A stretch of DNA of 64,000 bases, taken from an uncultured Verrucomicrobiota bacterium (lineage in GTDB: Bacteria; Verrucomicrobiota; Kiritimatiellia; CAIKKV01; CAYSLU01). Below, piece after piece: positions 1 to 64,000 of the stretch. Position 1 is the first letter of the stretch; each line of letters starts with the position of its first letter. The DNA is taken from positions 3,824 to 67,823 of the forward strand of contig CAYSLU010000004.1 in the NCBI GenBank assembly GCA_964431965.1, read 5' to 3'. The position numbers and the translations under genes were made by a program. The notes under the pieces were generated by a model that ran no database searches, was not told where the DNA came from, and saw only the letters and a program-made list of their open reading frames with translations.

Positions 1-343
1 CCATAGACGCCGTATGGCTTGCCGGTGACGCGGCGCCAGTCCGTGACCGCTTGCCGCGCCACCACGCTCGGGCCCGAGCCGTGGATCAGGAGGTCGGCGC
101 GCTCGAAGGCTGACGCGAGTGTGTCGTTCATTGCGCCGTCTGCCCCCACCGTGCCGCCGACAATCTCGATGCGCGGAAATCGCCTCATCATCATGGCGCT
201 GACGTCGGGGCTGTCCGCGTGGGGCCAGAAGATGAGATGCGCGTCGGGAGCGTGGCGTTCGAGCAGGGCGAACAGGCCGGGCGAATGGCCGATGTCGCCG
301 ATGTTGACGTCCTGCCAGCCTGATTTGACGAGAATGGTCTTCT
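1..343 (-). CDS. Polysaccharide pyruvyl transferase family protein (N-terminal part; 3' end lies beyond window start)
   Basis: Reverse-strand translation from 343 gives MKKTILVKSGWQDVNIGDIGHSPGLFALLERHAPDAHLIFWPH..., the conserved N-terminal GxxNxGD signature of WcaK/CsaB-type pyruvyl transferases. Not in the ORF track because it runs off the window edge. 122 nt downstream of the sulfatase on the same strand. Confidence 0.5.
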
Positions 344-465
344 TCATGATTCGCTCGATCGCCTTACGGGCGCGGGTGTCCCGCCACGGGCCTGCGGGTC
401 CTGCCCGTTCGACCTCCGATTTTGGCCGCGTTGTCGTTCAAGGAGCCTGGCCACGGGCCGATCCC

Positions 466-1980
466 CTATGCTTCCAAGGATGTGAACACGTCCGGCGTGT
501 CGGTGCGCCCCAGTCCGCGCCGGCTCGCGGGGTCGTATGCCGGATTCAGAGCGGGAACCAATGCGCCGGTCGCGGCCAGATACTCGTCGATCAGCGCATC
601 GAGCTCGCGCACCTTCCCGGGGTGACGGCCGGCCAGGTTCGTCGCCTCGCCCTCGTCGTCGGCCAGGTTGTACAGCTCGTGGGTGTTCGGGAAGTGCTCG
701 TTGGTATCCCAGCGGCGGATGAGCTTCCAGTCGCCTCGACGCAGCGTCGTGCCCGCGACGTGATGCGCCGAGCCCGCGACGACTTTCCCGTCCTTGTCCT
801 TCACGCACGCGGCACCCTGCGGGTAGTGGCAGACGTACGTGTCGCGCGCACCCGGGCCGCCTGAGCCCTTGAGCAGAGGAGCGAAGCTCGTGCTGTCCGG
901 CGACTGCCGGGGCTGCTGATCCAGCCCGCCCATCGCCAGAATGGTCGCGTAGAGATCGGTGCTCGTGACGATCTCGCTCCGGACGGAGCCGGCCGTCACG
1001 ACGCCGGGCCACCGCACGATGAGGGGGACGCGGATCCCGCCTTCGTAAAGCGAGCCCTTCATGCCGCGCAGCGGCGCGGCGCTGCTCACGGGGACGCCCT
1101 TCACCTTGCCCTTGCTGGGCCCGTTGTCGGACATGAAGATCACGATCGTGCTGTCCTCAAGCCCCTTCGCCCGCAGGCCCTCGAGGACGACGCCAACCGA
1201 GTCGTCCATGCTCTGCACCATCGCGCCCATGGTGGGGCAGTTCTGGATGCCGTTCGGATCGGCCTTCCCTTCGTAGCGGGCGATGTACTCGGGCTTCGCC
1301 TGGAACGGGCTATGGACGGCGTAGGTCCAGAGCGCCATGAAGAAGGGCCTGCTGTCTCCGGCGGCGTCCATGGCGTCCACGGCCTCCCGCGCCAGCCGGT
1401 CGGTAAGGTACTCGCCGGCGGGGCCATCGGTCAGCCGGTCATTCCCGTACGGCGGGAAGTAGCTGCGCGGTCCGCCCCAGGACTGGCCGGCGATGTTCAC
1501 CTCGTAACCGTGGTTCTCCGGGAAATAGGGGAGCTGGCCCAGGTGCCACTTACCCACGTGGACGGTCCGGTACCCGCCGTCCCTCAGCGCCTTGGGCAGG
1601 GTGTACTCGGTCGTGGGCAGGAAGGTCTGCGGCAGCGGCAGAACCACCCGTTCCCACGGCTCGCCCGCGCCCGCGATCGACGCGACGCGCGGCGGCTCGT
1701 GGCAGTGGGGGCAGGTGATGTTCAGGCGGTCCGGGTTCTTGCCCGTGAGGATGCTGGCGCGGGTCGGAGAGCACAGCGGATTGGCGGAGTAGGCGTTGGT
1801 GAACCGCATGCCCTGGCGCGCCAGGCCGTCGATGCAGGGCGTCTCGAAGTAGCCGCTCCCGTAAACGCCGGTGTCCTTCCAGCCGAGATCATCGGCGAGA
1901 AAGAGCAGAATGTTGGGTCTCTTCAAGGACATGGACTGCCGCTTTCCTGTTCCGGACACGCTCACCTCCTGATCGCTCAC
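466..1980 (-). CDS. Formylglycine-dependent sulfatase (arylsulfatase family)
   Basis: 504 aa. N-terminal LLFLADDLGWKD metal-binding region and the C-S-P-T-R formylglycine motif (NPLCSPTRASILTG). Start overlaps the stop of the upstream GH2 gene (ATGA). Confidence 0.9.
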   Translation of the reverse strand: MSDQEVSVSGTGKRQSMSLKRPNILLFLADDLGWKDTGVYGSGYFETPCIDGLARQGMRFTNAYSANPLCSPTRASILTGKNPDRLNITCPHCHEPPRVASIAGAGEPWERVVLPLPQTFLPTTEYTLPKALRDGGYRTVHVGKWHLGQLPYFPENHGYEVNIAGQSWGGPRSYFPPYGNDRLTDGPAGEYLTDRLAREAVDAMDAAGDSRPFFMALWTYAVHSPFQAKPEYIARYEGKADPNGIQNCPTMGAMVQSMDDSVGVVLEGLRAKGLEDSTIVIFMSDNGPSKGKVKGVPVSSAAPLRGMKGSLYEGGIRVPLIVRWPGVVTAGSVRSEIVTSTDLYATILAMGGLDQQPRQSPDSTSFAPLLKGSGGPGARDTYVCHYPQGAACVKDKDGKVVAGSAHHVAGTTLRRGDWKLIRRWDTNEHFPNTHELYNLADDEGEATNLAGRHPGKVRELDALIDEYLAATGALVPALNPAYDPASRRGLGRTDTPDVFTSLEA

Positions 1981-3692
1981 GCCCGTCGCGCCGCCAGGGC
2001 CGCCGCCTTCGCGGCGAAATGGCGCGCGATGGTCTGCACGACCAGCTTCGGGCGCCGGTAGTCGTCGACGGCCCCCTTGTCGTTAATCGACCGGGGCCGC
2101 ACCATGGCCTTCTCCTCGTCGACGCGCACATCGCAGAACTGCCAGATGAAGGCGCCGGCCACGCGGGGATGGCTGAGGATGACACTGAGCTGCGAGGACA
2201 GGATATCGCACTGCCGCTCCTCGCTCCACTTCGCGCGGCGCACGGGGTCGTGATAGCCGGGGATCGCGCCCGCCCCGAATTCGCTGATGATGAGCGGCTT
2301 GCCCTTCATCCCCTCCTTCTCGCGCTTGCCGATGAGCTCGTCCAGCGTCTCCAGCACCGGGCGGTCGTGGTACCACTGGGGGTAGATGTTCCACCCGGCA
2401 ATGTCGATCATGCCCTGGCACAGGTCGCGCTCGTAGCGGCAGGAGGCGAACGTCAGGGGGCGCGAGGAGTCCAGCGCGCGCAGCTGCTGGAACTGCTCCC
2501 GGTAGAGGGCCGCGCCGTCCTCCGTCTCCGAGGCGCACTCGTTGAGGATACCCCAGACAAAGATGCAGGGATGGTTGAAGTGGTCGCGGACCATTTCCTC
2601 GTTGCACGCGGCGCACTGGTCACGGAAGCGGGGGTGCTTCATCCGCTCCAGGCTGAGCCCGCGGGCGTGGTTCTCCTCCCAGACGAGGAAGCCCTGCTCG
2701 TCGCACAGATCGAGAAAGCGCGGGTCGTTGGGATAGTGGCTCGTGCGGACGGCGTTGGCGTTCATCGCCCGCATGGCCGCCAGGTCAGCCCGCATCACAT
2801 GAAGCGGGATCGCGCACCCGTAGAGCGCGTGATCCTCGTGGCGGTTAAAACCCATCGGGAACACCGGAACCCCGTTGACCAGAATGCGCTCGCCGTCCAC
2901 CGAGACGGTCCGGAAGCCGATCCGCTCGACCAGGTCATCCACCGTGCGTCCGTCCTCAAGCAGGAGGGTTTCCAGGAGGTAGAGGGCTGGATGGCCCGGG
3001 CTCCACGCATCGACCCGGTCGCAGAGCATGTCCCAGGAGTGGCGGCTGGGGCCCGGCGGCGCCGTGATGGCGAGGTCGTGCCGGACTCCGGCCACGGTCG
3101 CACGCAGGAGGAAGCCGCGGGGGCGATCGGCGAAGTTGACGATTTCGGCCTGGCACTGCAGCCGCCAGCCCGCTCCCTCCGGCGCGCTCTGCGCATGGAC
3201 GCACCGGATCAGGACCTCGTCCGACAGCACGTGCATCTCCACGGGGCGGCTGATGCCTCCGTAGTTGTAGTAGTCATTGGGGAAGTGCAGCGCGGAGAGG
3301 TCGCCGTGCTCGTTCGAGATGTGCACGCACAGCTCGTGCCGGCCGGGCCCGACCGGGCCGGCATCCGCCACGAAGGCCGTGTATGCGTTGTGGTGCCCGC
3401 CGACCTCGCGGCCGTCCACGAACACGCGCGCCGTATGGCTGACGCCCTGGAACTCGAGCAGCAGGCGTCCGGCCGTGGAGACGTCGATCTCGCGCCGCGC
3501 CACGGCCTGCCCGCGATAGGTCTTCCGAGCGTCCAGCATCTCCCAGACGCACGGCACCTCCATCCGCTCGCTGTGCCCGTCGCGCCAGGCGGACGGATCG
3601 ATGGCTGTTCCCGCTTTCGGGAAGTAGTGGTCCCACGTGCCATCGAGGCTGACGGTGGCGCGAACGCGGTGACGGTCAAAGAGCCTGGACAC
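1977..3692 (-). CDS. Glycoside hydrolase family 2 (beta-glucuronidase/beta-galactosidase-like)
   Basis: 571 aa. GH2 sugar-binding N-terminal domain (LDGTWDHYF..., HNAYTAFVAD) and TIM-barrel region (NHPCIFVWGILNECASET...). Overlaps the upstream heparinase-like gene by 17 nt. Confidence 0.85.
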   Translation of the reverse strand: MSRLFDRHRVRATVSLDGTWDHYFPKAGTAIDPSAWRDGHSERMEVPCVWEMLDARKTYRGQAVARREIDVSTAGRLLLEFQGVSHTARVFVDGREVGGHHNAYTAFVADAGPVGPGRHELCVHISNEHGDLSALHFPNDYYNYGGISRPVEMHVLSDEVLIRCVHAQSAPEGAGWRLQCQAEIVNFADRPRGFLLRATVAGVRHDLAITAPPGPSRHSWDMLCDRVDAWSPGHPALYLLETLLLEDGRTVDDLVERIGFRTVSVDGERILVNGVPVFPMGFNRHEDHALYGCAIPLHVMRADLAAMRAMNANAVRTSHYPNDPRFLDLCDEQGFLVWEENHARGLSLERMKHPRFRDQCAACNEEMVRDHFNHPCIFVWGILNECASETEDGAALYREQFQQLRALDSSRPLTFASCRYERDLCQGMIDIAGWNIYPQWYHDRPVLETLDELIGKREKEGMKGKPLIISEFGAGAIPGYHDPVRRAKWSEERQCDILSSQLSVILSHPRVAGAFIWQFCDVRVDEEKAMVRPRSINDKGAVDDYRRPKLVVQTIARHFAAKAAALAARRA

Positions 3693-5640
3693 GGGTCTCT
3701 CCTTGTCGGCAGAAGGCCAGCTTGGCGTTGAAGCCCCATTCGTTCAGTTTCACCGGCCCCTCGACGTCCTGCTTGGCCAGCAGGTCGGCCGTCCCGTCGG
3801 GGCCGCTGACGCGGCAGGCAATCGTGCCGGCTTCATTCCTCAGGCACTCCAGGCCCAGGCTGAGTTCGCCGGGCACGTGCAGCGCGATGAACGCGGTCCG
3901 GCGCGCCCGCCGCCGCACGAGAACGACCGGGTTGTAGATCTCCGCCGGCGTGGCCGGGCAGACGCCCTTGAACACCGTCGTCCCCGGCTCCCCCAGCATC
4001 GTCAGCCGCATGGCCTTGCCCAGGATCTTCCACACGTCGGCCGCCCACTTGCAGTCCATCACGTCGAGGCCCCAGCTGTCGGCGGTCTCCAGCTTCTCGA
4101 CTTCACGGATGAAGTCATACGAGCTCGGCGCCATGGAGCCGGGTGCATAGGGAAGCCCCTCGGGCGAGGGAATCCGGCCGCCCTTGTTGCGGCACTCGAG
4201 CTGCCCGTGGACGAACGGCAAGTCCGTCTGGATGGTGCCGCCCGCGTGCATGACCCAGTCGAAGGTGTGCTCGGCCCCGTCGACGCTGGAGCACTCCATG
4301 ATGTCGAGGAGGTAGGTCGAAGTCAGGAAGAGCGTTCGCTTCAGGTGGCACCCGGGATAGGCGAAATCGGCGCTGACCGTGCAGGCGCTCACGTCATCCC
4401 GGAACAGATGGGCGTGGCACACGCCCGCTTCCTGGCGGTCGACTTCGGGTCGCCCCTTGCACCAGGTGAACCGCTGGTTCCGTTCGTCGAGCACGACCGT
4501 GCTGTGCGCCAGCGTGGTCATGTACCACATGCGGTGGATCGGGTGCGTGTAGCCGCCGCTGTGGCCGTGGTCGCGGACCACGTACCGGTCGTCGCGGCGG
4601 TACTCGATCCCGAGCTTGCCCGCGTGCCCGTGCCAGTGGCCGTGCGGGCCGAAGGTGACCGTCACGCCCGACCCCTTGCCATCCCAGTACGCGCCCGGTT
4701 CGCCGCTCTTCAGCGCGCAGAGGCCGATGGCCTCGAACAGCCGGCTCCGGCAGTCCGGCTGCTCCGCCCGGCCAATCTCGCGCCCCACCAGCACCGCCCA
4801 CAGGTCGTCGCGATCCATCCGGCCGAGGGCCCACCCGATCCACGGGGTCTCGTACATGGCGTAGGCCAGCTCGAGCCACCCCTTGTAGATGGTCGGCCGG
4901 CTATCGCCGGCGATCTCCCCGATGAGGGGCAGCACCCCGCCCGGCAGCGCCATGCCCGGAAGGGTGTCGAGCATCCGCTGGATCGCCTCGTCCCCGCCCA
5001 TGTCGAGGCCGTTGCGGCGGGTGATCCAGCGGAGCCTCAGGAACCGCTCGATCGAGCCGCCGTGGTAGGAGGCGTGCGACTGCTCGTGCCAGAAGCCGTC
5101 CGGGTAGATCGAGTTGGCCAGCTGGTACGGGTAGCCGCCATTGGGGTCGGAGGTCACGCGCTCGACGAAATCGCGCCGGCCGGTCAGGAGTCCGACGCAA
5201 AGGAGCGTGAGGTTGTAGGTGGTCTGGATGTTCCCGCCGTCCGGGGGCTTCTGCATGAACTTGTCGCCGACCGGGACCAGGATGCGCTCGTAGACGCGTC
5301 CGCGCAGCGCCGCGTCGAGCCCATCGAGGAAATCCAGCCCCAGGCAGAGCTCGAACGCCTGCTTGAACATGTACGGCGCGGGGTCGTCGGCGCCGCGCAG
5401 GAGCGCCTCCGCCGCCTCGCGATGCCAGCCGCCCGCCAGGCGGCTGCACACGGCCAGATCGAGGAACGTCTTGCCCGGCGACTCGTCCTTCGCGGACGGG
5501 GCCTCCCGCGACAGAAGATCGTCGCGGCGCGCGTCCAGCTTCCGGCGGATCCGATCGAGCCCGCGCTGCGCCCAGCGATGCGTCGCCACCCGCTCGCGCA
5601 TCGCCGCGATCTCGTGTTCGCCGAAGAACAAGCCGTCCAT
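3676..5640 (-). CDS. Heparinase II/III-like (alginate lyase/heparinase fold) protein
   Basis: The ORF track gives 3676..5769. The start was trimmed to the ATG at 5640 (MDGLFFGEHEIAAMRERV...), which is preceded by GAGGAG 6 nt upstream. HGHWHGHAGKLGIEY...DHGHSGGYTH...HSTVVLD histidine cluster is typical of the Hepar_II_III C-terminal domain, and the N-terminal part is alpha-helical. Confidence 0.75.
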   Translation of the reverse strand: MDGLFFGEHEIAAMRERVATHRWAQRGLDRIRRKLDARRDDLLSREAPSAKDESPGKTFLDLAVCSRLAGGWHREAAEALLRGADDPAPYMFKQAFELCLGLDFLDGLDAALRGRVYERILVPVGDKFMQKPPDGGNIQTTYNLTLLCVGLLTGRRDFVERVTSDPNGGYPYQLANSIYPDGFWHEQSHASYHGGSIERFLRLRWITRRNGLDMGGDEAIQRMLDTLPGMALPGGVLPLIGEIAGDSRPTIYKGWLELAYAMYETPWIGWALGRMDRDDLWAVLVGREIGRAEQPDCRSRLFEAIGLCALKSGEPGAYWDGKGSGVTVTFGPHGHWHGHAGKLGIEYRRDDRYVVRDHGHSGGYTHPIHRMWYMTTLAHSTVVLDERNQRFTWCKGRPEVDRQEAGVCHAHLFRDDVSACTVSADFAYPGCHLKRTLFLTSTYLLDIMECSSVDGAEHTFDWVMHAGGTIQTDLPFVHGQLECRNKGGRIPSPEGLPYAPGSMAPSSYDFIREVEKLETADSWGLDVMDCKWAADVWKILGKAMRLTMLGEPGTTVFKGVCPATPAEIYNPVVLVRRRARRTAFIALHVPGELSLGLECLRNEAGTIACRVSGPDGTADLLAKQDVEGPVKLNEWGFNAKLAFCRQGETRVQAL

Positions 5641-5687
5641 AGCCGATCTCCTCTCGTCGAGCCTTCGCCGTCCGCCCGCTCCGCCCG

Positions 5688-6704
5688 TCAATGCCCAGCG
5701 GGCGGCAGCCGCACCGTGGCCAGGTAGACGGCCGTATTCTTCTTGGTTCCCGAATAAAAGCTGACCCACAACAATCCGTCATGGAATACCAACCCAGGGT
5801 AGCCGGTGTCGTTCTCCGACGGAAGCGCCAGGAGGGGCGCGAGCCGGCCGCTGGCGGCGTCGAGCCACCAGAGCATCATCTCGCGCTTGGGCTCGTAACG
5901 GCGCCCCCCGGCAACAATTCGCCCATCGGGCAGTTGCACGAGTTGCGGTCCGCCGATGCGCACCCCGAGGTCTTGCCATTGCCATTCGCGATACGGCGGC
6001 TCGGCGCGGCCCAGCAGCGCCGGGGCGGGGTCGCCGCCGCGGATCAGACACAGCGCGCGGCTGTCGGGCAGGAACAGCAGCGAGGCCTCGCTGCCGCGGA
6101 GTTCGGAGTCGGTCCCGAGGAGCCGGTCGCTCCAGGTCTCGACGCGGACGCCGTCCGCGCTCCGGTACAGCCGTGGTATCCGGACGTCCGGCTCGCGGCC
6201 CACACCGTAGGCGAGCCCCTCGTGCCAGGTCACGCGCCAGATCCACCAGTTTGTCTCGCCGAGTTCAACGGGAGGCGTCCAGTCGCGACCATCTTGGGAA
6301 GACCAGACGAGCGTCTGATGCGGCTCTCGCCCGGGGTAGGCACGGCCGGCTTGCCGCCGATACAGCGAGGCGCCGGCAAGCGCCATGAGACGCCCGTCCG
6401 GCGCCAGGCAGAGTTTGGGATCGCGCACATCGCCCTCCGCCTTAAGCGTTGCGGCCGACTTCCAGTGGACGCCGTCCGCGGACGTGATGATCCGCCCTAT
6501 CCCCATACTGTTGCCGGCATGTTCGGGACCTTCGCGAAAAACGCAATACCACCGCCCCTGAAACCGGATCAGATCCGTGAAGGCATTATGCGGCGCCGCA
6601 TCCCAGATCTTGCGAACCGAGACCAGTTCCGCGCCCGGTTCGGTGCCGGCCGTTGCCATCGCGGCGCTCGCGACCAGTGCTCCTATCAGACACCACTTTT
6701 TCAT
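5688..6704 (-). CDS. Secreted BNR/Asp-box sialidase-like glycosidase
   Basis: 338 aa. N-terminal signal peptide MKKWCLIGALVASAAMATAG. Asp-box repeats (SADGVHWKS, SQDGRDWT, SADGVRVETWS). First gene of the minus-strand operon. Confidence 0.7.
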   Translation of the reverse strand: MKKWCLIGALVASAAMATAGTEPGAELVSVRKIWDAAPHNAFTDLIRFQGRWYCVFREGPEHAGNSMGIGRIITSADGVHWKSAATLKAEGDVRDPKLCLAPDGRLMALAGASLYRRQAGRAYPGREPHQTLVWSSQDGRDWTPPVELGETNWWIWRVTWHEGLAYGVGREPDVRIPRLYRSADGVRVETWSDRLLGTDSELRGSEASLLFLPDSRALCLIRGGDPAPALLGRAEPPYREWQWQDLGVRIGGPQLVQLPDGRIVAGGRRYEPKREMMLWWLDAASGRLAPLLALPSENDTGYPGLVFHDGLLWVSFYSGTKKNTAVYLATVRLPPAGH

Positions 6705-6728
6705 TTGATAGTCACACCCCTATCTTGT

Positions 6729-6743
6729 CGATAAGGCTTATCG
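6729..6743. promoter_or_regulatory. Perfect 7-1-7 palindrome CGATAAG-G-CTTATCG in the promoter region of the minus-strand sialidase-heparinase-GH2-sulfatase operon (candidate operator)
   Basis: Seen directly in the 123-bp intergenic region between 6704 and 6828. LacI-type and GntR-type regulators are encoded in the window. No binding data. Confidence 0.25.
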
Positions 6744-6827
6744 CGCTTGCCCAGCCGCCCGAGCGACTCCGGGACCAGCGCCAGATCCATCATGCACAGC
6801 AGCCTGGGCTTCGTGCTCATACGCACC

Positions 6828-8324
6828 TCAGTCCTTGTGGAAGTAGTCGAGCCCCCGCCCGCTCGCAGGCCGCCGACGTCGCGGCGCACGTGCTTCCCCG
6901 TCCTTGGTCGAGCCCGAGGCGCACCAGGCCGGCAGCAGGACGTTCTCGGAGTCCCGGACGTCAAAGAGCGGGCCGTCCGCGCACGCCGCGTGCGTCACCC
7001 CCCGCAGGTCCCAGTTGCGGGCGCGGTAGATCTGAAGGCCGGACTCCCCTTCCATGCTGACGTTCTCCAGGACGACATTGTCGAAGGTTCCCGCCGGATG
7101 AGCGATCGTGTTGAGGCACGTCTTCGCGCCGCTCGCCGTCAGGTTGCGGATCACGATGTTCCGGTAGCAGGGCACGCCCGCCGGGGCCGGAAGGTACGCC
7201 TCGGCCTCCGGCTTGCCTTCGAGGACGCCGAACGCGTCGCGGAGCCTGAACTGGACTGGGCTCGCCGTGTTCACGCACGTGATGTTCTCGGCCAGCACAT
7301 TCTCGATCGTTCCGCCGTTGCCAAGGTTGCTCTTGAAACGAATGCCCACCTGAGTGCCATCGGAGCGGCAGTCGCGAATGACGACATTCCGGATGCCGCC
7401 GGAGAACTCCGTGCCCAGCCCGACGAGCGCGTGGCCCGCGCCAGCGACACAGTCATGGATCCGCACATTCTCGGTGGGCCGGTTGACTCGCGCGCCGTCC
7501 TTGCCGCGGCCCGACTTCAGGCAGATGCAGTCGTCGTGGCAGGCGATGTCGCAGTGGTGGACCAGCACGTTCCGGCACGAATCGATGTCGATCCCGTCGG
7601 TGCTCGGCGCGTGGACGAGCGGATGGTCGTTCCGGATCATCACGTCGCGGATCTCGACATCCTCGCCGTACAGGACGTGGAGCGTCCACGTGGGCGAGTC
7701 CTTGATGTGGATGCCCTCGACGAGCACGTCGCGGCAGGCGCCGATCAGGATCGGCTTGGGCTCGCCCGGCCGGTCGAGGAGGTCGCGGGCCGCCGCCGAT
7801 CGAGGGTCATCCTGCACGGCCTTGCGAAGCGCGGGGTCCATCTTCTCCGGCATTCCGCACCTCGCCCAGAAGCCGTTCCACCAGGGGAATCCGGACCCGT
7901 CGAGCACTCCCTTGCCGGAGATGCGGACGCCGTGGATGCACGAGGCGTTGATGATCCCGGCCAGGCCGACGCCTTCCACCCCGCCGTGGCGCGAGCGAAT
8001 CAGAGGGTAAGACTGCCAGCGGGTGGTCGCCTTCAGAACCGCGCCTTCCTCGATGATCAGGGCGGTGTGCTCCTTGAGGAAGAGGCTCGCCGCGAGGAAG
8101 GTTCCCTTGCGCAGGACCACGCGCCCGCCCGAGGCGGCGGATGCCGCATCGACGGCCGCCTGGATGGCGGCGGTGTCGAGCGTGACCCCATCCGCCTTCG
8201 CGCCGAATGCACGCGGATCGTACACCGGCCACCGTTCCCACCCGGCGGCCGTGGTCGGCCCGTTGTGACGCAGCTCCGCCCGGCACATGTCCGCTACGAC
8301 GTTCGTCTCACCCGACCGGTCCAT
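6828..8324 (-). CDS. Glycoside hydrolase family 28 (polygalacturonase/rhamnogalacturonase-like, right-handed beta-helix)
   Basis: The track ORF is 6828..8816. The N-terminal 164 codons are Arg-rich and overlap the upstream gene, so the start was trimmed to the ATG at 8324, which abuts the stop of the DUF4838 gene at 8327. Motifs AFGAKADGVTLDTAAIQAA, NVLVHHCDIACHDDCICLKSG and RIHDC are GH28-like. Confidence 0.75.
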   Translation of the reverse strand: MDRSGETNVVADMCRAELRHNGPTTAAGWERWPVYDPRAFGAKADGVTLDTAAIQAAVDAASAASGGRVVLRKGTFLAASLFLKEHTALIIEEGAVLKATTRWQSYPLIRSRHGGVEGVGLAGIINASCIHGVRISGKGVLDGSGFPWWNGFWARCGMPEKMDPALRKAVQDDPRSAAARDLLDRPGEPKPILIGACRDVLVEGIHIKDSPTWTLHVLYGEDVEIRDVMIRNDHPLVHAPSTDGIDIDSCRNVLVHHCDIACHDDCICLKSGRGKDGARVNRPTENVRIHDCVAGAGHALVGLGTEFSGGIRNVVIRDCRSDGTQVGIRFKSNLGNGGTIENVLAENITCVNTASPVQFRLRDAFGVLEGKPEAEAYLPAPAGVPCYRNIVIRNLTASGAKTCLNTIAHPAGTFDNVVLENVSMEGESGLQIYRARNWDLRGVTHAACADGPLFDVRDSENVLLPAWCASGSTKDGEARAPRRRRPASGRGLDYFHKD

Positions 8325-8326
8325 GC

Positions 8327-10699
8327 CTACTTCTCCCGCCAGAGCACCACCGGCCCCATGAGCCCGCCCGTGCCCACCTCGTTGAGCCAGCCGCGCTCGC
8401 ACAGGATCGTGAACTGGTTGACGCCCGGCTTCACGGCCCCGGTCACGTCGAACAGCGCCGGATCGCAGTAGCCGGAGAAGCCGTCGATCAGATCGCCCTT
8501 CTCGTGCGGCCCGATCTTCTCCGGCACGGCGTACTTCACGTGCGTCCCGTTCACGAACAGCTTCGCGCTTCCGTCCGTGGCGCCGATCCACAGGAACAGG
8601 CGCTTGCCTTCCGGAGCGGCGGCCAGCTTCTGCGACGCGCGGTACACCATCCGTCCGGAGCGGCCCGAGGACGCGTCGGTCATCGTGAGGTGATGCCCGA
8701 GGGCCGACCAGGTCTCGCGCACCACGTGCGTCTTCGGCCAGTCCGCGTCGTCGTACTCCGGCGCAGCCCAGGGCAGCGACTCCGCCTCCGGGCCGGGGTT
8801 GTGCTTCCACTTCCACTCCGGCATGGGCGCCCCAAGGCGCACGTACTCACGCTCCATGCGCGAGGCGTCGCGGTAAGCGACGGCCAGGAAGCGGTCGGGG
8901 TACAGCAGGGTGCCGTACCGGCCTTGCACATAGGTCGAATCGGCCGGATCGCTGTAGCGGCGGACCATGTCTCGCACGCCCGAGCGCCAGATATCGTAGT
9001 CGGCCTCCAGCGTGCGGAGGTTCGCGGCGGCCCAGTCCCGGCGCATCTTCATGAACAGCTCGAACAGGGTCAGCGACTCGTCGATCAGCTTGACCCGCCG
9101 GTACTCGGGGACCGTGCGGCCGCGCGCCAGCGCCTCGTTGACCTGCGCCCGGGCGCTCGCCAGCACCTGGGTCGGGAACATGTGGAGATAGCCGTGCGAG
9201 TTGCCGGCATACTCGCCGCTGTCGGTCCAGGCGTGGTCCATGATGGTCCAATACCGGCCCATCGGCTCGGCCGCCGCGCCGTAGAAGCGCGCGTAGAGGT
9301 CGGCCAGAATGGCCTCCGGCTTCTCCTGCGGGTAGAAGCTCATCCGCACGCCCAGGTAATAGCCGGGCAGCATGGACTCCCACCCGCCCATGGTTTCGGG
9401 CATCCAGAAGGCGCAGTTGTTGCCGAGCATGATGGGGATGTCGGTTCCCCACTTGGTGATGAAGGGGTTGGGCGCGCTCAGCTCGCCCAGGTTCATGCCG
9501 TACCCGCGGAACGCCGTGCGCGGCGCGGCCTGGCCCCAGCCGCGCACCATGTCCAGCAGCCACGTCTGGTTGGGGTGGTTCGTCCACGTCATGGGGTGAT
9601 GCCGGTTGAAGTCGATCGGGGCCAGCATGGGGATGACGTTGGGATGCACCTTCTCCCGCGCCGGCGGCATCGAGTAGTTCACGTATATGTAGAGCCCGAA
9701 GAGCACGTCGGGGTACTTCTTCCCCACCCGCTCCGCCACCCGGTCGGCCAGGAGGATCAGGCGATCGGTGACGGACCACCGCCCGGCGGCCGGCTCCCAC
9801 ACCCGGGGCGAGGGATCATGCTTCATCTCCTCGGGGTCTTCGGTGGGCACCAGGTAATCGCCGGGGGACAGCGTGACCGAAGGCGAGTAGCTCACATCCA
9901 GGTTCGAAACGATCCGGTCGGCGATGGCGTCGGCCACATCCTGGCGTGTCCAGCGCAGGATGTAGGGATGGGGCTTGCCATCGACCTGCAGGCACCACTC
10001 CGGATGCTCGGCCCGCTGCTCCTTCGTGATGTAGCCCTCGAGCCCGTGCGAGCCCTGCACGTAGGTTCCGTTCATGCGGTTGCGCCGCAGGAAGTCGGCG
10101 CCCCCCTGCCACATGCCGCGGTACTCGGTGGCCGGCGCGAGCTTCTCGTCCGTCTCCGAAACGGCCAGCGCGGGAAGGCTGGGCACGCACTCGCCCAGCT
10201 CCGTGGGCATGTACCAGCGGCAGCCCAGGCGGTGGAGCAGCTCGTAGATCGCGTAGCTCGTCCCATACTCCGACTCGCCGTAGAGCCCGATCCCCTTCCG
10301 GCTGGCCACCACGCGGAAGCCGAACTTGCCGGCCTTCGAAATGCCGACCGGACCGAAGACCTTCTGCGCCGCGGCGCCGACGTAGACGGGCAGCCGCTTC
10401 TCGCCCGGCGGCACCCCCTCGACAACCTCGATCCTGGCTCCCGACATCTTGCCGAGGTAAAGCGCCAGGTCAGCCACCGAGTCGCGCAGCAGGCGACGCC
10501 GGGCGTCGGCTTCGATGAGCGGGTATGCCGTCGTCCGGGGGTTCAGGGGGCGGTCGTCGCCCTCCCAGGCCATGGCACCGGGCGGCACGACGATGACGCA
10601 CTTCGCCTCGCCCTTCTCCGCCAGCCGGAGCTCGGCTGCGCCGACGGCGTCACACGCCGCCGCCACCAGCATGAACACTACCGCGATGCATTTCGTCAT
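8327..10699 (-). CDS. DUF4838-like putative glycoside hydrolase with C-terminal GH2-type sugar-binding (galactose-binding-like) domain; paralog 1 of 3
   Basis: 790 aa. Signal peptide MTKCIAVVFMLVAAACDAVGAA. Conserved LHRLGCRWYMPT block shared with the ORFs at 13989 and 40088. C-terminal beta-sandwich (KLFVNGTHVKY...) resembles the GH2 N-terminal sugar-binding domain. Confidence 0.65.
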   Translation of the reverse strand: MTKCIAVVFMLVAAACDAVGAAELRLAEKGEAKCVIVVPPGAMAWEGDDRPLNPRTTAYPLIEADARRRLLRDSVADLALYLGKMSGARIEVVEGVPPGEKRLPVYVGAAAQKVFGPVGISKAGKFGFRVVASRKGIGLYGESEYGTSYAIYELLHRLGCRWYMPTELGECVPSLPALAVSETDEKLAPATEYRGMWQGGADFLRRNRMNGTYVQGSHGLEGYITKEQRAEHPEWCLQVDGKPHPYILRWTRQDVADAIADRIVSNLDVSYSPSVTLSPGDYLVPTEDPEEMKHDPSPRVWEPAAGRWSVTDRLILLADRVAERVGKKYPDVLFGLYIYVNYSMPPAREKVHPNVIPMLAPIDFNRHHPMTWTNHPNQTWLLDMVRGWGQAAPRTAFRGYGMNLGELSAPNPFITKWGTDIPIMLGNNCAFWMPETMGGWESMLPGYYLGVRMSFYPQEKPEAILADLYARFYGAAAEPMGRYWTIMDHAWTDSGEYAGNSHGYLHMFPTQVLASARAQVNEALARGRTVPEYRRVKLIDESLTLFELFMKMRRDWAAANLRTLEADYDIWRSGVRDMVRRYSDPADSTYVQGRYGTLLYPDRFLAVAYRDASRMEREYVRLGAPMPEWKWKHNPGPEAESLPWAAPEYDDADWPKTHVVRETWSALGHHLTMTDASSGRSGRMVYRASQKLAAAPEGKRLFLWIGATDGSAKLFVNGTHVKYAVPEKIGPHEKGDLIDGFSGYCDPALFDVTGAVKPGVNQFTILCERGWLNEVGTGGLMGPVVLWREK

Positions 10700-10776
10700 G
10701 ACGGCCTATCCTCTCTTCAAATGCCCGAGTGTCGCAAGCCGGCGACCTCGCACCGGCCCGCATCGCCGCCGCCCTG

Positions 10777-12777
10777 TCAGTTGACCATGATGCGGATGCC
10801 CCGCAACTCCTGGTAGTCGCGGAAGCCGCTGAGCGTGACACTCCGCTCGCCGATCTCGACCGTGAGCAGTCCGGCCTTCGACGTGCCATCCTCGCCGTAC
10901 ACCGTGACCGCCTGGCCGTTGCCGGCGTTGCCGAAGCGCCCCGTCACGGCTCCCGGGCCGCGGTTCGTCACGATGACGAACCGGTCGTCCGGCGCCGGCA
11001 CAAATCCGGACTGCAGCGCCGGCTTCAGCGCGCCGCCGAGGGCGAGCGTCCCGTTCGTCACGGACAAAGCGTCCCAGCCCGTTCCCGGCCCGTTGGTGCC
11101 CGCCAGCTCGAGCCGCAGCTCGGAGCCGGGCTGGAGGCTGACATCGCCGGTGATCGCGAAGACCCCCGCGGTGCCGATGCCGGGCGCGAGGGCTCCGCCG
11201 CTCTCAACGACGATCCCGTCGGAACCGCAGACGACGACACCCGAGCCCAGAAGGCTCCCCCTGTTGCGGACCCGCAATCCGGGCGCAAAGACGGACGGAA
11301 GCGCCTTGTTGGTGAGCACGAGCGCTGCGTCCTGGACGCCGTCGCCGACGGCGAACGCGGCGTCGTTGGTCACGGCCAGCCGGCCGGCGACCAAGACTCC
11401 ACCCTGCAGGCGCAGCGCGTTGTTCGTGGCCGCCGCGAGCAGGTTCACGCCGCGCACCCTGCCGCCCGCCGTGATGGTCAGCGTGTTATTGGTCGTGGCA
11501 GCGGAGCCAACGGACAGGCTCGCCCCGCCCACGTCCCAGAGCGAGTGGGTCCCGGTCACAAGGGCCGTGTTGCCCGTGGTGCCTCCGGTGTAGCCGACCG
11601 CGGAGGCGGCGGACGAGTGGAGGCGGCCGCCGCCGGAGATGATCAGGCCGTTCCCGGCCGCCGAGGCCGCCGCCCCGATGCGGATCGCGCCGGCATTGGT
11701 GACAGCCCCGTAGTCCTCGATGCGCACACGGTTGTTCGTTCCCTGGCCCACCACCAGGATCCCGGCGGCGAGGTCCCACAGCGATCCGGCGCCCGAGATC
11801 AGGCCGGTGCACGCAGTTGAGCCGCCGCGCGCGAAGTCCACGCCGCCCGAGGTGAACAGCTTCCCTCCGTTGGTGATCGTCAGCAGGGCGTTGACGGTCG
11901 CGCTCTCACCCAGAATGAAGGTCGCGACGCCCGTTACGACGCCGCTGTTCGCGATGATCGCCTGGTTGCCTCTCCGCTGTCCCCCCACCCGAAGGACCAG
12001 CGCATCGACCACGGAGCCGGAGTCCGTGACGACGAGCGTGTTCGAGTTATCCCCATTCGGGCCGTTGCCGATATCGAGGGTGCCAGCGGTGACGGTGCCA
12101 CCCTCCGAAACGATCAGCTGATTGAATGGGCTGCTCCTCCCGACGGCCACGCCGCCGGGCGCCACCAGCCGCCCGCCCCGGCATACGGCAACCCGGCCGG
12201 ACACGGAGCTCGCCGCCGTGTACCCCAGCGCGATCCCGCCGCTGTTGGAGAAGACCGCACTGCCGCTGACGCCCCGCCCGTCGACGAGCACCTCATTGCC
12301 GCATCCCGAATAGCTCACCCAGAAGCTGCCCACGCTCGAGCAGTGCGAGGTGACGCCCACCCCCCCGATCACGGAGAGCCGGTTGTTGGTGCTGCTGGCG
12401 ATGCTGTATCCGACAATGAAGTTGCCGGAGACCGTCAGCCGGCCCCCGTTGGTGACGACCACGTCATAGCCGGAGCCATTGACCACCAGGCCGCTGGCGC
12501 TGATGGAGGAGCCGTCCACCAGGACGGTGGATCGCCCGCCCGTCCCGGAGAAGTTGGCGATGCTGCCGTCAGCCCATCCGTCGAGCGGCGTGAGGCCGCT
12601 GGTGTTGGTCGTCCACCACGCATCCGCCGGGCTGGTGGTCCACCGCCCGTCTCCATGCTGGTAGCCGGCATTCGTCGCGGCGTCCCAGTATTGGCTGGCG
12701 GCCGACGCCGCGCAGACGGTCGATAGAAAGAGCAGAAGCGGCGCCAGCAGCCTTCGGCCGTTCATTTGGTTCTTCAT
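10777..12777 (-). CDS. Secreted beta-helix repeat protein (autotransporter-associated beta-strand repeat / PATR-like)
   Basis: 666 aa. Signal peptide MKNQMNGRRLLAPLLLFLSTVCAASAA. Low-complexity G/S/T/V-rich repeats with NTxTxG / GxLxxGxG periodicity. Start overlaps the LacI stop (4 nt). Confidence 0.65.
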   Translation of the reverse strand: MKNQMNGRRLLAPLLLFLSTVCAASAASQYWDAATNAGYQHGDGRWTTSPADAWWTTNTSGLTPLDGWADGSIANFSGTGGRSTVLVDGSSISASGLVVNGSGYDVVVTNGGRLTVSGNFIVGYSIASSTNNRLSVIGGVGVTSHCSSVGSFWVSYSGCGNEVLVDGRGVSGSAVFSNSGGIALGYTAASSVSGRVAVCRGGRLVAPGGVAVGRSSPFNQLIVSEGGTVTAGTLDIGNGPNGDNSNTLVVTDSGSVVDALVLRVGGQRRGNQAIIANSGVVTGVATFILGESATVNALLTITNGGKLFTSGGVDFARGGSTACTGLISGAGSLWDLAAGILVVGQGTNNRVRIEDYGAVTNAGAIRIGAAASAAGNGLIISGGGRLHSSAASAVGYTGGTTGNTALVTGTHSLWDVGGASLSVGSAATTNNTLTITAGGRVRGVNLLAAATNNALRLQGGVLVAGRLAVTNDAAFAVGDGVQDAALVLTNKALPSVFAPGLRVRNRGSLLGSGVVVCGSDGIVVESGGALAPGIGTAGVFAITGDVSLQPGSELRLELAGTNGPGTGWDALSVTNGTLALGGALKPALQSGFVPAPDDRFVIVTNRGPGAVTGRFGNAGNGQAVTVYGEDGTSKAGLLTVEIGERSVTLSGFRDYQELRGIRIMVN

Positions 12778-13850
12778 GCGTGCGTGGACTCCCGGACGAT
12801 CAGTTCCGCGGAACTCGTCAGCCGCCGAAAGGGGCCCGAACTCCGCCCGTGAATGCGATCCATCAACAGGCCGAATGCCTTCGCCCCGGCCAGGTCGTCC
12901 GCCGTGCTGACCGAGGTCAGCGGCATGACCCCGTAGCTGGCGAGCATGGAGTCGCCGGAGCCCGCAACGGCCACGTCACGGGGCACTCGCACGCCCAGAC
13001 GATGGAGCGCTCGGACCGCCAGCGAGGCCATGGCGTCAAATCCGATAACGGCATCGAATGAACCGAGGTGTCCGGCCAGGAACCGGCGGACCGCTTCGAC
13101 CAGCGGCTCGGGATCGGCGAACTCCCGGATCGCCGGACGGGCGACGCGCATGACCAGCGGAGCCGGGGCGCCAGCCCGCTTCAGCTCATCGCGCACGGCG
13201 GACTCGCGGACGGTGTTGATCCGTGCTTCGGGAATCGCGCGGGCCAGGCAGACGCGCCGCCGGCCGAGTTGGAGCAGGTGCCTGGCCTGGAGCCGCCCCA
13301 CGGCCTCATAGTCCACGCTGATGTCGTCGCACGGGAAATCGAGCAGGTTCGCGCCGTCGAAGGTGACCGCGGGGAAGCCGGACTGCACGAGGCGGCGCAG
13401 TTCCCCGTGCGGCCCCGGATCGACGGGATAGACCGCCAGGCCATCGACACCGCGGTCGATCAGGCGGCGGATGACCAGGTCCTCCGACTCCGAGTCGTTG
13501 TGGTGGGAACTCAAGATGACCGTGTAGCCGGATCCCTCGGCGGCCTCGGTCAGCCCGGCTGTTCGCGTGGCAATGGCTCCGGGCGCAACGACGCCGATGA
13601 CGTGGCTCACGCCCGCACGCAGAGCCCGCGCCGACAGGTTGGGGCGATAGCCGAGCGCGGCCGCCGCTTTCCGGATGCGCTGGCGGGTTGCCTCCGAGGC
13701 CCAGCAGTTCGGGCGGTCGTTCAGGACCACGCTGGCCGTAACGCTGCTGACCCCGGCCCGCTTCGCCACATCGGCCAAGGTAATCCGCCGGCCGTCGCCC
13801 CGCCGCCCGGCGCCGCTCGCGACAGGCTCTGCCTTCGAGCATCTTGCCAT
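12774..13850 (-). CDS. LacI family transcriptional regulator
   Basis: 358 aa. N-terminal HTH ITLADVAKRAGVSSVTASVVLN...RIRKAAAALGYRPN, followed by a periplasmic-binding-protein-like sugar-binding domain. Confidence 0.85.
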   Translation of the reverse strand: MARCSKAEPVASGAGRRGDGRRITLADVAKRAGVSSVTASVVLNDRPNCWASEATRQRIRKAAAALGYRPNLSARALRAGVSHVIGVVAPGAIATRTAGLTEAAEGSGYTVILSSHHNDSESEDLVIRRLIDRGVDGLAVYPVDPGPHGELRRLVQSGFPAVTFDGANLLDFPCDDISVDYEAVGRLQARHLLQLGRRRVCLARAIPEARINTVRESAVRDELKRAGAPAPLVMRVARPAIREFADPEPLVEAVRRFLAGHLGSFDAVIGFDAMASLAVRALHRLGVRVPRDVAVAGSGDSMLASYGVMPLTSVSTADDLAGAKAFGLLMDRIHGRSSGPFRRLTSSAELIVRESTHA

Positions 13851-13988
13851 GCGGTGGATTCTCTCAAATGAGGCGCGCGGCTGGCTATATGAATCGTTTT
13901 ATATGAGCACGCGCGACGCCCCCACAGCCGGAGCCCCGCCCACATGAACGCAACGCGCGGCCCCAGAATCACATCGGGCGGGCGCCGG

Positions 13989-16451
13989 TCAGTTCGCCGC
14001 ATACAGGAACGGCCGGCGGAACATGCCGCCGAGGTGGTGCTCGCAGTTGGCGCGGAGGGCGATGGTGTTCTTCCCCGGCTTGAGCTTGCCCGAGAGGTCC
14101 ACATCCCACTCAAACGCGTAGCTGTTGAGCCACCAGAGCTTGCCCTGCTTGCGGTAGGCGACTTCCTGCCCGTTGACGTAGAGCCAGCACTCGTTGAACA
14201 GGCCCGGGAAGAGCAAATGAACCTTCCCGTTCACCTGCGCGGCCGACAGCTCCACGTCCGTGCGGTACCACATGTCGCCCGTGAAGCTTTGCCGATCCGG
14301 ATCGCGGATCCCCTGGGCCTGGGCATACAGGTCCGCCCGGAGCATCTCCCACTCGTTGGTGTAGTCCTTGCGGCTTCGAAGCGTGAGCTGGTCCCGGCGG
14401 GCCTTCCAGTGGGTCAGATCCACGTCCTGGGTGGCGTACTTCCGCTCCACGCCGACGCGCTGCTTGTCGCGGCGGAACGCCCATTCGAGCGGGAGCTTGG
14501 CGATCAGGGTGCCATTGGTGCCGCCCACGAAGCCGGCCAGCCGGGCGTACTGCTGGACTTCGCCCGGCCACCAGGAGGGGCCGTGCTCGCCCATGCGGCG
14601 GTACGTCGTGAAGATGCCGTTCATGTCGGTCATGCTCTCGCGGACGGCCAGCGCCTTCTGGCCGAGCTTTGCGGCTTCGGTGTAGTTGCACTCCGAGGAC
14701 GCCTGCCGCACCATCCCGAGATAGCCGTCGAGGATATCGAAGCTCATGCGCGTGAACTTCATGCGCTCCAGAACCTGCTGTTCCTGGCGGGTGAGGTCGC
14801 CTTTGCCCTTGAGCGGAGCCACCAGCTTCTCGGCTTCCGCCAGGCTCTTCCGGCAGGTCTCGATCACCTCGGGCGTGTAGATGGCCGGGGCGGCGAAGTA
14901 CTCGTGCTCGGTAACGATGGTATCGGACCATGCCCGGTAAATGGCGCTCCAGTAGGTCTCCATCGGTCCCGCGGCCGGGCCGTAGAACTTCGGGTAGAAC
15001 TCCTTGAGCAGCGCATCGACGTCCTCGTCCGGGTTCCACATCAGGCGCCCGCGGAAGAAGAGGTTGAGGAACGTGGTGCCGATGGCGTTGCGGCTTTCCG
15101 TATTGACGCCCAGGATGCCGGCCTTGGCGTAGTGGGCGAAGTCCTGCTTCAGCCCCTGGTGACTGGGGTTCGGGATATCGCGCCAAACCAGCATGCCCTG
15201 GTCGTAGTCGTAGATGGCCAGGCGCCCCTGCATGATCTCGGACCATTTGTACACCATCGCCCGGTACTCCTGGCGCGGCGGGGAGTCCTCGTCATCCATG
15301 CCGTGGATGGGGTCGATGTCGATGGGGGCTAGCTCGCAGAAGAGCGACGGCTCCGCCTTCATTTCGCGCACCGGCGGAATCGTCATGTTGGCGTAAGCCA
15401 GGAACCCCAGCTTGCCGCCGCCAGCCGGGTACTGCTTCTGCAGGATGCGGGCGATGTTGTTGTACAGCTCCAGCATGGGATCGGTCACCGACCAGCGCAT
15501 CATGTACTTGTCCCACTGCAGCTTCATCAGCTCCACGTCCTTCGGATAGTCGGAGTCGTAGGAACCGTCTTCCATGCCGATGGAGATGCCCTGCCCCTTG
15601 GCAAAGTCGGGCTCAAGCTTTGCGGCGACATGCTCGGCCGTCCCCGGCGCGGTGATCGGGAAGTTGAACGTGCTCTTGGCGCCGGGGACATCGCGCGTGT
15701 ACCTGCCCAGGGCGTGGCCCGTGCCCGGGAAGCCGCGTCGGCCGGGGATCATCATGTTCCGCTTCTGGAACTCGGCCCGTCCGGCGTTGTCACCCACCCA
15801 GGAGATCCAGTACCCGCGGATTTCGAAGGGCGAGCCGTAGGTGTAATCGAGGTCGCCCAGCGCCAGCGTCTTCACCTCGGGGATGCACTCGCCGAAGTCG
15901 GTGGGGATGTACCAGCGGCACCCCCAGCGCCACAGCAGCTCGGCGACGGCGAAGTAGTGCGCCTGGTCATTGTTGCCGGCGATGTAGACGCGGGGCCCTT
16001 CGCGCAACAGCCCGATGGCGTCGGAGCCCAGGATGGGCTTCTGCTTGGCCGCCGCGCGGATCCGCTTGGCCAGATCGGGCTTGGCCTTCAGTGCTTCTTC
16101 GCCCACCAGGAGCACGGGCGTCCGGCCCTTCAGCGCCGCGTCAATCTCCTCGCGCGTGGCGGCCAGGCGGGGCCTGGCCCCCGTCATGAGATGGATGTAC
16201 TTCACCAGGTCACAGGCGGCCAGCCACTCGTCGTTGCGCGTGCCGCTCTTGTCGGCCCCGCGCGTCACGGCGCCATCCTTGCCCTTCGTCTCGGGCAGGC
16301 CGGCCTCGGGCGAAACCACCACCACGGCCTCGGTCCGGCCGTTGCTCGCGATGATGCACTCCCGCTCCGCCGCCCCCGCCATGCGCGGCACGGCGGCCAG
16401 GGCCGCCAGCGAAAGCACTACCCGACCGAACCGACGGATCGCCTGGCTCAT
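13989..16451 (-). CDS. DUF4838-like putative glycoside hydrolase with C-terminal GH2-type sugar-binding domain; paralog 2 of 3
   Basis: The track ORF is 13989..16895. The start was trimmed to the ATG at 16451 (MSQAIRRFGRVVLSLAALAAVPRMAGAAE, a signal peptide). Shares LLWRWGCRWYIPTDFGE and the overall architecture with 8327..10699. C-terminal end reads VHLLFPGLFNECWLYVNGQEV. Confidence 0.65.
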   Translation of the reverse strand: MSQAIRRFGRVVLSLAALAAVPRMAGAAERECIIASNGRTEAVVVVSPEAGLPETKGKDGAVTRGADKSGTRNDEWLAACDLVKYIHLMTGARPRLAATREEIDAALKGRTPVLLVGEEALKAKPDLAKRIRAAAKQKPILGSDAIGLLREGPRVYIAGNNDQAHYFAVAELLWRWGCRWYIPTDFGECIPEVKTLALGDLDYTYGSPFEIRGYWISWVGDNAGRAEFQKRNMMIPGRRGFPGTGHALGRYTRDVPGAKSTFNFPITAPGTAEHVAAKLEPDFAKGQGISIGMEDGSYDSDYPKDVELMKLQWDKYMMRWSVTDPMLELYNNIARILQKQYPAGGGKLGFLAYANMTIPPVREMKAEPSLFCELAPIDIDPIHGMDDEDSPPRQEYRAMVYKWSEIMQGRLAIYDYDQGMLVWRDIPNPSHQGLKQDFAHYAKAGILGVNTESRNAIGTTFLNLFFRGRLMWNPDEDVDALLKEFYPKFYGPAAGPMETYWSAIYRAWSDTIVTEHEYFAAPAIYTPEVIETCRKSLAEAEKLVAPLKGKGDLTRQEQQVLERMKFTRMSFDILDGYLGMVRQASSECNYTEAAKLGQKALAVRESMTDMNGIFTTYRRMGEHGPSWWPGEVQQYARLAGFVGGTNGTLIAKLPLEWAFRRDKQRVGVERKYATQDVDLTHWKARRDQLTLRSRKDYTNEWEMLRADLYAQAQGIRDPDRQSFTGDMWYRTDVELSAAQVNGKVHLLFPGLFNECWLYVNGQEVAYRKQGKLWWLNSYAFEWDVDLSGKLKPGKNTIALRANCEHHLGGMFRRPFLYAAN

Positions 16452-16650
16452 GTGACGTCTCCTCCTTGTCGCGTCCAACCCAATGGGGATGCTCCCATTC
16501 CACAGCAGCGAGGCAAAGCTCATTCTTCGTACCGCGGAGTCGCGGATTGACGGGGAGGCCGAAAACCGTTTTGATCTGCCCGAACGAATCCACCGGAGTC
16601 TGCGCGCGCCGGCGCGGGAGACCCGGACCAACAGATCAACCCGGATCCAC

Positions 16651-19374
16651 ATGAGCCACACTATGCGTCGCGCCTCTGCCGCCGTTCTGTCCGCCATCAG
16701 CATCTCCCTGTCGTCAGCCGCGGCGGAGAGCTCACTGCCCACCCCCCGTCTGGCGCCGGTCGCCGGCACGACGTTCCGCCTGTGCGACGGGCTCACGATC
16801 CTGGTCAACAACCCCAAGGGCTCGGCGTTCACCCTCGGGCTCGACGTGCGCGACCTGAACCTGATCGAGACCGGCCCGCGCGAGGTGCTGCTCAAGGTCT
16901 ATGATCCCGAGGGCAAGGCGCTCGTGCGCGAGGTGATCCCGGACGACGGCGTGGTCACGCCGATCGGCCAGTCGCCGACCGGCGGGTGGGATCACGAGGG
17001 CTGGTACTACCTCTACCAGAACAAGAGCGGCGCCCCGCCCATGCTCCGGTGGTCTGGCCGGGCCGCGCCCGATCGCCTCGCCGCAACCCCGGCGCGCATG
17101 CTCGAGCGGAGCATCCCCGCGGGCAAGCCCGGCGCGTATCGCATCGTGGTGGTCGGCACGCGCGACCATGTCGCGTCGATCCGGATCGACCCCGCCCTCT
17201 CGTGGGCCGTCGCCGGGAACCCCTTCTTCCTCCACCCGGCGGGCGATCTGCTCAAGAAGAGCTTCATCTACGTGCCGCGCGGGACGCTGGGACTCAGCCT
17301 GGCTTTCATCGAGTACGACCGCCCGCGCACGCGCACATACTCCCTCCGCGACGCCTCAGGCGCGGTCATCTGCTCCGGCCTGGCCACCTCCGGCGTCTCG
17401 TTCGCCGAGGCCAAGCCCGCCACCTCGAACGCCTGGGACGACCAGGTGTTTACGTTCGAAGTCGGCGACGGCCCCGGCGAGTACATGGTGCAGTGCGCGC
17501 TGCTGTCGGCCAAGCCCCCGCCCCCGACGCGATCGGCGCAGGCCGCGGTCCAGGCTTTCTTTGCGCCGGACAAGGCGACCGCCGCGGCGCTGAAAGGCGG
17601 CGTCATCTGGGCCGACGGCCAGCGCTTCTACCTGCCCCAGCAGGTTCGCCTCCACCAGTGGCTGAAGACCATCGCCACGAATGACTTCGAGGTGCGGAAC
17701 GCCGACGGAAAGCCCGCGAAGCTGGTCAAGATCACCCCGAGGGACTGTTCCACGAGCCCCGCCTACGACATCACCCCCAACACGAACGCGGCCTTCCGGC
17801 CACTCAACGGCCCGCACGAGCCGGCCCCGATCTCGGATACGATCATGTTCAGCTACGGCCTGCACAAGAACCCGCAGGCACTCAACGTGGCCATCCGCGA
17901 CGTCGCGCAGGGCCTGCGCCTGATGGGTCCCGGCGACTTCCCCGTCAGCACGACGTGGAAGGGCATGGACAACATCGCCTACCGCTTCGGGACCTACGGC
18001 TGGCACTGGTGGCGGCCGGGCTGGCGCATCCTGCAGCAGTCGGACGCACCCGCCGAGGTGAAGGACATGCTGCGCGAATCGTTCGTCAACGCGGCCGACC
18101 GGCTCGCGTTCGTGCACAACGCGGAGCGGGTCAACGGAAACGCTTTCGCCACCGTCGTCTGCGGCCTGCGATATGCGGTGGAGGGCACCGGTGATCCGCT
18201 CGTTCGCGAGCTGTTCGAGACCTTCTACCAGCGCTTCACGACCGGCGGCTGGGGGCCGCGCGTCGGGCTGGGGCCGACGGGCCTGATCCAGGAGGAGTTC
18301 GCCTACGAGAACCACTACGGCTCGTACGCGGTGGAGACGTGGGGCGCGGTGGCGGCGGACCTGAAGGACGAGCGGTTCATCCGCGCGCGCGACGGCATGC
18401 TGAACGTCTTCAGCTACACGCTGAACGACGAGGTGAACGCGAATCCCTTCAACGCCCGCACCGCCCACGGTCCGGCGTTCAAGCCCGAGAAGGAAGGCCG
18501 CTTCGCGTGGAAGGGCTATCCGGGGCCCGATCTGACCGAGAGCATCAACGGAGCGAACGAGTTCTTCGCCGCCCGCCGGAAGGGGTACTACATGCTCACG
18601 TACCACGGCCGGATGACCCCGAAGTGGCAGAACGACAGCTTCATGGGCCAGATCGGCTGGAGTGGCGGCACGATCTGCCAGCTCGTCGTCCCCGGCAAGG
18701 GAACCGTTCTCGCCGGAACGCTGGACGCGCCCGGCTACGGGAAGAACATGCACCCGTCCCAGTGGCGCACGTTCCGCATCCACTCGCTGGTCGGACAGAC
18801 CGCCGACGGCAAGCCGCTGGTCTCGTCGGACAGCGAGCACCTCGACGCGACCCTGAAGGGGGACACCGTCACCAGCTCGGGCGAGGTTCGCGAGTCGTCG
18901 GTGGTCGCCACGCGCTCCTACACGTACAACGCGGATTGCGTCGTCGCCGAGGTGAGCCTGCGCATGACGGCCGATGATGCGTTCCAGAGCTTTTGGTTCA
19001 AGAGCCCGTTCCGCGGCTACGTGGCCGAGGCGTGGGAGATGATCCCCTTCGTCGCCCAGCGGAGCGGACGGGCCGCTCGGGATGCGAAGGCCGAGGACAG
19101 CCGGACCAAGGTCACGGTCCTGAGCGCCGCCGGCAAGGAGCTGGGCGAGCTCGCCGCCACACCGCTCGAAGGCCAAGTCGTCGTCATCGACCGCGGCGGC
19201 TACGGCGTCCGCATCGAGCTGGAGAAGCCGGCCCCGCTCATGCGCGGCGCCGGCGACACGGTGATGATCCAGGCCATCGCCCCGAGCCCCCTCGGCCCGC
19301 GCGACCCGGACAAGGAGCCGCCCAACGCCGGCGCCGTGTCGCTCCGCTACAAGCTCGTCCCGTTCGGGGCGTGA
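16651..19374 (+). CDS. Large secreted protein of unknown function (paralog A of a two-member family in this window)
   Basis: The track ORF is 16483..19374. Start trimmed to the ATG at 16651 (MSHTMRRASAAVLSAISISLSSAAA, a signal peptide). Shares long conserved blocks with 43551..46127 (GWDHEGWYY, SFIYVPRGT, NGANEFFAARR, MHPSQWRTFRIHS, TSSGEVRESS). Divergently transcribed from DUF4838 paralog 2. Confidence 0.7.
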   Translation: MSHTMRRASAAVLSAISISLSSAAAESSLPTPRLAPVAGTTFRLCDGLTILVNNPKGSAFTLGLDVRDLNLIETGPREVLLKVYDPEGKALVREVIPDDGVVTPIGQSPTGGWDHEGWYYLYQNKSGAPPMLRWSGRAAPDRLAATPARMLERSIPAGKPGAYRIVVVGTRDHVASIRIDPALSWAVAGNPFFLHPAGDLLKKSFIYVPRGTLGLSLAFIEYDRPRTRTYSLRDASGAVICSGLATSGVSFAEAKPATSNAWDDQVFTFEVGDGPGEYMVQCALLSAKPPPPTRSAQAAVQAFFAPDKATAAALKGGVIWADGQRFYLPQQVRLHQWLKTIATNDFEVRNADGKPAKLVKITPRDCSTSPAYDITPNTNAAFRPLNGPHEPAPISDTIMFSYGLHKNPQALNVAIRDVAQGLRLMGPGDFPVSTTWKGMDNIAYRFGTYGWHWWRPGWRILQQSDAPAEVKDMLRESFVNAADRLAFVHNAERVNGNAFATVVCGLRYAVEGTGDPLVRELFETFYQRFTTGGWGPRVGLGPTGLIQEEFAYENHYGSYAVETWGAVAADLKDERFIRARDGMLNVFSYTLNDEVNANPFNARTAHGPAFKPEKEGRFAWKGYPGPDLTESINGANEFFAARRKGYYMLTYHGRMTPKWQNDSFMGQIGWSGGTICQLVVPGKGTVLAGTLDAPGYGKNMHPSQWRTFRIHSLVGQTADGKPLVSSDSEHLDATLKGDTVTSSGEVRESSVVATRSYTYNADCVVAEVSLRMTADDAFQSFWFKSPFRGYVAEAWEMIPFVAQRSGRAARDAKAEDSRTKVTVLSAAGKELGELAATPLEGQVVVIDRGGYGVRIELEKPAPLMRGAGDTVMIQAIAPSPLGPRDPDKEPPNAGAVSLRYKLVPFGA

Positions 19375-19459
19375 AACGAGAGACAGCGCTCGCTCCGCGT
19401 GGACGCCGCCTGCCGGGCGGCGCCTGGTCCCGCCCGGCAGGCGGGACCTACTCGTTCGA

Positions 19460-21016
19460 TTATCGATACGGGAGCACGTGGAGCACGAAGTCCTGCCGCG
19501 CGGTCTCGCCGCCGGCCACGCTCGCCTCGACATGTATGGGCGCGTCGCCCGGTTCCTGCGCGGTGCCACCGAGCACCCCCGTGTCCGGGTCGATGCTCAG
19601 CCAGTCGGGCGCCTGCCTCAGCCGGTAGCGCATCCGCTTCCCGGCGGGGCCGAAGTCCGCGCAGGCCGCGTATTCGTAGCGGGCCTGGACATAGGTCTCG
19701 ATCACGGGCTGGCTGACGAAGCACAGCCCCGGTATCGCGAGCCGCCACACGTCATTCACCAGCGGCCACACCATGCCGCCAACCACCCACAGCGCGCCGG
19801 CATGCGCGTAGACCGACTGCTCGTGCCGGGGCGCCCAGACGCCGGAGGCCGAGGCAAAGGCCTCGTTGCCGCCGCCGCTGTGCCGGATCGCCGGAGGACA
19901 CTCGAGCCGCCGCCAGTCGACGCCGTCCGTTGAGTACCACGCATCGCCCAGGTTCTCCCACGTCGGCTCGGAGCGGAATCCGCCCAGCAGCCATAGCCGG
20001 TCGCGGTAGACCGCGGACGAGCCCCAGATCCGAGGGCACCAGGGCGCGTGTGGGAGCACCGGCTCCCAGTTCACGCCGTCGGCCGAGCTCCACACATCGT
20101 TCCATGCCACGAACGGATGGTAGTCGGACCCGAGCGCTCCCCCGCCGAGGAGCCACATCCGGCCGTTCAAGACCACCGGCGCGTGCGTGATCTGGCGCCC
20201 CGACCAGGCCGCGTGCGGCGTCTCGAGCGTCCAGCGAACGCCGTCGCGCGACGACCAGACGTCGTTCAGCAGCTCGCCCGGCCGCGATCCGCCCATCACC
20301 CATATCCGATCCTGGAACACGGCGCAGCCGGCCGAGCCGCGCCCGCGCCAGGGCGTCTCGGACGTGGCGACCGACCAAGTCCGGCCATCCGGCGAGGAGT
20401 ACAGCACGCCCGCGACATCCGCAACCCACATGCGGTCGCCAAAGACGAACGCGACGGGGATGTCGATCCCCCGCGGCGTCGGCACGTCGCTCTCGTGCGC
20501 CCACGCCATCCCGTCCGCCGAACTCCAGACGTCCCGGGCCATCTCAGGCGTATAGCCTCCCAGGAGCCACATCCGGTCGCGGAAGACCAGCTCGCCGGCG
20601 GAATCCCTCGGCATCCACGGCGTCGTCTCGGCCACTCGCTCCCACGCCGGAGACGCGTAGTCGCGCAGAACCCGCAGATGGAGCTCGCGCCGCGTTCGCC
20701 CGTCTGAAGCCGTCACGGTGACCACGAACGCATTCCGGCCGCAGGCCAGCTCGCGCGGCTCGCGCATGCGTCCCCCGTCGAGAGGCACGCCATCGACCGC
20801 GACTTCGGCCCGCGGATCGATGGTTTCCACTGCGAGGCGGAACGCGCGAATGCCGTTGGACACGTGAATGGGAGCGTGGAAATCCCGGGGCCGGCCTCCG
20901 AATGCCACGGGGTCGCACCCCTCGCAGCACAGGAGAACACGCGTCACTCCGGCATCCGGGGTCTCCGGAGCCCCGCCTCCCGCCGCCTTCCCCTGCCCGC
21001 CTGTACGTTTCTTCAT
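19460..21016 (-). CDS. BNR/Asp-box repeat protein with C-terminal putative Ig-like domain
   Basis: 518 aa. At least five Asp-box repeats (DVWSSADGMAW, LYSSPDGRTWS, DVWSSRDGVRWT, DVWSSADGVNWE, DAWYSTDGVDWR) alternating with WLLGG beta-propeller blades. C-terminal YRLRQAPDWLSIDPDTGVLGGT resembles dystroglycan-type/putative Ig domains. No clear signal peptide. Confidence 0.6.
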   Translation of the reverse strand: MKKRTGGQGKAAGGGAPETPDAGVTRVLLCCEGCDPVAFGGRPRDFHAPIHVSNGIRAFRLAVETIDPRAEVAVDGVPLDGGRMREPRELACGRNAFVVTVTASDGRTRRELHLRVLRDYASPAWERVAETTPWMPRDSAGELVFRDRMWLLGGYTPEMARDVWSSADGMAWAHESDVPTPRGIDIPVAFVFGDRMWVADVAGVLYSSPDGRTWSVATSETPWRGRGSAGCAVFQDRIWVMGGSRPGELLNDVWSSRDGVRWTLETPHAAWSGRQITHAPVVLNGRMWLLGGGALGSDYHPFVAWNDVWSSADGVNWEPVLPHAPWCPRIWGSSAVYRDRLWLLGGFRSEPTWENLGDAWYSTDGVDWRRLECPPAIRHSGGGNEAFASASGVWAPRHEQSVYAHAGALWVVGGMVWPLVNDVWRLAIPGLCFVSQPVIETYVQARYEYAACADFGPAGKRMRYRLRQAPDWLSIDPDTGVLGGTAQEPGDAPIHVEASVAGGETARQDFVLHVLPYR

Positions 21017-21450
21017 CGGATTATGGTCTCCTCATGTGCATGCCGTTGTCGAGGCTGCGCCGAGCCGCGTGGGTGTTGAGTCCCAGGGTCTTCTTGTTTT
21101 GGCCTGATCTCGGTCAACGGACGACACGGAGGTCGTCCCTCCATGTCCGGAACGGGCTGTTCTACGCGTCTTGGAAGGGCCGGGCTCCGTCCCGGCCGGT
21201 CCGAAAAGAGTCAAAACAAAAGACCCTGATGCTGAGTCCAGTTCGAGTCGCCGGTGCGACGGAGCACGCTTAGGCGAGGACTTCGGCGATGCCCCGGGCG
21301 TTGCGCGGCGGCGGCGATTTAGCTAACGTTTGGAGGATGCGCTGGAGGACGCTTTGCGGGCCGACGGCGTCTGCCTGCGCGGTGTTCCCGTCGGCACGCG
21401 GCCGTTCGACACATTGACCCGGCTTCACCACTGAACGAAGGCGAAACCCC

Positions 21451-23142
21451 GTGAGCACTGCGGCCAGAGGAGACACCCCCGCCGGGCGTGGAGCAAGCGG
21501 CGCTGGGCCGGCGACCTACAGCATCGGCACGTTGACCTACACGAAGATGGGCCTGGTGGCTCTCTTCTCCTGGCTGCTCTGGGGCGACTTCTGCTGGTCG
21601 CTCATGGAGGCGGTGGTGCCGAGCATCATGCCGCTCAAGCTCCGCTCGCTCGACTCGTCGAACGCCCTGATCGGCTTCATCATGAGCAGCCTGCCGGCCG
21701 TGATGAACCTGACGATCACTCCCTATCTCAGCTTCCGCAGCGACCACCATCGCGGGCCGCTCGGCCGCCGGACGCCCTTCATCCTCTACACCATCCCCTT
21801 CATCTGCCTCTCGCTGGCGCTGATCGCCTACAGCGACTCGATCGGGCGCTGGGTCAACACGGCCTTCCTCTCGGGCGATCCGGCAAGCGAGGCCAAGGTG
21901 GTCATCCTGCTGCTGGCCATCTTCGTGGCGCTGTTCGACTTCTTCAACATGTTCGTCAGCACCGTCTACTGGTACCTGTTCGCCGACGTGGTGCCCAAGG
22001 AGATGATCGGCCGGTTCATGGGCTGGTTCCGCCTGGTGGGCGTGGTCGCCGGCTTTCTCTACAACTTCTTCGTCTTCCCATACGCGATGAGCCACATGCG
22101 GGAGATCTACATCGGGGCCTCGCTGCTCTACCTGGTGGGTTTCGGCATCGTGTGCCTGCGGGTCAAGGAAGGGCAGTACCCGCCGGCTGCGGAGCAGAAG
22201 CGCGAGTCACCCTTGGCGAAGATGCGGACCTACGCGCAGGAGTGCTACCGGCTCCGATACTACTGGGACATCAACCTGATGTATGCCATCCAGGCCCTGT
22301 CCGCGTGCATGGGGGTGTTCAACATCTTCTTTCTCCAGTCGCTTGGCCTGGACCTGAAGGTGATCGGGCGCACGCACGCGCTGGCGGGGGTGGCGCTGCC
22401 CATCGCCCTGCTGTTCGCCGGCAGCCTGGTGGACCGCTGGAACGCCGTCCGGGTGAACGCCTACTTCGGCGCCGTGGGCGCCTTCACCTGCGTCGGCCAG
22501 TGGGTCTGGGCCTTCGTAACCCAGTCGCCGCCGTCGCAGCTCTGGCTCTGGATCAGCGTGGCCTCCTCGTTCTGCAGCGCCCTCGGCTCCGCCATGATGG
22601 CCGTCGTCGAGATCCCCCGACTGATCGAGCTCTTCCCCCGTGAGAAGTTCGGCCAGTTCTCGGGAGCCATCGCGCTGCTGCGCGGCCCGGCGCGCATGGT
22701 GGGCGGGTTCCTGGCCGGGCTCTTCGTCGACCTCTGGGTGCGCTTCATCTTCCCGAAAGAGACCCACGGCCTCTACGGCTACCGGTTCGAGTTCCTCTGG
22801 ACGGCGCCCCTCACGGTCCTGGCTTTCTACTTTCAGTACCGGACCTTCCGCACCTGGAAACGGCTGGGCGGCGGCGTCAACTTCGCCCCGCCGACCCAAC
22901 CCTTCCGGCTCCGCGATCTTCCGCCGCGAGCGGACGGCGACAACTACGTGCGCTGGGGCCTGGTGCTGATCCTTTCGATCGGCGCGCTGGGCGGCCTGCT
23001 CGGCAGCCTGACGTGGTGGTGGTACTACACCTTCCGGACCACCGACGCCTGGGCATCGGCGGCCTTCTCCGTGTCGTGGCTCATATACGCCGCCCTGTTC
23101 GCCGCCGGCGTCCGCTTCATCAAGTTCATGGAGCGGCCGTGA
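21451..23142 (+). CDS. MFS-type permease (glycoside-cation symporter-like)
   Basis: 563 aa with multiple hydrophobic helices (LVALFSWLLWGDFCWSLMEAVVPSIMPL, FILYTIPFICLSLALIAY, ...). GTG start at 21451 (alternative ATG at 21546). Divergent from the BNR gene across a 434-bp intergenic region. Confidence 0.7.
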   Translation: MSTAARGDTPAGRGASGAGPATYSIGTLTYTKMGLVALFSWLLWGDFCWSLMEAVVPSIMPLKLRSLDSSNALIGFIMSSLPAVMNLTITPYLSFRSDHHRGPLGRRTPFILYTIPFICLSLALIAYSDSIGRWVNTAFLSGDPASEAKVVILLLAIFVALFDFFNMFVSTVYWYLFADVVPKEMIGRFMGWFRLVGVVAGFLYNFFVFPYAMSHMREIYIGASLLYLVGFGIVCLRVKEGQYPPAAEQKRESPLAKMRTYAQECYRLRYYWDINLMYAIQALSACMGVFNIFFLQSLGLDLKVIGRTHALAGVALPIALLFAGSLVDRWNAVRVNAYFGAVGAFTCVGQWVWAFVTQSPPSQLWLWISVASSFCSALGSAMMAVVEIPRLIELFPREKFGQFSGAIALLRGPARMVGGFLAGLFVDLWVRFIFPKETHGLYGYRFEFLWTAPLTVLAFYFQYRTFRTWKRLGGGVNFAPPTQPFRLRDLPPRADGDNYVRWGLVLILSIGALGGLLGSLTWWWYYTFRTTDAWASAAFSVSWLIYAALFAAGVRFIKFMERP

Positions 23143-23414
23143 AGCCACACGAGCCATGAAGGCGACGCTCAGCACATGACCATCATTATCAGCGCCCTGC
23201 ACTTCGCCTGGAGGGGCATCGACGCGTGTTTCGCGCGAGCGAAGAACGACCTGCGGCTCGATGGCGTCGAGTTCCCGGTCCGGGAGGATCGCCGCCTCTT
23301 TGACGCCTGCGTGGGCGATCTGCGGCGGCGCTGGAAGCCGGCCCCACCCGACGGCAAGCCGGGTGGAGCGGCAACCGGGCGAGGATGATCAGAAGGCCAG
23401 AAAGGACGAATCCT

Positions 23415-24554
23415 ATGACAGCCCCCTTCCCGTCCGACCAGGACTCCCGCATCGACTCGCGCATCGCCGCGAACCTCACCCGGCTGGCCCAGGAGCTGGT
23501 CGACCAGCGCGCCGCGCGCGTGCTGGTCCGCCCGCTCGAGAACTCCGACGGCTTCTGGTTCGGCGGCGGCAACATGGTCCGGCTGGGCGACGGATCCCTC
23601 GCGGTAGTCGGGCGCCATCGCGTGGCCGGCGACTCGCGCACGGGGCTGGTGGCCGGGCAGCGGGGCGCGCAAATGGCCGTCTACCGGGCCGCGACGTTCG
23701 ACCGGCCGTTCGAGAAGATCCTCGCATTCGGCAAGCCCGCGGTCGCCCCCGCCGGAAAGGAAGTCGTCTCGATCGAGGGCACCTCGCTGCTCGTGCGGCC
23801 GGACCAGGTCGAGCTGTACGTCTCGTCGGAGAAGACCGACCTGTATCCCGACGGCATCCGGGACTACCAGAAGCCGGGGACCGGCATCTGGACGATCGAG
23901 CTGATGGAGGCGGCGGGCCTCGACGCCCTCGCCGCCGGAACCGCCCGGACCGTGCTCGCCTCGCGCGAGCCGGCCACGGTACACGTCAAAGATCCCAAGG
24001 CCTACGCCGAGCCCGACGGGAGCACGACCGTCCTCTTCTGCACGCACCCGTTCAGCTGGACCTGCAGCAACACCGCCGTCGCGGTGCGCCAGCCGGGCGC
24101 CCGTGACTTCCAGATCACCGTCCGCACGCTCCTGGAGAAGGGACTCGTATGGGATGTCGCGGCGACGCGCGTCACGGATCGCATGCCCGTCCCGCGAATC
24201 GGCCGGCTGCGCGGCCTGCCGCCGCTCTCGCTCTACTTCTACGACGGCGCCGAGTGCGTGCGGCAGCTGCCGGACAACGCGAAGGCCGTCCGGCGGCCGC
24301 GCGGCTACTCGTGCGAGGAGATCGGCGGCGTGGCGGTGGGCATCGACGCCGACTTCCCCCGGCTGCACCGGCTCTCGGTCAACGCGCCGCTCTTCATCTC
24401 GCCGTCGGGCACAGGGTGCAGCCGCTACGTCTCGACGCTCGTCGAGGCCGATGCGATCTACGCCACGTGGCAGCAGTCGCAGGACGACCGCTCGCAGCCG
24501 CTCGTCGGACACGCGCTGCCGATGGAGCAGGTCGAGCGGATACTGGCGGAGTGA
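23415..24554 (+). CDS. Hypothetical protein (possible beta-propeller glycosidase-like)
   Basis: The track ORF is 23385..24554. Start chosen at the ATG at 23415, preceded by AAAGGA. Normal amino-acid composition, in contrast to the Arg-rich antisense ORF 23169..24563. Confidence 0.45.
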   Translation: MTAPFPSDQDSRIDSRIAANLTRLAQELVDQRAARVLVRPLENSDGFWFGGGNMVRLGDGSLAVVGRHRVAGDSRTGLVAGQRGAQMAVYRAATFDRPFEKILAFGKPAVAPAGKEVVSIEGTSLLVRPDQVELYVSSEKTDLYPDGIRDYQKPGTGIWTIELMEAAGLDALAAGTARTVLASREPATVHVKDPKAYAEPDGSTTVLFCTHPFSWTCSNTAVAVRQPGARDFQITVRTLLEKGLVWDVAATRVTDRMPVPRIGRLRGLPPLSLYFYDGAECVRQLPDNAKAVRRPRGYSCEEIGGVAVGIDADFPRLHRLSVNAPLFISPSGTGCSRYVSTLVEADAIYATWQQSQDDRSQPLVGHALPMEQVERILAE

Positions 24555-24713
24555 CGCTGACACACGTGCAGCGGCACGCCGATCTGCCCGCTCGGAGCTG
24601 GGGCCTCACGGCCTCCGGCGGCGTTGACCCGCTTGCCACGGCCGTCTACCATTGGAGCAGTGAGAGGCACGCTGGGGTCCGCCTCGGTCCCCGGCGTCAG
24701 CGGGAGAAGCGGC

Positions 24714-24989
24714 ATGCGCGACGACCTGATTGCGGCGCTCCGGAAGATGCTGGTCGAGGACCTGTTCGTGGAAATCCCCGCGGACCAGATCGGCCTGGAT
24801 GACGGGCTCCGCTCGGTCGTCGGCTTGGACTCGGTCGGCTTCGTGGAGCTCCGCGTGCTCTGCGAGCGCCGCTTCAACGTGCAGATCAGCGACGACGACT
24901 ACACGCCCGAGAATTTCAGCTCCGTCCGCCTGGTGGCCGCCCTGATCGATCGCCTGCAGAGCGCGCGCCCGTCGCCGGGTCCCGGATGA
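24714..24989 (+). CDS. Acyl carrier protein
   Basis: The track ORF is 24624..24989. Start at the ATG at 24714, preceded by GGGAGAAG. Phosphopantetheine attachment motif GLDSVGFVEL in a ~90 aa acidic protein. Confidence 0.75.
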   Translation: MRDDLIAALRKMLVEDLFVEIPADQIGLDDGLRSVVGLDSVGFVELRVLCERRFNVQISDDDYTPENFSSVRLVAALIDRLQSARPSPGPG

Positions 24990-25046
24990 CGGCCGCGCCT
25001 CCCCGCAGGCGCGCGGGTGTTCGCCATCCGCCGCGGGAGCAAGACG

Positions 25047-26153
25047 ATGAGCGTTGGCGTAACGGGCATGGCGTGGACCACCGCGCTCGGCGACGACCTC
25101 GACGCCGTGTGGGTGCGACTGCTCGCCGGGGAGACCGGCCTGGCCCCGCTCCCGGCTCCCAGCCCGCTTCGCAGCGAGCTGGCCGCCTCCATCCCGTCCA
25201 TCCCGCTGGCGCTCCCGCCCTCCGAACGGCTTGTCCGCATGGCCTGCGATGCCGCCTCGCGGGCGATGTCGGCCGCCGACTGCGACCCGCGCGACCCCGG
25301 CGTCCGCCTCATTCTGGGCACCAGCCTCGGGGGCCTGATCGAGGATGACCCGCCGGCCGCGACGGCGCACGCGTGGGCCGACGCGTGCGCGCGACTCCTC
25401 GGCTTCGCCGGCCGGCCCATCGTCGTCTCGACCGCCTGCTCGGCCGGATCGGACGCCATCATGCTGGGCGGCGAGCTGATCCGCGCCGGCGTCGCCCGGT
25501 GCTGCGTATGCGGCGGCGCGGACGTGCTGACCCTCAGCAAGCGGCTGGCCCACTCGACGCTCGGCACGATGTCCGCTTCCATGCTCCGCGCGTTCGACGT
25601 CCGGCACGACGGCACGCTCCTCGGCGAGGGCGCGGGATTCCTCATCCTGGAGGCCGACGGCTCGGCCGCACGCCCGGTGGCCCGGCTGCGCGGCGCCGGC
25701 TCCAGCAGCGACGCGACGAGCATGACCGCGCCGGATGCAACGGGGGCCGCCGCGTGCCTCGCGCTGGAGCGCTCTCTGGCCGACGCCGGCGCAACGCCCG
25801 CCGACGTCGCCGTCATCAACGCTCATGCGTCGGGCACCCCGCTGAACGACGCCACGGAGCAGGCCGCCTTCAACCGCCTGTTTCCAGGGCCGGATCGGCC
25901 GATCGTGTTCGGCACGAAGGGAAATTTCGGTCACAGCCTGGGCGCCACCGGGGCGCTCGAGGCGATCGCGCTCGTCCGATCGCTCGCCACCGGCCGGGTG
26001 CCGCCGGTTGTCGGTCTCGAGCAGCCGGTCCCGGGCTTTCACCCGCCGCTGCCGCGCGGCGCGCCGGCCCAAGCCCCCGCCGGCCTGGGCTTGAGCCTCA
26101 CCCTCGGGTTCGGCGGCTTCAATACGAGCCTCGTGTTCGAGAGGTGCTCATGA
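25047..26153 (+). CDS. Beta-ketoacyl-ACP synthase (FabF/KAS II-like, short form)
   Basis: Active-site Cys block IVVSTACSAGSDAI, His blocks AVINAHASGTPLND and GTKGNFGHSLGATGALEAI. Start at the ATG at 25047 after GGGAGCAAG. Confidence 0.85.
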   Translation: MSVGVTGMAWTTALGDDLDAVWVRLLAGETGLAPLPAPSPLRSELAASIPSIPLALPPSERLVRMACDAASRAMSAADCDPRDPGVRLILGTSLGGLIEDDPPAATAHAWADACARLLGFAGRPIVVSTACSAGSDAIMLGGELIRAGVARCCVCGGADVLTLSKRLAHSTLGTMSASMLRAFDVRHDGTLLGEGAGFLILEADGSAARPVARLRGAGSSSDATSMTAPDATGAAACLALERSLADAGATPADVAVINAHASGTPLNDATEQAAFNRLFPGPDRPIVFGTKGNFGHSLGATGALEAIALVRSLATGRVPPVVGLEQPVPGFHPPLPRGAPAQAPAGLGLSLTLGFGGFNTSLVFERCS

Positions 26154-26752
26154 TCCCGCTGGCGCCATTTCCCGGGGGACTCCTCGATCTGGGCCGGGGC
26201 GAGGCGGCCGAGCGGGATCGGAGCCTGTTCGACGCCCGGCTGTCCACGGCGGTCCGCTACGCGGACCCCGCGTCCTGGGTCACGGCAACGGCGGTCGGCC
26301 GCGCGGCGCTGGGCCTGAAGGCGGAGCTCTCGGCCGCGCGCGACGGCGTCGCCGTCGTCGGGGCCAGCGAGCAGGGCGCACAGGCGACGCTCGCCGCGGT
26401 GGCCCAGGCCGCGCGCGAGGGATACTCGTCGCCTCTGCGCTACCCCGCCGCGAATCCCGGCGCCATCGTCGGCGTCGCCTGCATCGCGTTCGGCTTCCGG
26501 GGCCCCACGCTGAACCTCCTCCAGGCGCCCGAGGACGCCGCCCCCCTGGCGCTCTTCATGGCGTCGCGCTGGCTCTCCCGCGGGGCCGCGCGCTACGTGG
26601 TGGCGGCCGTATGCCGCCACTCCGGGCCGGAGCGCTGCCTGGCCCGGGCCATCGTCCTCGGCCCCCGCCTCGCGACGGAGCCGAGGGAGCCGCCAGCTTC
26701 AGATGCGGTGGCGTGGCTGGCCGGGGCCCCGCGGGAGAGCCCCGCACGATGA
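26150..26752 (+). CDS. Hypothetical protein, KS-associated (possible non-catalytic thiolase-fold partner)
   Basis: 200 aa, in the frame of track ORF 25373..26752. ATG at 26150 overlaps the KS stop (ATGA) and is preceded by GAGG. Translationally coupled on both sides. Confidence 0.4.
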   Translation: MIPLAPFPGGLLDLGRGEAAERDRSLFDARLSTAVRYADPASWVTATAVGRAALGLKAELSAARDGVAVVGASEQGAQATLAAVAQAAREGYSSPLRYPAANPGAIVGVACIAFGFRGPTLNLLQAPEDAAPLALFMASRWLSRGAARYVVAAVCRHSGPERCLARAIVLGPRLATEPREPPASDAVAWLAGAPRESPAR

Positions 26753-28155
26753 ATGTCTCCGACGTGCTCGCGCCGGATAAGATCGACCGCTTCCTCGCAG
26801 GCGCCCGCGACTTGGACGAGGAAGCCGGCCCCGCGGATTGCCCGCCGGTGGCGGAGCTCGCCCGGTCCTGGCGGTCCTGGGGCCTGAGCCCCGGCGACCT
26901 CGTCATCCTCGCCCTCCCGAGCGGCTCCGACCTGCTTCGCCAGTTCTTCGGCGTCGCGGCGGCCGGCGGCGTCCCGGCCCTCGTGGCACCGGGCACGCCG
27001 TCCGCGCGCCTTCGCGAGCTCGTTGCCGGCATGCACGCGCGCGCCATCGGCGCCCCGCACATGCACCGCGACCTCCCGGCGTTCGCGCGACACGGCCGTC
27101 TCGGCCGCATCCAAGCCGGGCTGTTCGCGGCCGCGCCGGAGCCGGCCGCCGCGCCCGGCGAGGTCGTGCTGCTCACGTCGGGAACGTCCGGAGCGCCCAG
27201 CGGCTGCGTCTTCGGCCTCGACGCCCTGCTGCGCAATGCCGCCCGCCACGCCGACGCGATCGGGCAGCGCCCGGATGATGTGGTGCTGGTCACGCTCCCC
27301 CTGCACTTTTCATTCGCCCTCGTCGCGCAAGCGCTGGCCACGCTGCTTCGGGGCGGACGCCTGGTGATCGCCGGCCCGCCGTTCCACCCGCCCAGCTTCG
27401 CCCGGACCATCGACGAGGCGGGGGTCACCGTCTCGTCGCTGACCCCGGCCGGCGTCCGCGCGCTGTTCCGCTCGCCCGGGCGCGCGACGCCGCGGCTGCG
27501 CGTGCTGACCGTCGGCGGCGATGCGCTGCCGCCGGTCCACGCGGCCCGGCTGCTCGCGGACGGCTGCGCGCAGGAGCTGTACCTGACCTACGGGCTCACG
27601 CAGGCCGGGCCCCGGGTTTCGACGCTGGCCGCGCACCGCGAGCCTTCCGCCCGCCACGCCTCGGTGGGCCTCCCGCTGCCGGGAACGAGCGCGCGGCTGG
27701 CGCCGGTCGGCGACGGGTCGGGCCGCACGGAGCTGCTCGTGACTTCGGACACGCTGATGCGACGCCGGATCGGACGCGTCGAGGGCCGCCCGGGCGCCGA
27801 CTGGCGAGCGCCGAACGTGCTGGCCACGGGCGACGTATTCGATCAGGATGGCGACGGCTACCTGTACTTTCGCGGGCGGCTGTGCGATTTCATCGTGCGC
27901 CAGGGCGAGAAGATCTGCCTGGCGAGCGTCCGCCGGGAGGCGGCAGCGCTGCCGCGCGTGGTGCGGGTGCGGACCGAGCCGGTCACGCGCGAGGATGGCG
28001 ACGCGGACTTCGACCTGGTGCTCGTGACCGATGGCGCGGCCCCGGCGGACCCGCGGGACTTCCGCGGAGCTCTGCGCCGCGTGCTGTGCCGGGGCGAGAT
28101 GCCGCGGCACATCCGCCTCGAACCGGAGGGTGGCGACCATGACGGCTACAAGTGA
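26749..28155 (+). CDS. AMP-dependent synthetase/ligase (fatty acyl-AMP/CoA ligase-like)
   Basis: AMP-binding motif LLTSGTSGAPSG, and DGYLYFRGRLCDFIVRQGEKI (A8-like). Start at the ATG at 26749, overlapping the upstream stop. Confidence 0.8.
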   Translation: MNVSDVLAPDKIDRFLAGARDLDEEAGPADCPPVAELARSWRSWGLSPGDLVILALPSGSDLLRQFFGVAAAGGVPALVAPGTPSARLRELVAGMHARAIGAPHMHRDLPAFARHGRLGRIQAGLFAAAPEPAAAPGEVVLLTSGTSGAPSGCVFGLDALLRNAARHADAIGQRPDDVVLVTLPLHFSFALVAQALATLLRGGRLVIAGPPFHPPSFARTIDEAGVTVSSLTPAGVRALFRSPGRATPRLRVLTVGGDALPPVHAARLLADGCAQELYLTYGLTQAGPRVSTLAAHREPSARHASVGLPLPGTSARLAPVGDGSGRTELLVTSDTLMRRRIGRVEGRPGADWRAPNVLATGDVFDQDGDGYLYFRGRLCDFIVRQGEKICLASVRREAAALPRVVRVRTEPVTREDGDADFDLVLVTDGAAPADPRDFRGALRRVLCRGEMPRHIRLEPEGGDHDGYK

Positions 28156-28954
28156 GCGACCGAGCCCCGGCCCCGGCGGAGCGGAACGAGCCATGGACCA
28201 CACGTCGCTGCGGAGGCGGCTCGCCCGATCGGACCACTGGGGCCCCACGCTGATGCGCCGCTGCTATCGCGGCATGTTCCGGCTCTCGCTGCCCGCGCCG
28301 CGCCTGGTCGTCCGCCCCCTGCTCTGGGCGTACCTCGCGGTCCGATCCGCCTGGCACTTCTTCCTCCGCGTGTTCGTATGCGAGCCGCTGTTCAAGGCCT
28401 ACTGCCGAAGCTACGGCCGGAGCCTCCGGACCGGCATCAGCCTGCACTGGGTCCAGGGACGCGGCGATATCGTGATCGGTGACAACGTCTGGATCGACGG
28501 AAAGTCCACCTTCACGTTCGCCCACCGGTTCGCCGACCGGCCAACGCTCCGGATCGGCGACCGCTCGGGCATCGGGCACAATTGCACGTTCGTGATCGCC
28601 AAGGGCATCACGATCGGAAAGCGGTGCCTGATCTCGGGTGACGTCCTGGTCTTCGACTCGAGCGGGCACGCCACGGATCCGGATGCCCGGCGGATCGGCC
28701 AGCCGCCCGGCGATGCGGACGTGCGGGAGGTGACGATCGGGGACGATGTCTGGATCGGCGTGCGGAGCATCGTCTTTCCGGGCGTCCGCATCGGCGACGG
28801 GAGCGTGGTCTCCGCCGGGTCCGTGGTCCGCACCCACGTCCCGCCCCGGTGCGTTGTGGCCGGCAATCCCGCGCGGGTCGTCTTCCGCATGCCGCCGCCC
28901 GCGTCCGACGCCACGTCCCCGGCCTCCAGCCGGGCTCCGTGGATGGGCACGTGA
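28139..28954 (+). CDS. Hexapeptide-repeat (left-handed beta-helix) acyl/acetyltransferase
   Basis: Start at the ATG at 28139 after GGAGGG. It overlaps the ligase 3' end. Hexapeptide repeats IGDNVWIDGKSTF, IGDRSGIGHNCTFV, IGKRCLISGDVLVFD, IGDDVWIGVRSIVFPGVRIGDGSVV are of the maltose/galactoside O-acetyltransferase / WcaF type. Confidence 0.8.
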   Translation: MTATSERPSPGPGGAERAMDHTSLRRRLARSDHWGPTLMRRCYRGMFRLSLPAPRLVVRPLLWAYLAVRSAWHFFLRVFVCEPLFKAYCRSYGRSLRTGISLHWVQGRGDIVIGDNVWIDGKSTFTFAHRFADRPTLRIGDRSGIGHNCTFVIAKGITIGKRCLISGDVLVFDSSGHATDPDARRIGQPPGDADVREVTIGDDVWIGVRSIVFPGVRIGDGSVVSAGSVVRTHVPPRCVVAGNPARVVFRMPPPASDATSPASSRAPWMGT

Positions 28955-28999
28955 GGAAGGTGGCCAGTGGTGAGTGGCGCTTGGCTTAGGCCCTTCAGG

Positions 29000-30427
29000 T
29001 CAGCGGCCGGCGTCACGGCGGGCGAATGCGGCGGCGGCGTACGCGCGCCACTTGGCGGCGGCGCGGCGCAGCAGGTGCGGGTGCAGCGCGTAGCGCATCC
29101 GGGCCAGCCGGACCGGCTCGCCGAACCGCTTGCGGTCCACATCCTCCTGGATCAGCCGGTACCAGTGCTCCAGCCGCTCGCTCGAGATCGCGCGCGTCAG
29201 CACGAGATCCGGGTGAAAGCCCCAGCCGCCCAGCTTCTCATAGCTCCAGCCGGGATCCTCTGAAACGAGGCCGGCCCGCTTGGCGTCTTCCCACGTCTCG
29301 GTCCCGGGCAGCGGCGTCAGATGGCAGATCACCGCCTGGTCGAGGTCGGGGCTGCGCACGAGCGCGTGCGTCTCGGCGATGTCCGCCTCGGTCTCGTCCG
29401 GCGCACCGATGATCATCGTCGCCATCGTCCGCATCCCGTGCTGCTTGCACAGCTTCAGGGCCCGGTAGTTGTCGGCAACGGTCACCGCGCCCTTCTTGTA
29501 GTACCGCAGCATACGCTCGGATCCGGACTCGAGTCCGAACACGACCGACGCCACGTTCAGCCGCTTCAGCAGCTTCATCATCTCGTCGTCGATGAGGTCG
29601 GCCCGAGCGAAGACGCAGAAGCGCGTGCGGCGCGTGATGCCCCGCCCCTCGGCTTCATCGACGATCTGCCGCAGGCGCGTGCGGTTCGCGACGAACAGGT
29701 CGTCCCAGATCATGATGCCGTCGAGCGGGTACGCCGCCAGCATCTGCTCGATCTCATCGGCGATGCGCGCCGGCGAGAACGCCCGGAATTTCCGCCAGAA
29801 CAGGCGCGGCGAGCAGAACACGCACTGGAAGGGACAGCCGCGCGACGTCAGCATCGACGCGTAGACGCCGATCCGGTCGAAGCCGGCCTTCCGCGGCACG
29901 AGGTAGCGGTCCTTCATGCGCAGCAGGTCGCGCGCCGGGAACGGCACGCGGTCGAGCGGCTCGATCAGGGGGCGCGGCTCGGTCTGCTCGCTCGCTCCGC
30001 GCTCGTTCCGGAAGACCAGCCCCTTTACCCCGCGCAGCGCGGCCGGGGAGAACCCGCCGGCTGACTCGAAAAGCCGCAGCACCTCCATCATGGTCTCCTC
30101 GCCCTCGCCGATCACGCCGAGGTCGAAGTTCGACGCCGCCAGGTGCTGCGGCAGGTAGGAGATGTGGTAGCCCCCGGCGATGACGGGGACGCCGAGCTCC
30201 GCGCGGACCGCCCCTGCCAGGCGGTTGGCCGCGGGGAAGAGGAAGCTCAGGCACGAGATGCCGACCAGATCGGGCTTCAGCCGGCGCAGCGCGGCCATCG
30301 GGTCGTCCTCATCGACGATAACCGTGTCCCGGAAGCCCGCATACTCGCGCAGGTACGCGGCGATGTACGCGAGCCCCAGCGGGGGATCGTCCTCATGGCT
30401 CGGCAGGTTGACAAGGGCCAGTTTCAC
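29000..30427 (-). CDS. B12-binding domain radical SAM protein (class B radical SAM)
   Basis: 475 aa. N-terminal cobalamin-binding Rossmann region (MKLALVNLP...GISCLSF). Radical SAM cluster motif SRGCPFQCVFCS. Convergent with the acyltransferase gene. Confidence 0.85.
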   Translation of the reverse strand: MKLALVNLPSHEDDPPLGLAYIAAYLREYAGFRDTVIVDEDDPMAALRRLKPDLVGISCLSFLFPAANRLAGAVRAELGVPVIAGGYHISYLPQHLAASNFDLGVIGEGEETMMEVLRLFESAGGFSPAALRGVKGLVFRNERGASEQTEPRPLIEPLDRVPFPARDLLRMKDRYLVPRKAGFDRIGVYASMLTSRGCPFQCVFCSPRLFWRKFRAFSPARIADEIEQMLAAYPLDGIMIWDDLFVANRTRLRQIVDEAEGRGITRRTRFCVFARADLIDDEMMKLLKRLNVASVVFGLESGSERMLRYYKKGAVTVADNYRALKLCKQHGMRTMATMIIGAPDETEADIAETHALVRSPDLDQAVICHLTPLPGTETWEDAKRAGLVSEDPGWSYEKLGGWGFHPDLVLTRAISSERLEHWYRLIQEDVDRKRFGEPVRLARMRYALHPHLLRRAAAKWRAYAAAAFARRDAGR

Positions 30428-30553
30428 GCTTGCACGCGGCCACCATCTTCGCCGCCGGGCGGAGCCCCGTCAATCGCCGTCCGATTCCACTTGAATCACG
30501 CGCTGGCCGCCGCATAGTGTAGGCCCCGGTGCGGGCTTCACCCGTGGAGGAGG

Positions 30554-31168
30554 ATGTCCATGGATCTCATGAGCGCGTGGTGGGGCGGACTGCAGCCGGC
30601 AAACCAGTTCTTCTACGGGGCGGCGGCGTTCTTCAGCGTCCTGTTCCTATGGCAGCTTGTGTCCGCGATCCTGGGCCTCGGCAGCTCGCATCTGGACGTC
30701 GATACGAACCCCGATCCGGGCTGGGACCACGCATCGCCGGCCGATGCCCACGACACGGTCATGGCCTTCCAGCTCGTGAGCGTGCGCTCGATCCTGGCGT
30801 TTTGCACGCTGTTCACGTGGGCGGCCGCGCTATACCTCGACCACAGCGTGCCGCTCGGCCGGGCGCTGCTCTACGCGCTGGCCTGGGGCGCGGCGGCCAT
30901 GGTCCTCGTGTCGTGGCTGCTCCATTTCATGCGCCGGATGACGGAGAGCGGCACCATGCAGATCCGGACGGCCGTTGGCGCAAGCGGCACCGTGCACCTC
31001 GACATACCGGCCGGCGGCCTGGGCGAGATCCGCTGCCTGTGCAGCGGGGTGATGACTCATTTTCGGGCGCGGACCGCCGACGGAACCGCGCTGAAGGCCG
31101 GTGCGGTCGTCACGGTCTCGCGGGTGCTGGGGCCGAACACCGTCGAGGTGCAGCCCGGTCCACGCTGA
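30554..31168 (+). CDS. NfeD-like membrane protein (flotillin-associated)
   Basis: 204 aa with N-terminal TM helices and a C-terminal OB-fold-like segment. Start may be the second ATG at 30560 (RBS GGAGGAGG). Immediately upstream of the flotillin gene. Confidence 0.65.
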   Translation: MSMDLMSAWWGGLQPANQFFYGAAAFFSVLFLWQLVSAILGLGSSHLDVDTNPDPGWDHASPADAHDTVMAFQLVSVRSILAFCTLFTWAAALYLDHSVPLGRALLYALAWGAAAMVLVSWLLHFMRRMTESGTMQIRTAVGASGTVHLDIPAGGLGEIRCLCSGVMTHFRARTADGTALKAGAVVTVSRVLGPNTVEVQPGPR

Positions 31169-31223
31169 GCGGATCGACGTCGGGCGGGCGGGAGCACAGA
31201 GGAACGGAAGAGGGAGAACGCGG

Positions 31224-32777
31224 ATGAGTACACTCAGTGGGATCGGAGTCTCTTTGGCGGCCATCGCCTCGCCTGTGGCTGACAGCGCACCGACGGCGGG
31301 CGGCGGCGGACCCACCGGGATCTTTCTCGGACTCCTGCTCGCGGTGCTCCTGCTGGTGATCCTGGTCACCTTCCTGAAGCGCTACCGGCGCTGCCCGTCC
31401 AACAAGATCCTGGTCATCTACGGCAAGACGAACAGCGGCGCCGCCCGCTGCATCCACGGCGGCGCGGCCTTCATCTGGCCCCTGTTCCAGGCATACGACT
31501 ACCTCGACCTCGAGCCGTTCGTGGTGCCGATCGACCTCGCGAACGCGCTGTCCCAGGAGAACATCCGCGTCACCGTGCCCACCACCGTCACGGCCGCGAT
31601 ATCCAACCAGTCCGGGATCATGGAGAACGCCGCCGTCCGCCTGCTCGGCCAGAGCCGCGACCAGATCAAGGAGCAGGCCCAGGACATCATCATCGGCCAG
31701 ATGCGCGCCGTCATCGCCACGATGAAGATCGAGGACATCAACCGCGACCGCCAGGTGTTCATGTCCAAGGTGAACGAGGCGGTTGCCGTCGAGCTCGAGA
31801 AGATCGGCCTTACTGTCATCAACGTCAACATCCGCGACATCGACGACGAGTCGGGCTACATCAAGGCGATCGGCCGGAAGGCCGCGGCCGAGGCGGTGAA
31901 CCAGGCGAACGTCGACGTGGCCGAGCAGGAGAAGACCGGCCAGATCGGCGTGGCCGCGCGGCAGCGCGATCAGCGCGTGGCGGTCGCGGCGGCGATGGCC
32001 GACGCCCAGATCGGAGAGGCCACGGCGGACCGGAACAAGCGCCAGCAGGTGGCGAAGCTCGACGCCGAGGCCGTGAACGCCGAGACCGGCGCGAACGCCC
32101 AGAAGGCCAGCTACCGCGCCAACCAGAAGGTGGCGGAAGAAGAGGCCCGCAACCGCGGCGACTCGGCCGCGAAGGAAGCGGACGGCGCCATCCGCGTCGC
32201 CCAGGAGAACGCGCAGAAGAAGGCGGAAGACGCGCGCGCCATGCGCGAGCAGTCGCGCTACAACGCGGAGATCGTGGTCCGCGCCGACGCCGAGCGGAAG
32301 TGCGTGGTGATCTCGGCGGAAGCCCAGAAGGAGCAGGCGATCCGGATCGCGCAGGGCCAGGCGGAGGCGACCGTCGCCAAGATGACGGCCGAGGCCAAGG
32401 GCGTGCAGGCGATCCTCGACGCCAAGGCGGAAGGCTACCGGCACCTGGTGCAGTCGGCCGGCGAGCCGCAGGCGGCCGCCACGCTGCTCATGATCGAGAA
32501 GCTGCTCGAGGTCGCCAACGTCCAGGCGAAGGCGATCCAGAACCTCCCGATCGAGAAGATCGTGGTCTGGGACGGCGGCAACGGCGGCGGAATGACCGAC
32601 CTCGGGAAGAAGATCATGGGCGCCCTGCCGCCGATGCACGAGCTCGCGCGCCAAGTCGGGCTGGACCTGCCGGCCTTCCTGGGCCGGATCGAGGCCACCG
32701 CGCCGGCGGCGCATCCGCCGGCCGCGTCCAAGGCCGACGCCCCCGCCGGCGCGGCGCCGGGCGCGGACAAGGCATAG
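31224..32777 (+). CDS. Flotillin / SPFH (band 7) domain protein
   Basis: Start at the ATG at 31224, in the frame of track ORF 31101..32777. N-terminal TM segment, SPFH core, and a long Ala/Glu/Gln-rich coiled-coil flotillin domain (EAQKEQAIRIAQGQAEATVAKMTAEAKG...). Confidence 0.85.
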   Translation: MSTLSGIGVSLAAIASPVADSAPTAGGGGPTGIFLGLLLAVLLLVILVTFLKRYRRCPSNKILVIYGKTNSGAARCIHGGAAFIWPLFQAYDYLDLEPFVVPIDLANALSQENIRVTVPTTVTAAISNQSGIMENAAVRLLGQSRDQIKEQAQDIIIGQMRAVIATMKIEDINRDRQVFMSKVNEAVAVELEKIGLTVINVNIRDIDDESGYIKAIGRKAAAEAVNQANVDVAEQEKTGQIGVAARQRDQRVAVAAAMADAQIGEATADRNKRQQVAKLDAEAVNAETGANAQKASYRANQKVAEEEARNRGDSAAKEADGAIRVAQENAQKKAEDARAMREQSRYNAEIVVRADAERKCVVISAEAQKEQAIRIAQGQAEATVAKMTAEAKGVQAILDAKAEGYRHLVQSAGEPQAAATLLMIEKLLEVANVQAKAIQNLPIEKIVVWDGGNGGGMTDLGKKIMGALPPMHELARQVGLDLPAFLGRIEATAPAAHPPAASKADAPAGAAPGADKA

Positions 32778-32785
32778 GCAGACGA

Positions 32786-33991
32786 ATGAAGAGCGTGGCG
32801 TATCGGATCGGCGCGGCGGCATTCCTCGCGGCGGCGCTCGTGTGGACGGCGGGAGCGGCGGCGCCCTCGGGCATCGCCCCCGCCGCACAGACCTCGCTGT
32901 ATCCCGCCGAGGACTCGCTGGGGCGGTGGGGGTTCATCAACCGGCGCGGGGAATTCGCCATACCGCCGCAGTTCGACTTCGCGTGGAATTTCGTCGGCGA
33001 CTACGCGGCCGTGGCGGCGGGCCGGAAGCTCGGCTTCGTCAATCGCTCGGGCATGGTGGTGGTGGAGCCCCGGTACGACGAGGCGGAGGAGTTTTCCGAC
33101 GGCCTGGCGCGCGTGATGACCGACGCCCGGATGACGATGGAGGGAAGTCCCGCCGGGCCCGCCGAGATGATCCGGTACACCTTCCAGTTCATCCGGCCGT
33201 CCGGGGAGCCGGGGTTCGCGCGGACGTTTGAGACGCTGGATCGCCCGTCCGCCCTCACCCCGGAGCCGTTCGAACGGCTCAGCTCCTCGTTCTATCCGCG
33301 CCCGTTCTCCGAGGGCCTGAGCGCCTTTTCCGAGGGCGGCCGGGTCGGGTACATGAACACGAACGGGGTCACGGTCATTCCGCCGGCCTTTCTCGGCGGC
33401 GGCGATTTCCGCGAGGGCGTCGCCTGCGTATGGACCGAGAAGGGATGCGCGTTCATCGACCACGAAGGGACGGTCGCCGTCCGGCTGCCGCCGGACGTGA
33501 CGCCGGGCCTGTATACGTTTCAGGAGGGGCTGGCGATCGTGCGCGTCGGCGGCCGATTCGGGTACGTCGGCCGCGACGGCCGCATGGCGATCCCCGCCCG
33601 CTACGCCGTGGCCTATCCGTTCTCCGAGGGGCGCGCGCTGGTGGGCTGGCACCGGCGGCCATGGAGCCCGATACGCCTGCTGCGGGGAGAGCGCGATACC
33701 GAGTGCACGTATGTGACGGCCGCCGGGATCGCCGCTTTTCCCGGCCGGTTCGGCCTGACCCGGCACGGCGAGTTCTCCGAAGGTCTGGCGGTGGCCCGGC
33801 GCCCGGGCGATGAGCGACTGGGCTATATCGACACCACCGGGCGGTTCGTCATCCCTCCGCAGTTCGCGCTCGCCTGGCCGTTCAGGGGCGGGCTCGCGCG
33901 GGTCGTGCGGATGGAGAAGCGGAGCGGCGGGGAGCAGGCGATCGTGATGTACATCAATGCGCTCGGCGCCACCGCGTACCGGACGCGCTGA
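32786..33991 (+). CDS. WG-repeat (KWG-like beta-repeat) secreted protein
   Basis: Start at the ATG at 32786 (MKSVAYRIGAAAFLAAALVWTAGAAAP, a signal peptide). Repeated units GxxGFINRRGEFAIPPQF, GFVNRSGMVVVEPRYDEAEEFSDGLARV, GYVGRDGRMAIPARYAVAYPFSEGRALV, GYIDTTGRFVIPPQF. Confidence 0.7.
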   Translation: MKSVAYRIGAAAFLAAALVWTAGAAAPSGIAPAAQTSLYPAEDSLGRWGFINRRGEFAIPPQFDFAWNFVGDYAAVAAGRKLGFVNRSGMVVVEPRYDEAEEFSDGLARVMTDARMTMEGSPAGPAEMIRYTFQFIRPSGEPGFARTFETLDRPSALTPEPFERLSSSFYPRPFSEGLSAFSEGGRVGYMNTNGVTVIPPAFLGGGDFREGVACVWTEKGCAFIDHEGTVAVRLPPDVTPGLYTFQEGLAIVRVGGRFGYVGRDGRMAIPARYAVAYPFSEGRALVGWHRRPWSPIRLLRGERDTECTYVTAAGIAAFPGRFGLTRHGEFSEGLAVARRPGDERLGYIDTTGRFVIPPQFALAWPFRGGLARVVRMEKRSGGEQAIVMYINALGATAYRTR

Positions 33992-34023
33992 GCAGGCCGC
34001 GCCCCGAGGGGAGCACCGCGCCC

Positions 34024-34893
34024 ATGACCGACGCAGCCGGGAGCATCTCGTGCGGCGTAGCCGGCTGGTCGTACCCCGACTGGAATGGATTCGTCTACCC
34101 CCCGGGACTCAAGGATCCGCTCCCCTACCTCGCCGGCTTCCTCGACCTGATCGAGATCAACAGCACGTTCTACCGTCCGCCGTCCGCGCGCACCGTTGCC
34201 TCGTGGGTCCGCCGCACGGAGGACCGGGCCGGCTTCTTCTTCACCGCCAAGCTCCACCAGGACGTGACGCACGGCGGACGGATCGAGGAGGCCACGGTCC
34301 GGGCGTTCCGCGAGGGCTTCGCGCCCATGACCGAGGCCGGCCGGCTCCGACACCTGCTCGCGCAGTTCAAGTACGACTTCGACGACCGGCCGGAGCACCG
34401 CGACCGCCTGAGCCGCATCCGCGAGCGCTTCGGCGGGCCGGCCAACCTGACGCTCGAGCTGCGCCACAACTCATGGCAGTCGCCGGAGGCGATGGAGTTC
34501 GTCCGCGGCCTCTCGGTGACGGTCGCCGCGCTCGACTATCCGACCGCCCGCAACTCGTTCAACCGGCGCGTCCCCGGCATCGGAGAGCATGCGTACCTCC
34601 GGCTCCACGGCCGAAACACCAAGGCGTGGTTCAGCCGCGACGCCGGCCGAGACGCGGTCTACAACTACCTCTACTCGAAGCCGGAGGTGGCCGGCATCGC
34701 GGAGCGCGCATACGAGATCGCGCGGATCTCGAAGTCGCTCACCGTCGTGGCGAACAACCACTACGAGGGCAAGGAGATGGTGAACGCGCTGCAGCTCAAG
34801 TCCACCTTCTCCGGCCGGCGGATTCCCGTTCCCGCCACGCTTCGCGCGCGCTATCCTGACTTGAGTGAGATCGCGGACGACACGAATGGCTGA
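34024..34893 (+). CDS. DUF72 family protein (YecE-like)
   Basis: 289 aa. CGVAGWSYPDWNGFVYP...IEINSTFYRPP...YLRLHGRN blocks are typical of DUF72. Confidence 0.75.
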   Translation: MTDAAGSISCGVAGWSYPDWNGFVYPPGLKDPLPYLAGFLDLIEINSTFYRPPSARTVASWVRRTEDRAGFFFTAKLHQDVTHGGRIEEATVRAFREGFAPMTEAGRLRHLLAQFKYDFDDRPEHRDRLSRIRERFGGPANLTLELRHNSWQSPEAMEFVRGLSVTVAALDYPTARNSFNRRVPGIGEHAYLRLHGRNTKAWFSRDAGRDAVYNYLYSKPEVAGIAERAYEIARISKSLTVVANNHYEGKEMVNALQLKSTFSGRRIPVPATLRARYPDLSEIADDTNG

Positions 34894-34908
34894 TGGGAGG
34901 ACTGACGC

Positions 34909-35670
34909 ATGGACATCTGCGACTGCTTTTGCGGCGTCGGCTCGTGGGCGACGCGCGATCCCATCCTGCCGTATTCGGCGGACGACATCGTGCGGCAGCT
35001 CGACCGCTTCGGGATCGCCCGGGCGCTGGCCTACAGCAACCACGTCAAGTTCGCCGGCGGCGCGGCGGACGGCAACGCCTCGCTGCTGAAGAGCACGCGC
35101 GGCCGCGACCGGCTGATCCCCGCGTTCTCCATCTCCCCCTATCCCCACGACCGATCGCCGGGCCTGGACGAGTGCTTCGCCGTCATGCGGGACGCCGGCG
35201 CGCGCGGGCTGTGGCTGAACATCCCGTTCTCGCCCTACCGCCTGGTCCGCAGCCATGCCCGCTGGATGATCGGAGCGTGGCTCGACCGCTGCGTCAAGGC
35301 CCGCCTGCCGGTTCTGCTGCACATAGAGGACCAGCCCCCGGACATCGTGGACACCCTCTGCCGGGAGCACCCGCACCTGCGCCTCATCGTCACGGGCACG
35401 ATGTACACGGGCGACGGATTCCTCTATCCCCTGCTCCGCGCGCACCCGAACCTTCGCGTCTGCCTCGGGCACATGTACATCCCCGCAGGCAATCCGGAGC
35501 GGTTCCTCGCCCACTTCCCCGCCGACCGGATCCTCTTCGGCTCCGGCCTGCCGGAGTTCTCGCCAGGCGGGCTGATCGCGCACATCACGTACGCCGACAT
35601 CCCGGACGCGGCCAAGGCGGCCATCCTGGGCGGCAACCTGCAGACCCTGATGAGCGAGGTGAAGCTGTGA
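34909..35670 (+). CDS. Amidohydrolase-2 family (TIM-barrel metal-dependent hydrolase) protein
   Basis: 253 aa. The sequence pattern is consistent with the amidohydrolase_2 fold (HIEDQ..., C-terminal FGSGLPEF). Confidence 0.6.
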   Translation: MDICDCFCGVGSWATRDPILPYSADDIVRQLDRFGIARALAYSNHVKFAGGAADGNASLLKSTRGRDRLIPAFSISPYPHDRSPGLDECFAVMRDAGARGLWLNIPFSPYRLVRSHARWMIGAWLDRCVKARLPVLLHIEDQPPDIVDTLCREHPHLRLIVTGTMYTGDGFLYPLLRAHPNLRVCLGHMYIPAGNPERFLAHFPADRILFGSGLPEFSPGGLIAHITYADIPDAAKAAILGGNLQTLMSEVKL

Positions 35671-36437
35671 GCACACCCCTGGTCGAGTACGCCCGGTCCG
35701 GCCGACGCGTGGACGCCTTTCCGATCTTCGACGCCCACGCCCACGTCTACTCCGCCGCCGACCCCAGCGCGCCGTCGATCGCCGAGCGGCTGGTCCGCAT
35801 GGACCGGCTCGGCATCGTCCGCTGCGCCGTGAGCTCGTCTGTCGCGATCGGCGCCGAGTTCGAGGAGGGCAATGACGACGTGGCAGAGGTGGTGCGCGTC
35901 CACCCCGACCGGTTCATCGGCTACTGCCACGTCAGCGCCAACTACGCCGACGGCGCGCTGGCGGAACTGAAGCGGTGCTTCGGCACCGGTCTGTTCAAGG
36001 GGATCAAGGTCTATCAGACGGGCACGGCGTTCGACGACCCGCGTTTCGACGCCGTGTGGGAGTTCGCGGTGGCGCATCGCACGCCGGTGCTGGCGCACAC
36101 GTGGGGCGGCGCGCTCACCGGCTTCGACACGGCCGCCGCAAAGCACCCGGAGATCGCGTTCCTCGCGGGCCACGCCGGCAGCGGGTTCGCCTACCAAGCG
36201 TACATTGACGCGGCCAAGCGGGTGCCGAACCTCTACCTCGACCTGACCTACTCGCGCGAGCACACGAACATGATCGAGACCATGGTCCGCGCCGTCGGCG
36301 CCGACCGGGTCGTCTGGGGCACGGACGAGCCCCTCTTCTCGATGGAGCACCAGCTCGGCAAAGTCCTCTTCGCCGACATCCCGGACGAGGACAAGCGGAA
36401 AATCCTGAGCACAAACGCCGCGAGGCTGTTTCGGTAG
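35667..36437 (+). CDS. Amidohydrolase-2 family protein (second copy)
   Basis: GTG start at 35667 overlapping the upstream stop (GTGA), in the frame of track ORF 34893..36437. FDAHAHVY metal-binding start, HTWGG, and VWGTDEP terminal motif typical of amidohydrolase_2. Confidence 0.65.
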   Translation: MSTPLVEYARSGRRVDAFPIFDAHAHVYSAADPSAPSIAERLVRMDRLGIVRCAVSSSVAIGAEFEEGNDDVAEVVRVHPDRFIGYCHVSANYADGALAELKRCFGTGLFKGIKVYQTGTAFDDPRFDAVWEFAVAHRTPVLAHTWGGALTGFDTAAAKHPEIAFLAGHAGSGFAYQAYIDAAKRVPNLYLDLTYSREHTNMIETMVRAVGADRVVWGTDEPLFSMEHQLGKVLFADIPDEDKRKILSTNAARLFR

Positions 36438-36810
36438 GCGCGTGGAGGGACAGGCGACTACTCTGCGGTCCCTTCAGTTCGTGCCGCTCGGCGGCACCGC
36501 GAAGGGCTTGTGCCCGGACACGGTGGCTGTCCTGGCAGACGGATACGACCAGATGCAGGAGAGCGGATACTTCTCGAAGTCCTGAAGGGCGGCGGCGATC
36601 TCTTGGCGGTGGTCGGGCATTTGAGAAGCGGGAGGGTTGATTTTCGATTGTTGACTGGCGGAGACAGTATCTTCTTTTCTACCCTCTTGAGAGGGTAATA
36701 CCCTATCTCCTCAGACGGCGGGATGATAGGTAGTTCCGTACGCAGTTCAATGGGTAGTACCTGATTCCACGCTCCGTATTACCCAATAAATTACCGATTA
36801 ACATTACCGA

Positions 36811-37854
36811 TTACCCAATACGCCGCCATTTCGCATGCTTACCACGGCCAAGACACTTCACTCTGCTATCTAACCGCATATCCTTCAATATCTTGCGAAT
36901 CATGTCCAGGCTGACTTCCGGACATCGTTTCTGAAGCTCGGTTACGTGAAACTCCCCCGCGAAGCTTGCGATCGCTTGGTGGACGACGGCGGTCTTGTCG
37001 CCCACAGGCAGAGACGTGTCTTCGTACCGCGACTCGAACTCTCGATACACTTCCTTCAGGGTGAACAGGAGGTAGTTGGCGTACGGCCAGATGCTGTGTT
37101 TGCCTTCGTGCCAACCTTGGGAACTCTGTTGGAGGGTTTCGTAGTACCGGGCCTTGCTCTGCTCGATGGTTCGCTCAAGGCTGATGTACCGGCCGGCCGT
37201 GAAGCCCTGATGGTAGAGCGAAAGCAGGAGAAGCAGTCGGGATACGCGTCCGTTGCCGTCGCGGAATGGGTGGATGCATAGAAAATCGAGGTTCATGGCG
37301 GCCCAGACGATCAGCGCAGGCACTTCATGCTCCTTGATCAACCGATCGAAGATCTCGCAGGTGTGCGCCACGGCCGCCGGGGTTTCCCTGGCCGTCATCG
37401 GTTTGAACCGCAGCGTGACATGGCCGTCCGGGTGTTTCTCGATGATCTCGCCATCCTGCGCCTTGAGCTTGCCGCTGTCGTAGCCTTCCGGGTGACTCAA
37501 CTCATGCAAACGAAGGACTGTCTCAACGGTCAGCGGCAGTCGTTCCGCTTCAGCATGGATCCATGCCAATGCAGACTGATACCCCCGAACTTCCTGTTCG
37601 TTCCGATCGCGAAGGATGCCCTTGCCGAAGACCACGGTGCCGACCCGCCGCCGATCAATCTCAACACCTTCGATCCGGTTGGACGCCACCGCGCTTTCGA
37701 TGATGGCGTTCTCGCGCAAGCGGGCGAGTTTCTGCGGGGACTGCTTCGTAAACAGCTCCTGCTTACCTCGGTACTCGGCCAGTTCGTTCAGGAGCCAGAC
37801 CGTGGCCATTGGGATCTGGGGTGGTTGACGGAGAAGCAGTTCGAGGGTTCTCAC
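36811..37854 (-). CDS. fic: Fic family protein (class II, with Fic_N inhibitory helix and C-terminal wHTH-like tail)
   Basis: Canonical Fic motif HPFRDGNGRVSRLL. The N-terminal Fic_N region carries the S-xxx-E-G inhibitory motif (ASNRIEGV). Local GC is clearly lower than in the flanks. GTG start in the track, alternative ATG at 37809. Confidence 0.85.
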   Translation of the reverse strand: MRTLELLLRQPPQIPMATVWLLNELAEYRGKQELFTKQSPQKLARLRENAIIESAVASNRIEGVEIDRRRVGTVVFGKGILRDRNEQEVRGYQSALAWIHAEAERLPLTVETVLRLHELSHPEGYDSGKLKAQDGEIIEKHPDGHVTLRFKPMTARETPAAVAHTCEIFDRLIKEHEVPALIVWAAMNLDFLCIHPFRDGNGRVSRLLLLLSLYHQGFTAGRYISLERTIEQSKARYYETLQQSSQGWHEGKHSIWPYANYLLFTLKEVYREFESRYEDTSLPVGDKTAVVHQAIASFAGEFHVTELQKRCPEVSLDMIRKILKDMRLDSRVKCLGRGKHAKWRRIG

Positions 37855-38259
37855 GATGGGCGATTTTCGAGGTTCGATTGTTGCTTGCTCAGACGGGTGG
37901 TCTTGGCGGCGGAGGTGAAGATGGCGGTGAGTTCGTTGGCTTCAGTCAGCAATGGGGTCACGAGTTTCTCCGCGAGGAGGCCTCCATCGACTTGCCCTGT
38001 GCGGTCTCCTGATCGAACAACTGACAGAGCGCGTCGTAGGGCTCGGTCTTCCCGAGCGCGAGTTCGCGGAAGAGGCTCAGAATCGTCCTGGTCTGGGTGA
38101 AGGCGCGGCGGACCCGCCCGTCCGCGCCATGGGCCGCAGGGCTGCCACCCTGGCTCTGTGATCCCTTAGTCACACTGGGGGGCACTCTACTCCGCGGTCG
38201 TGGTTCAGTCCAGTCCGTGGCGGGACAGGCGTTGAACCGACGCCCGCCCCCGCCGCCGG

Positions 38260-39960
38260 TCATGCGTGGTCAAGGAGCACGTCGCCGGGGATCCAGCAGT
38301 GCGCGCCGCTCGCATGCTCCGCGAAGGGCTCGAGTTCGAGCGCGCCGCCGGCGGACCAGCGGAGTCGCCACCGGCCGGCATCCGACTCCACGGCGGGCAG
38401 CTCCGCCGGTCCGGCGCCCATCGAGAGGAGCCAGAGCCCGGCCAGCCGCTTCGGCGCCGCGCCAGACCACGTGTACGCATGGTCCCAGCGCCACTCGCGC
38501 TCACCCGCCGCGCCGCAGGACGACCGCACGTCTCCTTCGAGCGGTCGGAAGGCGAGCGTGAGGACAGACGCGCCATAGTCCAGCAGCACGCGCTGCCAGC
38601 CGCCGGTTTCCTCGGCCGCCGGTGAACTCACCGTGGCGGACACCAGGCGGAACCGGTCAGTCACACACGGCCAGCCGGGCGCAACGGCATCCAAGCGGCG
38701 AAGCGCCAGGAAGACCGATCCTCGGCGAAAGCCGAACGTGCGACCCACGGCCGCCTCGGGGCAGTCGTCCGAGAGCACGCACGACGGTCGGTCGTGCCGC
38801 CCGCGCGCCGGCAGGGCGCGCACAGTCCCGCGCTCCTCTGCTTCCCACTGCAGGTAGCCCCAGTCGCCGCGCCGGTGGTGGAACGCGACCGGCATGCTCT
38901 GCCAGTGCAGGCCCCACCCGGTGTGGTCGGTGTCCTCCATCACGGGATACCGCGACATCACGCCGATCCGCCAGTCAGGCTCAACCTGGGCCAGCGCGAC
39001 GGCGCCGTCGTAGCAGGCGATCTCCACGGCGCCCCCCGGCGCGCGAGCCGCTCCGAGCCGCTCGCGGAGCCCGCGCCGGTGCGCCAGCGCGGCCATGCAC
39101 TGGAAGCTCGCGCCGGCCTCGCGGACGGCCGCATCGACCATCAGGTCGCGGTACGGCCGGCACCACCCCTCTCGGCGCTCAGGCGTCCAGGGCGACTCCT
39201 GCATCGAGTAGCACCGGATGGTCGGAACGCGCGGCCCGCCCGCATAGGTCATGTCGATGTCGTCCAGCTCGCGCAGCAGGGCCTCGACGACGGCCGCCGT
39301 TTCGGGCGGCAGACGCTTCGCCAGCAGGAGCAGCGCGACCAGCTCGCCCTGCGCAACCTTGGCGTACAGGTCGCTCAGGTGCTCGCCCCAGCCCCACTCG
39401 CGGTCGCGCCAGTAGGCCACCGCCCGCGCCATCATCTCCTCAACGGCGGGGTCGTTTCGCTCCTCGAACAGCTCCATCAGCAGCCAGCGGCAGACCAGAT
39501 CGCCGAGGCACATGTTCGGATAGCGCAGCCGGCTCTCGTCCAGCCCGTCGGTCTGCCGGCGGAACCAGTGGACGCAGTCGCGCAGCATCTCGTCCAGCAC
39601 CGCCAGATCGTCCGGCGCCAGCAGGCGCCCGGACTCGATCCGCAGCATCAGAAGGCCCAGCCCGGTGAAGAAGCCGCTGTTGGTGTCGGTAACCCCGACG
39701 TCCTCCCACTTCCACCAGAAGCAGCCGCGCTTATCGCCGTCCCGCACTTGCGCCTCTCGGATCCGGCGCAGAGCGCGGCCGGCCGGCACCCGATCCAAAG
39801 CGCCGTCAATGCCGGCGGATGCCAGCCGCCACGCGCTGGCCCGGATGATGTGGACGGGATCGGGCTTGCCGGTCTTGCCGTCCTCGTGCTGAACCCAGAG
39901 CCCCACGTCCTCATCCCAGCCGGCCAGGTAGGACACCGATGGATCCGACGGTCGCGTCAT
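38260..39960 (-). CDS. Hypothetical protein (Trp-rich, possibly alpha/alpha-toroid glycan-processing enzyme)
   Basis: 566 aa ORF with normal composition and no signal peptide. Function not recognised. Confidence 0.45.
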   Translation of the reverse strand: MTRPSDPSVSYLAGWDEDVGLWVQHEDGKTGKPDPVHIIRASAWRLASAGIDGALDRVPAGRALRRIREAQVRDGDKRGCFWWKWEDVGVTDTNSGFFTGLGLLMLRIESGRLLAPDDLAVLDEMLRDCVHWFRRQTDGLDESRLRYPNMCLGDLVCRWLLMELFEERNDPAVEEMMARAVAYWRDREWGWGEHLSDLYAKVAQGELVALLLLAKRLPPETAAVVEALLRELDDIDMTYAGGPRVPTIRCYSMQESPWTPERREGWCRPYRDLMVDAAVREAGASFQCMAALAHRRGLRERLGAARAPGGAVEIACYDGAVALAQVEPDWRIGVMSRYPVMEDTDHTGWGLHWQSMPVAFHHRRGDWGYLQWEAEERGTVRALPARGRHDRPSCVLSDDCPEAAVGRTFGFRRGSVFLALRRLDAVAPGWPCVTDRFRLVSATVSSPAAEETGGWQRVLLDYGASVLTLAFRPLEGDVRSSCGAAGEREWRWDHAYTWSGAAPKRLAGLWLLSMGAGPAELPAVESDAGRWRLRWSAGGALELEPFAEHASGAHCWIPGDVLLDHA

Positions 39961-39974
39961 ATGCTCCTCATTCG

Positions 39975-40070
39975 CGGGCGGCGAGGCCTCCGCCCCTCCC
40001 GCCGCGCGACTCTCGGCTGCCGCGCGATCTCAATCCCTCAACGGGCCAGCCCGCGGCCTCGCCGGGCCTG
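39975..40070 (+). repeat. REP-like element, degenerate copy D
   Basis: GGGCGGCGAGGCCTCCGCCCCTCCCGCCG...CAGCCCGCGGCCTCGCCGGGCCTG aligns with the three copies at 42.7-43.5 kb. Lies in the intergenic region between two minus-strand genes. Confidence 0.5.
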
Positions 40071-40087
40071 ACCATGGCAGGAGCGAC

Positions 40088-42643
40088 TCACCGCGGGCGG
40101 TCGGCCGCACCGCTGATCCGGATCTCGCGCTCGAGCCACAGCCGTTTCTCATCCCGTGGCACGGACGCGCGAGCGGTCTCAACGGAAACGCGCAGCATGC
40201 CGTCCGCCAGCCTCACGCTCCCGCCGATGATCGCCGGGGCCACGTACCGGTCGTCTACGACGCAGCCCGCCGACGGCAGCGCCACCCGCAGCGCAGTCGT
40301 GCTCGCGGGCAGCCGGCCAACCAGCACGCGACGCGGCTTGCCTGCCTTCTGGCCCTTCACGCGCGCGGGCACCTCATTGGAGGGGGAGAACGCCACCGCG
40401 GTCCAGACACCGGAGGTTGACATCGCCTCAATCGCGACGCCGGTGACGTTGGTGCCGACCGCGTATTCCGTGACGTGCGCACAGCGCGTGAAGTCGTTGC
40501 CCGGCAGCCGGCTGATCGCCTGCGAGCCGACGGTGATGCGGATCACGCCGTCCTCCGTCAGCTCCACGCGCTTGCTCGCGCTCTGCTTCACGCTCGATCC
40601 GGAAACATGATCCGTGTCCATCGTCACAGACGTTTCGGTCGGCACGCCCGAGACCATGCCGTAGGTCCAGGATGGATACACCCGCTCCACGGCTCCGCCG
40701 ACCGCGGGCCATCCTTCTTCGTCGGTGTTGGACGACACCCGCAGCAGGGGCCGGCCGCGGAACTCGATCTGCCGGATGCGCAGGCCGATGGCCGACGCAA
40801 CGCGGACCGCGACGTCGCCGCGCCGGAGCGTAACCAGCGGCCCTCCGTGCGAGGCGAGGAACAGCTCGTGGTAGTGGCGGTATGCGCCCCACTCGCGCGG
40901 GCTCGCCTGGCGCGCGTGCTGGCAAAGCCGCAGCGCGCGGTCGAACGTCCAGCCGCCCGCCGCCACGTTGGTGAGGTCCGGGCGGATCAGCCGCCCGTCG
41001 GCCTCGGCCAGCGGGCCGGGCCGCCACAGGTCGAACGCGTCCAGGCTGACGGCGGCCTCCTCGACCCGGCGGGCATAGGGCTCGCGGCCGGCGGAGAGCC
41101 GGCGCGCGTCGTCCATGAGCCCGCGCTGCTTCGCCATGCGCTCGCGCCCGAGGTACGCGCGGGCGATCGGCCCGCGCTCAGCGAACTCGTCGAGGTGGAC
41201 CTGGTTCGTGAGCGCCGTAGCGGCGGCGTCCTCCAGGTCGGCCACGTACGCGAGGAGCGGCGCGGCGGCCGGCCCATAGTAGCCCGCGCAGAACTCGCGC
41301 ACGAGCGCATCCGGATCGCCCGCCGGATCCCACAGGAGGTGGCGCCAGACGTAGTTCTTCAGCACCACGAGATCGCCGCCGGTCGATACGTAGTTGCCCT
41401 GGATGATCAGGCCGCCGACGCCCGACTCGGCGTAGTACCGCATGTTCGCGGCAATCGAGCGGATGACCGGAAACGGGTACATGAAGTTGTCGCCGAAGTT
41501 GACGGCGTAGTCCCAGACGTGCACGCGACCCGGCGCCAGCTGGCCCCACTTCCGCAGGTTGGCCGCGTACCCCGCGTTGTCCGGACAGTCGCGAACTCCG
41601 TGGATGATGCAGTGCCGCAGGTGGGGGACGCGGGCGACGACGTTCGAGCGCGGCACGGTGAGCGTCGGCGGCGCCTCCATGCTCATGTACGGCATGGTCC
41701 CCACCTGGATGCCCGGAAACTGCGCGTCGAGGATCTCGGCCACGCGGTTGATCATCCGGAGGTTCGTGCCGCCGATGATTCCGCGCCGCTTGCCCTCCTT
41801 GTCCGTCCATCCCTCCTCGAGATAGATCGCCTCGCACCGCTCGCACTCGCACGCGCCGCCGTAGGCGTCGCCCATGCCGGCCATGTAGATCCAGTCGCGC
41901 ACGTTGCCCTTGCGCTGGCGCACCTGCGCGGCCAGCGCGGCCGCCACGGCGTCGGCGATGCCGGGCGCGCTGTAGCAGAAGTGGATCTGGTTCGCCGCGC
42001 GGCGGCCGGTCTTGCGACTGAACGGCAGGATCTCGGGATGGGAGGCCGCGTACGACTCGAGCAGCGCGTTGAGCGTGTGCCCGCCCGTCCAATCCTGCGT
42101 GCTGAAGCTGCGCGCCTTGAAGCGGAAGCCTCCGTCCTTGGACTCCGCCTCGCGGTTCATGAGCAGCATCTGCCGGAAGGGCGGGCGCTTCACCGTCTCG
42201 CCGGGATCCAGCCGGACCGTCGGCGAGCGCGGCACATCCTCCTCGGTCGCGGACCACCAGCGGCACCCGAGCCGGTCCTCGAGGAACGCGAACACGCCGA
42301 ACCGCACGCCGGTTCGCGTAGCGCCGCCGATTTCGAGGCTCTCCTCCGATACCCGGATCGCATAGGCGTCGCCCGAGCCCGTCCAGTCGCGCCCGTCGGG
42401 ATAGCCGACGCGGATGCTCCGGCCCGCCGCCGGTGGCTCGTTCGTGCGCACGGCGAACGCGGCGCCGGATATTCGCTCCAGGTACTGCGCCAGGTTGGTG
42501 GCCGCCTCCGCGTGCCCCCTCGCCGCGAAGATCGGGCACGCGTTCGTCCCGTTCTCGACCAGCACGAGGCCGGGACCGGGCGCGGCCAGCGCCGTCGCGG
42601 CGACTGTGGCGATGACGATTGCAGTCTTGGCTATCAGATGCAT
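40088..42643 (-). CDS. DUF4838-like putative glycoside hydrolase; paralog 3 of 3
   Basis: The track ORF is 40088..42892. Start trimmed to the ATG at 42643 (MHLIAKTAIVIATVAATALAAPG, a signal peptide). The upstream extension is a translation of REP repeats. Conserved FAFLEDRLGCRWW block. Cys-rich segment GGACECERCEAIY. Confidence 0.65.
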   Translation of the reverse strand: MHLIAKTAIVIATVAATALAAPGPGLVLVENGTNACPIFAARGHAEAATNLAQYLERISGAAFAVRTNEPPAAGRSIRVGYPDGRDWTGSGDAYAIRVSEESLEIGGATRTGVRFGVFAFLEDRLGCRWWSATEEDVPRSPTVRLDPGETVKRPPFRQMLLMNREAESKDGGFRFKARSFSTQDWTGGHTLNALLESYAASHPEILPFSRKTGRRAANQIHFCYSAPGIADAVAAALAAQVRQRKGNVRDWIYMAGMGDAYGGACECERCEAIYLEEGWTDKEGKRRGIIGGTNLRMINRVAEILDAQFPGIQVGTMPYMSMEAPPTLTVPRSNVVARVPHLRHCIIHGVRDCPDNAGYAANLRKWGQLAPGRVHVWDYAVNFGDNFMYPFPVIRSIAANMRYYAESGVGGLIIQGNYVSTGGDLVVLKNYVWRHLLWDPAGDPDALVREFCAGYYGPAAAPLLAYVADLEDAAATALTNQVHLDEFAERGPIARAYLGRERMAKQRGLMDDARRLSAGREPYARRVEEAAVSLDAFDLWRPGPLAEADGRLIRPDLTNVAAGGWTFDRALRLCQHARQASPREWGAYRHYHELFLASHGGPLVTLRRGDVAVRVASAIGLRIRQIEFRGRPLLRVSSNTDEEGWPAVGGAVERVYPSWTYGMVSGVPTETSVTMDTDHVSGSSVKQSASKRVELTEDGVIRITVGSQAISRLPGNDFTRCAHVTEYAVGTNVTGVAIEAMSTSGVWTAVAFSPSNEVPARVKGQKAGKPRRVLVGRLPASTTALRVALPSAGCVVDDRYVAPAIIGGSVRLADGMLRVSVETARASVPRDEKRLWLEREIRISGAADRPR

Positions 42644-42687
42644 TTGCACGCTCTTCCCTCGGGCGCAAGCCTTCAGCGCACCACTTG

Positions 42688-42780
42688 CGGGCGGCGGGGC
42701 CGCCGCCCCTCCCGCCGTTCGGCTCTCCGCAACCGCGGATCTCACCCCTCGCCGGGACGGCCCGTGGCCCCGCGGGCCTG
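42688..42780 (+). repeat. REP-like element copy A (about 95 bp, two GC-rich hairpins)
   Basis: CGGGCGGCGGGGCCGCCGCCCCTCCCGCCGTTCGGCTCTCCGCAACCGCGGATCTCACCCCTCGCCGGGACGGCCCGTGGCCCCGCGGGCCTG. Hairpin 1 is GGCGGCGG/CCGCCGCC. Hairpin 2 is GGCCCG...CGGGCC. Confidence 0.7.
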
Positions 42781-42826
42781 ACTCTGTCCAGAGCCAGCCA
42801 GGCTCGCGCCTCCTGCGCTCCGTCCA

Positions 42827-42920
42827 CGGGCGGCGGGGCCGCCGCCCCTCCCGCCGTGCGGCTCTCCGCAACCGCGCGATCTCAGCCCTCACCGGGACGG
42901 CCCGCGGCCTCGCGGGCCTG
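42827..42920 (+). repeat. REP-like element copy B
   Basis: Near-identical to copy A, same orientation, 46 bp downstream of it. Confidence 0.7.
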
Positions 42921-42955
42921 CTCCTGTCCAGACCACGCCAAGCATGCGCGATCCA

Positions 42956-43429
42956 TCACCACCGCAGTTCGTTCAGCGTTCCCTGATATGCCCATTCTTC
43001 CGGTTGCGTAACCAACCCCCGACGCACTGGATTCCGCATCACGTAATCCCATTTCATTTCGTAGTGGTGCACGTGTCGGAGCTGCGTATCCCAGCAGTCG
43101 CGCATCCATAACGGCCGAACCTCGGGGATCTCTCGGCTGACCATGCGTTTCCAGAATCCGACCCATTCCTTGACGCCTTCCGTGTCCGGCTGTGCCGGGG
43201 AACAGAAGAGATGCACATGCTCCGGCATCACGACGTAGCGTCCGACACTCCAGCGGCGCGCCGCCGCCCACTGGCTTCTCAGAAGCTGATGCATCCGGTC
43301 GTTCGCCAGGACAGGCCGCCGATCCTTGCTGCAAACCGTCACGAACACGATGACCGGCTGATTCCACCGTTCGATGTTCGGCATGTGCGCCGGACGGTGA
43401 CGCCGCTGTTGTGTGCCTTGCTCAGTCAT
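42956..43429 (-). CDS. REP-associated tyrosine transposase (RAYT, IS200/IS605-like Y1 transposase family)
   Basis: HuH motif VMPEHVHLFCSP. C-terminal CWDTQLRHVHHYEMKWDYVMRNPVRRGLV resembles the RAYT helix region (FWDHxIR...DYIHYNPVKHGLV). The track ORF extends to 43513 through REP copy C. The likely start is the internal Met (MTEQ..., about 43429) or MPNIERW (about 43384). Exact coordinate is uncertain by a few nt. Confidence 0.7.
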   Translation of the reverse strand: MTEQGTQQRRHRPAHMPNIERWNQPVIVFVTVCSKDRRPVLANDRMHQLLRSQWAAARRWSVGRYVVMPEHVHLFCSPAQPDTEGVKEWVGFWKRMVSREIPEVRPLWMRDCWDTQLRHVHHYEMKWDYVMRNPVRRGLVTQPEEWAYQGTLNELRW

Positions 43430-43455
43430 GTGCCCAAACTTACGCCTGTCACTCT

Positions 43456-43548
43456 CGGGCGGCGGGGCCGCCGCCCCTCCCGCCGTTCGGCGCTCCGCAA
43501 CCGCGGATCTCACCCCTCACCGGGACGGCCCGTGGCCCCGCGGGCCTC
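43456..43548 (+). repeat. REP-like element copy C
   Basis: CGGGCGGCGGGGCCGCCGCCCCTCCCGCCGTTCGGCGCTCCGCAACCGCGGATCTCACCCCTCACCGGGACGGCCCGTGGCCCCGCGGGCCT. Same orientation as A and B. Lies immediately upstream of the RAYT start. Confidence 0.7.
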
Positions 43549-43550
43549 GG

Positions 43551-46127
43551 CTACGGCCCCGACGCCGACGGGCCGATGTAGGGCTTCAGGCGATAGGTCA
43601 GCGCCACGGACGCCACGTTGGTCGGCGCGTCCACAAGGCGCACCAGCACGGTGCTGTTGCTGCCCCGCATGACCGGCATCGGCTGCTCGAACTCCACACG
43701 GCATCCGTAGCCGACGCGGTCGATCTCGACCGCGGAGGCGCGGACCGGGGCCGCTCCGAGCGGGCCGATCACGCGGCCGGCTTCGTTCAGCGCGAAGACG
43801 CGGGTCGCCGGCTTCGGCTTCCGACTCTTCCGCTCCTTCTCGGTCGCATCCGCGAACGGAATCATCTCATAGGCTTCGCGCACCCGGCCCCGCAGCTGGC
43901 TCCAGCCGCCGTAGAGGCTGAACAGCCCATCGGCTGCCGACGGCTCGAGCCGCACGCCGCAGACGATCGAATCCTCCCGGAACTCATAGCGGCGATAGAC
44001 CTGCACCGAGGACTGGCGGACCTCGCCCGAGCTGGTCACCACGTTGGTCGCGAGCCGCGCGTCTACGTGCTCGCTGTTGGCCGACACGAGCGGCTGGCCG
44101 TCTTCGGTCGTGCCGACGACCGAGTGAATGTGAAATCCGCGCCACTGGGACGGATGCATCCCGCCGCCGTAGGCGCCGTTGAGGGTGGCGGCGATGACCT
44201 GTCCCTTGGCGGGGACGTGAACCTGGCAGAGCATGCCGCCGCCGTAGCCGACCTGGCCGTGGAAGCCCTCTCCCACCCACGTGGGCGACAGGCGGCCGTG
44301 GTACGTGACCGCGTAGTACGTCGGCCGCCGCGCCGCAAAAAACTCGTTGGCGCCGTTGACGGAGGCCGTCAGGTTCGACCCGCCGATGCCCTTCCACGCA
44401 TAGGCCCCCGGCTGCCACATGTCGTACGTGCCGCCGGCCACTCCGCCCGCCGTGCGCGAACTCCACGGGGCCGCATCGAGCCCGTCGGCATAGACATAGC
44501 TGTAGAAACTGAGCACGCCGGCGTAGGCATCCGCGAACCGGCGATCGCCCAGGTCGGCGAGGACCGCCTGCCAGCCGCGCAGCACGTAGCTGCCGTAGTT
44601 CTCGTCGTACCCGAAACTCTCCTGGATGCCCCCGGACGGACCGATGCCCGCGCGATCGCCGAAGCCGCCGTCCGCGAACCGGTCCCAGTAGGCGTCGAAC
44701 AGTTCCTTCTGGAGCGGGTCGCCGCTGGCCTCCGCGCAGTAGCGGAGCGCCTGCACGAGGCTCGCGAGGGCGTTCCCGTTCACCAGCTCGCCGGTCCGGC
44801 AGAATGCCAGCCGGTCGCCGACCTGGATGATGAACTCGCGGATCGCCGCCTTCGCCGGCTCCGGCGCGTCCGACTGCTGGAGGATCCGCCACGCCGGCCG
44901 GTGGTAGAAGAAGCTGTAACACCCCATCTCGTACGCCAGGTTCTTCATCGGCCCGTGGGCGATCACGTCGCCGGGCCCCATGGCGTTCAGGCCGTTCGCC
45001 ATATCGCGCAGCGCGGCGCGCAGGGCCAGCGGGCTCCGGTTGGCCGGATAGCTGTGCATGATGCGGTCGGCCGAGTGGCGCGCGGGAGTCTGGTGCGAGC
45101 CCGGCGAGACGTAGTTCGTTCGCGCGGGCAGGTCGGCCGGCAGCTCGGCCGGATCCGCAGGCAGGGCGCGCAGCCAGTCGTGGAAGCGTACCTGGTAGGG
45201 ATGCCAGAACGTTCGTCCGTCGTGGTAGATGGCCCCCCCCTGCAGGGCGCGCGCCGTCTGCGCGTCCGGCGCGAACACGGCGTTGACCGTGTTGTTGGGC
45301 CGCTTGGCCGGCGGATCGCTGAACATGCCGAAGCAGGCGGCCGCGAGGAAGTCGCCCGGGCCGGGCGAAACGTCGAGCGTCAGCACCTGGTCGTCGTACT
45401 GGCCCGGGGCGGCGAAGTAGCCCAGCTTCTGGAGCGCGCCGTCGTACTTCAGCTCGATGGGCTGCCCCTGCGGATCGCGCAGCACGAACGAGCGGGACGC
45501 CGGCCAGTCCATTTCCAGAAACAGGATCCACACCTTCGTCGCGCCGCGCGGCACGTACAGGTAGCTACGGCGGTACTGGTCCCCGCGCCCGTGCAGCCAG
45601 TAGCCGGTGCTGGCCAGGCCATACGGCCGCACGGGGTCCAGGCGCAGGGTCACGAAATGATCGGGAACGCCCGTCACGAGCACGCGGTATGCGCCGGCCG
45701 GGCCCGCGGGCACGGGATAGCGCAGCAGGCGCTTCGGCACAGCCGCCAGGCGCGCCGGATCGGAGAGCAGGCTCCAGCGCACCGCCGGCTCCAGCCCGCG
45801 CGAGTAGCACGTGGCGTAGTACCACGCCTCATGGTCCCAGCCCGCCGAAGCCGGCTGGTAGCCGCCGCCGGGGATCCCGTCGTCCGGAACCACCTCGCGC
45901 ACCAGCAGCCTGCCGTCGGGCGCGTAGATCTTCACCAGAAGCTCCGCCGGACCGCGGGCCACATGGTTGATGTCCTGAATGTCGAGGCTGACCGTGAAAC
46001 CGGCGCCGGAGGGATTAGGCACAAAGGCTTCGAAGCCGTCGTATAGACGGCGCGCGGGCTCGTCCGCCCCCGCGGCCGTCACGGCCAGCCCGGCCATGGC
46101 CACCGCCAGGCACGTCAAGCGCCTCAC
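43551..46127 (-). CDS. Large secreted protein of unknown function (paralog B; family of 16651..19374)
   Basis: 858 aa. Signal peptide MRRLTCLAVAMAGLAVTAAGA (GTG start overlapping the GntR stop, GTGA). Conserved blocks shared with paralog A (GWDHEAWYY, SYLYVPRGAT, NGANEFFAARR, MHPSQWRGFHIHS, TSSGEVRQSS). Confidence 0.7.
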   Translation of the reverse strand: MRRLTCLAVAMAGLAVTAAGADEPARRLYDGFEAFVPNPSGAGFTVSLDIQDINHVARGPAELLVKIYAPDGRLLVREVVPDDGIPGGGYQPASAGWDHEAWYYATCYSRGLEPAVRWSLLSDPARLAAVPKRLLRYPVPAGPAGAYRVLVTGVPDHFVTLRLDPVRPYGLASTGYWLHGRGDQYRRSYLYVPRGATKVWILFLEMDWPASRSFVLRDPQGQPIELKYDGALQKLGYFAAPGQYDDQVLTLDVSPGPGDFLAAACFGMFSDPPAKRPNNTVNAVFAPDAQTARALQGGAIYHDGRTFWHPYQVRFHDWLRALPADPAELPADLPARTNYVSPGSHQTPARHSADRIMHSYPANRSPLALRAALRDMANGLNAMGPGDVIAHGPMKNLAYEMGCYSFFYHRPAWRILQQSDAPEPAKAAIREFIIQVGDRLAFCRTGELVNGNALASLVQALRYCAEASGDPLQKELFDAYWDRFADGGFGDRAGIGPSGGIQESFGYDENYGSYVLRGWQAVLADLGDRRFADAYAGVLSFYSYVYADGLDAAPWSSRTAGGVAGGTYDMWQPGAYAWKGIGGSNLTASVNGANEFFAARRPTYYAVTYHGRLSPTWVGEGFHGQVGYGGGMLCQVHVPAKGQVIAATLNGAYGGGMHPSQWRGFHIHSVVGTTEDGQPLVSANSEHVDARLATNVVTSSGEVRQSSVQVYRRYEFREDSIVCGVRLEPSAADGLFSLYGGWSQLRGRVREAYEMIPFADATEKERKSRKPKPATRVFALNEAGRVIGPLGAAPVRASAVEIDRVGYGCRVEFEQPMPVMRGSNSTVLVRLVDAPTNVASVALTYRLKPYIGPSASGP

Positions 46128-47221
46128 GTCTTGGCGTCCTCGAGCACGCTATGCGCCAGCTCCGGCGGAAGCAGGAGCGTCTCCGGAGGGAGGTCCGGCG
46201 CCACGATCAGCCGCAGCAGCAGATCGCCGGCCGCGACGACCATGGCCTCGAGGTAGGCCTCCAGCCGGACGATCGGAACGGGGAAGAACACGTTCAGCCC
46301 CCGATTGGTCAGCGCGACGACCATCACCCGCCCCGGAACGTCCACCCCGCATGCGAGCGCCGCCTGCGCGATCCCCTTCGCGACGCTGTCCTCGGACACG
46401 ATCACGGCATCCACGTCCGACTCGCGGCGCCAGAACTCGCTCATGACGCGGTAGCCCCACTCCTCATGCCCGATGTCGGGCGGCACGTCGGGCGAAGGCT
46501 CGAGGAATGAAACGCCCTCCCCGCCGAATCGTCGGCGCAAATCGTTCGGATCCAGCGCCCGGCCGTGCACGACGAACATGGGTCGGCGGCGGCCGCCAGC
46601 GCGGGCCTGCGCCAGCGCGCGCTCGAAGAACGCGTTGAGATCCACATACACCCGATACGGCGCCGCGACGCTGCCGATCTCCACATGCGGCACGCGATAC
46701 CGAGCCCAGTGGCTGGTCTTCATGTGCCGGTAGGCAAAGCTGCTCTGGACGGTCAGCAGCCCCTTGAGCTTGCCGGCCTCCAGATCTTCCACGAGCGCGG
46801 CGGGCAGGCGCGTGGCCGAGAGCGGGTCCTCCGAGTAGACCCGCGCTTCCATCCCGCACCGCTGGAAATAGGCGGACCCGCAGTCGACCGCCGCGTGGGT
46901 GAGCGGCGACCGCTCGTGCGCCGTAACCATTCCCCCCGCAAGGATGGCCACGCGATCCCGGATATGCGTCGCCCGGACGAACGTGCCGCGGCCGCGCATG
47001 CACTCCAGATACCCCCGCTCGGTCAGGTGCTGCACCGCGCGGTGAAGCGTCACGCGGCTGTGCGGATAGAGATCCTCCAGCGAGCGTACCGCGGGAATCT
47101 GATCGCCTTGCTTCCACTCGCCGCGGTGAATCCGGACGAGCATATCGTCGGCGACAAGCTGATACGCATGCCTCGGCTCGCCGGACGATTGCGAGATTGT
47201 CATAGGACACTCTAAACACAA
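46124..47221 (-). CDS. GntR-family transcriptional regulator with C-terminal periplasmic-binding-protein-like (LacI-type) sugar-binding domain
   Basis: N-terminal wHTH YQLVADDMLVRIHRGEWKQGDQIPAVRSLEDLYPHSRVTLHRAVQHLTERGYLECMRGRGTFV. The start may be the ATG at about 47203 (MTISQSS). Confidence 0.75.
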   Translation of the reverse strand: MCLECPMTISQSSGEPRHAYQLVADDMLVRIHRGEWKQGDQIPAVRSLEDLYPHSRVTLHRAVQHLTERGYLECMRGRGTFVRATHIRDRVAILAGGMVTAHERSPLTHAAVDCGSAYFQRCGMEARVYSEDPLSATRLPAALVEDLEAGKLKGLLTVQSSFAYRHMKTSHWARYRVPHVEIGSVAAPYRVYVDLNAFFERALAQARAGGRRRPMFVVHGRALDPNDLRRRFGGEGVSFLEPSPDVPPDIGHEEWGYRVMSEFWRRESDVDAVIVSEDSVAKGIAQAALACGVDVPGRVMVVALTNRGLNVFFPVPIVRLEAYLEAMVVAAGDLLLRLIVAPDLPPETLLLPPELAHSVLEDAKT

Positions 47222-47281
47222 CCGGTATATGGGTTCAAGCTATCAGGCTTCACCCGCTATGACTGCTTGCACCCGGAATGA

Positions 47282-50200
47282 TCACCGGACCAACAGAAGC
47301 GCACCGCGCCGAGCGGGGGCGGTGACGAAGACGACGGTTCCTGTCTGCCCGGACTCGTAGCCCGTGCCCGGTGTCGCCGATGCGGTCCCCGCGAAGCCAG
47401 CGCAGGTGTTGGTGACGGTTGTCCCGTCGAGCGTCACGGCCGGGGCATCGGGATTGCCCAGCAGGATGTCGCGTTGAGCCGGCATAAACCCGCACCACAC
47501 GGCCATGCGGCCGCCGCCGCCGCCGCCGCCATGGGCCGGATCGCCGCCGCTGCCGCCCGCTGCGGTAAGCGACGAACCGGGCGCACCTGCGAAATCGCGC
47601 GTGACCAGGAAGATCGCCCCCCCGGAACCGCCGCCCCCCAGGCCCATTCCGTTGGCACCCGAAGCCGTGAGCGTCCCCCGCATATCCACGCTGTCTGCAT
47701 ACAGCCAGATCACCCCGCCACCGTAGCCTCCGAGGGCCGTCCCGCCCGTCGAACCACCGCCGCTGCCCGCCGTCGCAGGCGCGTTCGTCGATCCATAGGT
47801 GCCGCCACCAGCACTTCCGCTGGTGCTGCCGCTTCCGCCCCGGCCGCCGTAGCCACCGCCGCCGCCGCGGCTGCCGGTGCCGGTCTGCCCCCGACCCGGC
47901 CCCCGAAGCGTCGCGAATCCGCGACCCCGCGCGCTGATGCCCCCTCCGGCATCGATGCGCACGCGACCCGCCCGCATCTCGACCGGCCCGCCGCTCGCGC
48001 TGTCGGCGTGGACGTACAGCCACGAGCCGCTCGAGACCGCCACCGCCCGCGTAACCTCGACGAGCGCCCCGTACTCGCGCAGCCCCCCGTTCGTCGCCGC
48101 CGCGAACACGGCCAGCGCGCCGCCATCAGTCAGCACGACGTCGCCGCACGAGAGCGACCGCACCCCCAGGCGCCCGCCCGGCCCGATCGTCAGCGCGTTG
48201 GTCACGGTCAGGGCAAAGCCGCCCTCGGCGAAAGTCACCGAGCAGTTCGATACGCTCAAGCGCCCGACGGCCCACGATGTCACCCCGGACACGTACAGGT
48301 TCACGTCGCCGAACAGCCCGCCGGACAGCGTCTCCGACAGCAGAGCCGCATCGGTCAGGTAGACCGTTCCGCCTACGGCGGCCAGCGCCCATCCAACGGC
48401 CTCGACTCCCGTGTTTTCGGCATAGCCGACGCCGGCCGCCGTCTGAAGCCGCACCCGGGGCGTGTCCGCCAGCGCCCCGTGGATGGCGATCCGGCCGCCG
48501 CCGCCCGCGCCGCCGTGCGTCGAGTAGCCGGCGCCGCCGCTGGCGCGGACCACGCCCGCCGTCGATCCGCCGAACGTCGAGCATGACACGAAGATGGATC
48601 CGCCCGCGCCGCCGCCCGCGTTTCCGCTCGCACCGCCGCTCGCGCCATTCGCCGAGATTGTCCCGTAGACCGTGACCGCTCCGGCCGCCTCGATCCGCAC
48701 GACGCCGCCGCCCGCGCCGCCGCCCGCCTGTCCGCCGCCGCTGCCGGGCCCCTCAGGCGCCGTCGCGTATCCGTTGGTCACCCCTCCCGCCGCGTCAGGC
48801 GTGCTCCCGTACCCGCCGCGCCCGCCGTGCCCGCCGCCGCCGCCGCGCGTTCCGTCCGCGCCCCGCCCCGGGCCGTTCCGCCCGGCATAGCCGCTGCCGT
48901 CGGCCTGGATCACGCCGCCGGTCTGGACCAGCAGGCTGGCGCACCAGAGGCTGATGCGGTTCGACGTGCCGCCCGCCGCGAACGGACCCGCCAGGCGGAT
49001 CTGTCCGCCGCCCCGCACCGTCGCGCCATTGGAGACGGCGAGACGCGTATCCCAGTTCGTGAAGACGAGTGTGGCCCCATTGCTCACCACGAGGTCAAAC
49101 GCGCCGCGGCTGCTGCTCAGCCATACGGTTCCGGTGGCGATGGTGACGCTGTCGTTCGGGCCCGGCATGCCGGATGGCGACCAGTTGGTGGCGCTTTCCC
49201 ACGCGCCGACGCCGGACCAGCTCTTCGACTCGCCGGCCGGGGTCGTGAACGACGCCTGGAAGGTCCGCGCCCGATCCATCGTCACGGTCAGCGGGTTGTC
49301 CGTCTCGTGCCCCGGCGGGACTCCGGCACCGACCCACATGGTGAAGACGTAGCCGACCGAGGCGGATGCCGCGATGCCCGGCACTTCCCAGCCGTTCGTA
49401 TACCAGCCGCTCACCGCTCCGTCGTTCACGCTCCCATTCGGGCCCGCCGACACGAGGAGCTGCCACTCGTTTGTCCACCGCCACGTCAGCACCAGGTTCG
49501 TAGTCATCTCGAACTCTGCCTGCGCGCCGTCGCCGGCGACCACCGGGGTGCCGTCGATCGCCGCCAGCCGCCAGCCGATGCAGGCGCGGCGCAGCCCGTT
49601 CGTCTCGTCAGCCGGGCTCGTCACGCCGTTGGTGATCCACGTGCCGGACGGAATGCTGATCACGGTCCCGTAGCCGGCCGGGCCGGGACTGTCGAACAGC
49701 CCCGGCTCGCCGGCCACGGTCAGCGCGTAGCCCGCGCCCGCCGTCAGGAAGTGCGCGGTGCCGGGCAGACCGTTGCTGTAGCCGGTGCCGTACGTGGCGG
49801 AGAGGGTGCCTGCGAATCCGGCGTGCGCCGGATAGACAACCTGACCCGGAACCGCCGCCCATGATGCCAGGAGGTCGCGGTCGGCACCCGAGAGCCCGAT
49901 CGCCACGCTGATCCGACCGCCCCCGCCGCCGCCCGCCTGACTGACTCCGTTGCCGCCCTTCGCCTGGACCAACCCGGACGCTCCGCCAGACAGGGAGTCG
50001 CACAGAATCAGGATACCGCCGCCCGATCCCCCGCCGCCGATGCTGGTGAACCCGTTCCCGCCGTTGGCCCTGATCGTACCGTCCAGCGCCAGAGGGCCCG
50101 GAGTCTCGAGCCGCACGAGTCCGCCGCCGTAGCCGCCGTTGTTGAGGTAGCACCCGCCGCTGCCGGGATCGACCGGAGCATTCGACGAGCCGTAGGTGTT

Positions 50201-52624
50201 GCCGCCGACATGGACCGTATCGCTGTCGCCGCCACGCCCGCCGTAGCCCGCCCCCCGACCCCGGCTCGCCGTGCCTCCGTTGCCCGGGCCGTACGCCGCC
50301 CGGTATCCGCCCTCGTCCGCGCTCACCCCGCCGCCAGCCGCCACCCGGATGGCCGCCGCCCGCAGCAGGGGCGCCCCGCCGTCCGTGTCATGCGCGTGGA
50401 GCGTGACCCACGAGGATGTCCCGATGGCCAGTTCGTTCGTCGCTTGGACGAGCGCGCCGTACGCGCGGCCCGCCCCGCCCGTCGCATCGGCGTAGACCGC
50501 CAGCACGCCCCCGTTCGTCAGGCGGATCGACCCGCCGCACGCCAGATTCACGGTCCCCAGCTCGGCCCCGGCGCCGAGTACGACATCGTTCGAGACCGTG
50601 AGCTCGAAGCCCGGCGGCGCCAGGCGGACCGAGCAGTTGCTCACGGTCAGGCGGCCGACCGACCACGCGGTCATGCCCGATACCCAGAGGTTCACATCGG
50701 TGAACAGCCCGCCCGAAAGCGTCTCGCCGAGCGGCGCCGCATCAGGCAGGTAGACCGACCCGTCGGTCGCACGGTAGCGGGCCGGGGCCGCGTAGCCCGA
50801 ACCCGGGCTGGTCCCCATCCGGATCCCGGGCCACGGGGTGGCGTTCGCATAGTGGAGGGCGATGCGCCCGCCGCCGCCACCGCCGGCCGTGTTGCCGCTC
50901 CCGGACCCGCCGTTGGCCCGGATCAGGCCGCTCGTTCCCCCACCGAGCGCGGCGCAACGGATGAACACGCCGCCGCCCGACCCGCCGCCGCCGTAACCGA
51001 AGCCGAAGCTGCCGCCGTTCGCCGAGATCGTGCCGAACACGTTCACGCTGCCGGCCGCCTCGATGCGGATCAGCCCGCCGCCGTATCCACCGCCGCCCGT
51101 GAGGCACCCGCCGCTCCCGGCAGACAGCGGCTCCGACACCGCGCCGTACGAGCTGCCGCCAGACGCCGCGTACTGTCCGCGTCCGCCGGCCCCGCCATAG
51201 CCGCCGCCCGCGCACCGCTCGCCGGTGTCGCCCGCGCCGGGCCCGCGTGCCGTCTCGAACCCGCCGGCATCCGCGGTGATGGCACCGCCCGATGCCACAT
51301 GCACGCTGTCAGCGCGCAGCAACGGCGCTCCCCCGGTCATCTTGTCGGCAAAGAGGTATAGCGTCGATGCGGGGCCGATCAACACGCCGTTCGTCACCGC
51401 AATCAGGGCCCCGTAGTCGGGCTCCACGCCGTTCGTCGCAGCCGATACGATCTCGAGCACGCCCCCGTTCGTGATCGTCACGCGGTCGCAGAACAAGTTG
51501 TCCGTGCCCACGCGGGCGTTCGTCGCCACGACCAGAGCGTTGGAGACGATCAGCGTGAACCCGGGCTGCGCCAGCCGGAAGCTGCAGTTGCTGACGGTGA
51601 GGCTGTCGATCACGCAGGTCGCCACGCCCTCAATCGTCAGGTTCACATCGCGGAAGCGGTTGGCGTCCATCACGGGGGCAATCGCGGACAGGTCGGCGAG
51701 ATGCAGCGTTCCGGCCTCAGCCCGGAACGGAAACGCCGCATTGTAGCCGCTGCCCGGCGACGTCCAGAGCCGCACGCCCGGCCACGGCGTCGCGTGCGAG
51801 TACAGAATGGCCAGCCGGCCGCCGCCCCCCCCGCCGCCGGGCGAGGTGCCGGCGCCGCCGCTCGCGCTGACCAGGCCGCCGGTCCCGCCGGCGAACGTGT
51901 CGCAGATGATCAGGACCGATCCGCCCGACCCGCCGCCGCCATAGTTCACGGTGCTGGAGGATCCATCGGCGGTTATGGTGCCGCGGATATCGATCGTGCC
52001 CGAAGCGTCGATCCGGACGGCTCCGCCGCCCGATCCGCCCTTGCTCGAGCTGCACCCGCCGCTGCCCGGCGCCACCGGCGCTCCCGCGGAGTCGTACGTC
52101 CCCCCGCCCGTCGCGTCGGTGTCGCCCACCCCACCCCGACCGCCGTGCCCGCCGCCGCGGCCGCGATCCGCCGCGCCCGCTCCCGGGCCGAACGTGGCGA
52201 GGTACCCGAGCCCGCGGGCGTCGATCCGCCCGCCCGGCTCGACCGTGAGGTTGGAGCAGGCGACGTGAATCCGGTTTGAGGCCGATGCGAACGGCGCCGG
52301 CATCGTGAGGCGTCCGCTATTCCGGACGAGCACGCTCACGGCATTGAGCGTCGTGTCCCAGTTCGTGAAGACCAGCGTCGCGTTCGTGATTGCGAACACG
52401 TCGAGCAGCGGCGTGTCGTTGCTGATGACGATCCACACGCCGTTCGACAGCGCCACGCTGTCGCCATCGGCCGGTCGAACGCCGCCGTCCCAGTTCGCCG
52501 CCTGGAACCAGTCGCCCGTCGCCGCGCCGACCCAGGTGCGCTCAGCGGCGCACGCTCCCCCGGCCGCCGCCAGCGCCGCCAGAAGCGCTCCGATCCATCC
52601 GCGGAACTGCATGCGTCTGCTCAT
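47282..52624 (-). CDS. Giant secreted glycine-rich tandem-repeat protein (putative beta-helix adhesin/surface protein), 1781 aa
   Basis: The track ORF is 47282..54274. Start trimmed to the ATG at 52624 (MSRRMQFRGWIGALLAALAAAGGACAAE, a signal peptide, with GAGGAAG 7 nt upstream). Two TNWD-containing N-terminal-type domains. Five roughly 280-aa modules carry GGGGSGG(S/G)(V/I)xI...GGGGGGR(I/L)A(I/V) motifs. The upstream 550 codons of the track ORF are a shadow of the neighbouring GH172 gene. Confidence 0.7.
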   Translation of the reverse strand: MSRRMQFRGWIGALLAALAAAGGACAAERTWVGAATGDWFQAANWDGGVRPADGDSVALSNGVWIVISNDTPLLDVFAITNATLVFTNWDTTLNAVSVLVRNSGRLTMPAPFASASNRIHVACSNLTVEPGGRIDARGLGYLATFGPGAGAADRGRGGGHGGRGGVGDTDATGGGTYDSAGAPVAPGSGGCSSSKGGSGGGAVRIDASGTIDIRGTITADGSSSTVNYGGGGSGGSVLIICDTFAGGTGGLVSASGGAGTSPGGGGGGGRLAILYSHATPWPGVRLWTSPGSGYNAAFPFRAEAGTLHLADLSAIAPVMDANRFRDVNLTIEGVATCVIDSLTVSNCSFRLAQPGFTLIVSNALVVATNARVGTDNLFCDRVTITNGGVLEIVSAATNGVEPDYGALIAVTNGVLIGPASTLYLFADKMTGGAPLLRADSVHVASGGAITADAGGFETARGPGAGDTGERCAGGGYGGAGGRGQYAASGGSSYGAVSEPLSAGSGGCLTGGGGYGGGLIRIEAAGSVNVFGTISANGGSFGFGYGGGGSGGGVFIRCAALGGGTSGLIRANGGSGSGNTAGGGGGGRIALHYANATPWPGIRMGTSPGSGYAAPARYRATDGSVYLPDAAPLGETLSGGLFTDVNLWVSGMTAWSVGRLTVSNCSVRLAPPGFELTVSNDVVLGAGAELGTVNLACGGSIRLTNGGVLAVYADATGGAGRAYGALVQATNELAIGTSSWVTLHAHDTDGGAPLLRAAAIRVAAGGGVSADEGGYRAAYGPGNGGTASRGRGAGYGGRGGDSDTVHVGGNTYGSSNAPVDPGSGGCYLNNGGYGGGLVRLETPGPLALDGTIRANGGNGFTSIGGGGSGGGILILCDSLSGGASGLVQAKGGNGVSQAGGGGGGRISVAIGLSGADRDLLASWAAVPGQVVYPAHAGFAGTLSATYGTGYSNGLPGTAHFLTAGAGYALTVAGEPGLFDSPGPAGYGTVISIPSGTWITNGVTSPADETNGLRRACIGWRLAAIDGTPVVAGDGAQAEFEMTTNLVLTWRWTNEWQLLVSAGPNGSVNDGAVSGWYTNGWEVPGIAASASVGYVFTMWVGAGVPPGHETDNPLTVTMDRARTFQASFTTPAGESKSWSGVGAWESATNWSPSGMPGPNDSVTIATGTVWLSSSRGAFDLVVSNGATLVFTNWDTRLAVSNGATVRGGGQIRLAGPFAAGGTSNRISLWCASLLVQTGGVIQADGSGYAGRNGPGRGADGTRGGGGGHGGRGGYGSTPDAAGGVTNGYATAPEGPGSGGGQAGGGAGGGVVRIEAAGAVTVYGTISANGASGGASGNAGGGAGGSIFVSCSTFGGSTAGVVRASGGAGYSTHGGAGGGGRIAIHGALADTPRVRLQTAAGVGYAENTGVEAVGWALAAVGGTVYLTDAALLSETLSGGLFGDVNLYVSGVTSWAVGRLSVSNCSVTFAEGGFALTVTNALTIGPGGRLGVRSLSCGDVVLTDGGALAVFAAATNGGLREYGALVEVTRAVAVSSGSWLYVHADSASGGPVEMRAGRVRIDAGGGISARGRGFATLRGPGRGQTGTGSRGGGGGYGGRGGSGSTSGSAGGGTYGSTNAPATAGSGGGSTGGTALGGYGGGVIWLYADSVDMRGTLTASGANGMGLGGGGSGGAIFLVTRDFAGAPGSSLTAAGGSGGDPAHGGGGGGGRMAVWCGFMPAQRDILLGNPDAPAVTLDGTTVTNTCAGFAGTASATPGTGYESGQTGTVVFVTAPARRGALLLVR
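47600..52100 (-). repeat. Intragenic tandem repeat modules (about 840 nt units, at least 5 copies) within the giant Gly-rich protein gene
   Basis: Recurring peptide blocks (PGSGGC..GGGGGxxIRIEAxG..GTIxAxG...GGGGSGG..., GGGGGGRIAI.Y). Boundaries are approximate. Confidence 0.6.
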
Positions 52625-52674
52625 CGGCTGCTTCCTCGAATCGCCCGCCGCCGGCCCCGGCCGCGGGACGTGCC

Positions 52675-54198
52675 TCATCTCGAATACCACATGGCAGAGG
52701 TTATCCAATCCATCTCGCCCTTCGCCAGCCCCCATGCCTCGAACTGAAACTGCGCCCAGCGCTGGAACGGAAGCTGGTCCAGGAGGTGGTACCGGTGCAT
52801 GTGGGCGATCCGGTGCGAGCGGCTGCCGGCGATCCGCGTCTGTCCCCGGAAGGGATGGCTGAAGATGCCCTGGGAACACCAGGCGAAGCCGAAGTAGTCC
52901 TCCGTGCCGGTGCCGTGCCAGGCCGGGCGGGAGCGATCGTCCAGCCAGATCAGGTGGTCGCCTTCGCCCCACCACTGATCGCTCCGGCTGTCGACGCCGA
53001 GCACGCAGCCGACGAGGCGGCCCGGCCCGGCGGCCTCGACCAGTGTCACGATGTTCCGCGCGTCGGTCCGCAGCCCCGGGTGCTGCCGGTAGTTCGCCCG
53101 GAACCGGAGCGGGTATTGCGCGGCCTCGATGGGCTGGGTCCACGCCTCCGCCGTCACGGCGCACGCCCGCTCGGTCGCGTTGCTGACCAGCATCCGGCCT
53201 CCGTTCGAGAACGGCATGAACCACCGGAGCGTGACACGCGCCCCAGCCACGGAGGCCGGGAGGGACTCGGTGTCCTCGAGGTCGGCGGAAACACCGGCGA
53301 GCATGTGCAGCGGGGCGCGCACGGCGGGCGTCCCGTCCCAGGCGGCGTCCACCCACAGGCCCCGCAGGTCGGCCTTCGAGGCGCCGGTGAACCGCAGGCT
53401 GGCGACGGCGGCCGGCCCCGCCATCCGGAGGACCTCCATCGTCTGCCCCGGCTCGAGCCGCCGCTCGAGCGTCCGGAGCGCCGCGCCGGCGGCGCGCTCG
53501 GCGTCGAGGATCCGGCCGGCGAGCTGCCCGAGCAGGCGCGGCTCGCGGCCGATCTCGGCCGCGTCGAACGGGTGGACCTCGGCGGCGGGCGGCAGCGACT
53601 GCCAGGCCACCTGGTAGAGCTCCGACAGATCCTCCCGCCGCGGGGCCCACAGCACCAGCTTGCAGTGCGTCGCATGGACGATGGGGAAGTGCAGGTTGTG
53701 GCCCCGGGAGGTAACCGAAGCGTAGGGGCGGCGCACGGGCAGGAACCGGCCGGCCAGGAAGTCGGCGAAGGGCATCGACAGGGCCGCCTCCTCGCGCCCG
53801 TCGATGAAGAGGCCGACGGTGCCGACGGGGTTCGCCGACCAGACCCAGGTGATGGCGCCCGGGCCGTCGAACTCGGCCAGCGTCGCCCGGACCCGTCCCG
53901 GCTCGTCCGTCACGTCGGTCACGAAGCCGTGGTCCATGTCGCCCGTGATCGCGGGGGCCAGGTTCGCGAGGATGACCTTGCCGGTGTCGGAGCAGCTGGA
54001 GAACATCCTGGAGGAGGCCGTCTCGTCGACCGGCGCGGCCAGCGTCCGCGGGTCCGCGGCCGCCGCCAGCAGGGACGCCCAGGACACGCCCGGCGGCACA
54101 TGCCCTGTCTCCGGGGCCGCCCGCCGGCCGCACCCCTGACCGCCCAGGGCGAGCAGACCGGACGCGAAGAGCACGGCCCATGAGGTTACAGTCGTCAT
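52675..54198 (-). CDS. DUF2961 / glycoside hydrolase family 172-like secreted protein
   Basis: Start at the ATG at 54198 (MTTVTSWAVLFASGLLALGGQGCG, a signal/lipoprotein-like N-terminus). C-terminal hallmark GEGDHLIWLDD...WHGTGTEDYFGFAW is typical of DUF2961. Confidence 0.7.
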   Translation of the reverse strand: MTTVTSWAVLFASGLLALGGQGCGRRAAPETGHVPPGVSWASLLAAAADPRTLAAPVDETASSRMFSSCSDTGKVILANLAPAITGDMDHGFVTDVTDEPGRVRATLAEFDGPGAITWVWSANPVGTVGLFIDGREEAALSMPFADFLAGRFLPVRRPYASVTSRGHNLHFPIVHATHCKLVLWAPRREDLSELYQVAWQSLPPAAEVHPFDAAEIGREPRLLGQLAGRILDAERAAGAALRTLERRLEPGQTMEVLRMAGPAAVASLRFTGASKADLRGLWVDAAWDGTPAVRAPLHMLAGVSADLEDTESLPASVAGARVTLRWFMPFSNGGRMLVSNATERACAVTAEAWTQPIEAAQYPLRFRANYRQHPGLRTDARNIVTLVEAAGPGRLVGCVLGVDSRSDQWWGEGDHLIWLDDRSRPAWHGTGTEDYFGFAWCSQGIFSHPFRGQTRIAGSRSHRIAHMHRYHLLDQLPFQRWAQFQFEAWGLAKGEMDWITSAMWYSR

Positions 54199-54261
54199 GC
54201 TGAGTCGTCCCAGTATAGCATACGCCGCCTGACGCAGACCGCCAGGGGAGGAACCGACGCC

Positions 54262-55428
54262 ATGTCCGACACACCGATACACCCGGGCTTCCGGATCGTT
54301 CTGGACGTCCCGCTGCAGGAGGTGAACGCCGAATACTGCTGGTTCCACCCGCGGTGCGCGTCGGTCCCCGGCGCCGACCGAAACGGGGCCCCGGCCGTGA
54401 TCATGACGATCCAGAAGCACCTCGGGGTCAGCGATTTCTACTCCGGCCTGTACGCGATGCGCACGGACGACCTGGGCCGGATCTGGCGCGGGCCCGACGC
54501 CATCGCGGAGCTGGGGTGGCGGACCGACGCGAACGGCGTGATCACCGCGGTGGCCGACGTGACGCCCGGCTATCACCCGCCGACCGGGAAGCTGCTGGCC
54601 GTGGGCGCGCAAGTGCGCTACAGCCCGGCCGGGGAGCAGATCGAGGATGTGAAGCGCGCCCACTCGACGGCCTACGCCGTCCACGACCCGGCCTCGGGCC
54701 GGTGGTCGCGCTGGCGCACGCTCGAGATGCCGTCCGTCGCGGACTTCGAGTTCTCGCGCAACGCGTGCTCGCAATGGCTGGTCGAGGCAGATGGAACCCT
54801 CCTGCTGGCGTTCTACCACTCGCGGGATGTCTCGGAGGCGTTCCGGGTAACGGTCTTCCGCTGCCGCTTCGACGGGTCGGAGCTCGTGTGCGGCGAGCGC
54901 GGCGGCACGCTGGCCCTGCCGGTCCAGCGCGGGCTGTGCGAGCCGTCGCTCGCCCGCTTCGGCGGGCGCTACTACCTGACGCTCCGCAACGACCTGCGCG
55001 GCTATGTAACCTCCAGCGCCGACGGCCTGCATTATGATCCCATCCGCCCGTGGACTTTCGACGACGGGCTGGAGCTGGGCAGCTACAACACCCAGCAGCA
55101 CTGGCTCTCGCACTCGGACGGGCTCTTCCTCTGCTACACGCGGCGCGGTGCCAACAACGACCACATCCCGCGAAATCGGGCTCCGATCTTCATCGCGCAG
55201 GTCGATCCGCGCCGGCTGTGCGTCATCCGCGCCACCGAGCGGGTGCTGATCCCCGACCGCGGACTCATGCTGGGCAACTTCGGCGCCGCCACCATCAGCG
55301 CGGGTGAATCGTGGGTGACCGACTCGGAGTTCATCGACTTCAAGCTGAAGATGGGCCCGAGCCCGCGCGGCGGCGACGGCAGCACCTTCGTCGCGCGCGT
55401 CATCTGGGCGGCGGCCAACCGCGGGTAG
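54262..55428 (+). CDS. Hypothetical protein (possible sialidase/BNR-like beta-propeller)
   Basis: 388 aa with normal composition, no signal peptide, and weak Asp-box-like segments (SSADGLHY). Divergent from the GH172 gene. Confidence 0.45.
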   Translation: MSDTPIHPGFRIVLDVPLQEVNAEYCWFHPRCASVPGADRNGAPAVIMTIQKHLGVSDFYSGLYAMRTDDLGRIWRGPDAIAELGWRTDANGVITAVADVTPGYHPPTGKLLAVGAQVRYSPAGEQIEDVKRAHSTAYAVHDPASGRWSRWRTLEMPSVADFEFSRNACSQWLVEADGTLLLAFYHSRDVSEAFRVTVFRCRFDGSELVCGERGGTLALPVQRGLCEPSLARFGGRYYLTLRNDLRGYVTSSADGLHYDPIRPWTFDDGLELGSYNTQQHWLSHSDGLFLCYTRRGANNDHIPRNRAPIFIAQVDPRRLCVIRATERVLIPDRGLMLGNFGAATISAGESWVTDSEFIDFKLKMGPSPRGGDGSTFVARVIWAAANRG

Positions 55429-55493
55429 GTCATGCAGGGCTCGATTGTCCTTACTGGAGCCGAGGCTCCAGAACAACGCCAAGCCGCCCCGCG

Positions 55494-57008
55494 CTACTCG
55501 GCAAGCACCTCGATCGAGACTGGATTGCTCAGGACTCGTACTACCTTCGTTCTGTTCCCGCCGGCCACTTTGCCGCCTTTCGGATGGCCGTGCCGCAGGT
55601 CGAGCGCGAAACGCACCGTGTGGGTGCCGGGCCCAGGAGACAGGCTCCTCAGCTCGAACCGTCCGGGCGATTCCGTCGCCAACCGGGCCTGCCACTGCCC
55701 GGCAAGCGAGACCAGCATGCCTCCTATTTCCTCACCGGGATGCACGGAGCTACCCGTGCCGCGCCATCCGGCGCTCCAGGTGTAAGGACAACCGTCCACG
55801 TTCAGGTCATGGGGCTGCTGAGACAGGACGACCGTGTAGTCGAGAGCGCTGTGATTGCGAATCTGGAGCTCCAGCGTCGGCAGTTCGCCCGTCCGCCACT
55901 TCGTCTTGTGCGGCACCAGGCGGCACTGCACGCCATCCACAGCGTCGCCCCAGGGTTCGGCGGCGGCAGTCAACGGACTGGGGGCGGGGAGCGGCGCCCA
56001 CGGCGCGTTGGTCATTGCGACCTCGGTCTCTGTCGCCAGATCGGCATCGCGTGGTGCGGTGCCGTCGTCAATCCGGCATGGCAGGCGGGCCGCGATCCGG
56101 AACACAGCGCCCGCGCCTAGGCCCAGATCCGCGGACCACCGCCCCAGCGTCGGCATCGAAACGGAGTGATGGGCGAGCGCGACGCGCTTGGGCGCAATGG
56201 CGCTCGGGGAGTCATCGAGCCCCACGCCGCCCGCCAATCCCTGGATCGTGCCGGTGGCGCCACCGTCGCGGCTCAGAGCCACCATTTCCCATCCGTTGGA
56301 ACTCACGATCGTGACCGGTCGATCGGTCAAGTTCTCGACGACGAGCGTGAAGCGGCCCTCCTTCCCGTACTCCATCGCCCGTACCAGGATACCCGCACGC
56401 ACGACGCCCGCGGGTTTCCCCCACGCGATCCGATCCGTCGTCATTTCGAACGGCGCCTCTGCCGTGAGCGTGCCGGACCAGCCTCCCTCCTCTTTCGACT
56501 CGCGAACCGTGAGTGCCGTGCGAATCAGCAGCGGCCCCGGAACCAATCCCCTGAGGTCGAGGTAGCCCAACTCCTCGGACTTCGTGACCGTGATGATCTC
56601 GCCGGTGGCGATGGTGCCGGGTCTGAATTCCGGTCCTTCGAGTTTCTGAAGTGGAGGTTCGGGGATGGGCTGCCCGGTGCTGGAGAGAACCTCCGCGTGG
56701 ACCGAGTAGCCGAGTCGCGTCTCGAATCGTGTTCCCGGGGAGTCGACTCGGCCGGCGAGGTTCAGAGGTCCATCAGAAACATTCCGGAGCAGGACAGCGA
56801 ACGTCACGGCTTCATCGTCGAGGCAATATCGGCTGGGGCAGAGATCGATGCCCATCTGCAGCCCGCGAACCGCTGCTCCCCACAGCGGGGCATTGCTGTG
56901 GCTGACGGGTTCTGTCCGCGGTGCATCGCTCGCCGCTCCTCCGCGAGCCGTTCCCAACATACTGAGACATACGAGCGCAACCGGAAGGGGCGATCTCAGA
57001 CCGCGCAT
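55494..57008 (-). CDS. Secreted hypothetical protein
   Basis: 504 aa. Signal peptide MRGLRSPLPVALVCLSMLGTARGGAAS. No recognised domain. Confidence 0.5.
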   Translation of the reverse strand: MRGLRSPLPVALVCLSMLGTARGGAASDAPRTEPVSHSNAPLWGAAVRGLQMGIDLCPSRYCLDDEAVTFAVLLRNVSDGPLNLAGRVDSPGTRFETRLGYSVHAEVLSSTGQPIPEPPLQKLEGPEFRPGTIATGEIITVTKSEELGYLDLRGLVPGPLLIRTALTVRESKEEGGWSGTLTAEAPFEMTTDRIAWGKPAGVVRAGILVRAMEYGKEGRFTLVVENLTDRPVTIVSSNGWEMVALSRDGGATGTIQGLAGGVGLDDSPSAIAPKRVALAHHSVSMPTLGRWSADLGLGAGAVFRIAARLPCRIDDGTAPRDADLATETEVAMTNAPWAPLPAPSPLTAAAEPWGDAVDGVQCRLVPHKTKWRTGELPTLELQIRNHSALDYTVVLSQQPHDLNVDGCPYTWSAGWRGTGSSVHPGEEIGGMLVSLAGQWQARLATESPGRFELRSLSPGPGTHTVRFALDLRHGHPKGGKVAGGNRTKVVRVLSNPVSIEVLAE

Positions 57009-57539
57009 GGCGGACCTCCTTTAGCGCTTCCGAACATGACCTGACCCTTCGTCTCCGCAGACCACGCGGTGGGTTTGGAGGTCCGGCGGGTCAGTTGCTC
57101 ACCGGATTGTTGCCATCTCCTGCGCCGCCGTCAATCGATCCCGCAGACGCCGCGCGGCTGCGTTGGTGAGCCCGCCCCACGCCAGCCTTCGGGAGGTGTG
57201 CACACCTTGTAAGGTATGCACACCCCGCGGTGGATGCGCCTGCAGCATCGGCGGCGTATGTGTGTCGCGTCTTCTCTCTGTGGCCATGCGTCTGCACCGG
57301 AATTGCGTCAGGCCATGGCGTCCATGTGATCCTCCTCTGCGATCTCTGCGTTTCTACGGTGCAATCCGGATAGTCACCACAGCGCCGGGGCCGCGGAAGC
57401 GGTGGCGCCGCTTCGCATATCGCGGCCGCTGAACCCCCGCAAACCGCCGCTGGACGGCGGGGGCCCCTTCGGATAGGTTCGCGCGGTGTTGAGACGCACT
57501 CCGCCCCGCAGCGGGCGACACGACGAGGAGCAGAGACCC

Positions 57540-58790
57540 ATGAGCATTCCAGCAGCCGACCGCGACATCCTGCGCCCGCTCGCCGAGCGCGTGGCGGAGA
57601 TCGCCGCCATGCCCATCCACCACCAGACCATCCGCGAGTGGCGGCGTCTGAACGCCCGCAAGCCCGGCCGCCCGCTCGTCTGGATCAATGAGCTCCCGTG
57701 GCACGAGATGGACGTGGACGGCGAGCTCACGGTGCGCTGCTCCGACCCGCTGGCGCGGCAGGCGGAGTCGCACCTGCGCACCACCATCTACCTTTGGACC
57801 CACATGCCCGCCGACATGGTTGTCGAGCCCGTCTACCGCGTCGGCCTCGCGATCAGCGACTCCGGCTTCGGCATCCGCGAGGACGTGCGCATCGAGCAGA
57901 CCGATCCGCGCAGCGGCGTCGTCTCGCGCGAGTTCCACCAGCAGATTCGGGACGAGAAGGACCTCGACAAGATCAAGACGCCAGTCGTCACGCACGACGT
58001 CGAGGCGACCGAGCGGTCCGTCCAGGCGCTGAGCGGCGCCGTCGGGGACATCCTGCCGGTCCGGACGTGCGGGGTCGTCCACACGTGGTTCGCGCCGTGG
58101 GACGAGCTCATCCGCTGGTGGGACGTCGAGGAGGCGATGGTCGACCTTTCCGAGCGGCCGGCGCTCGTGCACGCGGCCATGGACCGGCTGGTGAGCGCCT
58201 ACCTGGCCCGCCTCGAGCAGTGGCGGAAGCTCAACCTGCTCTCCCTGACGGACGGCAACTACCGGGTCGGATCCGGCGGGCTGGGCTACGCCGACGAGCT
58301 GCCGGGCCCGGGCTTCGACCCCGCCCATGTGGGCACGCACAACCAGTGGGGCTGCGCGACGGCGCAAATCTTCTCCGACGTTTCGCCGGACATGCACGAG
58401 GAGTTCGCGCTCCGGTACGAGCGCCGCTGGCTCAAGGAATTCCGCATCACCTACTACGGCTGCTGCGAGCCGCTGCACAACAAGCTCGGCATCCTGGCCT
58501 CGGTTCCGAACCTGCGGAAGATCTCCATGAGCCCGTGGGCGGACGTGGGCAAGTACATGGCCCAGGCGGCAGACCGGTACGTCCTCTCGCACAAGCCGAA
58601 CCCGGCCGTGCTGGCCACGGATGACTGGAACCTGCCGCTCGCCCGCCGCAACCTCGAGGAGGTGCTCGATCGGACGCGCGGCGCCGCGATCGAGGTCATC
58701 CTCAAGGACGTCAGCACCGTCCGCTACCAGCCCCGGCGCCTCTGGGACTGGGCCCAGATGGCCACGGACGTCGCCGCGCGCTACGCGTGA
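57540..58790 (+). CDS. Hypothetical protein (possibly uroporphyrinogen-decarboxylase-like TIM barrel)
   Basis: Start at the ATG at 57540 after GGAG. 416 aa. The family assignment is tentative. Confidence 0.4.
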   Translation: MSIPAADRDILRPLAERVAEIAAMPIHHQTIREWRRLNARKPGRPLVWINELPWHEMDVDGELTVRCSDPLARQAESHLRTTIYLWTHMPADMVVEPVYRVGLAISDSGFGIREDVRIEQTDPRSGVVSREFHQQIRDEKDLDKIKTPVVTHDVEATERSVQALSGAVGDILPVRTCGVVHTWFAPWDELIRWWDVEEAMVDLSERPALVHAAMDRLVSAYLARLEQWRKLNLLSLTDGNYRVGSGGLGYADELPGPGFDPAHVGTHNQWGCATAQIFSDVSPDMHEEFALRYERRWLKEFRITYYGCCEPLHNKLGILASVPNLRKISMSPWADVGKYMAQAADRYVLSHKPNPAVLATDDWNLPLARRNLEEVLDRTRGAAIEVILKDVSTVRYQPRRLWDWAQMATDVAARYA

Positions 58791-58998
58791 CCCGGTCGGT
58801 CGCGCGTTCTCACCCGGCTCGGGCATCGACGGGGTTCCGGCCGGCCGTCTGCTCGCGGGCGGCTGAGGTGGCCCGCCGCGACGGGACACGATGGCTCGAC
58901 ATCGACGGGCCGAACCGTATCATATGTCCGCGTTTTCGGGACCCCGCCCGCTCCCGGCGTGCGGCGGCCCGGCGACCCGATTAAGGAGAAGGGCTTCC

Positions 58999-60984
58999 AT
59001 GAACGATCTGCAGCTTGTTGCCAACACCATCCGCGGCCTCGCGATGGACGGGGTTCAGAAGGCCAATTCGGGGCATCCCGGCATGCCCATGGGGATGGCG
59101 GATATCGTGTCCGTCCTGTACCTCAAGCACCTGAAGTACCACCCGGCCCACCCGGACTGGCCCGACCGCGACCGCTTCGTGCTCTCCGCCGGCCACGGCT
59201 CGATGCTGCTCTACAGCGTCCTGCACCTCGCGGGCTATGACTTCCCGATGTCCGCGCTCCAGTCGTTCCGGCAGTGGGGCAGCCCGGCCGCCGGCCACCC
59301 CGAGGCCGGCCACGCCCCGGGCGTCGAGACCACCACCGGCCCGCTCGGCCAGGGCTGCGGCAACGGCGTCGGCATGGCCCTCGCGGAGCGCATGCTCGCC
59401 GCGCGCTTCAATGCGGCCGGCGCGACCCCGGTCGACCACCGGACCTACGTCCTCGCCAGCGACGGCGACCTGATGGAAGGCATCTCGCACGAGGCGTTCG
59501 CCATCGCCGGCCACCTCGCGCTGAACAAGCTCGTCGTCTTCTACGACTTCAACCGCATCACGATCGAGGGGTCGACCGACTTGGCCTACAGCGACGACGT
59601 GCGCAAGCGCTTCGAGGGCTACCACTGGAACGTGCTCGACATCGACGGCCACGACCTCGCGGCCATCGACGGGGCCATCGCGGCGGCGAAGACCAGCACG
59701 AAGCCCACGATCATCATCTGCCGCACGCACATCGGCCACGGGGCCCCGAACCTGCACGACACGGCCAAGGCGCACGGCGAGCCGCTGGGCAAGGACGAGA
59801 TCCGCGCCGCCAAGAAGAACCTCGGCCTGCCCGAGGACCAGGACTTCCACGTGCCCGACCGCGCTCGCGCGGCCTTCGCCGCCCGCCGCGGCGAGCAGGA
59901 CGCCGCCTTCGCCGCTTGGACGGCCGCCTTCGCCGCCTACCGGAAGGCCAGCCCGGACCTGGCCAAGGCCTGGGACGCGGCCCAGTCCGGCGCGCTGCCT
60001 GACGACCTGTACGCCCTGCTGCCCGCGTTCGACGCGAAGCCGATCGCCACGCGCGCGGCCGGCGGCAAGATCATCCAGTCGCTCGCCAAGGCGATCCCAC
60101 ACCTGATCGGCGGCTCCGCGGACCTCGCGCCCAGCACGCGCACGCTGATCGAGGGGGTTCCGTCCGTGAAGGCCGGCGCGTATGACGGCCGCAACTTCCA
60201 CTTCGGCATCCGCGAGCACGGAATGGCCGCGCTGATGAACGGCATGCTGCTGCACGGCGGCTTCCGCGTGTTCGGGGCCACGTTCTTCGTGTTCCTCGAC
60301 TACTGCCGCCCCTCCGCCCGCATCGCCGCCATCGCGAACCTGCCCGCGATCTACGTCTTCACGCACGACAGCTTCTACGTCGGCGAGGACGGGCCCACCC
60401 ACCAGCCGATCGAGCACATCGCCAGCTTGCGCTGCATGCCCAACATGAGCGTGATCCGGCCGGCGGACGCCACCGAGACGGGCGCCGCGTGGGTCGCCGC
60501 CCTTAAGAACAAGACCGGCCCCACGGCGATCCTGCTCACCCGCCACAACCTGCCGGTGTTCGACCGGAAGTCCTGTCCGCCGGCCAGCCTCGTGGAAAAG
60601 GGCGCCTACGTGATCTGGGAGAGCGCGCCGGGCCAGCCGCGCATCACGCTCATCGCGAGCGGATCCGAGGTCACGCTCGCGCTCGACGCGGCCAAGGCGC
60701 TCTCGAAGGAGCATGCCGTGCGCGTGGTCAGCATGCCGTCGTGGGACCTGTTTGAGAAACAGGACGCGGCCTATCGGAGCCAGGTCATTCCGCCCGACTG
60801 CCCCGTGAAGCTGGCGATCGAGGCCGGCTCGTCCATGGGCTGGGAGCGCTACGTCGGGCCGAAGGGCCGGGTCATCGCGATGGACCGCTTCGGCGCATCG
60901 GCGCCGTACGCCGTGCTGGCCGAGAAGTTCGGCTTCACCGTGGACAACGTCGTGCGCACCGTGCGCGAGATGCTGTCCGCATAG
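58999..60984 (+). CDS. tkt: Transketolase
   Basis: Start at the ATG at 58999 after AAGGAG. ThDP-binding N-terminus VQKANSGHPGMPMGMADI...SAGHGSMLLY, with pyrimidine-binding and C-terminal domains present. Confidence 0.95.
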   Translation: MNDLQLVANTIRGLAMDGVQKANSGHPGMPMGMADIVSVLYLKHLKYHPAHPDWPDRDRFVLSAGHGSMLLYSVLHLAGYDFPMSALQSFRQWGSPAAGHPEAGHAPGVETTTGPLGQGCGNGVGMALAERMLAARFNAAGATPVDHRTYVLASDGDLMEGISHEAFAIAGHLALNKLVVFYDFNRITIEGSTDLAYSDDVRKRFEGYHWNVLDIDGHDLAAIDGAIAAAKTSTKPTIIICRTHIGHGAPNLHDTAKAHGEPLGKDEIRAAKKNLGLPEDQDFHVPDRARAAFAARRGEQDAAFAAWTAAFAAYRKASPDLAKAWDAAQSGALPDDLYALLPAFDAKPIATRAAGGKIIQSLAKAIPHLIGGSADLAPSTRTLIEGVPSVKAGAYDGRNFHFGIREHGMAALMNGMLLHGGFRVFGATFFVFLDYCRPSARIAAIANLPAIYVFTHDSFYVGEDGPTHQPIEHIASLRCMPNMSVIRPADATETGAAWVAALKNKTGPTAILLTRHNLPVFDRKSCPPASLVEKGAYVIWESAPGQPRITLIASGSEVTLALDAAKALSKEHAVRVVSMPSWDLFEKQDAAYRSQVIPPDCPVKLAIEAGSSMGWERYVGPKGRVIAMDRFGASAPYAVLAEKFGFTVDNVVRTVREMLSA

Positions 60985-60991
60985 CCGGCGG

Positions 60992-61017
60992 GGGTCCCGC
61001 GGCCCGCCGCGGGACCC
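60992..61017 (+). terminator. GC-rich hairpin GGGTCCCGCGG-CCCG-CCGCGGGACCC, 8 nt after the tkt stop (no U-tract)
   Basis: Perfect 11-bp stem seen in the sequence. Lacks a T-run, so it could be an attenuator or an RNA-stability element rather than an intrinsic terminator. Confidence 0.3.
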
Positions 61018-61046
61018 TCCGGCGCGATCCGACAGCGAGGGGCCCC

Positions 61047-62321
61047 ATGTCCCGTCTTATCATCCGCGGCGGCAAACGCCTGAGCGGCACCTACACGCCC
61101 AGCGGCAACAAGAACGCCGTGCTGCCCATGCTCGCCGCCTGCACGCTCACCGCCGAGCCGGTGATCCTGCACAACGTCCCGCTCATCCAGGACGTGTCCA
61201 CGATGCTCGAGATCCTCGCGAAGCTCGGCGTGTGCGTGGACCTTCAGGGCCACACCGTCACGCTCTGCGCCAAGGGCCTGCGCCGCACGCGCCTCGATCC
61301 CGAGCTCTGCCGCCGCGTCCGCTCGTCGATCCTCTTCGCCGGGCCCCTCAGCGCCCGCTACGGCCGGGCCGTCATCTTCCCGCCCGGGGGCGACGTCATC
61401 GGCCGGCGCCGGCTCGACACCCATTTCGACGGCCTGCGGTCGCTCGGGATCGAGCTGCAAGGCGGCGACCAGTATCGGTTCCGCCGCCGGACCCTGGCGG
61501 GAACCCGCATCCTGCTCGACGAGGCCAGCGTGACCGCCACCGAAAACGTCATCATGGCGGCGACGCTCGCCGAGGGCGCCACGTCGATCTTCAACGCCGC
61601 CTGCGAGCCGCACGTGCAGGACCTGTGCGCCCTGCTGAACCAGATGGGCGCGGCGATCCGCGGGATGGGCACGAACTGCGTGACCGTCGAGGGCGTGAAG
61701 GAGCTACGCGGGGCCGAGCACCGGATCCAGCCGGACCACACGGAGATCGGCAGCTTCATCGTGGCCGCCGCCGTCACGGGCGGCGAGCTGGTGGTCACCG
61801 AGTCCGAGCCCGACCACCTCGCGCCGGTCGAGAAGGCCTTCCGGAAGCTGGGCATCCGATGGACGGCGGACGGCGGGCGCCTCTGCGTTCCCGGCCGCCA
61901 GCGCCTGCGGATCGCGAGGGACTTCGGGGCGGCGGTCACCAAGATCGAGGACGGCCCCTGGCCCGCGTTCCCGTCAGACCTCATGAGCATGGCGATCGTC
62001 GCGGCGACGCAGGCGTCCGGCACCGTCCTCTTCTTCGAGAAAATGTTCGAGAGCCGGATGTACTTCGTGGACCGGCTGATCGACATGGGCGCGCGGATCA
62101 TCCAGTGCGATCCGCACCGCGTCATCGTCACCGGCCCGGCCCGGCTTCACCGGATGCACCTCGCCAGCCCGGACATCCGGGCCGGCATGGCCATGCTGAT
62201 CGCCGCGCTCTGCGCGAAGGGCGAGAGCGTGATCGACAACGCCCAGGTGATCGCCCGCGGCTACGAGCAGGTCGATGAGAAGCTCTGCGCGCTCGGCGCC
62301 GATATCGCGCGGGCCGACTGA
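61047..62321 (+). CDS. murA: UDP-N-acetylglucosamine 1-carboxyvinyltransferase
   Basis: 424 aa. MurA N-terminus LSGTYTPSGNKNAVLPMLAACTL and the EPT fold throughout. Confidence 0.95.
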   Translation: MSRLIIRGGKRLSGTYTPSGNKNAVLPMLAACTLTAEPVILHNVPLIQDVSTMLEILAKLGVCVDLQGHTVTLCAKGLRRTRLDPELCRRVRSSILFAGPLSARYGRAVIFPPGGDVIGRRRLDTHFDGLRSLGIELQGGDQYRFRRRTLAGTRILLDEASVTATENVIMAATLAEGATSIFNAACEPHVQDLCALLNQMGAAIRGMGTNCVTVEGVKELRGAEHRIQPDHTEIGSFIVAAAVTGGELVVTESEPDHLAPVEKAFRKLGIRWTADGGRLCVPGRQRLRIARDFGAAVTKIEDGPWPAFPSDLMSMAIVAATQASGTVLFFEKMFESRMYFVDRLIDMGARIIQCDPHRVIVTGPARLHRMHLASPDIRAGMAMLIAALCAKGESVIDNAQVIARGYEQVDEKLCALGADIARAD

Positions 62322-62327
62322 ACGGCG

Positions 62328-62357
62328 GAACGGGCGCCGATCGTCCGGCGCCCGTTC
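62328..62357. terminator. Hairpin GAACGGGCGCCG-ATCGTC-CGGCGCCCGTTC between convergent murA and the LTXXQ gene
   Basis: Perfect 12-bp stem, 7 nt after the murA stop, followed by ATTCCTC (a weak T-tract). Confidence 0.5.
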
Positions 62358-62393
62358 ATTCCTCAAGCGGAACCGATGCGGCCCCGCGTTCGA

Positions 62394-63044
62394 TTACTCC
62401 GCCGGCGGCGGGGGCGGCGGGGGCAGACCCGGCTGGTCCGGACCCTGAATGGGGGGCATCGCCGGCTGGCCGCCGCCCGGCTGCCGCTGGCCCCGGCGTC
62501 CGGCGCCGGATCCCATCCCTCCCTGGCCCCCCATCTCGGCCCGCCGGGCCTCCATGTGGGCGCGGATCATCTCGCGGGCCTTCTGCTGCTGCTCGGGGGT
62601 GAGGATCTTCCGGGCCGCCATCACCTGCTTGACGCGCAGCTTGGCGATCTCGGTCTGGATCGCGCCGCTCTCCTCGACCGCCTTCATCACGGCCGCCTCG
62701 TCGGGATCGGGCGCCGTCATGAGCTGCGCCTGCTGAAGCCCGGCCTTCTCGCGCTGCGCGTTGAGGTCGATCAGCTTCTGCTTCAGCTCAAAGCCCACCT
62801 TCCGCAGACTCTCCGTCTGGTTCGTCGTGAGGCCGAGCTCCTGGGCGATGCGCCCGTCTCCCGCGAGCCGCTCGAACAGCATGTCCTCGGGCGACTGCAT
62901 CGCCGAGCGATCCCGCATTCGCTCGCCGCCGCCCATGGGTCCGCCGCCCGCCGGGCCCCGGCCCGGCATCTGCTGCGCCAGAGCGGCACCGGCCGCCAGG
63001 CTCACCGTCAACGTCACGATCCTCCATGCCCTCGTCGCGCTCAT
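62394..63044 (-). CDS. Periplasmic LTXXQ-motif protein (Spy/CpxP-like)
   Basis: The track ORF is 62394..63080. Start at the ATG at 63044 (MSATRAWRIVTLTVSLAAGAALAQQ, a signal peptide, after GGGAGG). LTXXQ motifs (LGLTTNQTESL, ILTPEQQQKAREM). Gly/Pro-rich tail. Confidence 0.65.
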   Translation of the reverse strand: MSATRAWRIVTLTVSLAAGAALAQQMPGRGPAGGGPMGGGERMRDRSAMQSPEDMLFERLAGDGRIAQELGLTTNQTESLRKVGFELKQKLIDLNAQREKAGLQQAQLMTAPDPDEAAVMKAVEESGAIQTEIAKLRVKQVMAARKILTPEQQQKAREMIRAHMEARRAEMGGQGGMGSGAGRRGQRQPGGGQPAMPPIQGPDQPGLPPPPPPPAE

Positions 63045-63123
63045 GTCCGGCCTCCCTGCTGTTCTCGGTGTTTCGCTCAAACCATGCGGAAGACGTGCCG
63101 GCGTGCCCGATTATTGCAGCCCG

Positions 63124-64000
63124 TCACACCCGGAACGTCTTCGGGAGCGCCGCCAGGATGCGGCGGCCGGTCTTGGTGACGACCACCGTGTCCTCGATCC
63201 GCACCCCGCCCAGGTCCGGGTAGTAGAGGCCCGGCTCGATCGTCACGACGTGGCCGGGCCGCAGGCGCGTGTCGCCGCCGACGGCCGGCGCCTCGTGGAT
63301 CTCGAGGCCCACCCCGTGCCCGGTGCCGTGGATGAACCCGGCCGGCTGGCCGTTCATCTGAGTGGCGGCGAACCCGCGGCGGGCGAACTCGGCGACGACG
63401 GCCTCGTGGATGGCGCCGGCCCGCACCCCGGGCTTCACCAGGCGCAGCGCGAGCGCCTGGGCCGCGCGCACCGCCGCGTACATGGCGCGCAGGCGCGGCG
63501 GCGGCGCGCCGCGGACCACCGTGCGCGTGATGTCTCCCCAGTAGCCGTGCCGGAGGTTCTGGGGAAAGATATCCAGCACGATCGCCTCGCCGGCGCGCAG
63601 CGGGCCGTGCCCGCTCTCGTGCGGATCCGCGCCCTGGCGGCCGCCGGCCACGATGATCTCCTTCGCGAGGCAGTTGCGCTGCAGCAGGGTCCGCTGGACC
63701 TGCGCGCGCACGCGCTCCGACGTCAGCGCGCGTCCGCCGAGCACGAGCGCGCCGTTCCGCCCGATTCGCGCCGAGCGGATCATCGCGATCGCCGCACGCG
63801 TGCCCGCGACCGCCGCGCGCTGCGACTCCGATATCTTCGCGATCTCGTCCGCCCGCTTCCGCTCGCGGCCCGGAAGGAGCGCGCCGTCCGCCACGCGCAC
63901 CCGCACGCCGGACCGCGCCAGCCGGAGGGCGACGCCGTGGGGGAACCAGGGCGAAACGGTCACCGCGCGTGCGCCGGCGTGTCGAAGCACGCCCATCGCC
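63124..64000 (-). CDS. M24 family peptidase (Xaa-Pro aminopeptidase/creatinase-like), C-terminal part; 5' end beyond window
   Basis: Pita-bread fold metal-ligand blocks VLDIFPQNLRHGYWGDITRT, HGTGHGVGLEIHE and GVRIEDTVVVT. Confidence 0.8.
   Translation of the reverse strand, partial: AMGVLRHAGARAVTVSPWFPHGVALRLARSGVRVRVADGALLPGRERKRADEIAKISESQRAAVAGTRAAIAMIRSARIGRNGALVLGGRALTSERVRAQVQRTLLQRNCLAKEIIVAGGRQGADPHESGHGPLRAGEAIVLDIFPQNLRHGYWGDITRTVVRGAPPPRLRAMYAAVRAAQALALRLVKPGVRAGAIHEAVVAEFARRGFAATQMNGQPAGFIHGTGHGVGLEIHEAPAVGGDTRLRPGHVVTIEPGLYYPDLGGVRIEDTVVVTKTGRRILAALPKTFRV

Follow-up and report, generated by a model that had tools for sequence, protein, structure and literature searches.

Gene content of the two loci

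The window, the whole 64,000-nucleotide stretch of DNA analysed here (69% GC), contains five open reading frames (ORFs) with coding-type GC content at the third codon position (GC3 of 0.91–0.93 from codon-position GC), and all five were found at the positions and on the strands reported by the first-pass annotation. Three of them encode DUF4838 proteins on the minus strand, namely D1 (790 aa; 8327–10699), D2 (820 aa; 13989–16451) and D3 (851 aa; 40088–42643), and their PF16126 scores of 109.3 bits (E 2.8e-31), 84.2 bits (E 1.2e-23) and 179.2 bits (E 1.5e-52), respectively, are all above the gathering score of 26.6 bits, in agreement with the family assignment made earlier. The other two encode members of a further family, here termed U: U1 (907 aa; 16651–19374, plus strand) has a signal-like N-terminus, and U2 (858 aa; 43551–46127, minus strand) is a secreted protein with a signal peptide at residues 1–21. 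D2 and U1 form a divergent pair with a spacer of 199 bp, whereas a gap of 907 bp separates U2 from D3, and so the earlier statement that each U gene lies directly beside a DUF4838 gene holds for U1/D2 but not for U2/D3, which are not contiguous. The two pairs are two separate loci with about 15 kb of unrelated genes in between (ACP/KS/AMP-ligase, radical SAM, Band7, WG-repeat and Fic). The whole 8–46 kb span was considered as one module and rejected, since the 23–38 kb region codes for unrelated functions.

D2 opens a long string of genes on the minus strand. The gene for a LacI-family regulator (12774–13850, minus strand; PF00356 and PF13377) lies directly downstream of D2, and between it and D1 lies the gene for a secreted 666-aa protein (10777–12777, minus strand) with a signal-like N-terminus and no Pfam or NCBIfam match above noise. 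Beyond D1, also on the minus strand, are a GH28-like gene (6828–8324), the ATG of which abuts the stop codon of D1, an unannotated gene (5688–6704), and genes for a heparinase II/III-like protein (3676–5769), a GH2 protein (1977–3692) and a sulfatase (466–1980), all assigned by Pfam except the unannotated one. Downstream of U1 are genes for a Kelch/He_PIG/cadherin-like protein (19460–21016, minus strand) and an MFS transporter (21451–23142, plus strand), both assigned by Pfam; a homologue of the former is also found near a U1-like gene in another genome (locus L027), and a homologue of the latter near a U gene in locus L035. A search of the D2/U1 spacer for a LacI-type operator palindrome yielded only a weak GC-rich palindrome, which is uninformative. 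The sulfatase and heparinase II/III-like genes of the U1 locus are the sole hints toward a sulfated or sialylated substrate.

At the U2 locus, a DUF2961 gene (52675–54198, minus strand; PF11175, E 3.2e-44; coding frame by GC3), presumably of family GH172, stands at the head of a minus-strand string. It is followed on the same strand by the gene for a giant secreted protein with a G8 domain, about 1780 aa long (47282–52624; PF10162, E 6e-13), and by that for a regulator (46124–47221) combining an N-terminal GntR-type winged helix (PF00392, residues 20–82, E 8.8e-12) with a C-terminal PBP/LacI-type sugar-binding domain (PF13377, residues 249–355, E 4e-11), an architecture that we take to be AraR-like. 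The TGA of the regulator gene overlaps the GTG of U2 as GTGA at 46124–46127, and an orthologous regulator with the same 4-nt overlap is present in L042 and L043, so that the overlap behind the translational coupling suggested before is real. The gap between U2 and D3 contains an IS200/Y1-transposase-like (RAYT-like) ORF (42956–43513, minus strand) with a weak PF01797 match (E 3.9e-4) below the gathering score, flanked by REP-like repeats of about 95 nt (~43456–43548, ~42827–42920 and ~42688–42780). A fourth copy of the repeat lies at ~39975–40065, and the four copies, against none expected, have a mean column identity of 84% in the alignment. An unannotated protein of 566 aa (38260–39960, minus strand), which lacks a signal peptide, has no Pfam or NCBIfam match but is conserved in the U2/D3 neighbourhood, with orthologues beside the GntR gene in three loci (L001, L042 and L043; E 1e-124 to 1e-133). 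The 666-aa and 566-aa proteins were considered as a third paralogous pair, and the LacI and GntR regulators as another; neither pair shows any similarity, and both proposals were rejected. The presence in the window loci of genes for a sulfatase and for GH2, heparinase II/III-like, GH28 and DUF2961 proteins, together with sugar regulators, was counted in favour of U being a carbohydrate-active enzyme.

The three DUF4838 proteins share the xGCRW(Y/W) block recognised in the first-pass annotation, which reads LGCRWY in D1, WGCRWY in D2 and LGCRWW in D3. D1 and D2 align over their full length with 24% identity, reaching the C-terminus (BLASTP, E 5e-38), whereas D1 or D2 aligns with D3 in the core only (23–29% identity), the C-terminal ~380 aa of D3 being different. 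A C-terminal GH2-like sugar-binding sandwich had been attributed to all three; it was detected in D2 (Glyco_hydro_2_N, PF02837, E 2.6e-7), is supported indirectly in D1 by the alignment with D2, and is not supported for D3. Since identity among D1–D3 is so low, they do not represent a recent paralog expansion, and the description of an expanded family overstated the relationship between deeply diverged proteins. D2 and D3 fall into widely separated subgroups of DUF4838, and more than 100 full-length homologues of D3 were found, some with GH67N or GH20b N-domains. To our knowledge, GH163 and GH185 are the only known activities among DUF4838 clusters. DUF4838 itself can no longer be regarded as undescribed, being now established as the catalytic domain of GH163 (BT1035, an endo-β-GlcNAcase) and GH185 (Sp_0475, a 6-sulfo-GlcNAcase); it is a TIM barrel related to GH20 that acts on β-GlcNAc substrates by substrate-assisted catalysis (PMC10570127). 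Because the published similarity network contains many distinct, uncharacterised DUF4838 clusters (PMC10570127), membership of D1–D3 in GH163 or GH185, or the corresponding specificity, cannot be assumed.

The U family and its gene neighbourhood

U1 and U2 had been said to share long conserved blocks, and their alignment indeed runs end to end with 43% identity (702 bits, E = 0) rather than over short low-complexity stretches, the two proteins lying in different clades of the family tree. As the first-pass annotation suspected, they match no recognisable family: no match was found in Pfam, NCBIfam or PDB sequences (phmmer and profile hmmsearch against PDB, E <= 10), and 50 U members gave no weak Pfam lyase match at E <= 0.1 or E <= 5. 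Comparison of the U profile by hhalign with the heparinase II/III-like protein of the window itself showed no relation, and that with a 19-sequence profile of this protein gave Prob 0.35%. At least 191 homologues were found, every one unnamed or "hypothetical", and an exhaustive profile search returned 354 matches in 1.84e9 representatives, again all "hypothetical". The family is confined almost wholly to PVC bacteria, with no Bacteroidota members seen among the homologues, and the closest loci (63% identity) are in Verrucomicrobiota and Kiritimatiellia MAGs. A sister group of ~950–1050 aa, homologous to U over 767 columns (E 4.7e-91), is likewise unannotated and all "hypothetical"; a domain that would name these ~1000-aa distant relatives was sought, and only a weak DUF6807 match in 2 of 27 was found. 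Some long-form U members carry a CBM9-like C-terminal extension. On sequence grounds, U is a small and rare family, unannotated, almost entirely restricted to PVC (Planctomycetes/Verrucomicrobia-type) bacteria and without a match in Pfam, NCBIfam or PDB sequences.

DUF4838 is the commonest neighbour family of U and is adjacent to it in 10 of 41 independent genome loci; 11 adjacent DUF4838 ORFs were observed against 1.7 expected from the DUF4838 density in the outer flanks of U loci (Poisson p ~2e-6). The DUF4838 type syntenic with U in other genomes is that of D3, orthologues of which adjoin U in L001–L004, L007, L010, L013, L015, L029, L033 and L042–L046. This adjacency spans Verrucomicrobiota/Kiritimatiellia, Pirellulaceae, Brocadiia and Phycisphaeraceae, where the identity between U proteins ranges between 63% and 42%. 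In relatives from several lineages, the stop codon of U overlaps or abuts the start codon of the DUF4838 gene, unlike U2/D3, where the RAYT-like insertion lies in between. The gene order U, DUF4838, G8 protein, long U is found on about five independent contigs (L001, L002/L042, L010, L045 and L046), and within these cassettes stop and start codons overlap. G8 homologues are present in L001, L002, L010, L042, L045 and L046, and those that come after DUF4838 in the conserved cassette are shorter (~670–700 aa) than that of the window.

These observations bear on the possibility that the U–DUF4838 adjacency in the window is functionally meaningless, both being abundant CAZyme-like genes of PVC sugar-utilisation regions. 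No DUF4838 gene lies within 10 kb in 31 of the 41 U loci, none of three sampled distant D3-type homologues has a U gene nearby, and L027, which among loci with intact flanks holds the nearest relative of U1, has no DUF4838 neighbour; together with the distant subgroups of D2 and D3, this would be expected from chance adjacency. However, the excess of adjacent ORFs over expectation, the retention of the pairing across the lineages named above, the start/stop overlaps and the four-gene order make chance a very improbable explanation in general, although it may be true of the U1/D2 pair alone. The U–DUF4838 pairing is no coincidence of this window, and the link is a feature of one clade and not of the family at large. 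The functional module suggested by the first-pass annotation is partly supported: the pairing recurs in the loci with adjacent genes but is missing from the 31 loci without DUF4838 and from the three distant D3-type homologues.

Predicted fold and conserved residues of U

The AF2 model of U2 has a pLDDT of 91.5 and a pTM of 0.90, and is composed of an N-terminal double jelly roll (residues ~25–345; 46055–45093), a helical domain read as an incomplete α/α toroid (residues ~350–560; 45080–44448) and a β-supersandwich (residues ~575–851; 44405–43575). The predicted order of an incomplete α/α toroid followed by a β-supersandwich is a lyase-class architecture, and the top Foldseek matches of U2 are PL8 (2wda, E 1.7e-8), followed by PL33, PL17 and PL35. 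No sequence similarity to an existing CAZy PL family was detected in PDB sequences, Pfam, NCBIfam or by hhalign. In a separate fold search, the N-terminal domain resembled CBMs, including an alginate-binding CBM, and its two CBM/GOLD-like jelly rolls contain a cluster of acidic residues that does not vary.

Across the superfamily, which diverges to ~20% identity, 19 alignment columns are invariant. The invariant polar residues include N452, Y511, R558, D52, N54, D82 and D83, so that invariant Asn, Tyr, Arg and Asp residues are spread over all three regions, and E503, R439 and R483 are nearly invariant. The densest invariant polar block is in the helical domain and not in the sandwich, where E595 does not vary within the U family, E754 hardly varies across the superfamily and E686 is a further conserved acid. 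The superfamily alignment contains no invariant His in the helical domain, and H610 is conserved within the U family only. By their positions in the model, N452, Y511 and R558 are candidate catalytic residues.

The sandwich acids E595 and E754 allow another reading, in which U is a glycoside hydrolase with its site in the C-terminal supersandwich, as in GH174, or belongs to another β-rich CAZy family that has neither a Pfam model nor a solved structure, GH187 for instance. Its substrate would then be a sulfated, fucan-like polymer or another glycan, neutral or sulfated, the products of which DUF4838, GH2 and sulfatase enzymes would trim. Since the search with the N-terminal domain returned no GH174 match, the likeness to GH174 is placed in the C-terminal part of U, and a sulfatase is encoded in the U1 locus. 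GH174 and GH187 are described as having β-sheet-dominated folds and as being present in Planctomycetota and Verrucomicrobiota (PMC12534559; PMC11685898), but the founding enzymes of both are flavobacterial, whereas no Bacteroidota members of U were seen. Moreover, the U profile gave no match to PDB sequences, including 8jd7 and 9k1g, at E <= 10, the mutarotase-like supersandwich is a generic CAZyme module that is the same in PL8-type lyases, and the invariant polar residues are densest in the helical domain. The fucosidase families GH29, GH95 and GH141 were not seen in the annotated neighbourhoods either, and we consider a hydrolase unlikely.

The lack of an invariant His in the helical domain would also fit a lyase-like scaffold that carries out a non-cleaving uronate reaction (C5-epimerisation, compare dermatan-sulfate epimerase), or a secreted non-catalytic protein that binds glycans or serves as a scaffold, presenting substrate to DUF4838. 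A binding protein was also proposed in the first-pass annotation, and the two CBM-like domains and the optional CBM9 modules are in line with it. However, 19 invariant columns at ~20% identity suit an enzyme better than a lectin, secreted epimerases are unusual in catabolic gene strings, and the tandem duplication of U and long U in degradative cassettes fits depolymerases of differing specificity, and hence this explanation appears quite improbable.

Proposed role and comparison with known enzymes

The existence and conservation of the family, the signal peptides and the conserved synteny are direct results, and the fold is that of a confident model. We give roughly even odds to the reading that U1 and U2 are secreted, lyase-like CAZymes of an unannotated family and that members of the U2 clade act with a cassette of DUF4838 glycosidase and G8 protein. 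The C-terminal two-thirds of U, toroid plus supersandwich, would correspond to the catalytic architecture of PL8/PL12/PL15/PL17/PL21/PL33/PL35 and dermatan-sulfate epimerase, and U may cleave a uronate-containing anionic glycan by β-elimination or act otherwise at its C5, using a Tyr/Asn/Arg set for which Y511, N452 and R558 are the candidates. In the U2 clade, U would be produced from a co-transcribed cassette together with a DUF4838 (GH163/GH185-type, GH20-like) glycosidase and the G8 protein, both of which would process the products of U, and the sugar-sensing GntR+PBP regulator would control the cassette. The accessory lyase guessed at in the first-pass annotation fits the predicted α/α-toroid plus β-sandwich fold of polysaccharide lyases.

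Several observations were counted against a lyase: U has no sequence-level link to any lyase, its helical domain offers no invariant match for the catalytic His typical of PL8/15/17/21, the annotated neighbourhoods yielded no GH88 or GH105 unsaturated-uronate hydrolase, the genes of many members, those of Gemmataceae among them, are surrounded by unrelated housekeeping genes, and most loci are without DUF4838, as described above.

PVC bacteria play a major part in breaking down recalcitrant glycans of the anionic and sulfated kinds, and many of the proteins that they secrete have no annotation. The lyase-like predicted structure of U and the retention of its gene beside DUF4838 in one clade make U a promising candidate for a novel family of enzymes that degrade sugars. 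More tentatively, there is the possibility that U and its ~1000-aa sister group constitute a new PL or uronate-C5-acting family with a His-less Asn/Tyr/Arg triad and an obligatory double jelly roll, forming with D3-type DUF4838 and G8 proteins a PVC-specific three-enzyme cassette that degrades an anionic glycan of HexNAc/uronate type, such as a GAG-like, algal, cyanobacterial or bacterial exopolymer, by a pathway so far undescribed. The gain is a structurally confident family with candidate catalytic residues and conserved partners (DUF4838, the G8 protein and the GntR+PBP regulator). If U is a lyase or a hydrolase, it would add a CAZy family and would help to assign a substrate to one uncharacterised DUF4838 cluster.

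Among known systems, D1–D3 are tied to GH163 (BT1035) and to GH185 (Sp_0475, with D309 among its active-site residues) through PF16126, a placement at the Pfam superfamily level, and the D3-type relatives have GH20b or GH67N-like N-domains. The catalytic residues of the GH174 enzyme Fun174A are D119/E120/E218. The GH174 endo-α-1,3-fucanases (8JD7, 9K1G) are proteins of 450–510 aa described as β-sheet-dominated, with no toroid mentioned, and their likeness to U is in the fold of one domain only.

The PL15/PL17/PL12/PL21 heparinase II/III-like lyases (Atu3025 3A0O, heparinase II 3E7J, heparinase III 4FNV) show 7–10% identity to U over aligned residues and no sequence or profile relation to it, U being without a Hepar_II_III_C Pfam signal. 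The helical domain of U, with ~10 helices by model secondary structure, is judged to be shorter than theirs, and U is further set apart by its N-terminal double jelly roll, in which D52, N54, D82 and D83 are invariant. In these lyases, a His is part of the catalytic His/Tyr set, whereas U has no invariant His at this place.

The best Foldseek matches of U are the GAG, hyaluronan and xanthan lyases of PL8/PL33/PL35 (2WDA, 1HM2, 8R70, 9O3Q; E 1.7e-8 to 1e-5, probability 1.0), although TM-scores are just 0.3–0.47, with no sequence similarity. These lyases have the same toroid-then-sandwich order as U and use an Asn/Tyr/Arg(/His) set for β-elimination, and the invariant N452, Y511 and R558 of U lie in the region of the model that matches this set, the putative equivalence being positional. 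U would extend a well-known enzyme architecture by a new branch, set in gene clusters of a familiar type, rather than represent a new kind of biology.

Gene content of the two loci

The GC content of the window is 68–73%, and so long spurious ORFs are frequent on both strands. The five ORFs named by the first-pass annotation all have the codon-position pattern of true genes (GC1 ~0.65, GC2 ~0.5, GC3 ~0.91–0.93). U1 (907 aa; 16651–19374, plus strand) and U2 (858 aa; 43551–46127, minus strand), the two members of the U family, align end to end with 43% identity across the entire length (702 bits), and neither has a match in Pfam, NCBIfam or PDB sequences. D1 (8327–10699), D2 (13989–16451) and D3 (40088–42643), all on the minus strand, contain DUF4838 (PF16126) above the Pfam gathering score, with E-values of 2.8e-31, 1.2e-23 and 1.5e-52, respectively. 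All five proteins have signal-peptide-like N-termini, and the U2 start shares a GTGA overlap with the stop codon of a GntR-type gene. The GC pattern, the Pfam hits and the end-to-end alignment, which extends beyond low-complexity stretches, therefore uphold the original observation of a secreted paralogous pair that shares long blocks, matches no family and touches a GntR/PBP gene, accompanied by three secreted DUF4838-like proteins.

The C-terminal GH2-like sandwich attributed to the DUF4838 proteins is present in D2 as a Glyco_hydro_2_N sugar-binding domain (E 2.6e-7), but Pfam and NCBIfam give no GH2-like signal in the C-terminal part of D3, whose last ~380 aa differ from those of D1 and D2. 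D1 and D2 are 24% identical over their full length, and the likeness of D3 to either is confined to the DUF4838 core (23–29%); the three proteins represent ancient subfamilies and not the local expansion initially proposed. More than 100 clusters (~815–870 aa) make up the large, full-length subfamily of D3-type proteins; a number of them carry GH20b or GH67N-like N-domains, and no name goes beyond 'DUF4838 domain-containing protein'. DUF4838 has by now been characterised in two families, as the catalytic domain both of GH163, founded by BT1035, an endo-beta-N-acetylglucosaminidase acting on complex N-glycans, and of GH185, founded by Sp_0475, an exo 6-sulfo-beta-GlcNAcase (PMC10570127). Both founders are TIM barrels distantly resembling GH20, catalysis by Sp_0475 is substrate-assisted, and the DUF4838 sequence-similarity network holds many more uncharacterised clusters (PMC10570127).

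The ~23–38 kb region between the two U/DUF4838 pairs encodes an acyl carrier protein (ACP), a ketosynthase, an AMP-dependent ligase, a hexapeptide acyltransferase, a B12-binding radical SAM enzyme, and Band7, WG-repeat, amidohydrolase and Fic proteins. Because these are other functions, the pairs belong to two separate loci instead of one module within 40 kb. The first five products come from an unrelated cluster at ~24561–30427, within a stretch reaching 76% GC at 26–28 kb. Around the Fic-domain gene (36811–37854, minus strand), GC dips to 59.8% at 36001–38000 (~69% elsewhere), and this DNA may have been acquired horizontally. Locus A is a minus-strand string of D2, LacI, a secreted 666-aa protein matching no family (10777–12777), D1, a GH28-like protein, an unknown 338-aa protein, a heparinase II/III-like protein, GH2 and a sulfatase; U1 diverges from D2, with a Kelch/He_PIG protein and an MFS transporter beyond it. 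Locus B, also on the minus strand, runs from DUF2961 (52675–54198; E 3e-44), which we take to be GH172, through a giant secreted G8 protein of ~1780 aa (47282–52624), in which the N-terminal G8 domain is the sole recognisable part, the GntR+PBP regulator, U2, a RAYT-like ORF with REP repeats and D3 to a 566-aa protein with neither signal peptide nor family match (38260–39960). The DUF2961 gene is masked in a plain ORF list by a spurious ORF of 1006 aa.

Each U gene had been placed directly beside a DUF4838 gene. This holds for the divergent U1 and D2, but U2 and D3 lie 907 bp apart, with an IS200/Y1-transposase-like (RAYT-like) ORF inserted between them (42956–43513, minus strand). GC-rich, hairpin-bearing REP-like repeats of ~95 nt flank this ORF (~43456–43548, 42827–42920 and 42688–42780), with a fourth copy further along at ~39975–40065; the four copies occupy intergenic spots of locus B against none expected by chance. 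In related genomes, U and DUF4838 overlap at the exact point that this ORF occupies here.

The U family and its association with DUF4838

A word-indexed search finds at least 191 U homologues, all unnamed or 'hypothetical', those with labels coming from Planctomycetota (Gemmataceae, Brocadiia) and Lentisphaerae; long forms of 1050–1170 aa also exist, and a number of them bear a CBM9-like module. Searched exhaustively with an HMM, 1.84 billion representatives yield only 354 hits at E <= 1e-3, including many fragments and about a dozen full-length 50%-identity clusters. A sister group of ~950–1050 aa, all of its members unannotated, shows full-length homology to U (767 columns; hhalign E 4.7e-91). 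One sister-group member adjoins a GntR regulator and a fucose-isomerase-like gene, and one fragment is labelled Gemmatimonadota. Across Pfam, NCBIfam and PDB, a comparison reaching CAZy families with solved structures but not those without (e.g. GH187), the U family has no representative, and none of its members is named.

The 41 U loci in species-representative genomes are nearly all from the PVC superphylum, namely Verrucomicrobiota (including Kiritimatiellia, Opitutales and Puniceicoccaceae), Planctomycetota and Lentisphaerae (including Victivallis), the closest being in Verrucomicrobiota and Kiritimatiellia MAGs (63% identity), which points to a similar origin for the window. The sole Actinomycetota-labelled locus (L041, 10001–12459) has its gene broken across several overlapping frames and looks like a frameshifted or low-quality assembly, or a mis-binned contig. 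Five loci (L005, L008, L009, L020 and L022) carry tandem or nearby U duplicates with no DUF4838 neighbour, indicating that U duplication recurs in the family.

All-against-all clustering of flanking ORFs at the 41 loci shows that DUF4838 is the sole strongly recurrent neighbour family of U (10 loci), followed by GntR-type regulators (five). Of the DUF4838 ORFs, 11 are no more than 1.5 kb from a U gene and two are in the outer flanks, whose density predicts 1.7 adjacent ORFs (Poisson p ~2e-6, with the loci not phylogenetically independent and representing about six or seven lineages). The adjacent pairs span Verrucomicrobiota/Kiritimatiellia, Pirellulaceae, Brocadiia and Phycisphaeraceae, and exact-protein contig look-up adds further pairs (L042/L043, L044, L045 and L046), in which the U stop overlaps or abuts the DUF4838 start. 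A four-gene order of U (~880 aa), DUF4838, a G8 protein (~670–700 aa) and a long U (~1020–1100 aa) recurs in L001, L002/L042, L010, L045 and L046. The G8 proteins, which are constant members of this cassette, are shorter than that of locus B. Among the relatives nearest to the window, the cassette comes after the same GntR+PBP regulator and a divergent 566-aa-protein homologue; the 566-aa protein is kept beside the GntR/U2/D3 set in L001, L042 and L043. Locus B contains the same gene set, rearranged and broken by the RAYT/REP insertion.

In a neighbour-joining tree, DUF4838-adjacent U genes cluster in the U2 clade, with L029 and L033 as further cases that share the divergent arrangement of U1/D2. 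A large Gemmataceae/Isosphaeraceae-type clade is without a DUF4838 neighbour, sometimes amid housekeeping genes, and three of three distant D3-type homologues (37–40% identity) have no U gene within 7 kb. The closest relatives of U1 are L037, where the contig ends short, and L027, which has a Kelch homologue and no DUF4838 within 10 kb, and so the U1/D2 pairing is weakly supported. That the adjacency has no meaning, a reading that bears chiefly on U1/D2, is very unlikely. The suggested functional module is real but facultative, and limited to one clade.

Predicted architecture and candidate function of U

An AlphaFold2 model from a 62-sequence alignment (pLDDT 91.5, pTM 0.90) predicts a signal helix, two beta-sandwiches (residues ~30–282) with a helical insert whose WDHEAWYY motif is near-invariant, then a domain of ~10 helices (~350–545), which may be read as an incomplete alpha/alpha toroid, and a large beta-sandwich (~585–851). 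Its fold matches (values in brackets) are PL15 oligo-alginate lyase 3a0o (16.7), GAG lyase 8khv (16.1), PL17 9irq (16.1), PL35 9o3q (15.8), heparinase II 3e7j (15.7), heparinase III 4fnv (15.5), PL8 chondroitinase AC 1hm2 (15.2), PL40 9vtk (14.9), xanthan lyase 1j0m (14.7) and dermatan-sulfate epimerase 6hzn (14.1). Foldseek is concordant, with PL8 2wda first (E 1.7e-8), then PL33, PL17 and PL35. No sequence or profile method ties U to a lyase, and the predicted relation is at the architecture level only. It is quite unlikely that U is an epimerase or a non-catalytic binder.

Among 50 U and sister-group sequences, with identities down to ~18–20%, the N-domain carries the invariant polar residues D52, N54, D82 and D83, the helical domain N452 and Y511, the linker R558, and the sandwich Y604 and Y605; D98, D354, R410, R439, D470, R483, E503, W578, Y609, W662, R712 and E754 are near-invariant. 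That U is a GH174-like hydrolase working through the supersandwich is unlikely.

There is about an even chance that U is a secreted carbohydrate-active enzyme with a lyase-type scaffold, acting with DUF4838 and G8 partners by beta-elimination; 'carbohydrate-active enzyme' is held more confidently than 'lyase'. U would combine a helical-domain-plus-supersandwich scaffold with two CBM-like domains and, in the U2 clade, would be expressed together with a G8 protein and a DUF4838 glycosidase of GH20-like type, controlled by a GntR+PBP regulator that senses sugar. Mechanistically, beta-elimination of an anionic, uronate-containing glycan would be most economical, with glycosidase trimming following it. 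An acidic substrate, which may be sulfated, is in keeping with the locus A genes for a sulfatase, a heparinase II/III-like protein, GH28 and GH2.

In PL8, PL15, PL17 and PL21 lyases, an Asn...Tyr pair and an Arg serve as the neutraliser and base/acid set. The Asn...Tyr pair of U, ~55–60 residues apart in the toroid, together with an Arg, is presumably comparable, which makes these residues a candidate catalytic set. Unlike these lyases with their usual His, U has no invariant counterpart of it. The family looks like a novel offshoot of an architecture already well known, set in PUL-like surroundings of a familiar kind.

Follow-up and report, generated by a model that had tools for sequence, protein, structure and literature searches.

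A putative ring-forming Amc/Cfa-type cassette extended by a linked hexapeptide acyltransferase gene

Gene organization of the cluster

The 64-kb stretch of DNA analysed here (referred to as the window) contains a compact gene cluster that we interpret, with a probability of roughly 0.6, as a minimal-type Amc/Cfa cassette extended by a dedicated LbH acyltransferase. [quoted passage not shown]

24624..24652, plus strand: weakly supported promoter-like site (TTGACC-17-TACCAT) within the 160-nt gap that precedes the ACP gene
24714..24989, plus strand: ACP gene, AmcB/Cfa1 type (91 aa; phosphopantetheine Ser39 in LDS; contains GLDSVGFVEL)
25047..26153, plus strand: KS gene, AmcF/Cfa3 type (368 aa; Cys130, His260, His296)
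26150..26752, plus strand: cyclization factor (CYF) gene, AmcG/Cfa4 type (200 aa; Cys-less half-thiolase partner of the KS)
26749..28155, plus strand: adenylate-forming acyl-ACP ligase gene, AmcH/Cfa5 type (468 aa)
28139..28954, plus strand: LbH (hexapeptide) acyltransferase gene (271 aa; 253 aa from the alternative start at 28193)
29000..30427, minus strand: class-B (B12-binding) radical SAM gene (475 aa), convergent with the LbH gene

All six ORFs described in the initial annotation are present, and their layout is the same in independent gene predictions made on public metagenome contigs. Translational coupling had been proposed for the five plus-strand genes; the KS/CYF and CYF/ligase junctions are indeed ATGA overlaps, but the ACP and KS genes are 57 nt apart. 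The ligase and LbH genes either overlap by 17 nt (start at 28139) or are separated by 37 nt (start at 28193), and the stop codons of the convergent LbH and radical SAM genes are separated by 45 nt. The promoter-like site was the only sigma-70-like match in positions 23000-31500, where 0.4 matches were expected from shuffles. A Pfam search recovered all of the domain profiles whose presence had been anticipated (PP-binding, ketoacyl-synt N and C, AMP-binding, Hexapep, and B12-binding plus Radical_SAM). No KR, DH, ER, TE, or GT domain was found inside the six-gene unit by Pfam and NCBIfam profile searches, as had been noted previously, and the KS triad, also reported to be intact, was located at Cys130 (TACSAG), His260 (HASGT), and Lys291/His296 (KGNFGHS).

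Assignment of the core to the Amc/Cfa system

A noncanonical type II PKS-like system that generates ACP-bound 3-oxocyclopent-1-ene-1,2-dicarboxylate was described by Hibi et al. in 2023, together with the biochemistry of AmcH, AmcF-AmcG, and AmcB (PMC10698177). This cispentacin/coronafacic-acid-type machinery builds a five-carbon ring from 2-oxoglutarate, and the amcG clusters were divided into minimal, CFA, and cispentacin types (PMC10698177). All four core proteins of the window exceed the curated NCBIfam equivalog cut-offs (80, 325, 80, and 370 bits for AmcB, AmcF, AmcG, and AmcH, respectively): the ACP scored 114.6 bits against NF058660 (AmcB), the KS 499.3 bits against NF058662 (AmcF), the CYF 125.3 bits against NF058659 (AmcG), and the ligase 523.6 bits, over its full length, against NF058661 (AmcH). 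ACP orthologues (56-79% identical) occupy the same position in other loci. The 200-aa CYF ORF has no Pfam domain in a Pfam search, and the best PDB fold match of its AF2 model (pLDDT 86.7) is the ishigamide chain-length factor 6kxd_B; a comparison of the CYF and CLF (6KXD) folds was also made in PMC10698177.

Because the four proteins surpass these cut-offs, the predicted starter is 2-oxoglutarate and not a fatty acyl group, a prediction that depends on an HMM whose seed proteins are characterised relatives. The initial annotation had regarded the cluster as a cryptic acyl/lipid-type system that activates an acyl starter, a view that is not retained. It had described the 200-aa ORF as a partner of the KS but missed its identity as the cyclization factor AmcG. 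Its inference of one condensation on a dedicated ACP and its exclusion of an aryl-polyene cluster are in agreement with our results, and a housekeeping fab operon can likewise be excluded, the KS scoring only 180 bits against the fabF equivalog (cut-off, 494 bits).

A competing explanation is a fatty-acyl or lipid pathway in which the acyl-AMP ligase activates a fatty or other acyl starter for one condensation. A surface polysaccharide or lipid would then receive the acyl group, and the neighbouring MFS and flotillin genes would be functionally connected with the cluster. The generic domains (AMP-binding, KS, ACP, and Hexapep) are compatible with such a pathway and the genes around the cluster are polysaccharide-related, but the ligase reaches at most 95 bits with any fatty-acid ligase model and the KS partner is AmcG. 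Moreover, the MFS gene and the gene for a 379-aa hypothetical protein, both present upstream of the ACP gene as annotated, and the flotillin gene are not conserved with the five-gene unit in any other locus, and a 94% identical orthologue of the 379-aa protein has no adjoining ACP gene. We therefore consider this pathway very improbable. The flanking genes, including the putative flotillin/NfeD operon, are unrelated neighbours; in that operon flotillin (Band_7) was confirmed, but the 202/204-aa 'NfeD' gene has no supporting Pfam or NCBIfam match.

Comparison with known ring-forming clusters

Compared with the amipurimycin cluster, whose AmcB, AmcF-AmcG, and AmcH correspond to the four core proteins and whose KS and CYF genes show equivalent coupling, the window lacks the AmcE decarboxylase, the AmcC aminotransferase, and the AmcD thioesterase and instead contains the LbH acyltransferase and the B12-radical SAM enzyme. 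The hosts also differ, namely a PVC-like polysaccharide degrader and an actinomycete. Because AmcE, AmcC, and AmcD are missing, cispentacin cannot be the product. The four-protein core is shared with the coronafacic acid system (Cfa1, Cfa3, Cfa4, and Cfa5; PMC10698177), but the Cfa2/AmcE hot-dog decarboxylase and the downstream type I PKS are not. As no amcC, amcD, or amcE gene was found within the 64-kb window, the cluster belongs to the 'minimal type' (amcB, F, G, and H only), which has been found in the FR900452 producer and in Agrobacterium and Burkholderia, and whose product is predicted to originate from the intermediate 2-ACP (PMC10698177). The window-type loci, however, contain the LbH gene as an invariably linked fifth gene, and their accessory genes encode an SDR, a ThDP enzyme, a methyltransferase, and sometimes a radical SAM enzyme, whereas a prostaglandin-H2-reductase-like gene accompanies the minimal type of PMC10698177. 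This LbH-linked variant is absent from the discussion in that paper, as are Acidobacteriota, Lentisphaerae, and most Planctomycetota; its supplementary lists include only one Planctomycetes protein and Minicystis (PMC10698177).

The KS-CYF pair also resembles the KS-CLF heterodimers of ishigamide (Iga11/Iga12; 6KXD) and ApeO/ApeC (6QSP) in combining a KS with a smaller, Cys-less thiolase-fold partner, but a CLF is roughly twice as large as the CYF. While highly reducing type II PKSs perform iterative elongation, the window system would perform one condensation and a cyclisation, with no KR or DH.

Judging from the equivalog-level homology, the AmcH-type ligase would adenylate 2-oxoglutarate and load it onto the dedicated ACP. 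No acyltransferase for malonyl-ACP supply is encoded in the cluster, and malonyl-ACP would presumably be provided by the housekeeping FabD, which fills this role for Amc and Cfa. The KS-CYF heterodimer would then carry out one decarboxylative condensation, an intramolecular aldol reaction, and a dehydration, in that order, and homology together with the CLF-like fold of the CYF points to ACP-bound 3-oxocyclopent-1-ene-1,2-dicarboxylate as the product. The LbH enzyme would probably act on this carrier-bound thioester, as suggested by gene fusions and its invariant linkage to the cassette, most likely transferring or releasing the ring acyl group to a nucleophile. The convergent B12-radical SAM enzyme, encoded at some of the loci, could serve as a tailoring enzyme, most likely as a C-methylase.

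The LbH acyltransferase

LbH orthologues (47-69% identical) are located directly 3' of the ligase gene in ~38 loci and belong to a small subfamily (134 representatives). The protein contains a conserved N-terminal helical extension of ~90 residues with a CEPLFKAYC motif and a catalytic-His motif, DSSGH (His177). Its closest relatives, 45-58% identical over the whole length including this extension, form the C-terminal domain in NRPS modules (A–T–LbH and C–T–LbH) or are joined to carrier proteins. The best 30 matches include seven NRPS modules with T-LbH at their end and two LbH-PP-binding fusions; another fusion of the latter kind lies further down the ranking. The whole N-terminal signature and a DSxGH motif are common to all these NRPS T-LbH and LbH-PP-binding relatives. 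Since the relatives are NRPS-terminal or carrier-fused, action on carrier-bound thioesters is suggested, and we regard a carrier-bound substrate as probable on this sequence basis; a role as the off-loading enzyme is proposed more tentatively. The only AmcH-LbH fusion found (P0385) appears to be frameshifted. A precedent for the T-LbH arrangement is provided by Pls/PosA, in which a β-helix acyltransferase-like domain follows the carrier domain and the carrier-bound thioester is the acyl donor (PMC10522769). However, Pls/PosA contains three helices interleaved with transmembrane segments, whereas the LbH family has a single soluble LbH with the N-terminal helical extension; the window LbH matches TIGR02353 weakly (2.7e-7), and the NRPS-fused members have no TIGR02353 match.

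It is also possible, though rather unlikely, that the core is of the Amc type but that LbH is an ordinary acetyl-CoA-dependent O- or N-acetyltransferase (MAT/GAT/Vat/WcaF-like) serving tailoring or self-protection on the product or an acceptor, with release from the ACP by a hydrolase encoded elsewhere or by spontaneous loss. The catalytic part most resembles acetyl-CoA-dependent O-acetyltransferases, the top family and structure matches being maltose and galactoside O-acetyltransferases, Vat, WbbJ/WcaF, and NeuO, and fusions with GT2 glycosyltransferases occur among remoter family members (38-42% identity). In addition, in locus L058, an LbH orthologue (57% identity) occurs with radical SAM, ThDP, and SDR genes, and no ACP, KS, CYF, or ligase gene lies within 9 kb, indicating that LbH is not strictly dependent on a nearby cassette. 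Against this, all these matches fall far short of the curated cut-offs and span only residues ~110-250, and the MAT, GAT, and AntD structures match only the LbH part of the model (pLDDT 91.7), while the full-length relatives are those joined to carrier domains, which also weakens the earlier description as a sugar-O-acetyltransferase type. LbH is furthermore retained in SDR-less clusters (the window and L051), in which loss of the SDR leaves no obvious hydroxyl group to acetylate, and a thioesterase is absent from every version of the cluster.

The B12-radical SAM enzyme

The radical SAM protein carries the motif C198xxxC202xxC205 and shares an N-terminal B12-binding domain and a CxxxCxxC radical SAM core with TsrM, TokK, AprD4, BchE, and HpnR, but it reaches no equivalog cut-off in NCBIfam (top model BchE, 149 bits; cut-off, 481 bits). 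Its top PDB match is 9ccb (5e-17). Orthologues (53-88% identical) adjoin the LbH gene in seven further loci (L046, L048, L049/50, L053/54, L057, the P0124 contig, and L058), with convergent orientation in six and the same strand in L048.

The gene is missing from most loci that carry the cassette, among them all 35 from reference genomes, it lies on the opposite strand, and archaea and many other lineages encode homologues with 45-50% identity, all of which would fit a mere neighbour with no role in the pathway. However, the location of orthologues directly beside LbH on eight independent contigs, including the window, and the presence of cluster ThDP, methyltransferase, or second radical SAM genes next to them in L046, L048, L049/50, L057, and L058 make a chance association less likely. 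The enzyme is thus probably part of the pathway, C-methylation being its most likely chemistry. Co-conservation of all six genes had been named as a test of the initial annotation, and the outcome is split: five are kept across phyla, but only some loci have the radical SAM gene.

Conservation and reduction of the cluster

In total, ~40 loci in Acidobacteriota, Planctomycetota, Myxococcota, and Lentisphaerae retain ACP, KS, CYF, ligase, and LbH as a unit, in this order in 30 of the 35 reference-genome loci and in metagenome loci L046-L054 and L057. The NJ tree carries no support values. Genes for an SDR, a ThDP enzyme, and a methyltransferase accompany the unit in most loci, but the 64-kb window contains no match to them, and the window cluster is a derived form from which they have been lost.

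This loss could be taken to mean that the cluster is a decaying remnant that yields no product, but this appears highly unlikely. Relative to L053, whose proteins are 73-86% identical to those of the window, the dN/dS values of the five testable genes (KS, CYF, ligase, LbH, and radical SAM) are 0.11-0.33 (KS, 0.11; ligase, 0.24; radical SAM, 0.13), indicating that the reduced cluster is maintained by purifying selection. The catalytic motifs are intact, and a relative with an 88% identical radical SAM protein has the same reduced layout. L051 independently carries the five genes alone, with unrelated genes on both sides.

Gene organization of the cluster

The initial annotation had proposed a cryptic acyl/lipid-type cluster of five plus-strand genes with a convergent gene for a B12-dependent radical SAM protein. 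All six ORFs are present in the window, and public metagenome contigs encoding identical proteins show the same gene structure.

Genes of the cluster (window positions)
24714-24989, plus strand: ACP, 91 aa
25047-26153, plus strand: KS, 368 aa
26150-26752, plus strand: KS partner protein (cyclization factor, CYF), 200 aa
26749-28155, plus strand: AMP-binding ligase, 468 aa
28139-28954, plus strand: left-handed beta-helix (LbH) hexapeptide protein, 271 aa
29000-30427, minus strand: B12-binding radical SAM protein (rSAM), 475 aa

Pfam domains were confirmed for rSAM and for the proteins of the five-gene cassette except CYF, the ORF of which contains no Pfam domain. The KS/CYF and CYF/ligase junctions are formed by ATGA overlaps, and the ligase and LbH genes overlap by 17 nt or, with the second ATG as the LbH start, are separated by 37 nt. 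The LbH and rSAM genes are convergent with 45 nt between their stop codons, a gap in which neither a terminator scan nor an inverted-repeat search found a candidate. The G+C content is ~70% in the window and 73-76% in the cassette region (~24620 to 30427), slightly higher than in the flanks. No RNA family was detected in the window by an Rfam scan at the gathering threshold.

Core genes and cluster type

Four of the five plus-strand proteins scored above curated equivalog cut-offs of NCBIfam: the ACP against AmcB (NF058660; 114.6 bits, cut-off 80), the KS against AmcF (NF058662; 499.3 bits, cut-off 325), CYF against AmcG (NF058659; 125.3 bits, cut-off 80), and the ligase against AmcH, the 'adenylate-forming 2-oxoglutaryl-ACP ligase' (NF058661; 523.6 bits, cut-off 370, covering model positions 3-450 of 458). 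The ACP contains the phosphopantetheine site LDS (Ser39), and the KS contains the catalytic residues Cys130, His260, and His296. AmcB, AmcF, AmcG, and AmcH carry out ring formation in a noncanonical type II PKS-like system that Hibi et al. reconstituted (PMC10698177) and in which AmcH puts 2-oxoglutarate onto AmcB, and the AmcF-AmcG heterodimer performs the addition of one C2 unit from malonyl-ACP and the cyclisation that yield ACP-bound 3-oxocyclopent-1-ene-1,2-dicarboxylate. AmcG was named 'cyclization factor' in that study, where 6KXD chain B was also used for structural comparison.

An AlphaFold model of CYF built from 28 homologues (pLDDT 86.7, pTM 0.85) gave as its top match in a fold search the chain-length factor (CLF) of ishigamide (6kxd_B), followed by other small KS partner subunits (7f28_A/C, AntE, and ApeC), and the predicted structure thus corresponds to a truncated CLF-like thiolase fold. 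A PDB sequence search with the CYF family profile yielded no match. By all testable sequence-level features that define the AmcBFGH family, the core belongs to it; the ligase is predicted to load 2-oxoglutarate, and KS and CYF are predicted to form a heterodimer giving an ACP-bound five-membered ring.

The two exclusions made in the initial annotation were borne out. A housekeeping type II fatty acid synthase operon is ruled out, as the KS reached only 180 bits on the fabF model (TIGR03150, cut-off 493.75) and no fabD, fabG, or fabZ lies nearby. An aryl-polyene or other highly reducing type II PKS cluster is likewise ruled out by the NCBIfam scores: no KR or DH was found with Pfam or NCBIfam, and the KS partner is AmcG rather than a CLF.

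Three cluster types have been distinguished, namely cispentacin, coronafacic acid (CFA), and minimal. Cispentacin formation also requires AmcE (a hot-dog decarboxylase), AmcC (an aminotransferase), and AmcD (a thioesterase), and that of coronafacic acid requires the AmcE homologue Cfa2 (PMC10698177). Neither Aminotran_3, thioesterase, nor hot-dog domains were found with Pfam and NCBIfam in the cassette neighbours and most large ORFs of the window, and the ORFs of three classical loci (in Amycolatopsis, Dactylosporangium, and Vitiosangium) matched the window only at 24677-28143. The cluster therefore differs from the seven-gene cispentacin type (amcB-H) in lacking AmcC, AmcD, and AmcE and from the CFA type (amcB, E, F, G, and H) in lacking the AmcE/Cfa2 decarboxylase, for which the operon has no spare coding space. 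Because amcB, F, G, and H are present and amcC, D, and E were not found, it corresponds to the minimal type of PMC10698177.

Distribution and conservation of the cassette

A scan with a CYF protein alignment, covering a single genome for each species and not including that of the window, identified 35 loci. They belong to Acidobacteriota (Terracidiphilus and others), Planctomycetota (among them Thermoguttaceae and Phycisphaerales), Polyangiaceae and Minicystis, Lentisphaerae, a Thiobacillaceae MAG, and three classical producers. The order ACP-KS-CYF-ligase-LbH is kept in 30 of them, with LbH orthologues 47-66% identical. The six-gene co-conservation implied by the initial annotation thus holds for the five plus-strand genes but not for rSAM, which has no counterpart in the 35 loci and was found only in a subset of other loci. 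The window genes for the 379-aa protein, the MFS permease, Kelch, 'NfeD', and flotillin also lack matches in all 35 loci, and the 379-aa and MFS genes, absent from every related locus, were rejected as cluster members.

Clustering of ORFs across the loci revealed three recurrent accessory genes: an SDR gene in 28 loci, a class I methyltransferase gene in 24, and a gene for an acetolactate-synthase-like ThDP enzyme in 21. None of the three has a tblastn match in any part of the 64-kb window. The best NCBIfam match of the methyltransferase (L046:11561-12655, on a related metagenome locus, and orthologues) is 2-ketoarginine 3-methyltransferase (115 bits, cut-off 425), which hints at a possible C-methylation of an alpha-keto acid, for example the 2-oxoglutarate starter.

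In a neighbour-joining tree of KS and ligase (without support values), the window groups with the loci L051, L011, L046/47, and L049/50. L051, an unrelated metagenome contig, carries only ACP-KS-CYF-ligase-LbH, with PQQ/TonB genes on one flank, indicating that the five-gene unit can stand alone. On the other flank, this bare cassette (L051:1-3722) is located directly downstream of CBASS-like defence genes (CD_NTase_C and Cap15). In the KS orthologues of L046 (6243-6245) and L047, codon 113 is an in-frame TGA instead of the TGG (Trp) of the window; an ENA assembly and a Logan assembly agree on this stop, which represents either a real nonsense mutation in that population or a shared read error.

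The small size of the window cluster could also be explained if it were a decaying remnant of a larger one. This is unlikely in view of the dN/dS values obtained against L053, a related locus (KS, 0.11; CYF, 0.33; ligase, 0.24; LbH, 0.19; and rSAM fragment, 0.13), and of the five-gene unit standing alone in L051. The reduced form in the window and the bare form in L051 suggest that five genes may be enough to make and release a product.

The B12-radical SAM gene

The rSAM protein contains B12-binding (PF02310, 66.6 bits) and Radical_SAM (PF04055, 78.1 bits) domains and, in the radical SAM core, the motif CxxxCxxC (C198xxxC202xxC205). It falls below the cut-off of every characterised class-B subfamily (BchE, HpnR, TsrM, PhpK, and others), the best being BchE (149 versus 481 bits); any chemistry assigned to it is a prediction. 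With the PADLOC defence models, only a weak match to the rSAM core was obtained.

The closest rSAM homologues were found on contigs matching in length those of the closest CYF homologues, and direct look-ups confirmed that the two genes are linked. In three metagenome loci (L046, L049/50, and L057), SDR-ACP-KS-CYF-ligase-LbH is accompanied by an rSAM gene convergent to LbH, and in the first two of these, rSAM is the final gene of a ThDP-methyltransferase-rSAM operon. These genes are co-linear in L048. L053/54, whose proteins are 73-86% identical to those of the window, end in a convergent rSAM fragment (86-88% identical), and the contig encoding P0124, an rSAM homologue with 88% identity, has the reduced layout of the window, including a divergent gene for a protein of ~206 aa without a Pfam domain. 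Of the rSAM-bearing loci, those with a position in the tree (L046/47 and L049/50) are in the window's part of it. Given this repeated position beside LbH, rSAM is a genuine cluster member, although only in a subset of loci.

A second rSAM gene (540-560 aa) without a window counterpart was found in the larger clusters, at L049:14260-15882, L057:1760-3442, and L058:7325-9004; against the model of PhpK-family P-methyltransferases (cut-off 600), it scored 554.6 bits. The L058 block (4795-11966; ENA ERZ6863929, a 210-kb contig) consists of SDR-ThDP-rSAM2-rSAM convergent with LbH-SDR and is embedded among thrS, infC, rplT, pheST, and hisF. Its LbH and rSAM are 57 and 53% identical to those of the window, respectively, and no ACP, KS, CYF, or ligase was found within 9 kb. 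The accessory genes are therefore able to exist without the PKS cassette nearby, and the L058 arrangement argues against a strict link between LbH and the cassette.

The LbH protein and its relatives

The assignment of LbH as a sugar O-acetyltransferase-type enzyme was upheld for the beta-helix fold and the catalytic His, which are shared with the MAT/GAT/WcaF enzymes, but no full-length match above a family cut-off was obtained. Sequence and fold matches (maltose and galactoside O-acetyltransferases, Vat, WcaF/WbbJ, NeuO, and AntD) are confined to residues ~110-250, and the scores were 75.2 bits for maltose O-acetyltransferase (cut-off 314) and 66.7 bits for the WcaF family (cut-off 192). The AlphaFold model (pLDDT 91.7) is a beta-helix; the catalytic motif is DSSGH, with His177 invariant in 30 sequences. 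The matched acetyltransferase structures lack the three N-terminal helices of the window protein (residues 24-88). The N-terminal signature R..A.S, P.P, CEPxFKxYC, and G....TG....W, together with DSxGH, is kept in all 39 distinct LbH orthologues. Transmembrane anchoring of the N-terminus was considered and received no support from hydropathy (maximum 19-residue Kyte-Doolittle value, 1.14).

An exhaustive family search of 1.84 billion representatives yielded 134 proteins at E ≤ 1e-30. Among the best 30 matches, seven are NRPS modules with an LbH-like domain after the last carrier domain (47-54% identical to the window LbH).

NRPS modules with a terminal LbH-like domain (homologous proteins within P0364-P0371)
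A-T-LbH: P0364, P0366, P0367, and P0368
C-T-LbH: P0365 and P0370
T-C-A-T-LbH: P0371 (1945 aa)

Two more of the best 30 (P0372 and P0379), plus the lower-ranked P0492, are LbH-PP-binding fusions. The fused LbH domains carry the whole signature of the window protein. More distant members of the family (38-42% identity) are fused to GT2 glycosyltransferases. An AmcH-LbH fusion (P0385) was given low weight, since its C-terminus diverges as if frameshifted.

In PosA, a beta-helix domain follows the T domain, and the donor is a carrier-bound thioester (PMC10522769). The window LbH is of a different type, with 29.3 bits on the Pls/PosA terminal-domain model (TIGR02353, cut-off 423) and no transmembrane segments by hydropathy, and its NRPS-fused relatives likewise do not match TIGR02353. 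The T-LbH and PP-binding fusions, together with the PosA precedent, suggest that LbH acts on a carrier-bound substrate. Because a thioesterase is absent from every version of the cluster, LbH is the best candidate for off-loading of the putative ring.

It is possible, at a probability of roughly 0.3, that LbH represents a previously unrecognised type of domain for off-loading from carrier proteins (chain release or transfer), occurring in both NRPS termini and KS-CYF cassettes. Such a domain would consist of a soluble left-handed beta-helix and a conserved helical extension at its N-terminus (CEPxFKxYC) and would serve both as an NRPS terminal domain (A-T-LbH or C-T-LbH) and, as a separate protein, as the fifth enzyme of the cassette. 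The five-gene unit would then be self-contained, building a cyclopentenone dicarboxylate from 2-oxoglutarate and passing it to an acceptor, the B12-radical SAM modification having been added in the window's lineage. For this cluster, the product, the acceptor, and the role of LbH are predictions.

Relation to known clusters

The ring-forming KS-CYF machinery has been known only since 2023, and just two of its product families have been worked out; myxopentacins arise from cispentacin-type clusters (PMC13445942). The cassette has been recorded from Proteobacteria, actinomycetes, Firmicutes, and Ignavibacteriae (PMC10698177), and the supplementary lists of that study overlap the present set only in Minicystis, Vitiosangium, and one Planctomycetes protein. 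Acetyltransferase, ThDP-enzyme, and radical SAM partners are mentioned in neither its text nor its supplement, and the literature library searched yielded no paper on this subtype, on amc clusters linked to LbH, or on a T-LbH release domain in NRPSs. The loci described here define a conserved subtype with the core ACP-KS-CYF-ligase-LbH, to which SDR, ThDP-enzyme, and methyltransferase genes are usually added and B12-radical SAM genes sometimes. This subtype is frequent among Acidobacteriota of soil and peat and among PVC bacteria, whose secondary metabolism is poorly known. The system extends widely across Acidobacteriota, Planctomycetota, Myxococcota, and Lentisphaerae, from which hardly any natural products have been characterised. 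If five genes are indeed sufficient, the cassette is a small target for heterologous expression, and the LbH-carrier fusions raise the testable idea of a new release-domain type shared with NRPS assembly lines.

Flanking regions

The gene for the 379-aa protein (23415-24554), which adjoins that for a 563-aa MFS permease, encodes no Pfam or NCBIfam domain. Its product has >1,600 homologues (50-60% identity) in Planctomycetota and Verrucomicrobiota, some named exo-alpha-sialidase by NCBI, and unrelated genes follow that of a 94% identical orthologue, which was found in the sample that also yielded the P0124 contig. The gene at 30554-31168, previously designated NfeD, gave no Pfam or NCBIfam match, and a domainless gene of similar size occupies the same divergent position beside rSAM on the P0124 contig (88% relative). 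Downstream of the flotillin gene, the product of 32300-33991 has numerous WG-containing beta repeats (PF14903, 166 bits).

Elsewhere in the window, 466-16895 and 40088-42892 contain genes for a sulfatase, a GH2 protein, a heparinase II/III-like protein, and three DUF4838 proteins (two with GH2-like parts), as well as LacI- and GntR-type regulators, and the setting is the dense polysaccharide-utilisation context of a polysaccharide degrader. Gene content and the closest named homologues suggest that the window comes from a PVC-like bacterium (Planctomycetota or Lentisphaerota). The segment 36001-38000, where the G+C content is 0.60 versus ~0.70 elsewhere, is possibly a foreign insertion; it includes a gene with a Fic/DOC domain (36811-37854, minus strand).

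Follow-up and report, generated by a model that had tools for sequence, protein, structure and literature searches.

The 157-aa gene described here and the four GC-rich repeats around it form, at a probability that we put at roughly 85%, a REPtron, that is, a single chromosomal RAYT (REP-associated tyrosine transposase, an HuH-Y1 nuclease/transferase of single-strand DNA) surrounded by its cognate REPs. The locus lies in a 64-kb window, the whole stretch of DNA that was analysed, from a bacterium of the PVC group, probably of the Kiritimatiellota; as the first-pass annotation of this DNA had noted, the lineage is poorly characterised for REP/RAYT systems. Enzyme family, fold, catalytic residues, REP anatomy, stem covariation, arrangement and REP dispersal were all observed directly. 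Earlier work has described the REPtron concept, the flanking of RAYTs by REPs, insertions of REPs in frame within tnpA-REP, and the accumulation of REPs near rayt in some genomes (PMC6006769, PMC2817692).

The RAYT protein

The RAYT (TnpA-REP) gene occupies positions 42956-43429 on the minus strand and is the only RAYT copy in the window. Its 157-aa product, a length shared with the full-length homologues, carries the HuH motif H71-V-H73, Tyr129 and N133-P-V. The NCBI gene call for this ORF begins at Met16 (142 aa, P0001). The ORF had been identified as a RAYT-type Y1 HuH transposase, and the HVHLF sequence, the Y-x3-NPV helix and alignment with E. coli TnpA-REP bear this out. The best sequence match is PDB 4ER8 (E. 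coli TnpA-REP, E 2.4e-8), in which H71-V-H73 aligns with E. coli H59-M-H61, and Y129 and N133 align with Y115 and N119. The catalytic HuH and Tyr residues, whose absence from such an alignment had been named beforehand as refuting the identification, are all present, and H71, H73, Y129, N133, P134 and V135 are invariant across 14 aligned homologues. The profile search that the first-pass annotation had proposed gave a divided answer: the match to NCBIfam NF047646 (REP_Tyr_transpos) is significant and full-length (E 7e-22, model positions 10-145 of 146), but the scores fall just under both curated cut-offs, at 77.9 bits against 80 for this model and 21.6 bits against 23 for Pfam Y1_Tnp (PF01797). 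The AF2 model of the protein (pLDDT 88.9) has 4ER8 as its best Foldseek match (TM 0.68, rmsd 2.4 Å), and the TnpA folds of IS200, IS608 and ISDra2 match at TM ~0.50 with an rmsd of 5-9 Å.

Since the protein is homologous to Y1 HuH transposases and hairpins flank its gene, an autonomous IS200/IS605-type insertion sequence might also be considered, in which the transposase and the flanking hairpins, serving as ends, move together. The base composition of the gene (GC 0.60, and GC3 0.72 under the ~0.9 of its neighbours) might suit such foreign DNA; however, low GC3 is common to the RAYTs of six of seven relatives and thus characterises the family instead of marking a recent acquisition. The protein itself argues against an insertion sequence, as the NCBIfam IS200 model NF033573 reaches just 23.2 bits (cut-off 55) compared with 77.9 for the RAYT model, the tyrosine motif YxxxNP (YVMRNP) is that of the RAYT class and not Y-x3-Q (PMC6006769 Table 1), and the fold is nearer to 4ER8 than to IS608 or ISDra2 TnpA. 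The surroundings argue the same way: tnpB is absent, the flanks are identical direct copies of a doublet rather than distinct left and right ends, extra doublet copies lie beyond host genes, and in relatives the REP is present without the gene while orthologues of the gene occupy one fixed locus over many samples. We consider a mobile element of this type highly improbable and retain the REPtron reading.

Inverted REP doublets around the gene

The first-pass annotation had placed four direct copies of a GC-rich unit at this locus, two downstream of the RAYT, one upstream and a degenerate fourth 2.7 kb away, and had taken them for the REP-type elements of the RAYT; copies, layout and assignment all held. 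The units are 91-94 nt long, share the plus strand, and are all intergenic, between co-directional minus-strand genes. Copy 4 (43457-43547, 91 nt) lies upstream of the RAYT start, and copies 3 (42828-42919, 92 nt) and 2 (42689-42779, 91 nt) lie downstream of the RAYT stop. The degenerate copy 1 (39976-40069, 94 nt) is found between the stop of a DUF4838-family gene and the start of a 566-aa gene. The DUF4838 gene (40088-42643, minus strand; Pfam PF16126, E 1.5e-52), with a signal-peptide-like N terminus, is context outside the element.

Copies 2 and 4 are 97.8% identical, copy 3 is 93.5% identical to each of them, and copy 1 shares 81-86% identity with the other three. A 29-nt core has four matches in the window at up to 3 mismatches, compared with none in 100 dinucleotide shuffles, and no further copies of the unit were found in the other 60 kb. 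Copies 2 and 3 are 139 nt apart and have ~30 nt of extra right flank in common, which suggests a tandem duplication on the spot and not two independent insertions.

Both hairpins that had been claimed, GGGCGGCG-GGGC-CGCCGCCC and GGCCCGYG-GCCY-CGCGGGCC, are present. When hairpin 1 is read on the minus strand (CGGCGGGAG-GGGCGGCG-GCCC-CGCCGCCC) and hairpin 2 on the plus strand (CGCCGGGAC-GGCCCGTG-GCCC-CGCGGGCC), the two have foot and loop in common, and the differences between their stems are compensatory changes. Each REP consists of 25 nt, comprising 5'-GGGA(G/C), an 8-bp GC stem starting with GG, a GCCY loop and the return stem. REP-a (minus strand) and REP-b (plus strand), which differ in their stems, stand head-to-head over a ~40-nt linker and make up the 91-94 nt inverted doublet. 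They are located at 43457-43481 and 43522-43546 in copy 4, at 42828-42852 and 42894-42918 in copy 3 (the latter with a perfect 8-bp stem and a GCCT loop), and at 42689-42713 and 42754-42778 in copy 2. In copy 1, REP-a (39976-40000) has one stem mismatch and the foot of REP-b (~40043-40068) has decayed to GGGCC. REP-a of copy 4 has the orientation of the RAYT gene and ends 27 nt ahead of its ATG. The copies do share one strand, as had been observed, but the contrast then drawn with classical inverted REP pairs was a misreading, since each unit is itself an inverted pair. Such units correspond to doublets of the REPIN/BIME type, and their repetition in tandem or direct orientation is what a REPtron normally looks like.

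Owing to the 70% GC background, folding of the whole units gives weak z-scores (-0.4 to -2.7), and the hairpins are therefore supported by repetition and covariation and not by folding energy. Among 12 distinct REPs from the window and five other loci, three of the eight stem pairs show double compensatory changes. In this alignment, for which REPs were gathered through a filter demanding a hairpin, 97.9% of stem cells are paired, a level reached by none of 500 shuffles; with the stem partners slid by 1-3 columns, only 38-55% are paired. The repeats are short GC-rich palindromes with a conserved unpaired 5' foot and a structure kept by compensatory change, as REPs are.

REPs and RAYTs in related genomes

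Six RAYT homologues in other genomes, 41-61% identical to the window protein, are flanked on both sides by GGAG-footed REP doublets (P0003/L016, P0007/L017, P0014/L018, P0034/L001, P0063/L037 and P0030/L040). At each of these loci the doublets are inverted REP pairs with copies in the same orientation, so that the gene-plus-doublet arrangement is conserved in seven genomes. At L016 the doublet forms a single long hairpin on folding (z -4.8); the long hairpin of the window doublet is imperfect because its arms differ in stem sequence. P0014 contigs of different samples that reach past the gene carry the same neighbour genes, and the longer P0028 contigs have one upstream gene in common. Many contigs end just outside the gene, as expected if its flanks are repeated. 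Read from these contigs, the RAYT appears to be domesticated and not IS-like, with the orthologues P0014 and P0028 at one locus across samples.

The REP also occurs away from RAYTs, in several Kiritimatiellae and other PVC MAGs. Among GTDB species genomes, 14 contigs carry the exact 25-nt REP-a, of which 13 belong to PVC MAGs; in three MAGs the sequence lies on 2-4 separate contigs per genome. No RAYT was found near these 14 sites in the 1.2-8 kb examined per locus. For the exact doublet with its linker outside the window, the metagenome scan gave chance matches only, and matches from the genome scan carry other partners and linkers. Because the other 60 kb hold no copies and the exact doublet was found nowhere else, a genome-wide REPIN population in the source organism is hypothetical.

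The placement of the repeats raises the question of whether they serve above all the host, as regulatory or RNA elements (stabilisers of mRNA 3' ends, attenuators, terminators or sites for protein binding), with the adjacent transposase incidental. Every copy is intergenic in a co-directional gene array, at least 9 of the 14 REP-a sites in relatives are intergenic, with 5 of those 9 between convergent genes, and E. coli REPs are reported to be 3'UTR regulators (bioRxiv 10.64898/2026.03.23.713779; PMC6006769). A scan of 39800-43700 on both strands, however, gave no terminator-like site of hairpin plus T-run, and no Rfam family matched the repeats; moreover, the association with RAYT orthologues recurs in seven genomes, and REP sequence and protein change together. 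No sigma-70 consensus is present at the locus. The first-pass annotation had also called the neighbours highly expressed-looking secreted-enzyme genes, a description for which the translations offer nothing more than signal-peptide-like N termini in two neighbours. We hold it to be improbable that the repeats are above all host elements; a secondary host role is compatible with a REPtron, as an addition and not a replacement.

The system could instead be a decaying relic, in which the RAYT is inactive and the local doublets arose by tandem duplication and drift with no current mobilisation. All four copies fall within 3.6 kb, the flank common to copies 2 and 3 indicates duplication, copy 1 is degenerate, E. 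coli Gln95 is replaced by Met in the protein, and in some genomes REPs are reported from the vicinity of the rayt gene only (Nunvar 2010). Nevertheless, the reading frame runs uninterrupted over its full length and encodes every catalytic residue, the near-identical copies 2 and 4 lie on either side of the gene, and substitutions at Gln95 are common in the clade, where Leu, Ile and His also occur. We judge decay unlikely, and prefer a REPtron with an intact enzyme.

The GGAG foot and comparison with known systems

RAYT-REP systems have been worked out almost wholly in Proteobacteria, and GT[AG]G is treated as the canonical foot. The feet found here, GGAG in REP-a and GGAC in REP-b, depart from GT[AG]G (or CGTC). 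They occupy the same register as the GTAG of distant relatives (L039, L041, L043), and three more distant RAYT homologues (34-37% identical) have canonical GTAG/GTGG feet. The foot switch coincides with a His to Thr change at E. coli position 101: W-E-H in E. coli (W99-E100-H101) and F-D-H in the GTAG-type relatives become W-D-T or W-D-R in the GGAG group. RAYT matches at E <= 1e-30 form at least 82 clusters at 50% identity, and the named members seen among them all belong to the PVC group (Kiritimatiellae, Verrucomicrobiota, Planctomycetota). We tentatively propose, at somewhat less than even odds, that the window RAYT belongs to a sizeable undescribed subclade in which a GTAG to GGAG foot switch went alongside a change in the foot-binding segment.

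On the model of its E. coli homologue TnpA-REP, the window RAYT would attach to the REP folded on single-stranded DNA, read the 5' foot base-specifically together with the base of the stem, cut nearby via Tyr129 with an HuH-bound metal and then rejoin the strand. Doublets might in this way be mobilised or amplified in trans, with the RAYT gene staying in place. These steps of binding and cleavage, like present-day activity and any influence on the transcripts of neighbours, are predictions. The A-G of the E. coli foot was proposed to select the CT cleavage site (PMC3479197), and A-G is kept in REP-a. Since any single foot change abolishes cleavage of the E. coli REP (PMC3479197), REP-b, with GGAC and not GGAG, may not be a cleavage substrate.

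If the proposal is true, specificity has switched in nature without loss of the A-G proposed to choose the CT cleavage site, and if the protein change is causal, the two types supply a ready enzyme/substrate pair for learning how RAYTs read the foot. The correlated substitution falls in the part of the protein that contacts the foot in the E. coli structure, and these loci offer a natural experiment on how the foot is recognised and how RAYT and REP co-evolve. The known range of RAYT-REP systems is extended to Kiritimatiellota/PVC bacteria with a GGAG foot. This family would escape REP finders that demand GT[AG]G, and pipelines that annotate with curated HMM cut-offs leave the RAYT protein unnamed.

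In the REPtron of E. coli K-12 (gene tnpA-REP/yafM, Y and Z REPs forming BIMEs; 4ER8), as in the window, a single HuH-Y1 gene is flanked by inverted pairs of two REP subtypes, each a foot plus GC hairpin. HuH, Tyr, Asn and the W99 equivalent are conserved in the window RAYT, but protein identity is only 24-29%, and His101, Gln95 and Arg21 are replaced by Thr, Met and Lys. This local alignment to 4ER8 stops at chain residue 135, short of the E. coli C-terminal segment around E161. The E. coli foot is GTAG rather than GGAG and its hairpin is imperfect, whereas the stem here is short (8 bp) and perfect, without the mismatch bulge needed by E. coli TnpA-REP. The Pseudomonas REPIN-RAYT system (Bertels and Rainey; RAYT groups 2 and 3) also has an inverted REP doublet with spacer as its unit and a single-copy RAYT flanked by doublets, as the gene is here. 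Pseudomonas REPINs, however, number hundreds per genome and have GTGG feet, while copy number here is probably low and the foot is GGAG.

By features only, the RAYT can be likened to TnpA-Y1 subclasses 2.4 and 2.7 (Quentin et al. 2018), with which it shares (N/D)HVH, WQ and Y-x3-NP and the absence of a C-terminal extension domain. Subclass 2.4 equals RAYT group 4 of Bertels 2017, and in-frame REP insertions are distinctive of it, with some cases in 2.8 (Quentin et al. 2018); such insertions, between the HuH and Tyr motifs, are seen in the relatives P0014/L018 and P0030/L040. Group 4 has a low abundance of flanking repeats, at ~14 16-mer occurrences per replicon. Descriptions of subclasses 2.4 and 2.7 give them canonical GT[AG]G feet, unlike the present system, and place them chiefly in Cyanobacteria and Bacteroidetes. 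The REPs of Stenotrophomonas and Xanthomonas (Nunvar 2010) follow the same design, a 4-nt head and then a perfect GC-rich palindrome broken by 2-4 bases, but they differ in their GT(A/G)G head, gammaproteobacterial hosts and hundreds of copies. IS200/IS605 elements (IS608, ISDra2) share HuH-Y1 chemistry on single-stranded DNA hairpins and a 5' guide tetranucleotide; the Y-x3-Q motif, dimeric TnpA, distinct ends and multiple whole-element copies of IS608 and ISDra2 were not seen here. We conclude that, its variant foot apart, the locus is an ordinary REPtron, a system of a known kind.

Inverted REP doublets beside the transposase gene

A repeat search of the window recovered, all on the plus strand, the four direct copies that the first-pass annotation had placed at 39975-43548. 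A 29-nt core, GGGCGGCGGGGCCGCCGCCCCTCCCGCCG, gave four matches in the 64-kb window at up to three mismatches and none in 100 dinucleotide-preserving shuffles, and the second hairpin region gave three matches in the window where none was expected. Gapped alignment set the limits of the degenerate copy 1 at 39976-40069 (94 nt), of copy 2 at 42689-42779 (91 nt), of copy 3 at 42828-42919 (92 nt) and of copy 4 at 43457-43547 (91 nt). Copies 2 and 4 are 97.8% identical and copy 3 is 93.5% identical to either of them; identities to copy 1 are 81-86%. The copies are clustered, no further copy being found in the rest of the 64-kb window, where other foot-plus-hairpin sequences of the same type occurred only at chance level. 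All four units are intergenic. The gene array around them lies on the minus strand and consists of a 566-aa ORF, the gene of a DUF4838 protein, the transposase-like ORF and an 858-aa ORF. Because copies 2 and 3 also have in common about 30 nt of flank to the right of the unit (CTGTCCAGA.CCA.GCCA.GC..GCGC; 42780-42827 and 42920-42955), their sequence indicates a tandem duplication of a 139-nt segment rather than two separate insertions.

Hairpin 1, read on the minus strand, is CGGCGGGAG / GGGCGGCG / GCCC / CGCCGCCC, and hairpin 2, read on the plus strand, is CGCCGGGAC / GGCCCGTG / GCCC / CGCGGGCC. The two are alike in 5' foot and loop, and their stems differ through compensatory changes. Since foot and loop are shared in opposite readings and the stems are compensatory, each unit is, judged by its sequence, a head-to-head inverted pair of two 25-nt REP subtypes, REP-a and REP-b, separated by a linker of about 40 nt, that is, a REPIN/BIME-like doublet. 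The earlier description of the unit as a double hairpin was sound, but its view of the uniform orientation as unusual does not hold: the inverted pair lies within the unit, and it is the doublets that are directly repeated. Doublets in direct orientation around a RAYT gene are the usual layout of a REPtron, a RAYT gene plus its cognate REPs (PMC6006769). The doublet has two alternative folds, either two hairpins or a single long, imperfect one at about -33 kcal/mol; folding energy was dropped as evidence for the hairpins, the z-scores being weak against the 70% GC background. A CT cleavage dinucleotide was not consistently present at the unit ends: the right ends read ...GGGCC|T in 4/4 copies and the left ends lack CT, and we therefore propose no cleavage site. 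A small third hairpin, TCCGC-AACC-GCGGA, is kept in the REP-a/REP-b linker of copies 2-4 (42725-42745 in the window).

The RAYT and the loci of its homologues

The 157-aa ORF at 42956-43429 (minus strand) is a REP-associated tyrosine transposase (RAYT), as had been read from the sequence, on the strength of a family match, alignment of the HuH and Tyr residues to the E. coli TnpA-REP structure 4ER8, and a fold closest to 4ER8. It matched NCBIfam NF047646, 'REP-associated tyrosine transposase', at E 7e-22 and 77.9 bits (curated cut-off 80) over model positions 10-145 of 146; the IS200 model matched weakly (23.2 bits, cut-off 55) and Pfam Y1_Tnp scored 21.6 (cut-off 23). The top solved-structure match was 4ER8, the complex of E. 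coli TnpA-REP with a REP hairpin (E 2.4e-8), and in the alignment H71-V-H73 pairs with the HuH motif and Y129-x3-N133-P-V with catalytic Y115 and N119. An AlphaFold model built with 26 homologues as input reached a pLDDT of 88.9; fold comparison placed 4ER8 best (TM 0.68, rmsd 2.4 Å), with the IS608, ISDra2 and IS200 transposases at about 0.50 and 5-9 Å. Full-length 157-aa homologues back the 157-aa form, the 142-aa NCBI call of the same gene (P0001) begins at Met16, and neither candidate start overlaps the repeats. Met in place of E. coli Q95 was considered as a mark of inactivation and ruled out, Leu, Ile, His, Gly and Lys being found there in clade members. The gene has a GC of 0.60 and a GC3 of 0.72 (window GC 0.70, neighbour genes GC3 about 0.9), and RAYT GC lies under locus GC in six of seven related loci. 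Low GC looks like a trait of the whole family (low expression or weak codon adaptation) rather than a trace of recent transfer.

A protein search with the window RAYT returned 94 homologues, several labelled 'REP element-mobilizing transposase RayT' by JGI; the few named ones come from MAGs of Kiritimatiellae, Verrucomicrobiota and Planctomycetota. Searching without a word index gave 3821 clusters at E <= 1e-3, of which 790 passed E <= 1e-10 and 82 passed E <= 1e-30. At 6/6 homologous loci (L016, L017, L018, L001, L037 and L040; RAYTs 41-61% identical), same-orientation inverted REP doublets lie on both sides of the gene, with REPs that begin 5'-(T/G)GGAG and continue directly into a GC-rich hairpin. 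Doublet geometry differs by locus: in L016 the two REPs stand tail-to-tail, 6 nt apart, and in L018 and the window they stand head-to-head; the L016 doublet folds as a single clean hairpin (z -4.8). We aligned 12 distinct 25-nt REPs, taken from the window plus five further loci, which had been gathered with a filter that demanded a hairpin; paired cells amounted to 97.9%, a level reached by 0/500 shuffles, and slid partners gave 38-55%. The foot, stem positions 1, 2, 4 and 8 and the loop GCC(C/T) are invariant in this alignment, and three stem pairs show double compensatory changes. A rule that a REP in sense orientation stands directly upstream of the RAYT start fits five of seven loci by sequence reading and fails in L017 and L040, and is not claimed as conserved.

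Some RAYT coding sequences carry in-frame insertions in the HuH-to-Tyr interval, a single REP in L018 (3458-3491) and an entire doublet in L040 (about 2895-3022), which add 16 to about 50 residues to the proteins (P0014 and P0030); homologues P0029 and P0058 have similar insertions. In-frame REP insertion is also known in TnpA-Y1 subclass 2.4 (Quentin 2018, PMC6006769). The query was matched in two separate stretches by 23 of 150 listed representative hits, which would fit REP insertions. Downstream of the RAYT locus in the Kiritimatiellae MAG of L017, an AT-rich array of palindromes spaced 31 nt apart (3742-3850; TTTTTCCAAYGRTTGGAAAAA) is unrelated to the REPs.

Gene neighbourhood, and repeats dispersed in relatives

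The gene for homologue P0014 was found on 11 contigs from different samples, with identical neighbours on every contig reaching past the gene, and the longer contigs carrying homologue P0028 have one upstream gene in common. Many P0028 metagenome contigs (L044-L052) measure no more than about 0.8 kb and stop just outside the gene, as would be expected if the flanks exist in several copies and interrupt assembly. Fourteen contigs among GTDB species genomes carry the exact REP-a 25-mer, against a rough estimate of about one chance match in the whole collection. Thirteen of these contigs belong to PVC MAGs, with three in one Kiritimatiellae, four in one 'Verrucomicrobiota' and two in one Lentisphaerae MAG, and no RAYT gene was found near the site at any of the 14 loci, in 1.2-8 kb of DNA per locus. 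With the exact 25-mer on separate contigs of three MAGs and no RAYT in the 1.2-8 kb covered at each site, REPs of this family are dispersed in related genomes. At least nine of the 14 sites are intergenic, five of these between convergent genes, and at several the REP is joined to a different inverted partner. When metagenomes were scanned with a pattern specific to the doublet (the tail of REP-a and the linker), nine matches came back, which we regard as chance GC-rich sequence because none has the hairpin. Genomes with REPs gathered near the rayt gene, not genome-wide, have been described (Nunvar et al., PMC2817692), and flanking-repeat abundance is low for group 4 RAYTs (PMC5581495).

By analogy with E. 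coli REPs, a role of the doublets at mRNA 3' ends is plausible. Consensus scans around the repeats found no hairpin-plus-T-run terminator and no sigma-70 promoter, and Rfam at gathering thresholds gave no family in the whole window. The GGGAGG foot was ruled out as a Shine-Dalgarno sequence of the RAYT gene, its distance to the ATG being above 50 nt in the window and some 35 nt in L001. The suggestion that the neighbouring genes are highly expressed found no support. Glycan-degradation genes abound at 466-16895 and 38260-47221; the window holds three DUF4838 paralogues (8327-10699, 13989-16895 and 40088-42643), a sulfatase, a GH2 enzyme, a heparinase II/III-like protein, LacI- and GntR-type regulators and, at 58891-62321, the housekeeping genes for transketolase and EPSP synthase. 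This gene content would fit a stretch of chromosome from a Kiritimatiellota-like polysaccharide degrader.

A variant foot and its likely processing

E. coli TnpA-REP binds the REP hairpin, reads the GTAG foot base-specifically, and cleaves and rejoins single-stranded DNA; pairing of foot bases A3 and G4 with the CT cleavage site has been proposed, and W99 acts as a wedge between A3 and T2 (PMC3479197). By homology, the window RAYT would process its own REPs as E. coli TnpA-REP does, and such processing could act in trans to mobilise the doublets or amplify them. Compared with GTAG, the GGAG foot is altered at position 2 alone and retains A3-G4. The foot of REP-b is GGAC, and since any single foot change in the E. 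coli REP abolishes cleavage (PMC3479197), REP-b may serve for binding and not itself be cut, comparable in this to the second REP type of a BIME.

The residues that contact GTAG are W94, Q95, E100, H101 and R104 (Quentin et al., PMC6006769). Aligned as proteins, the seven RAYTs whose REPs have a GGAG foot all show W where E. coli has residue 99 and lack His at 101; six of them read W-Q-x-D-C/F-W-D-T-Q-(L/V)-R, with Met at the Gln position in the window protein, and P0007 has W-G-R. Three distant relatives (P0074/L039, P0079/L041 and P0086/L043; 34-37% identical) have F-D-H and are flanked by REPs whose feet, in the same register, are the canonical GTAG or GTGG, giving 7/7 GGAG-type against 3/3 GTAG/GTGG-type. 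Among the best 150 matches, the 147 newly returned representatives comprise 63 with W-D-T, 20 with W-D-R and 7 with W-D-V; the His forms are rarer (F-D-H 5, F-H-H 5, W-D-H 2) and mostly weaker matches. The correlation between the foot change and the change at position 101 is suggestive.

GTAG repeats have been reported from the verrucomicrobium Opitutus terrae (PMC3733652), and no account of REPs with a GGAG foot, or of any REPs from Kiritimatiellota, turned up in the literature that could be searched. At clade level, the variant foot and the correlated protein change appear to be undescribed. The core of the first-pass reading stands, its structural point giving way to an inverted REP pair in each unit, and the locus is a REPtron of an ordinary, known type.
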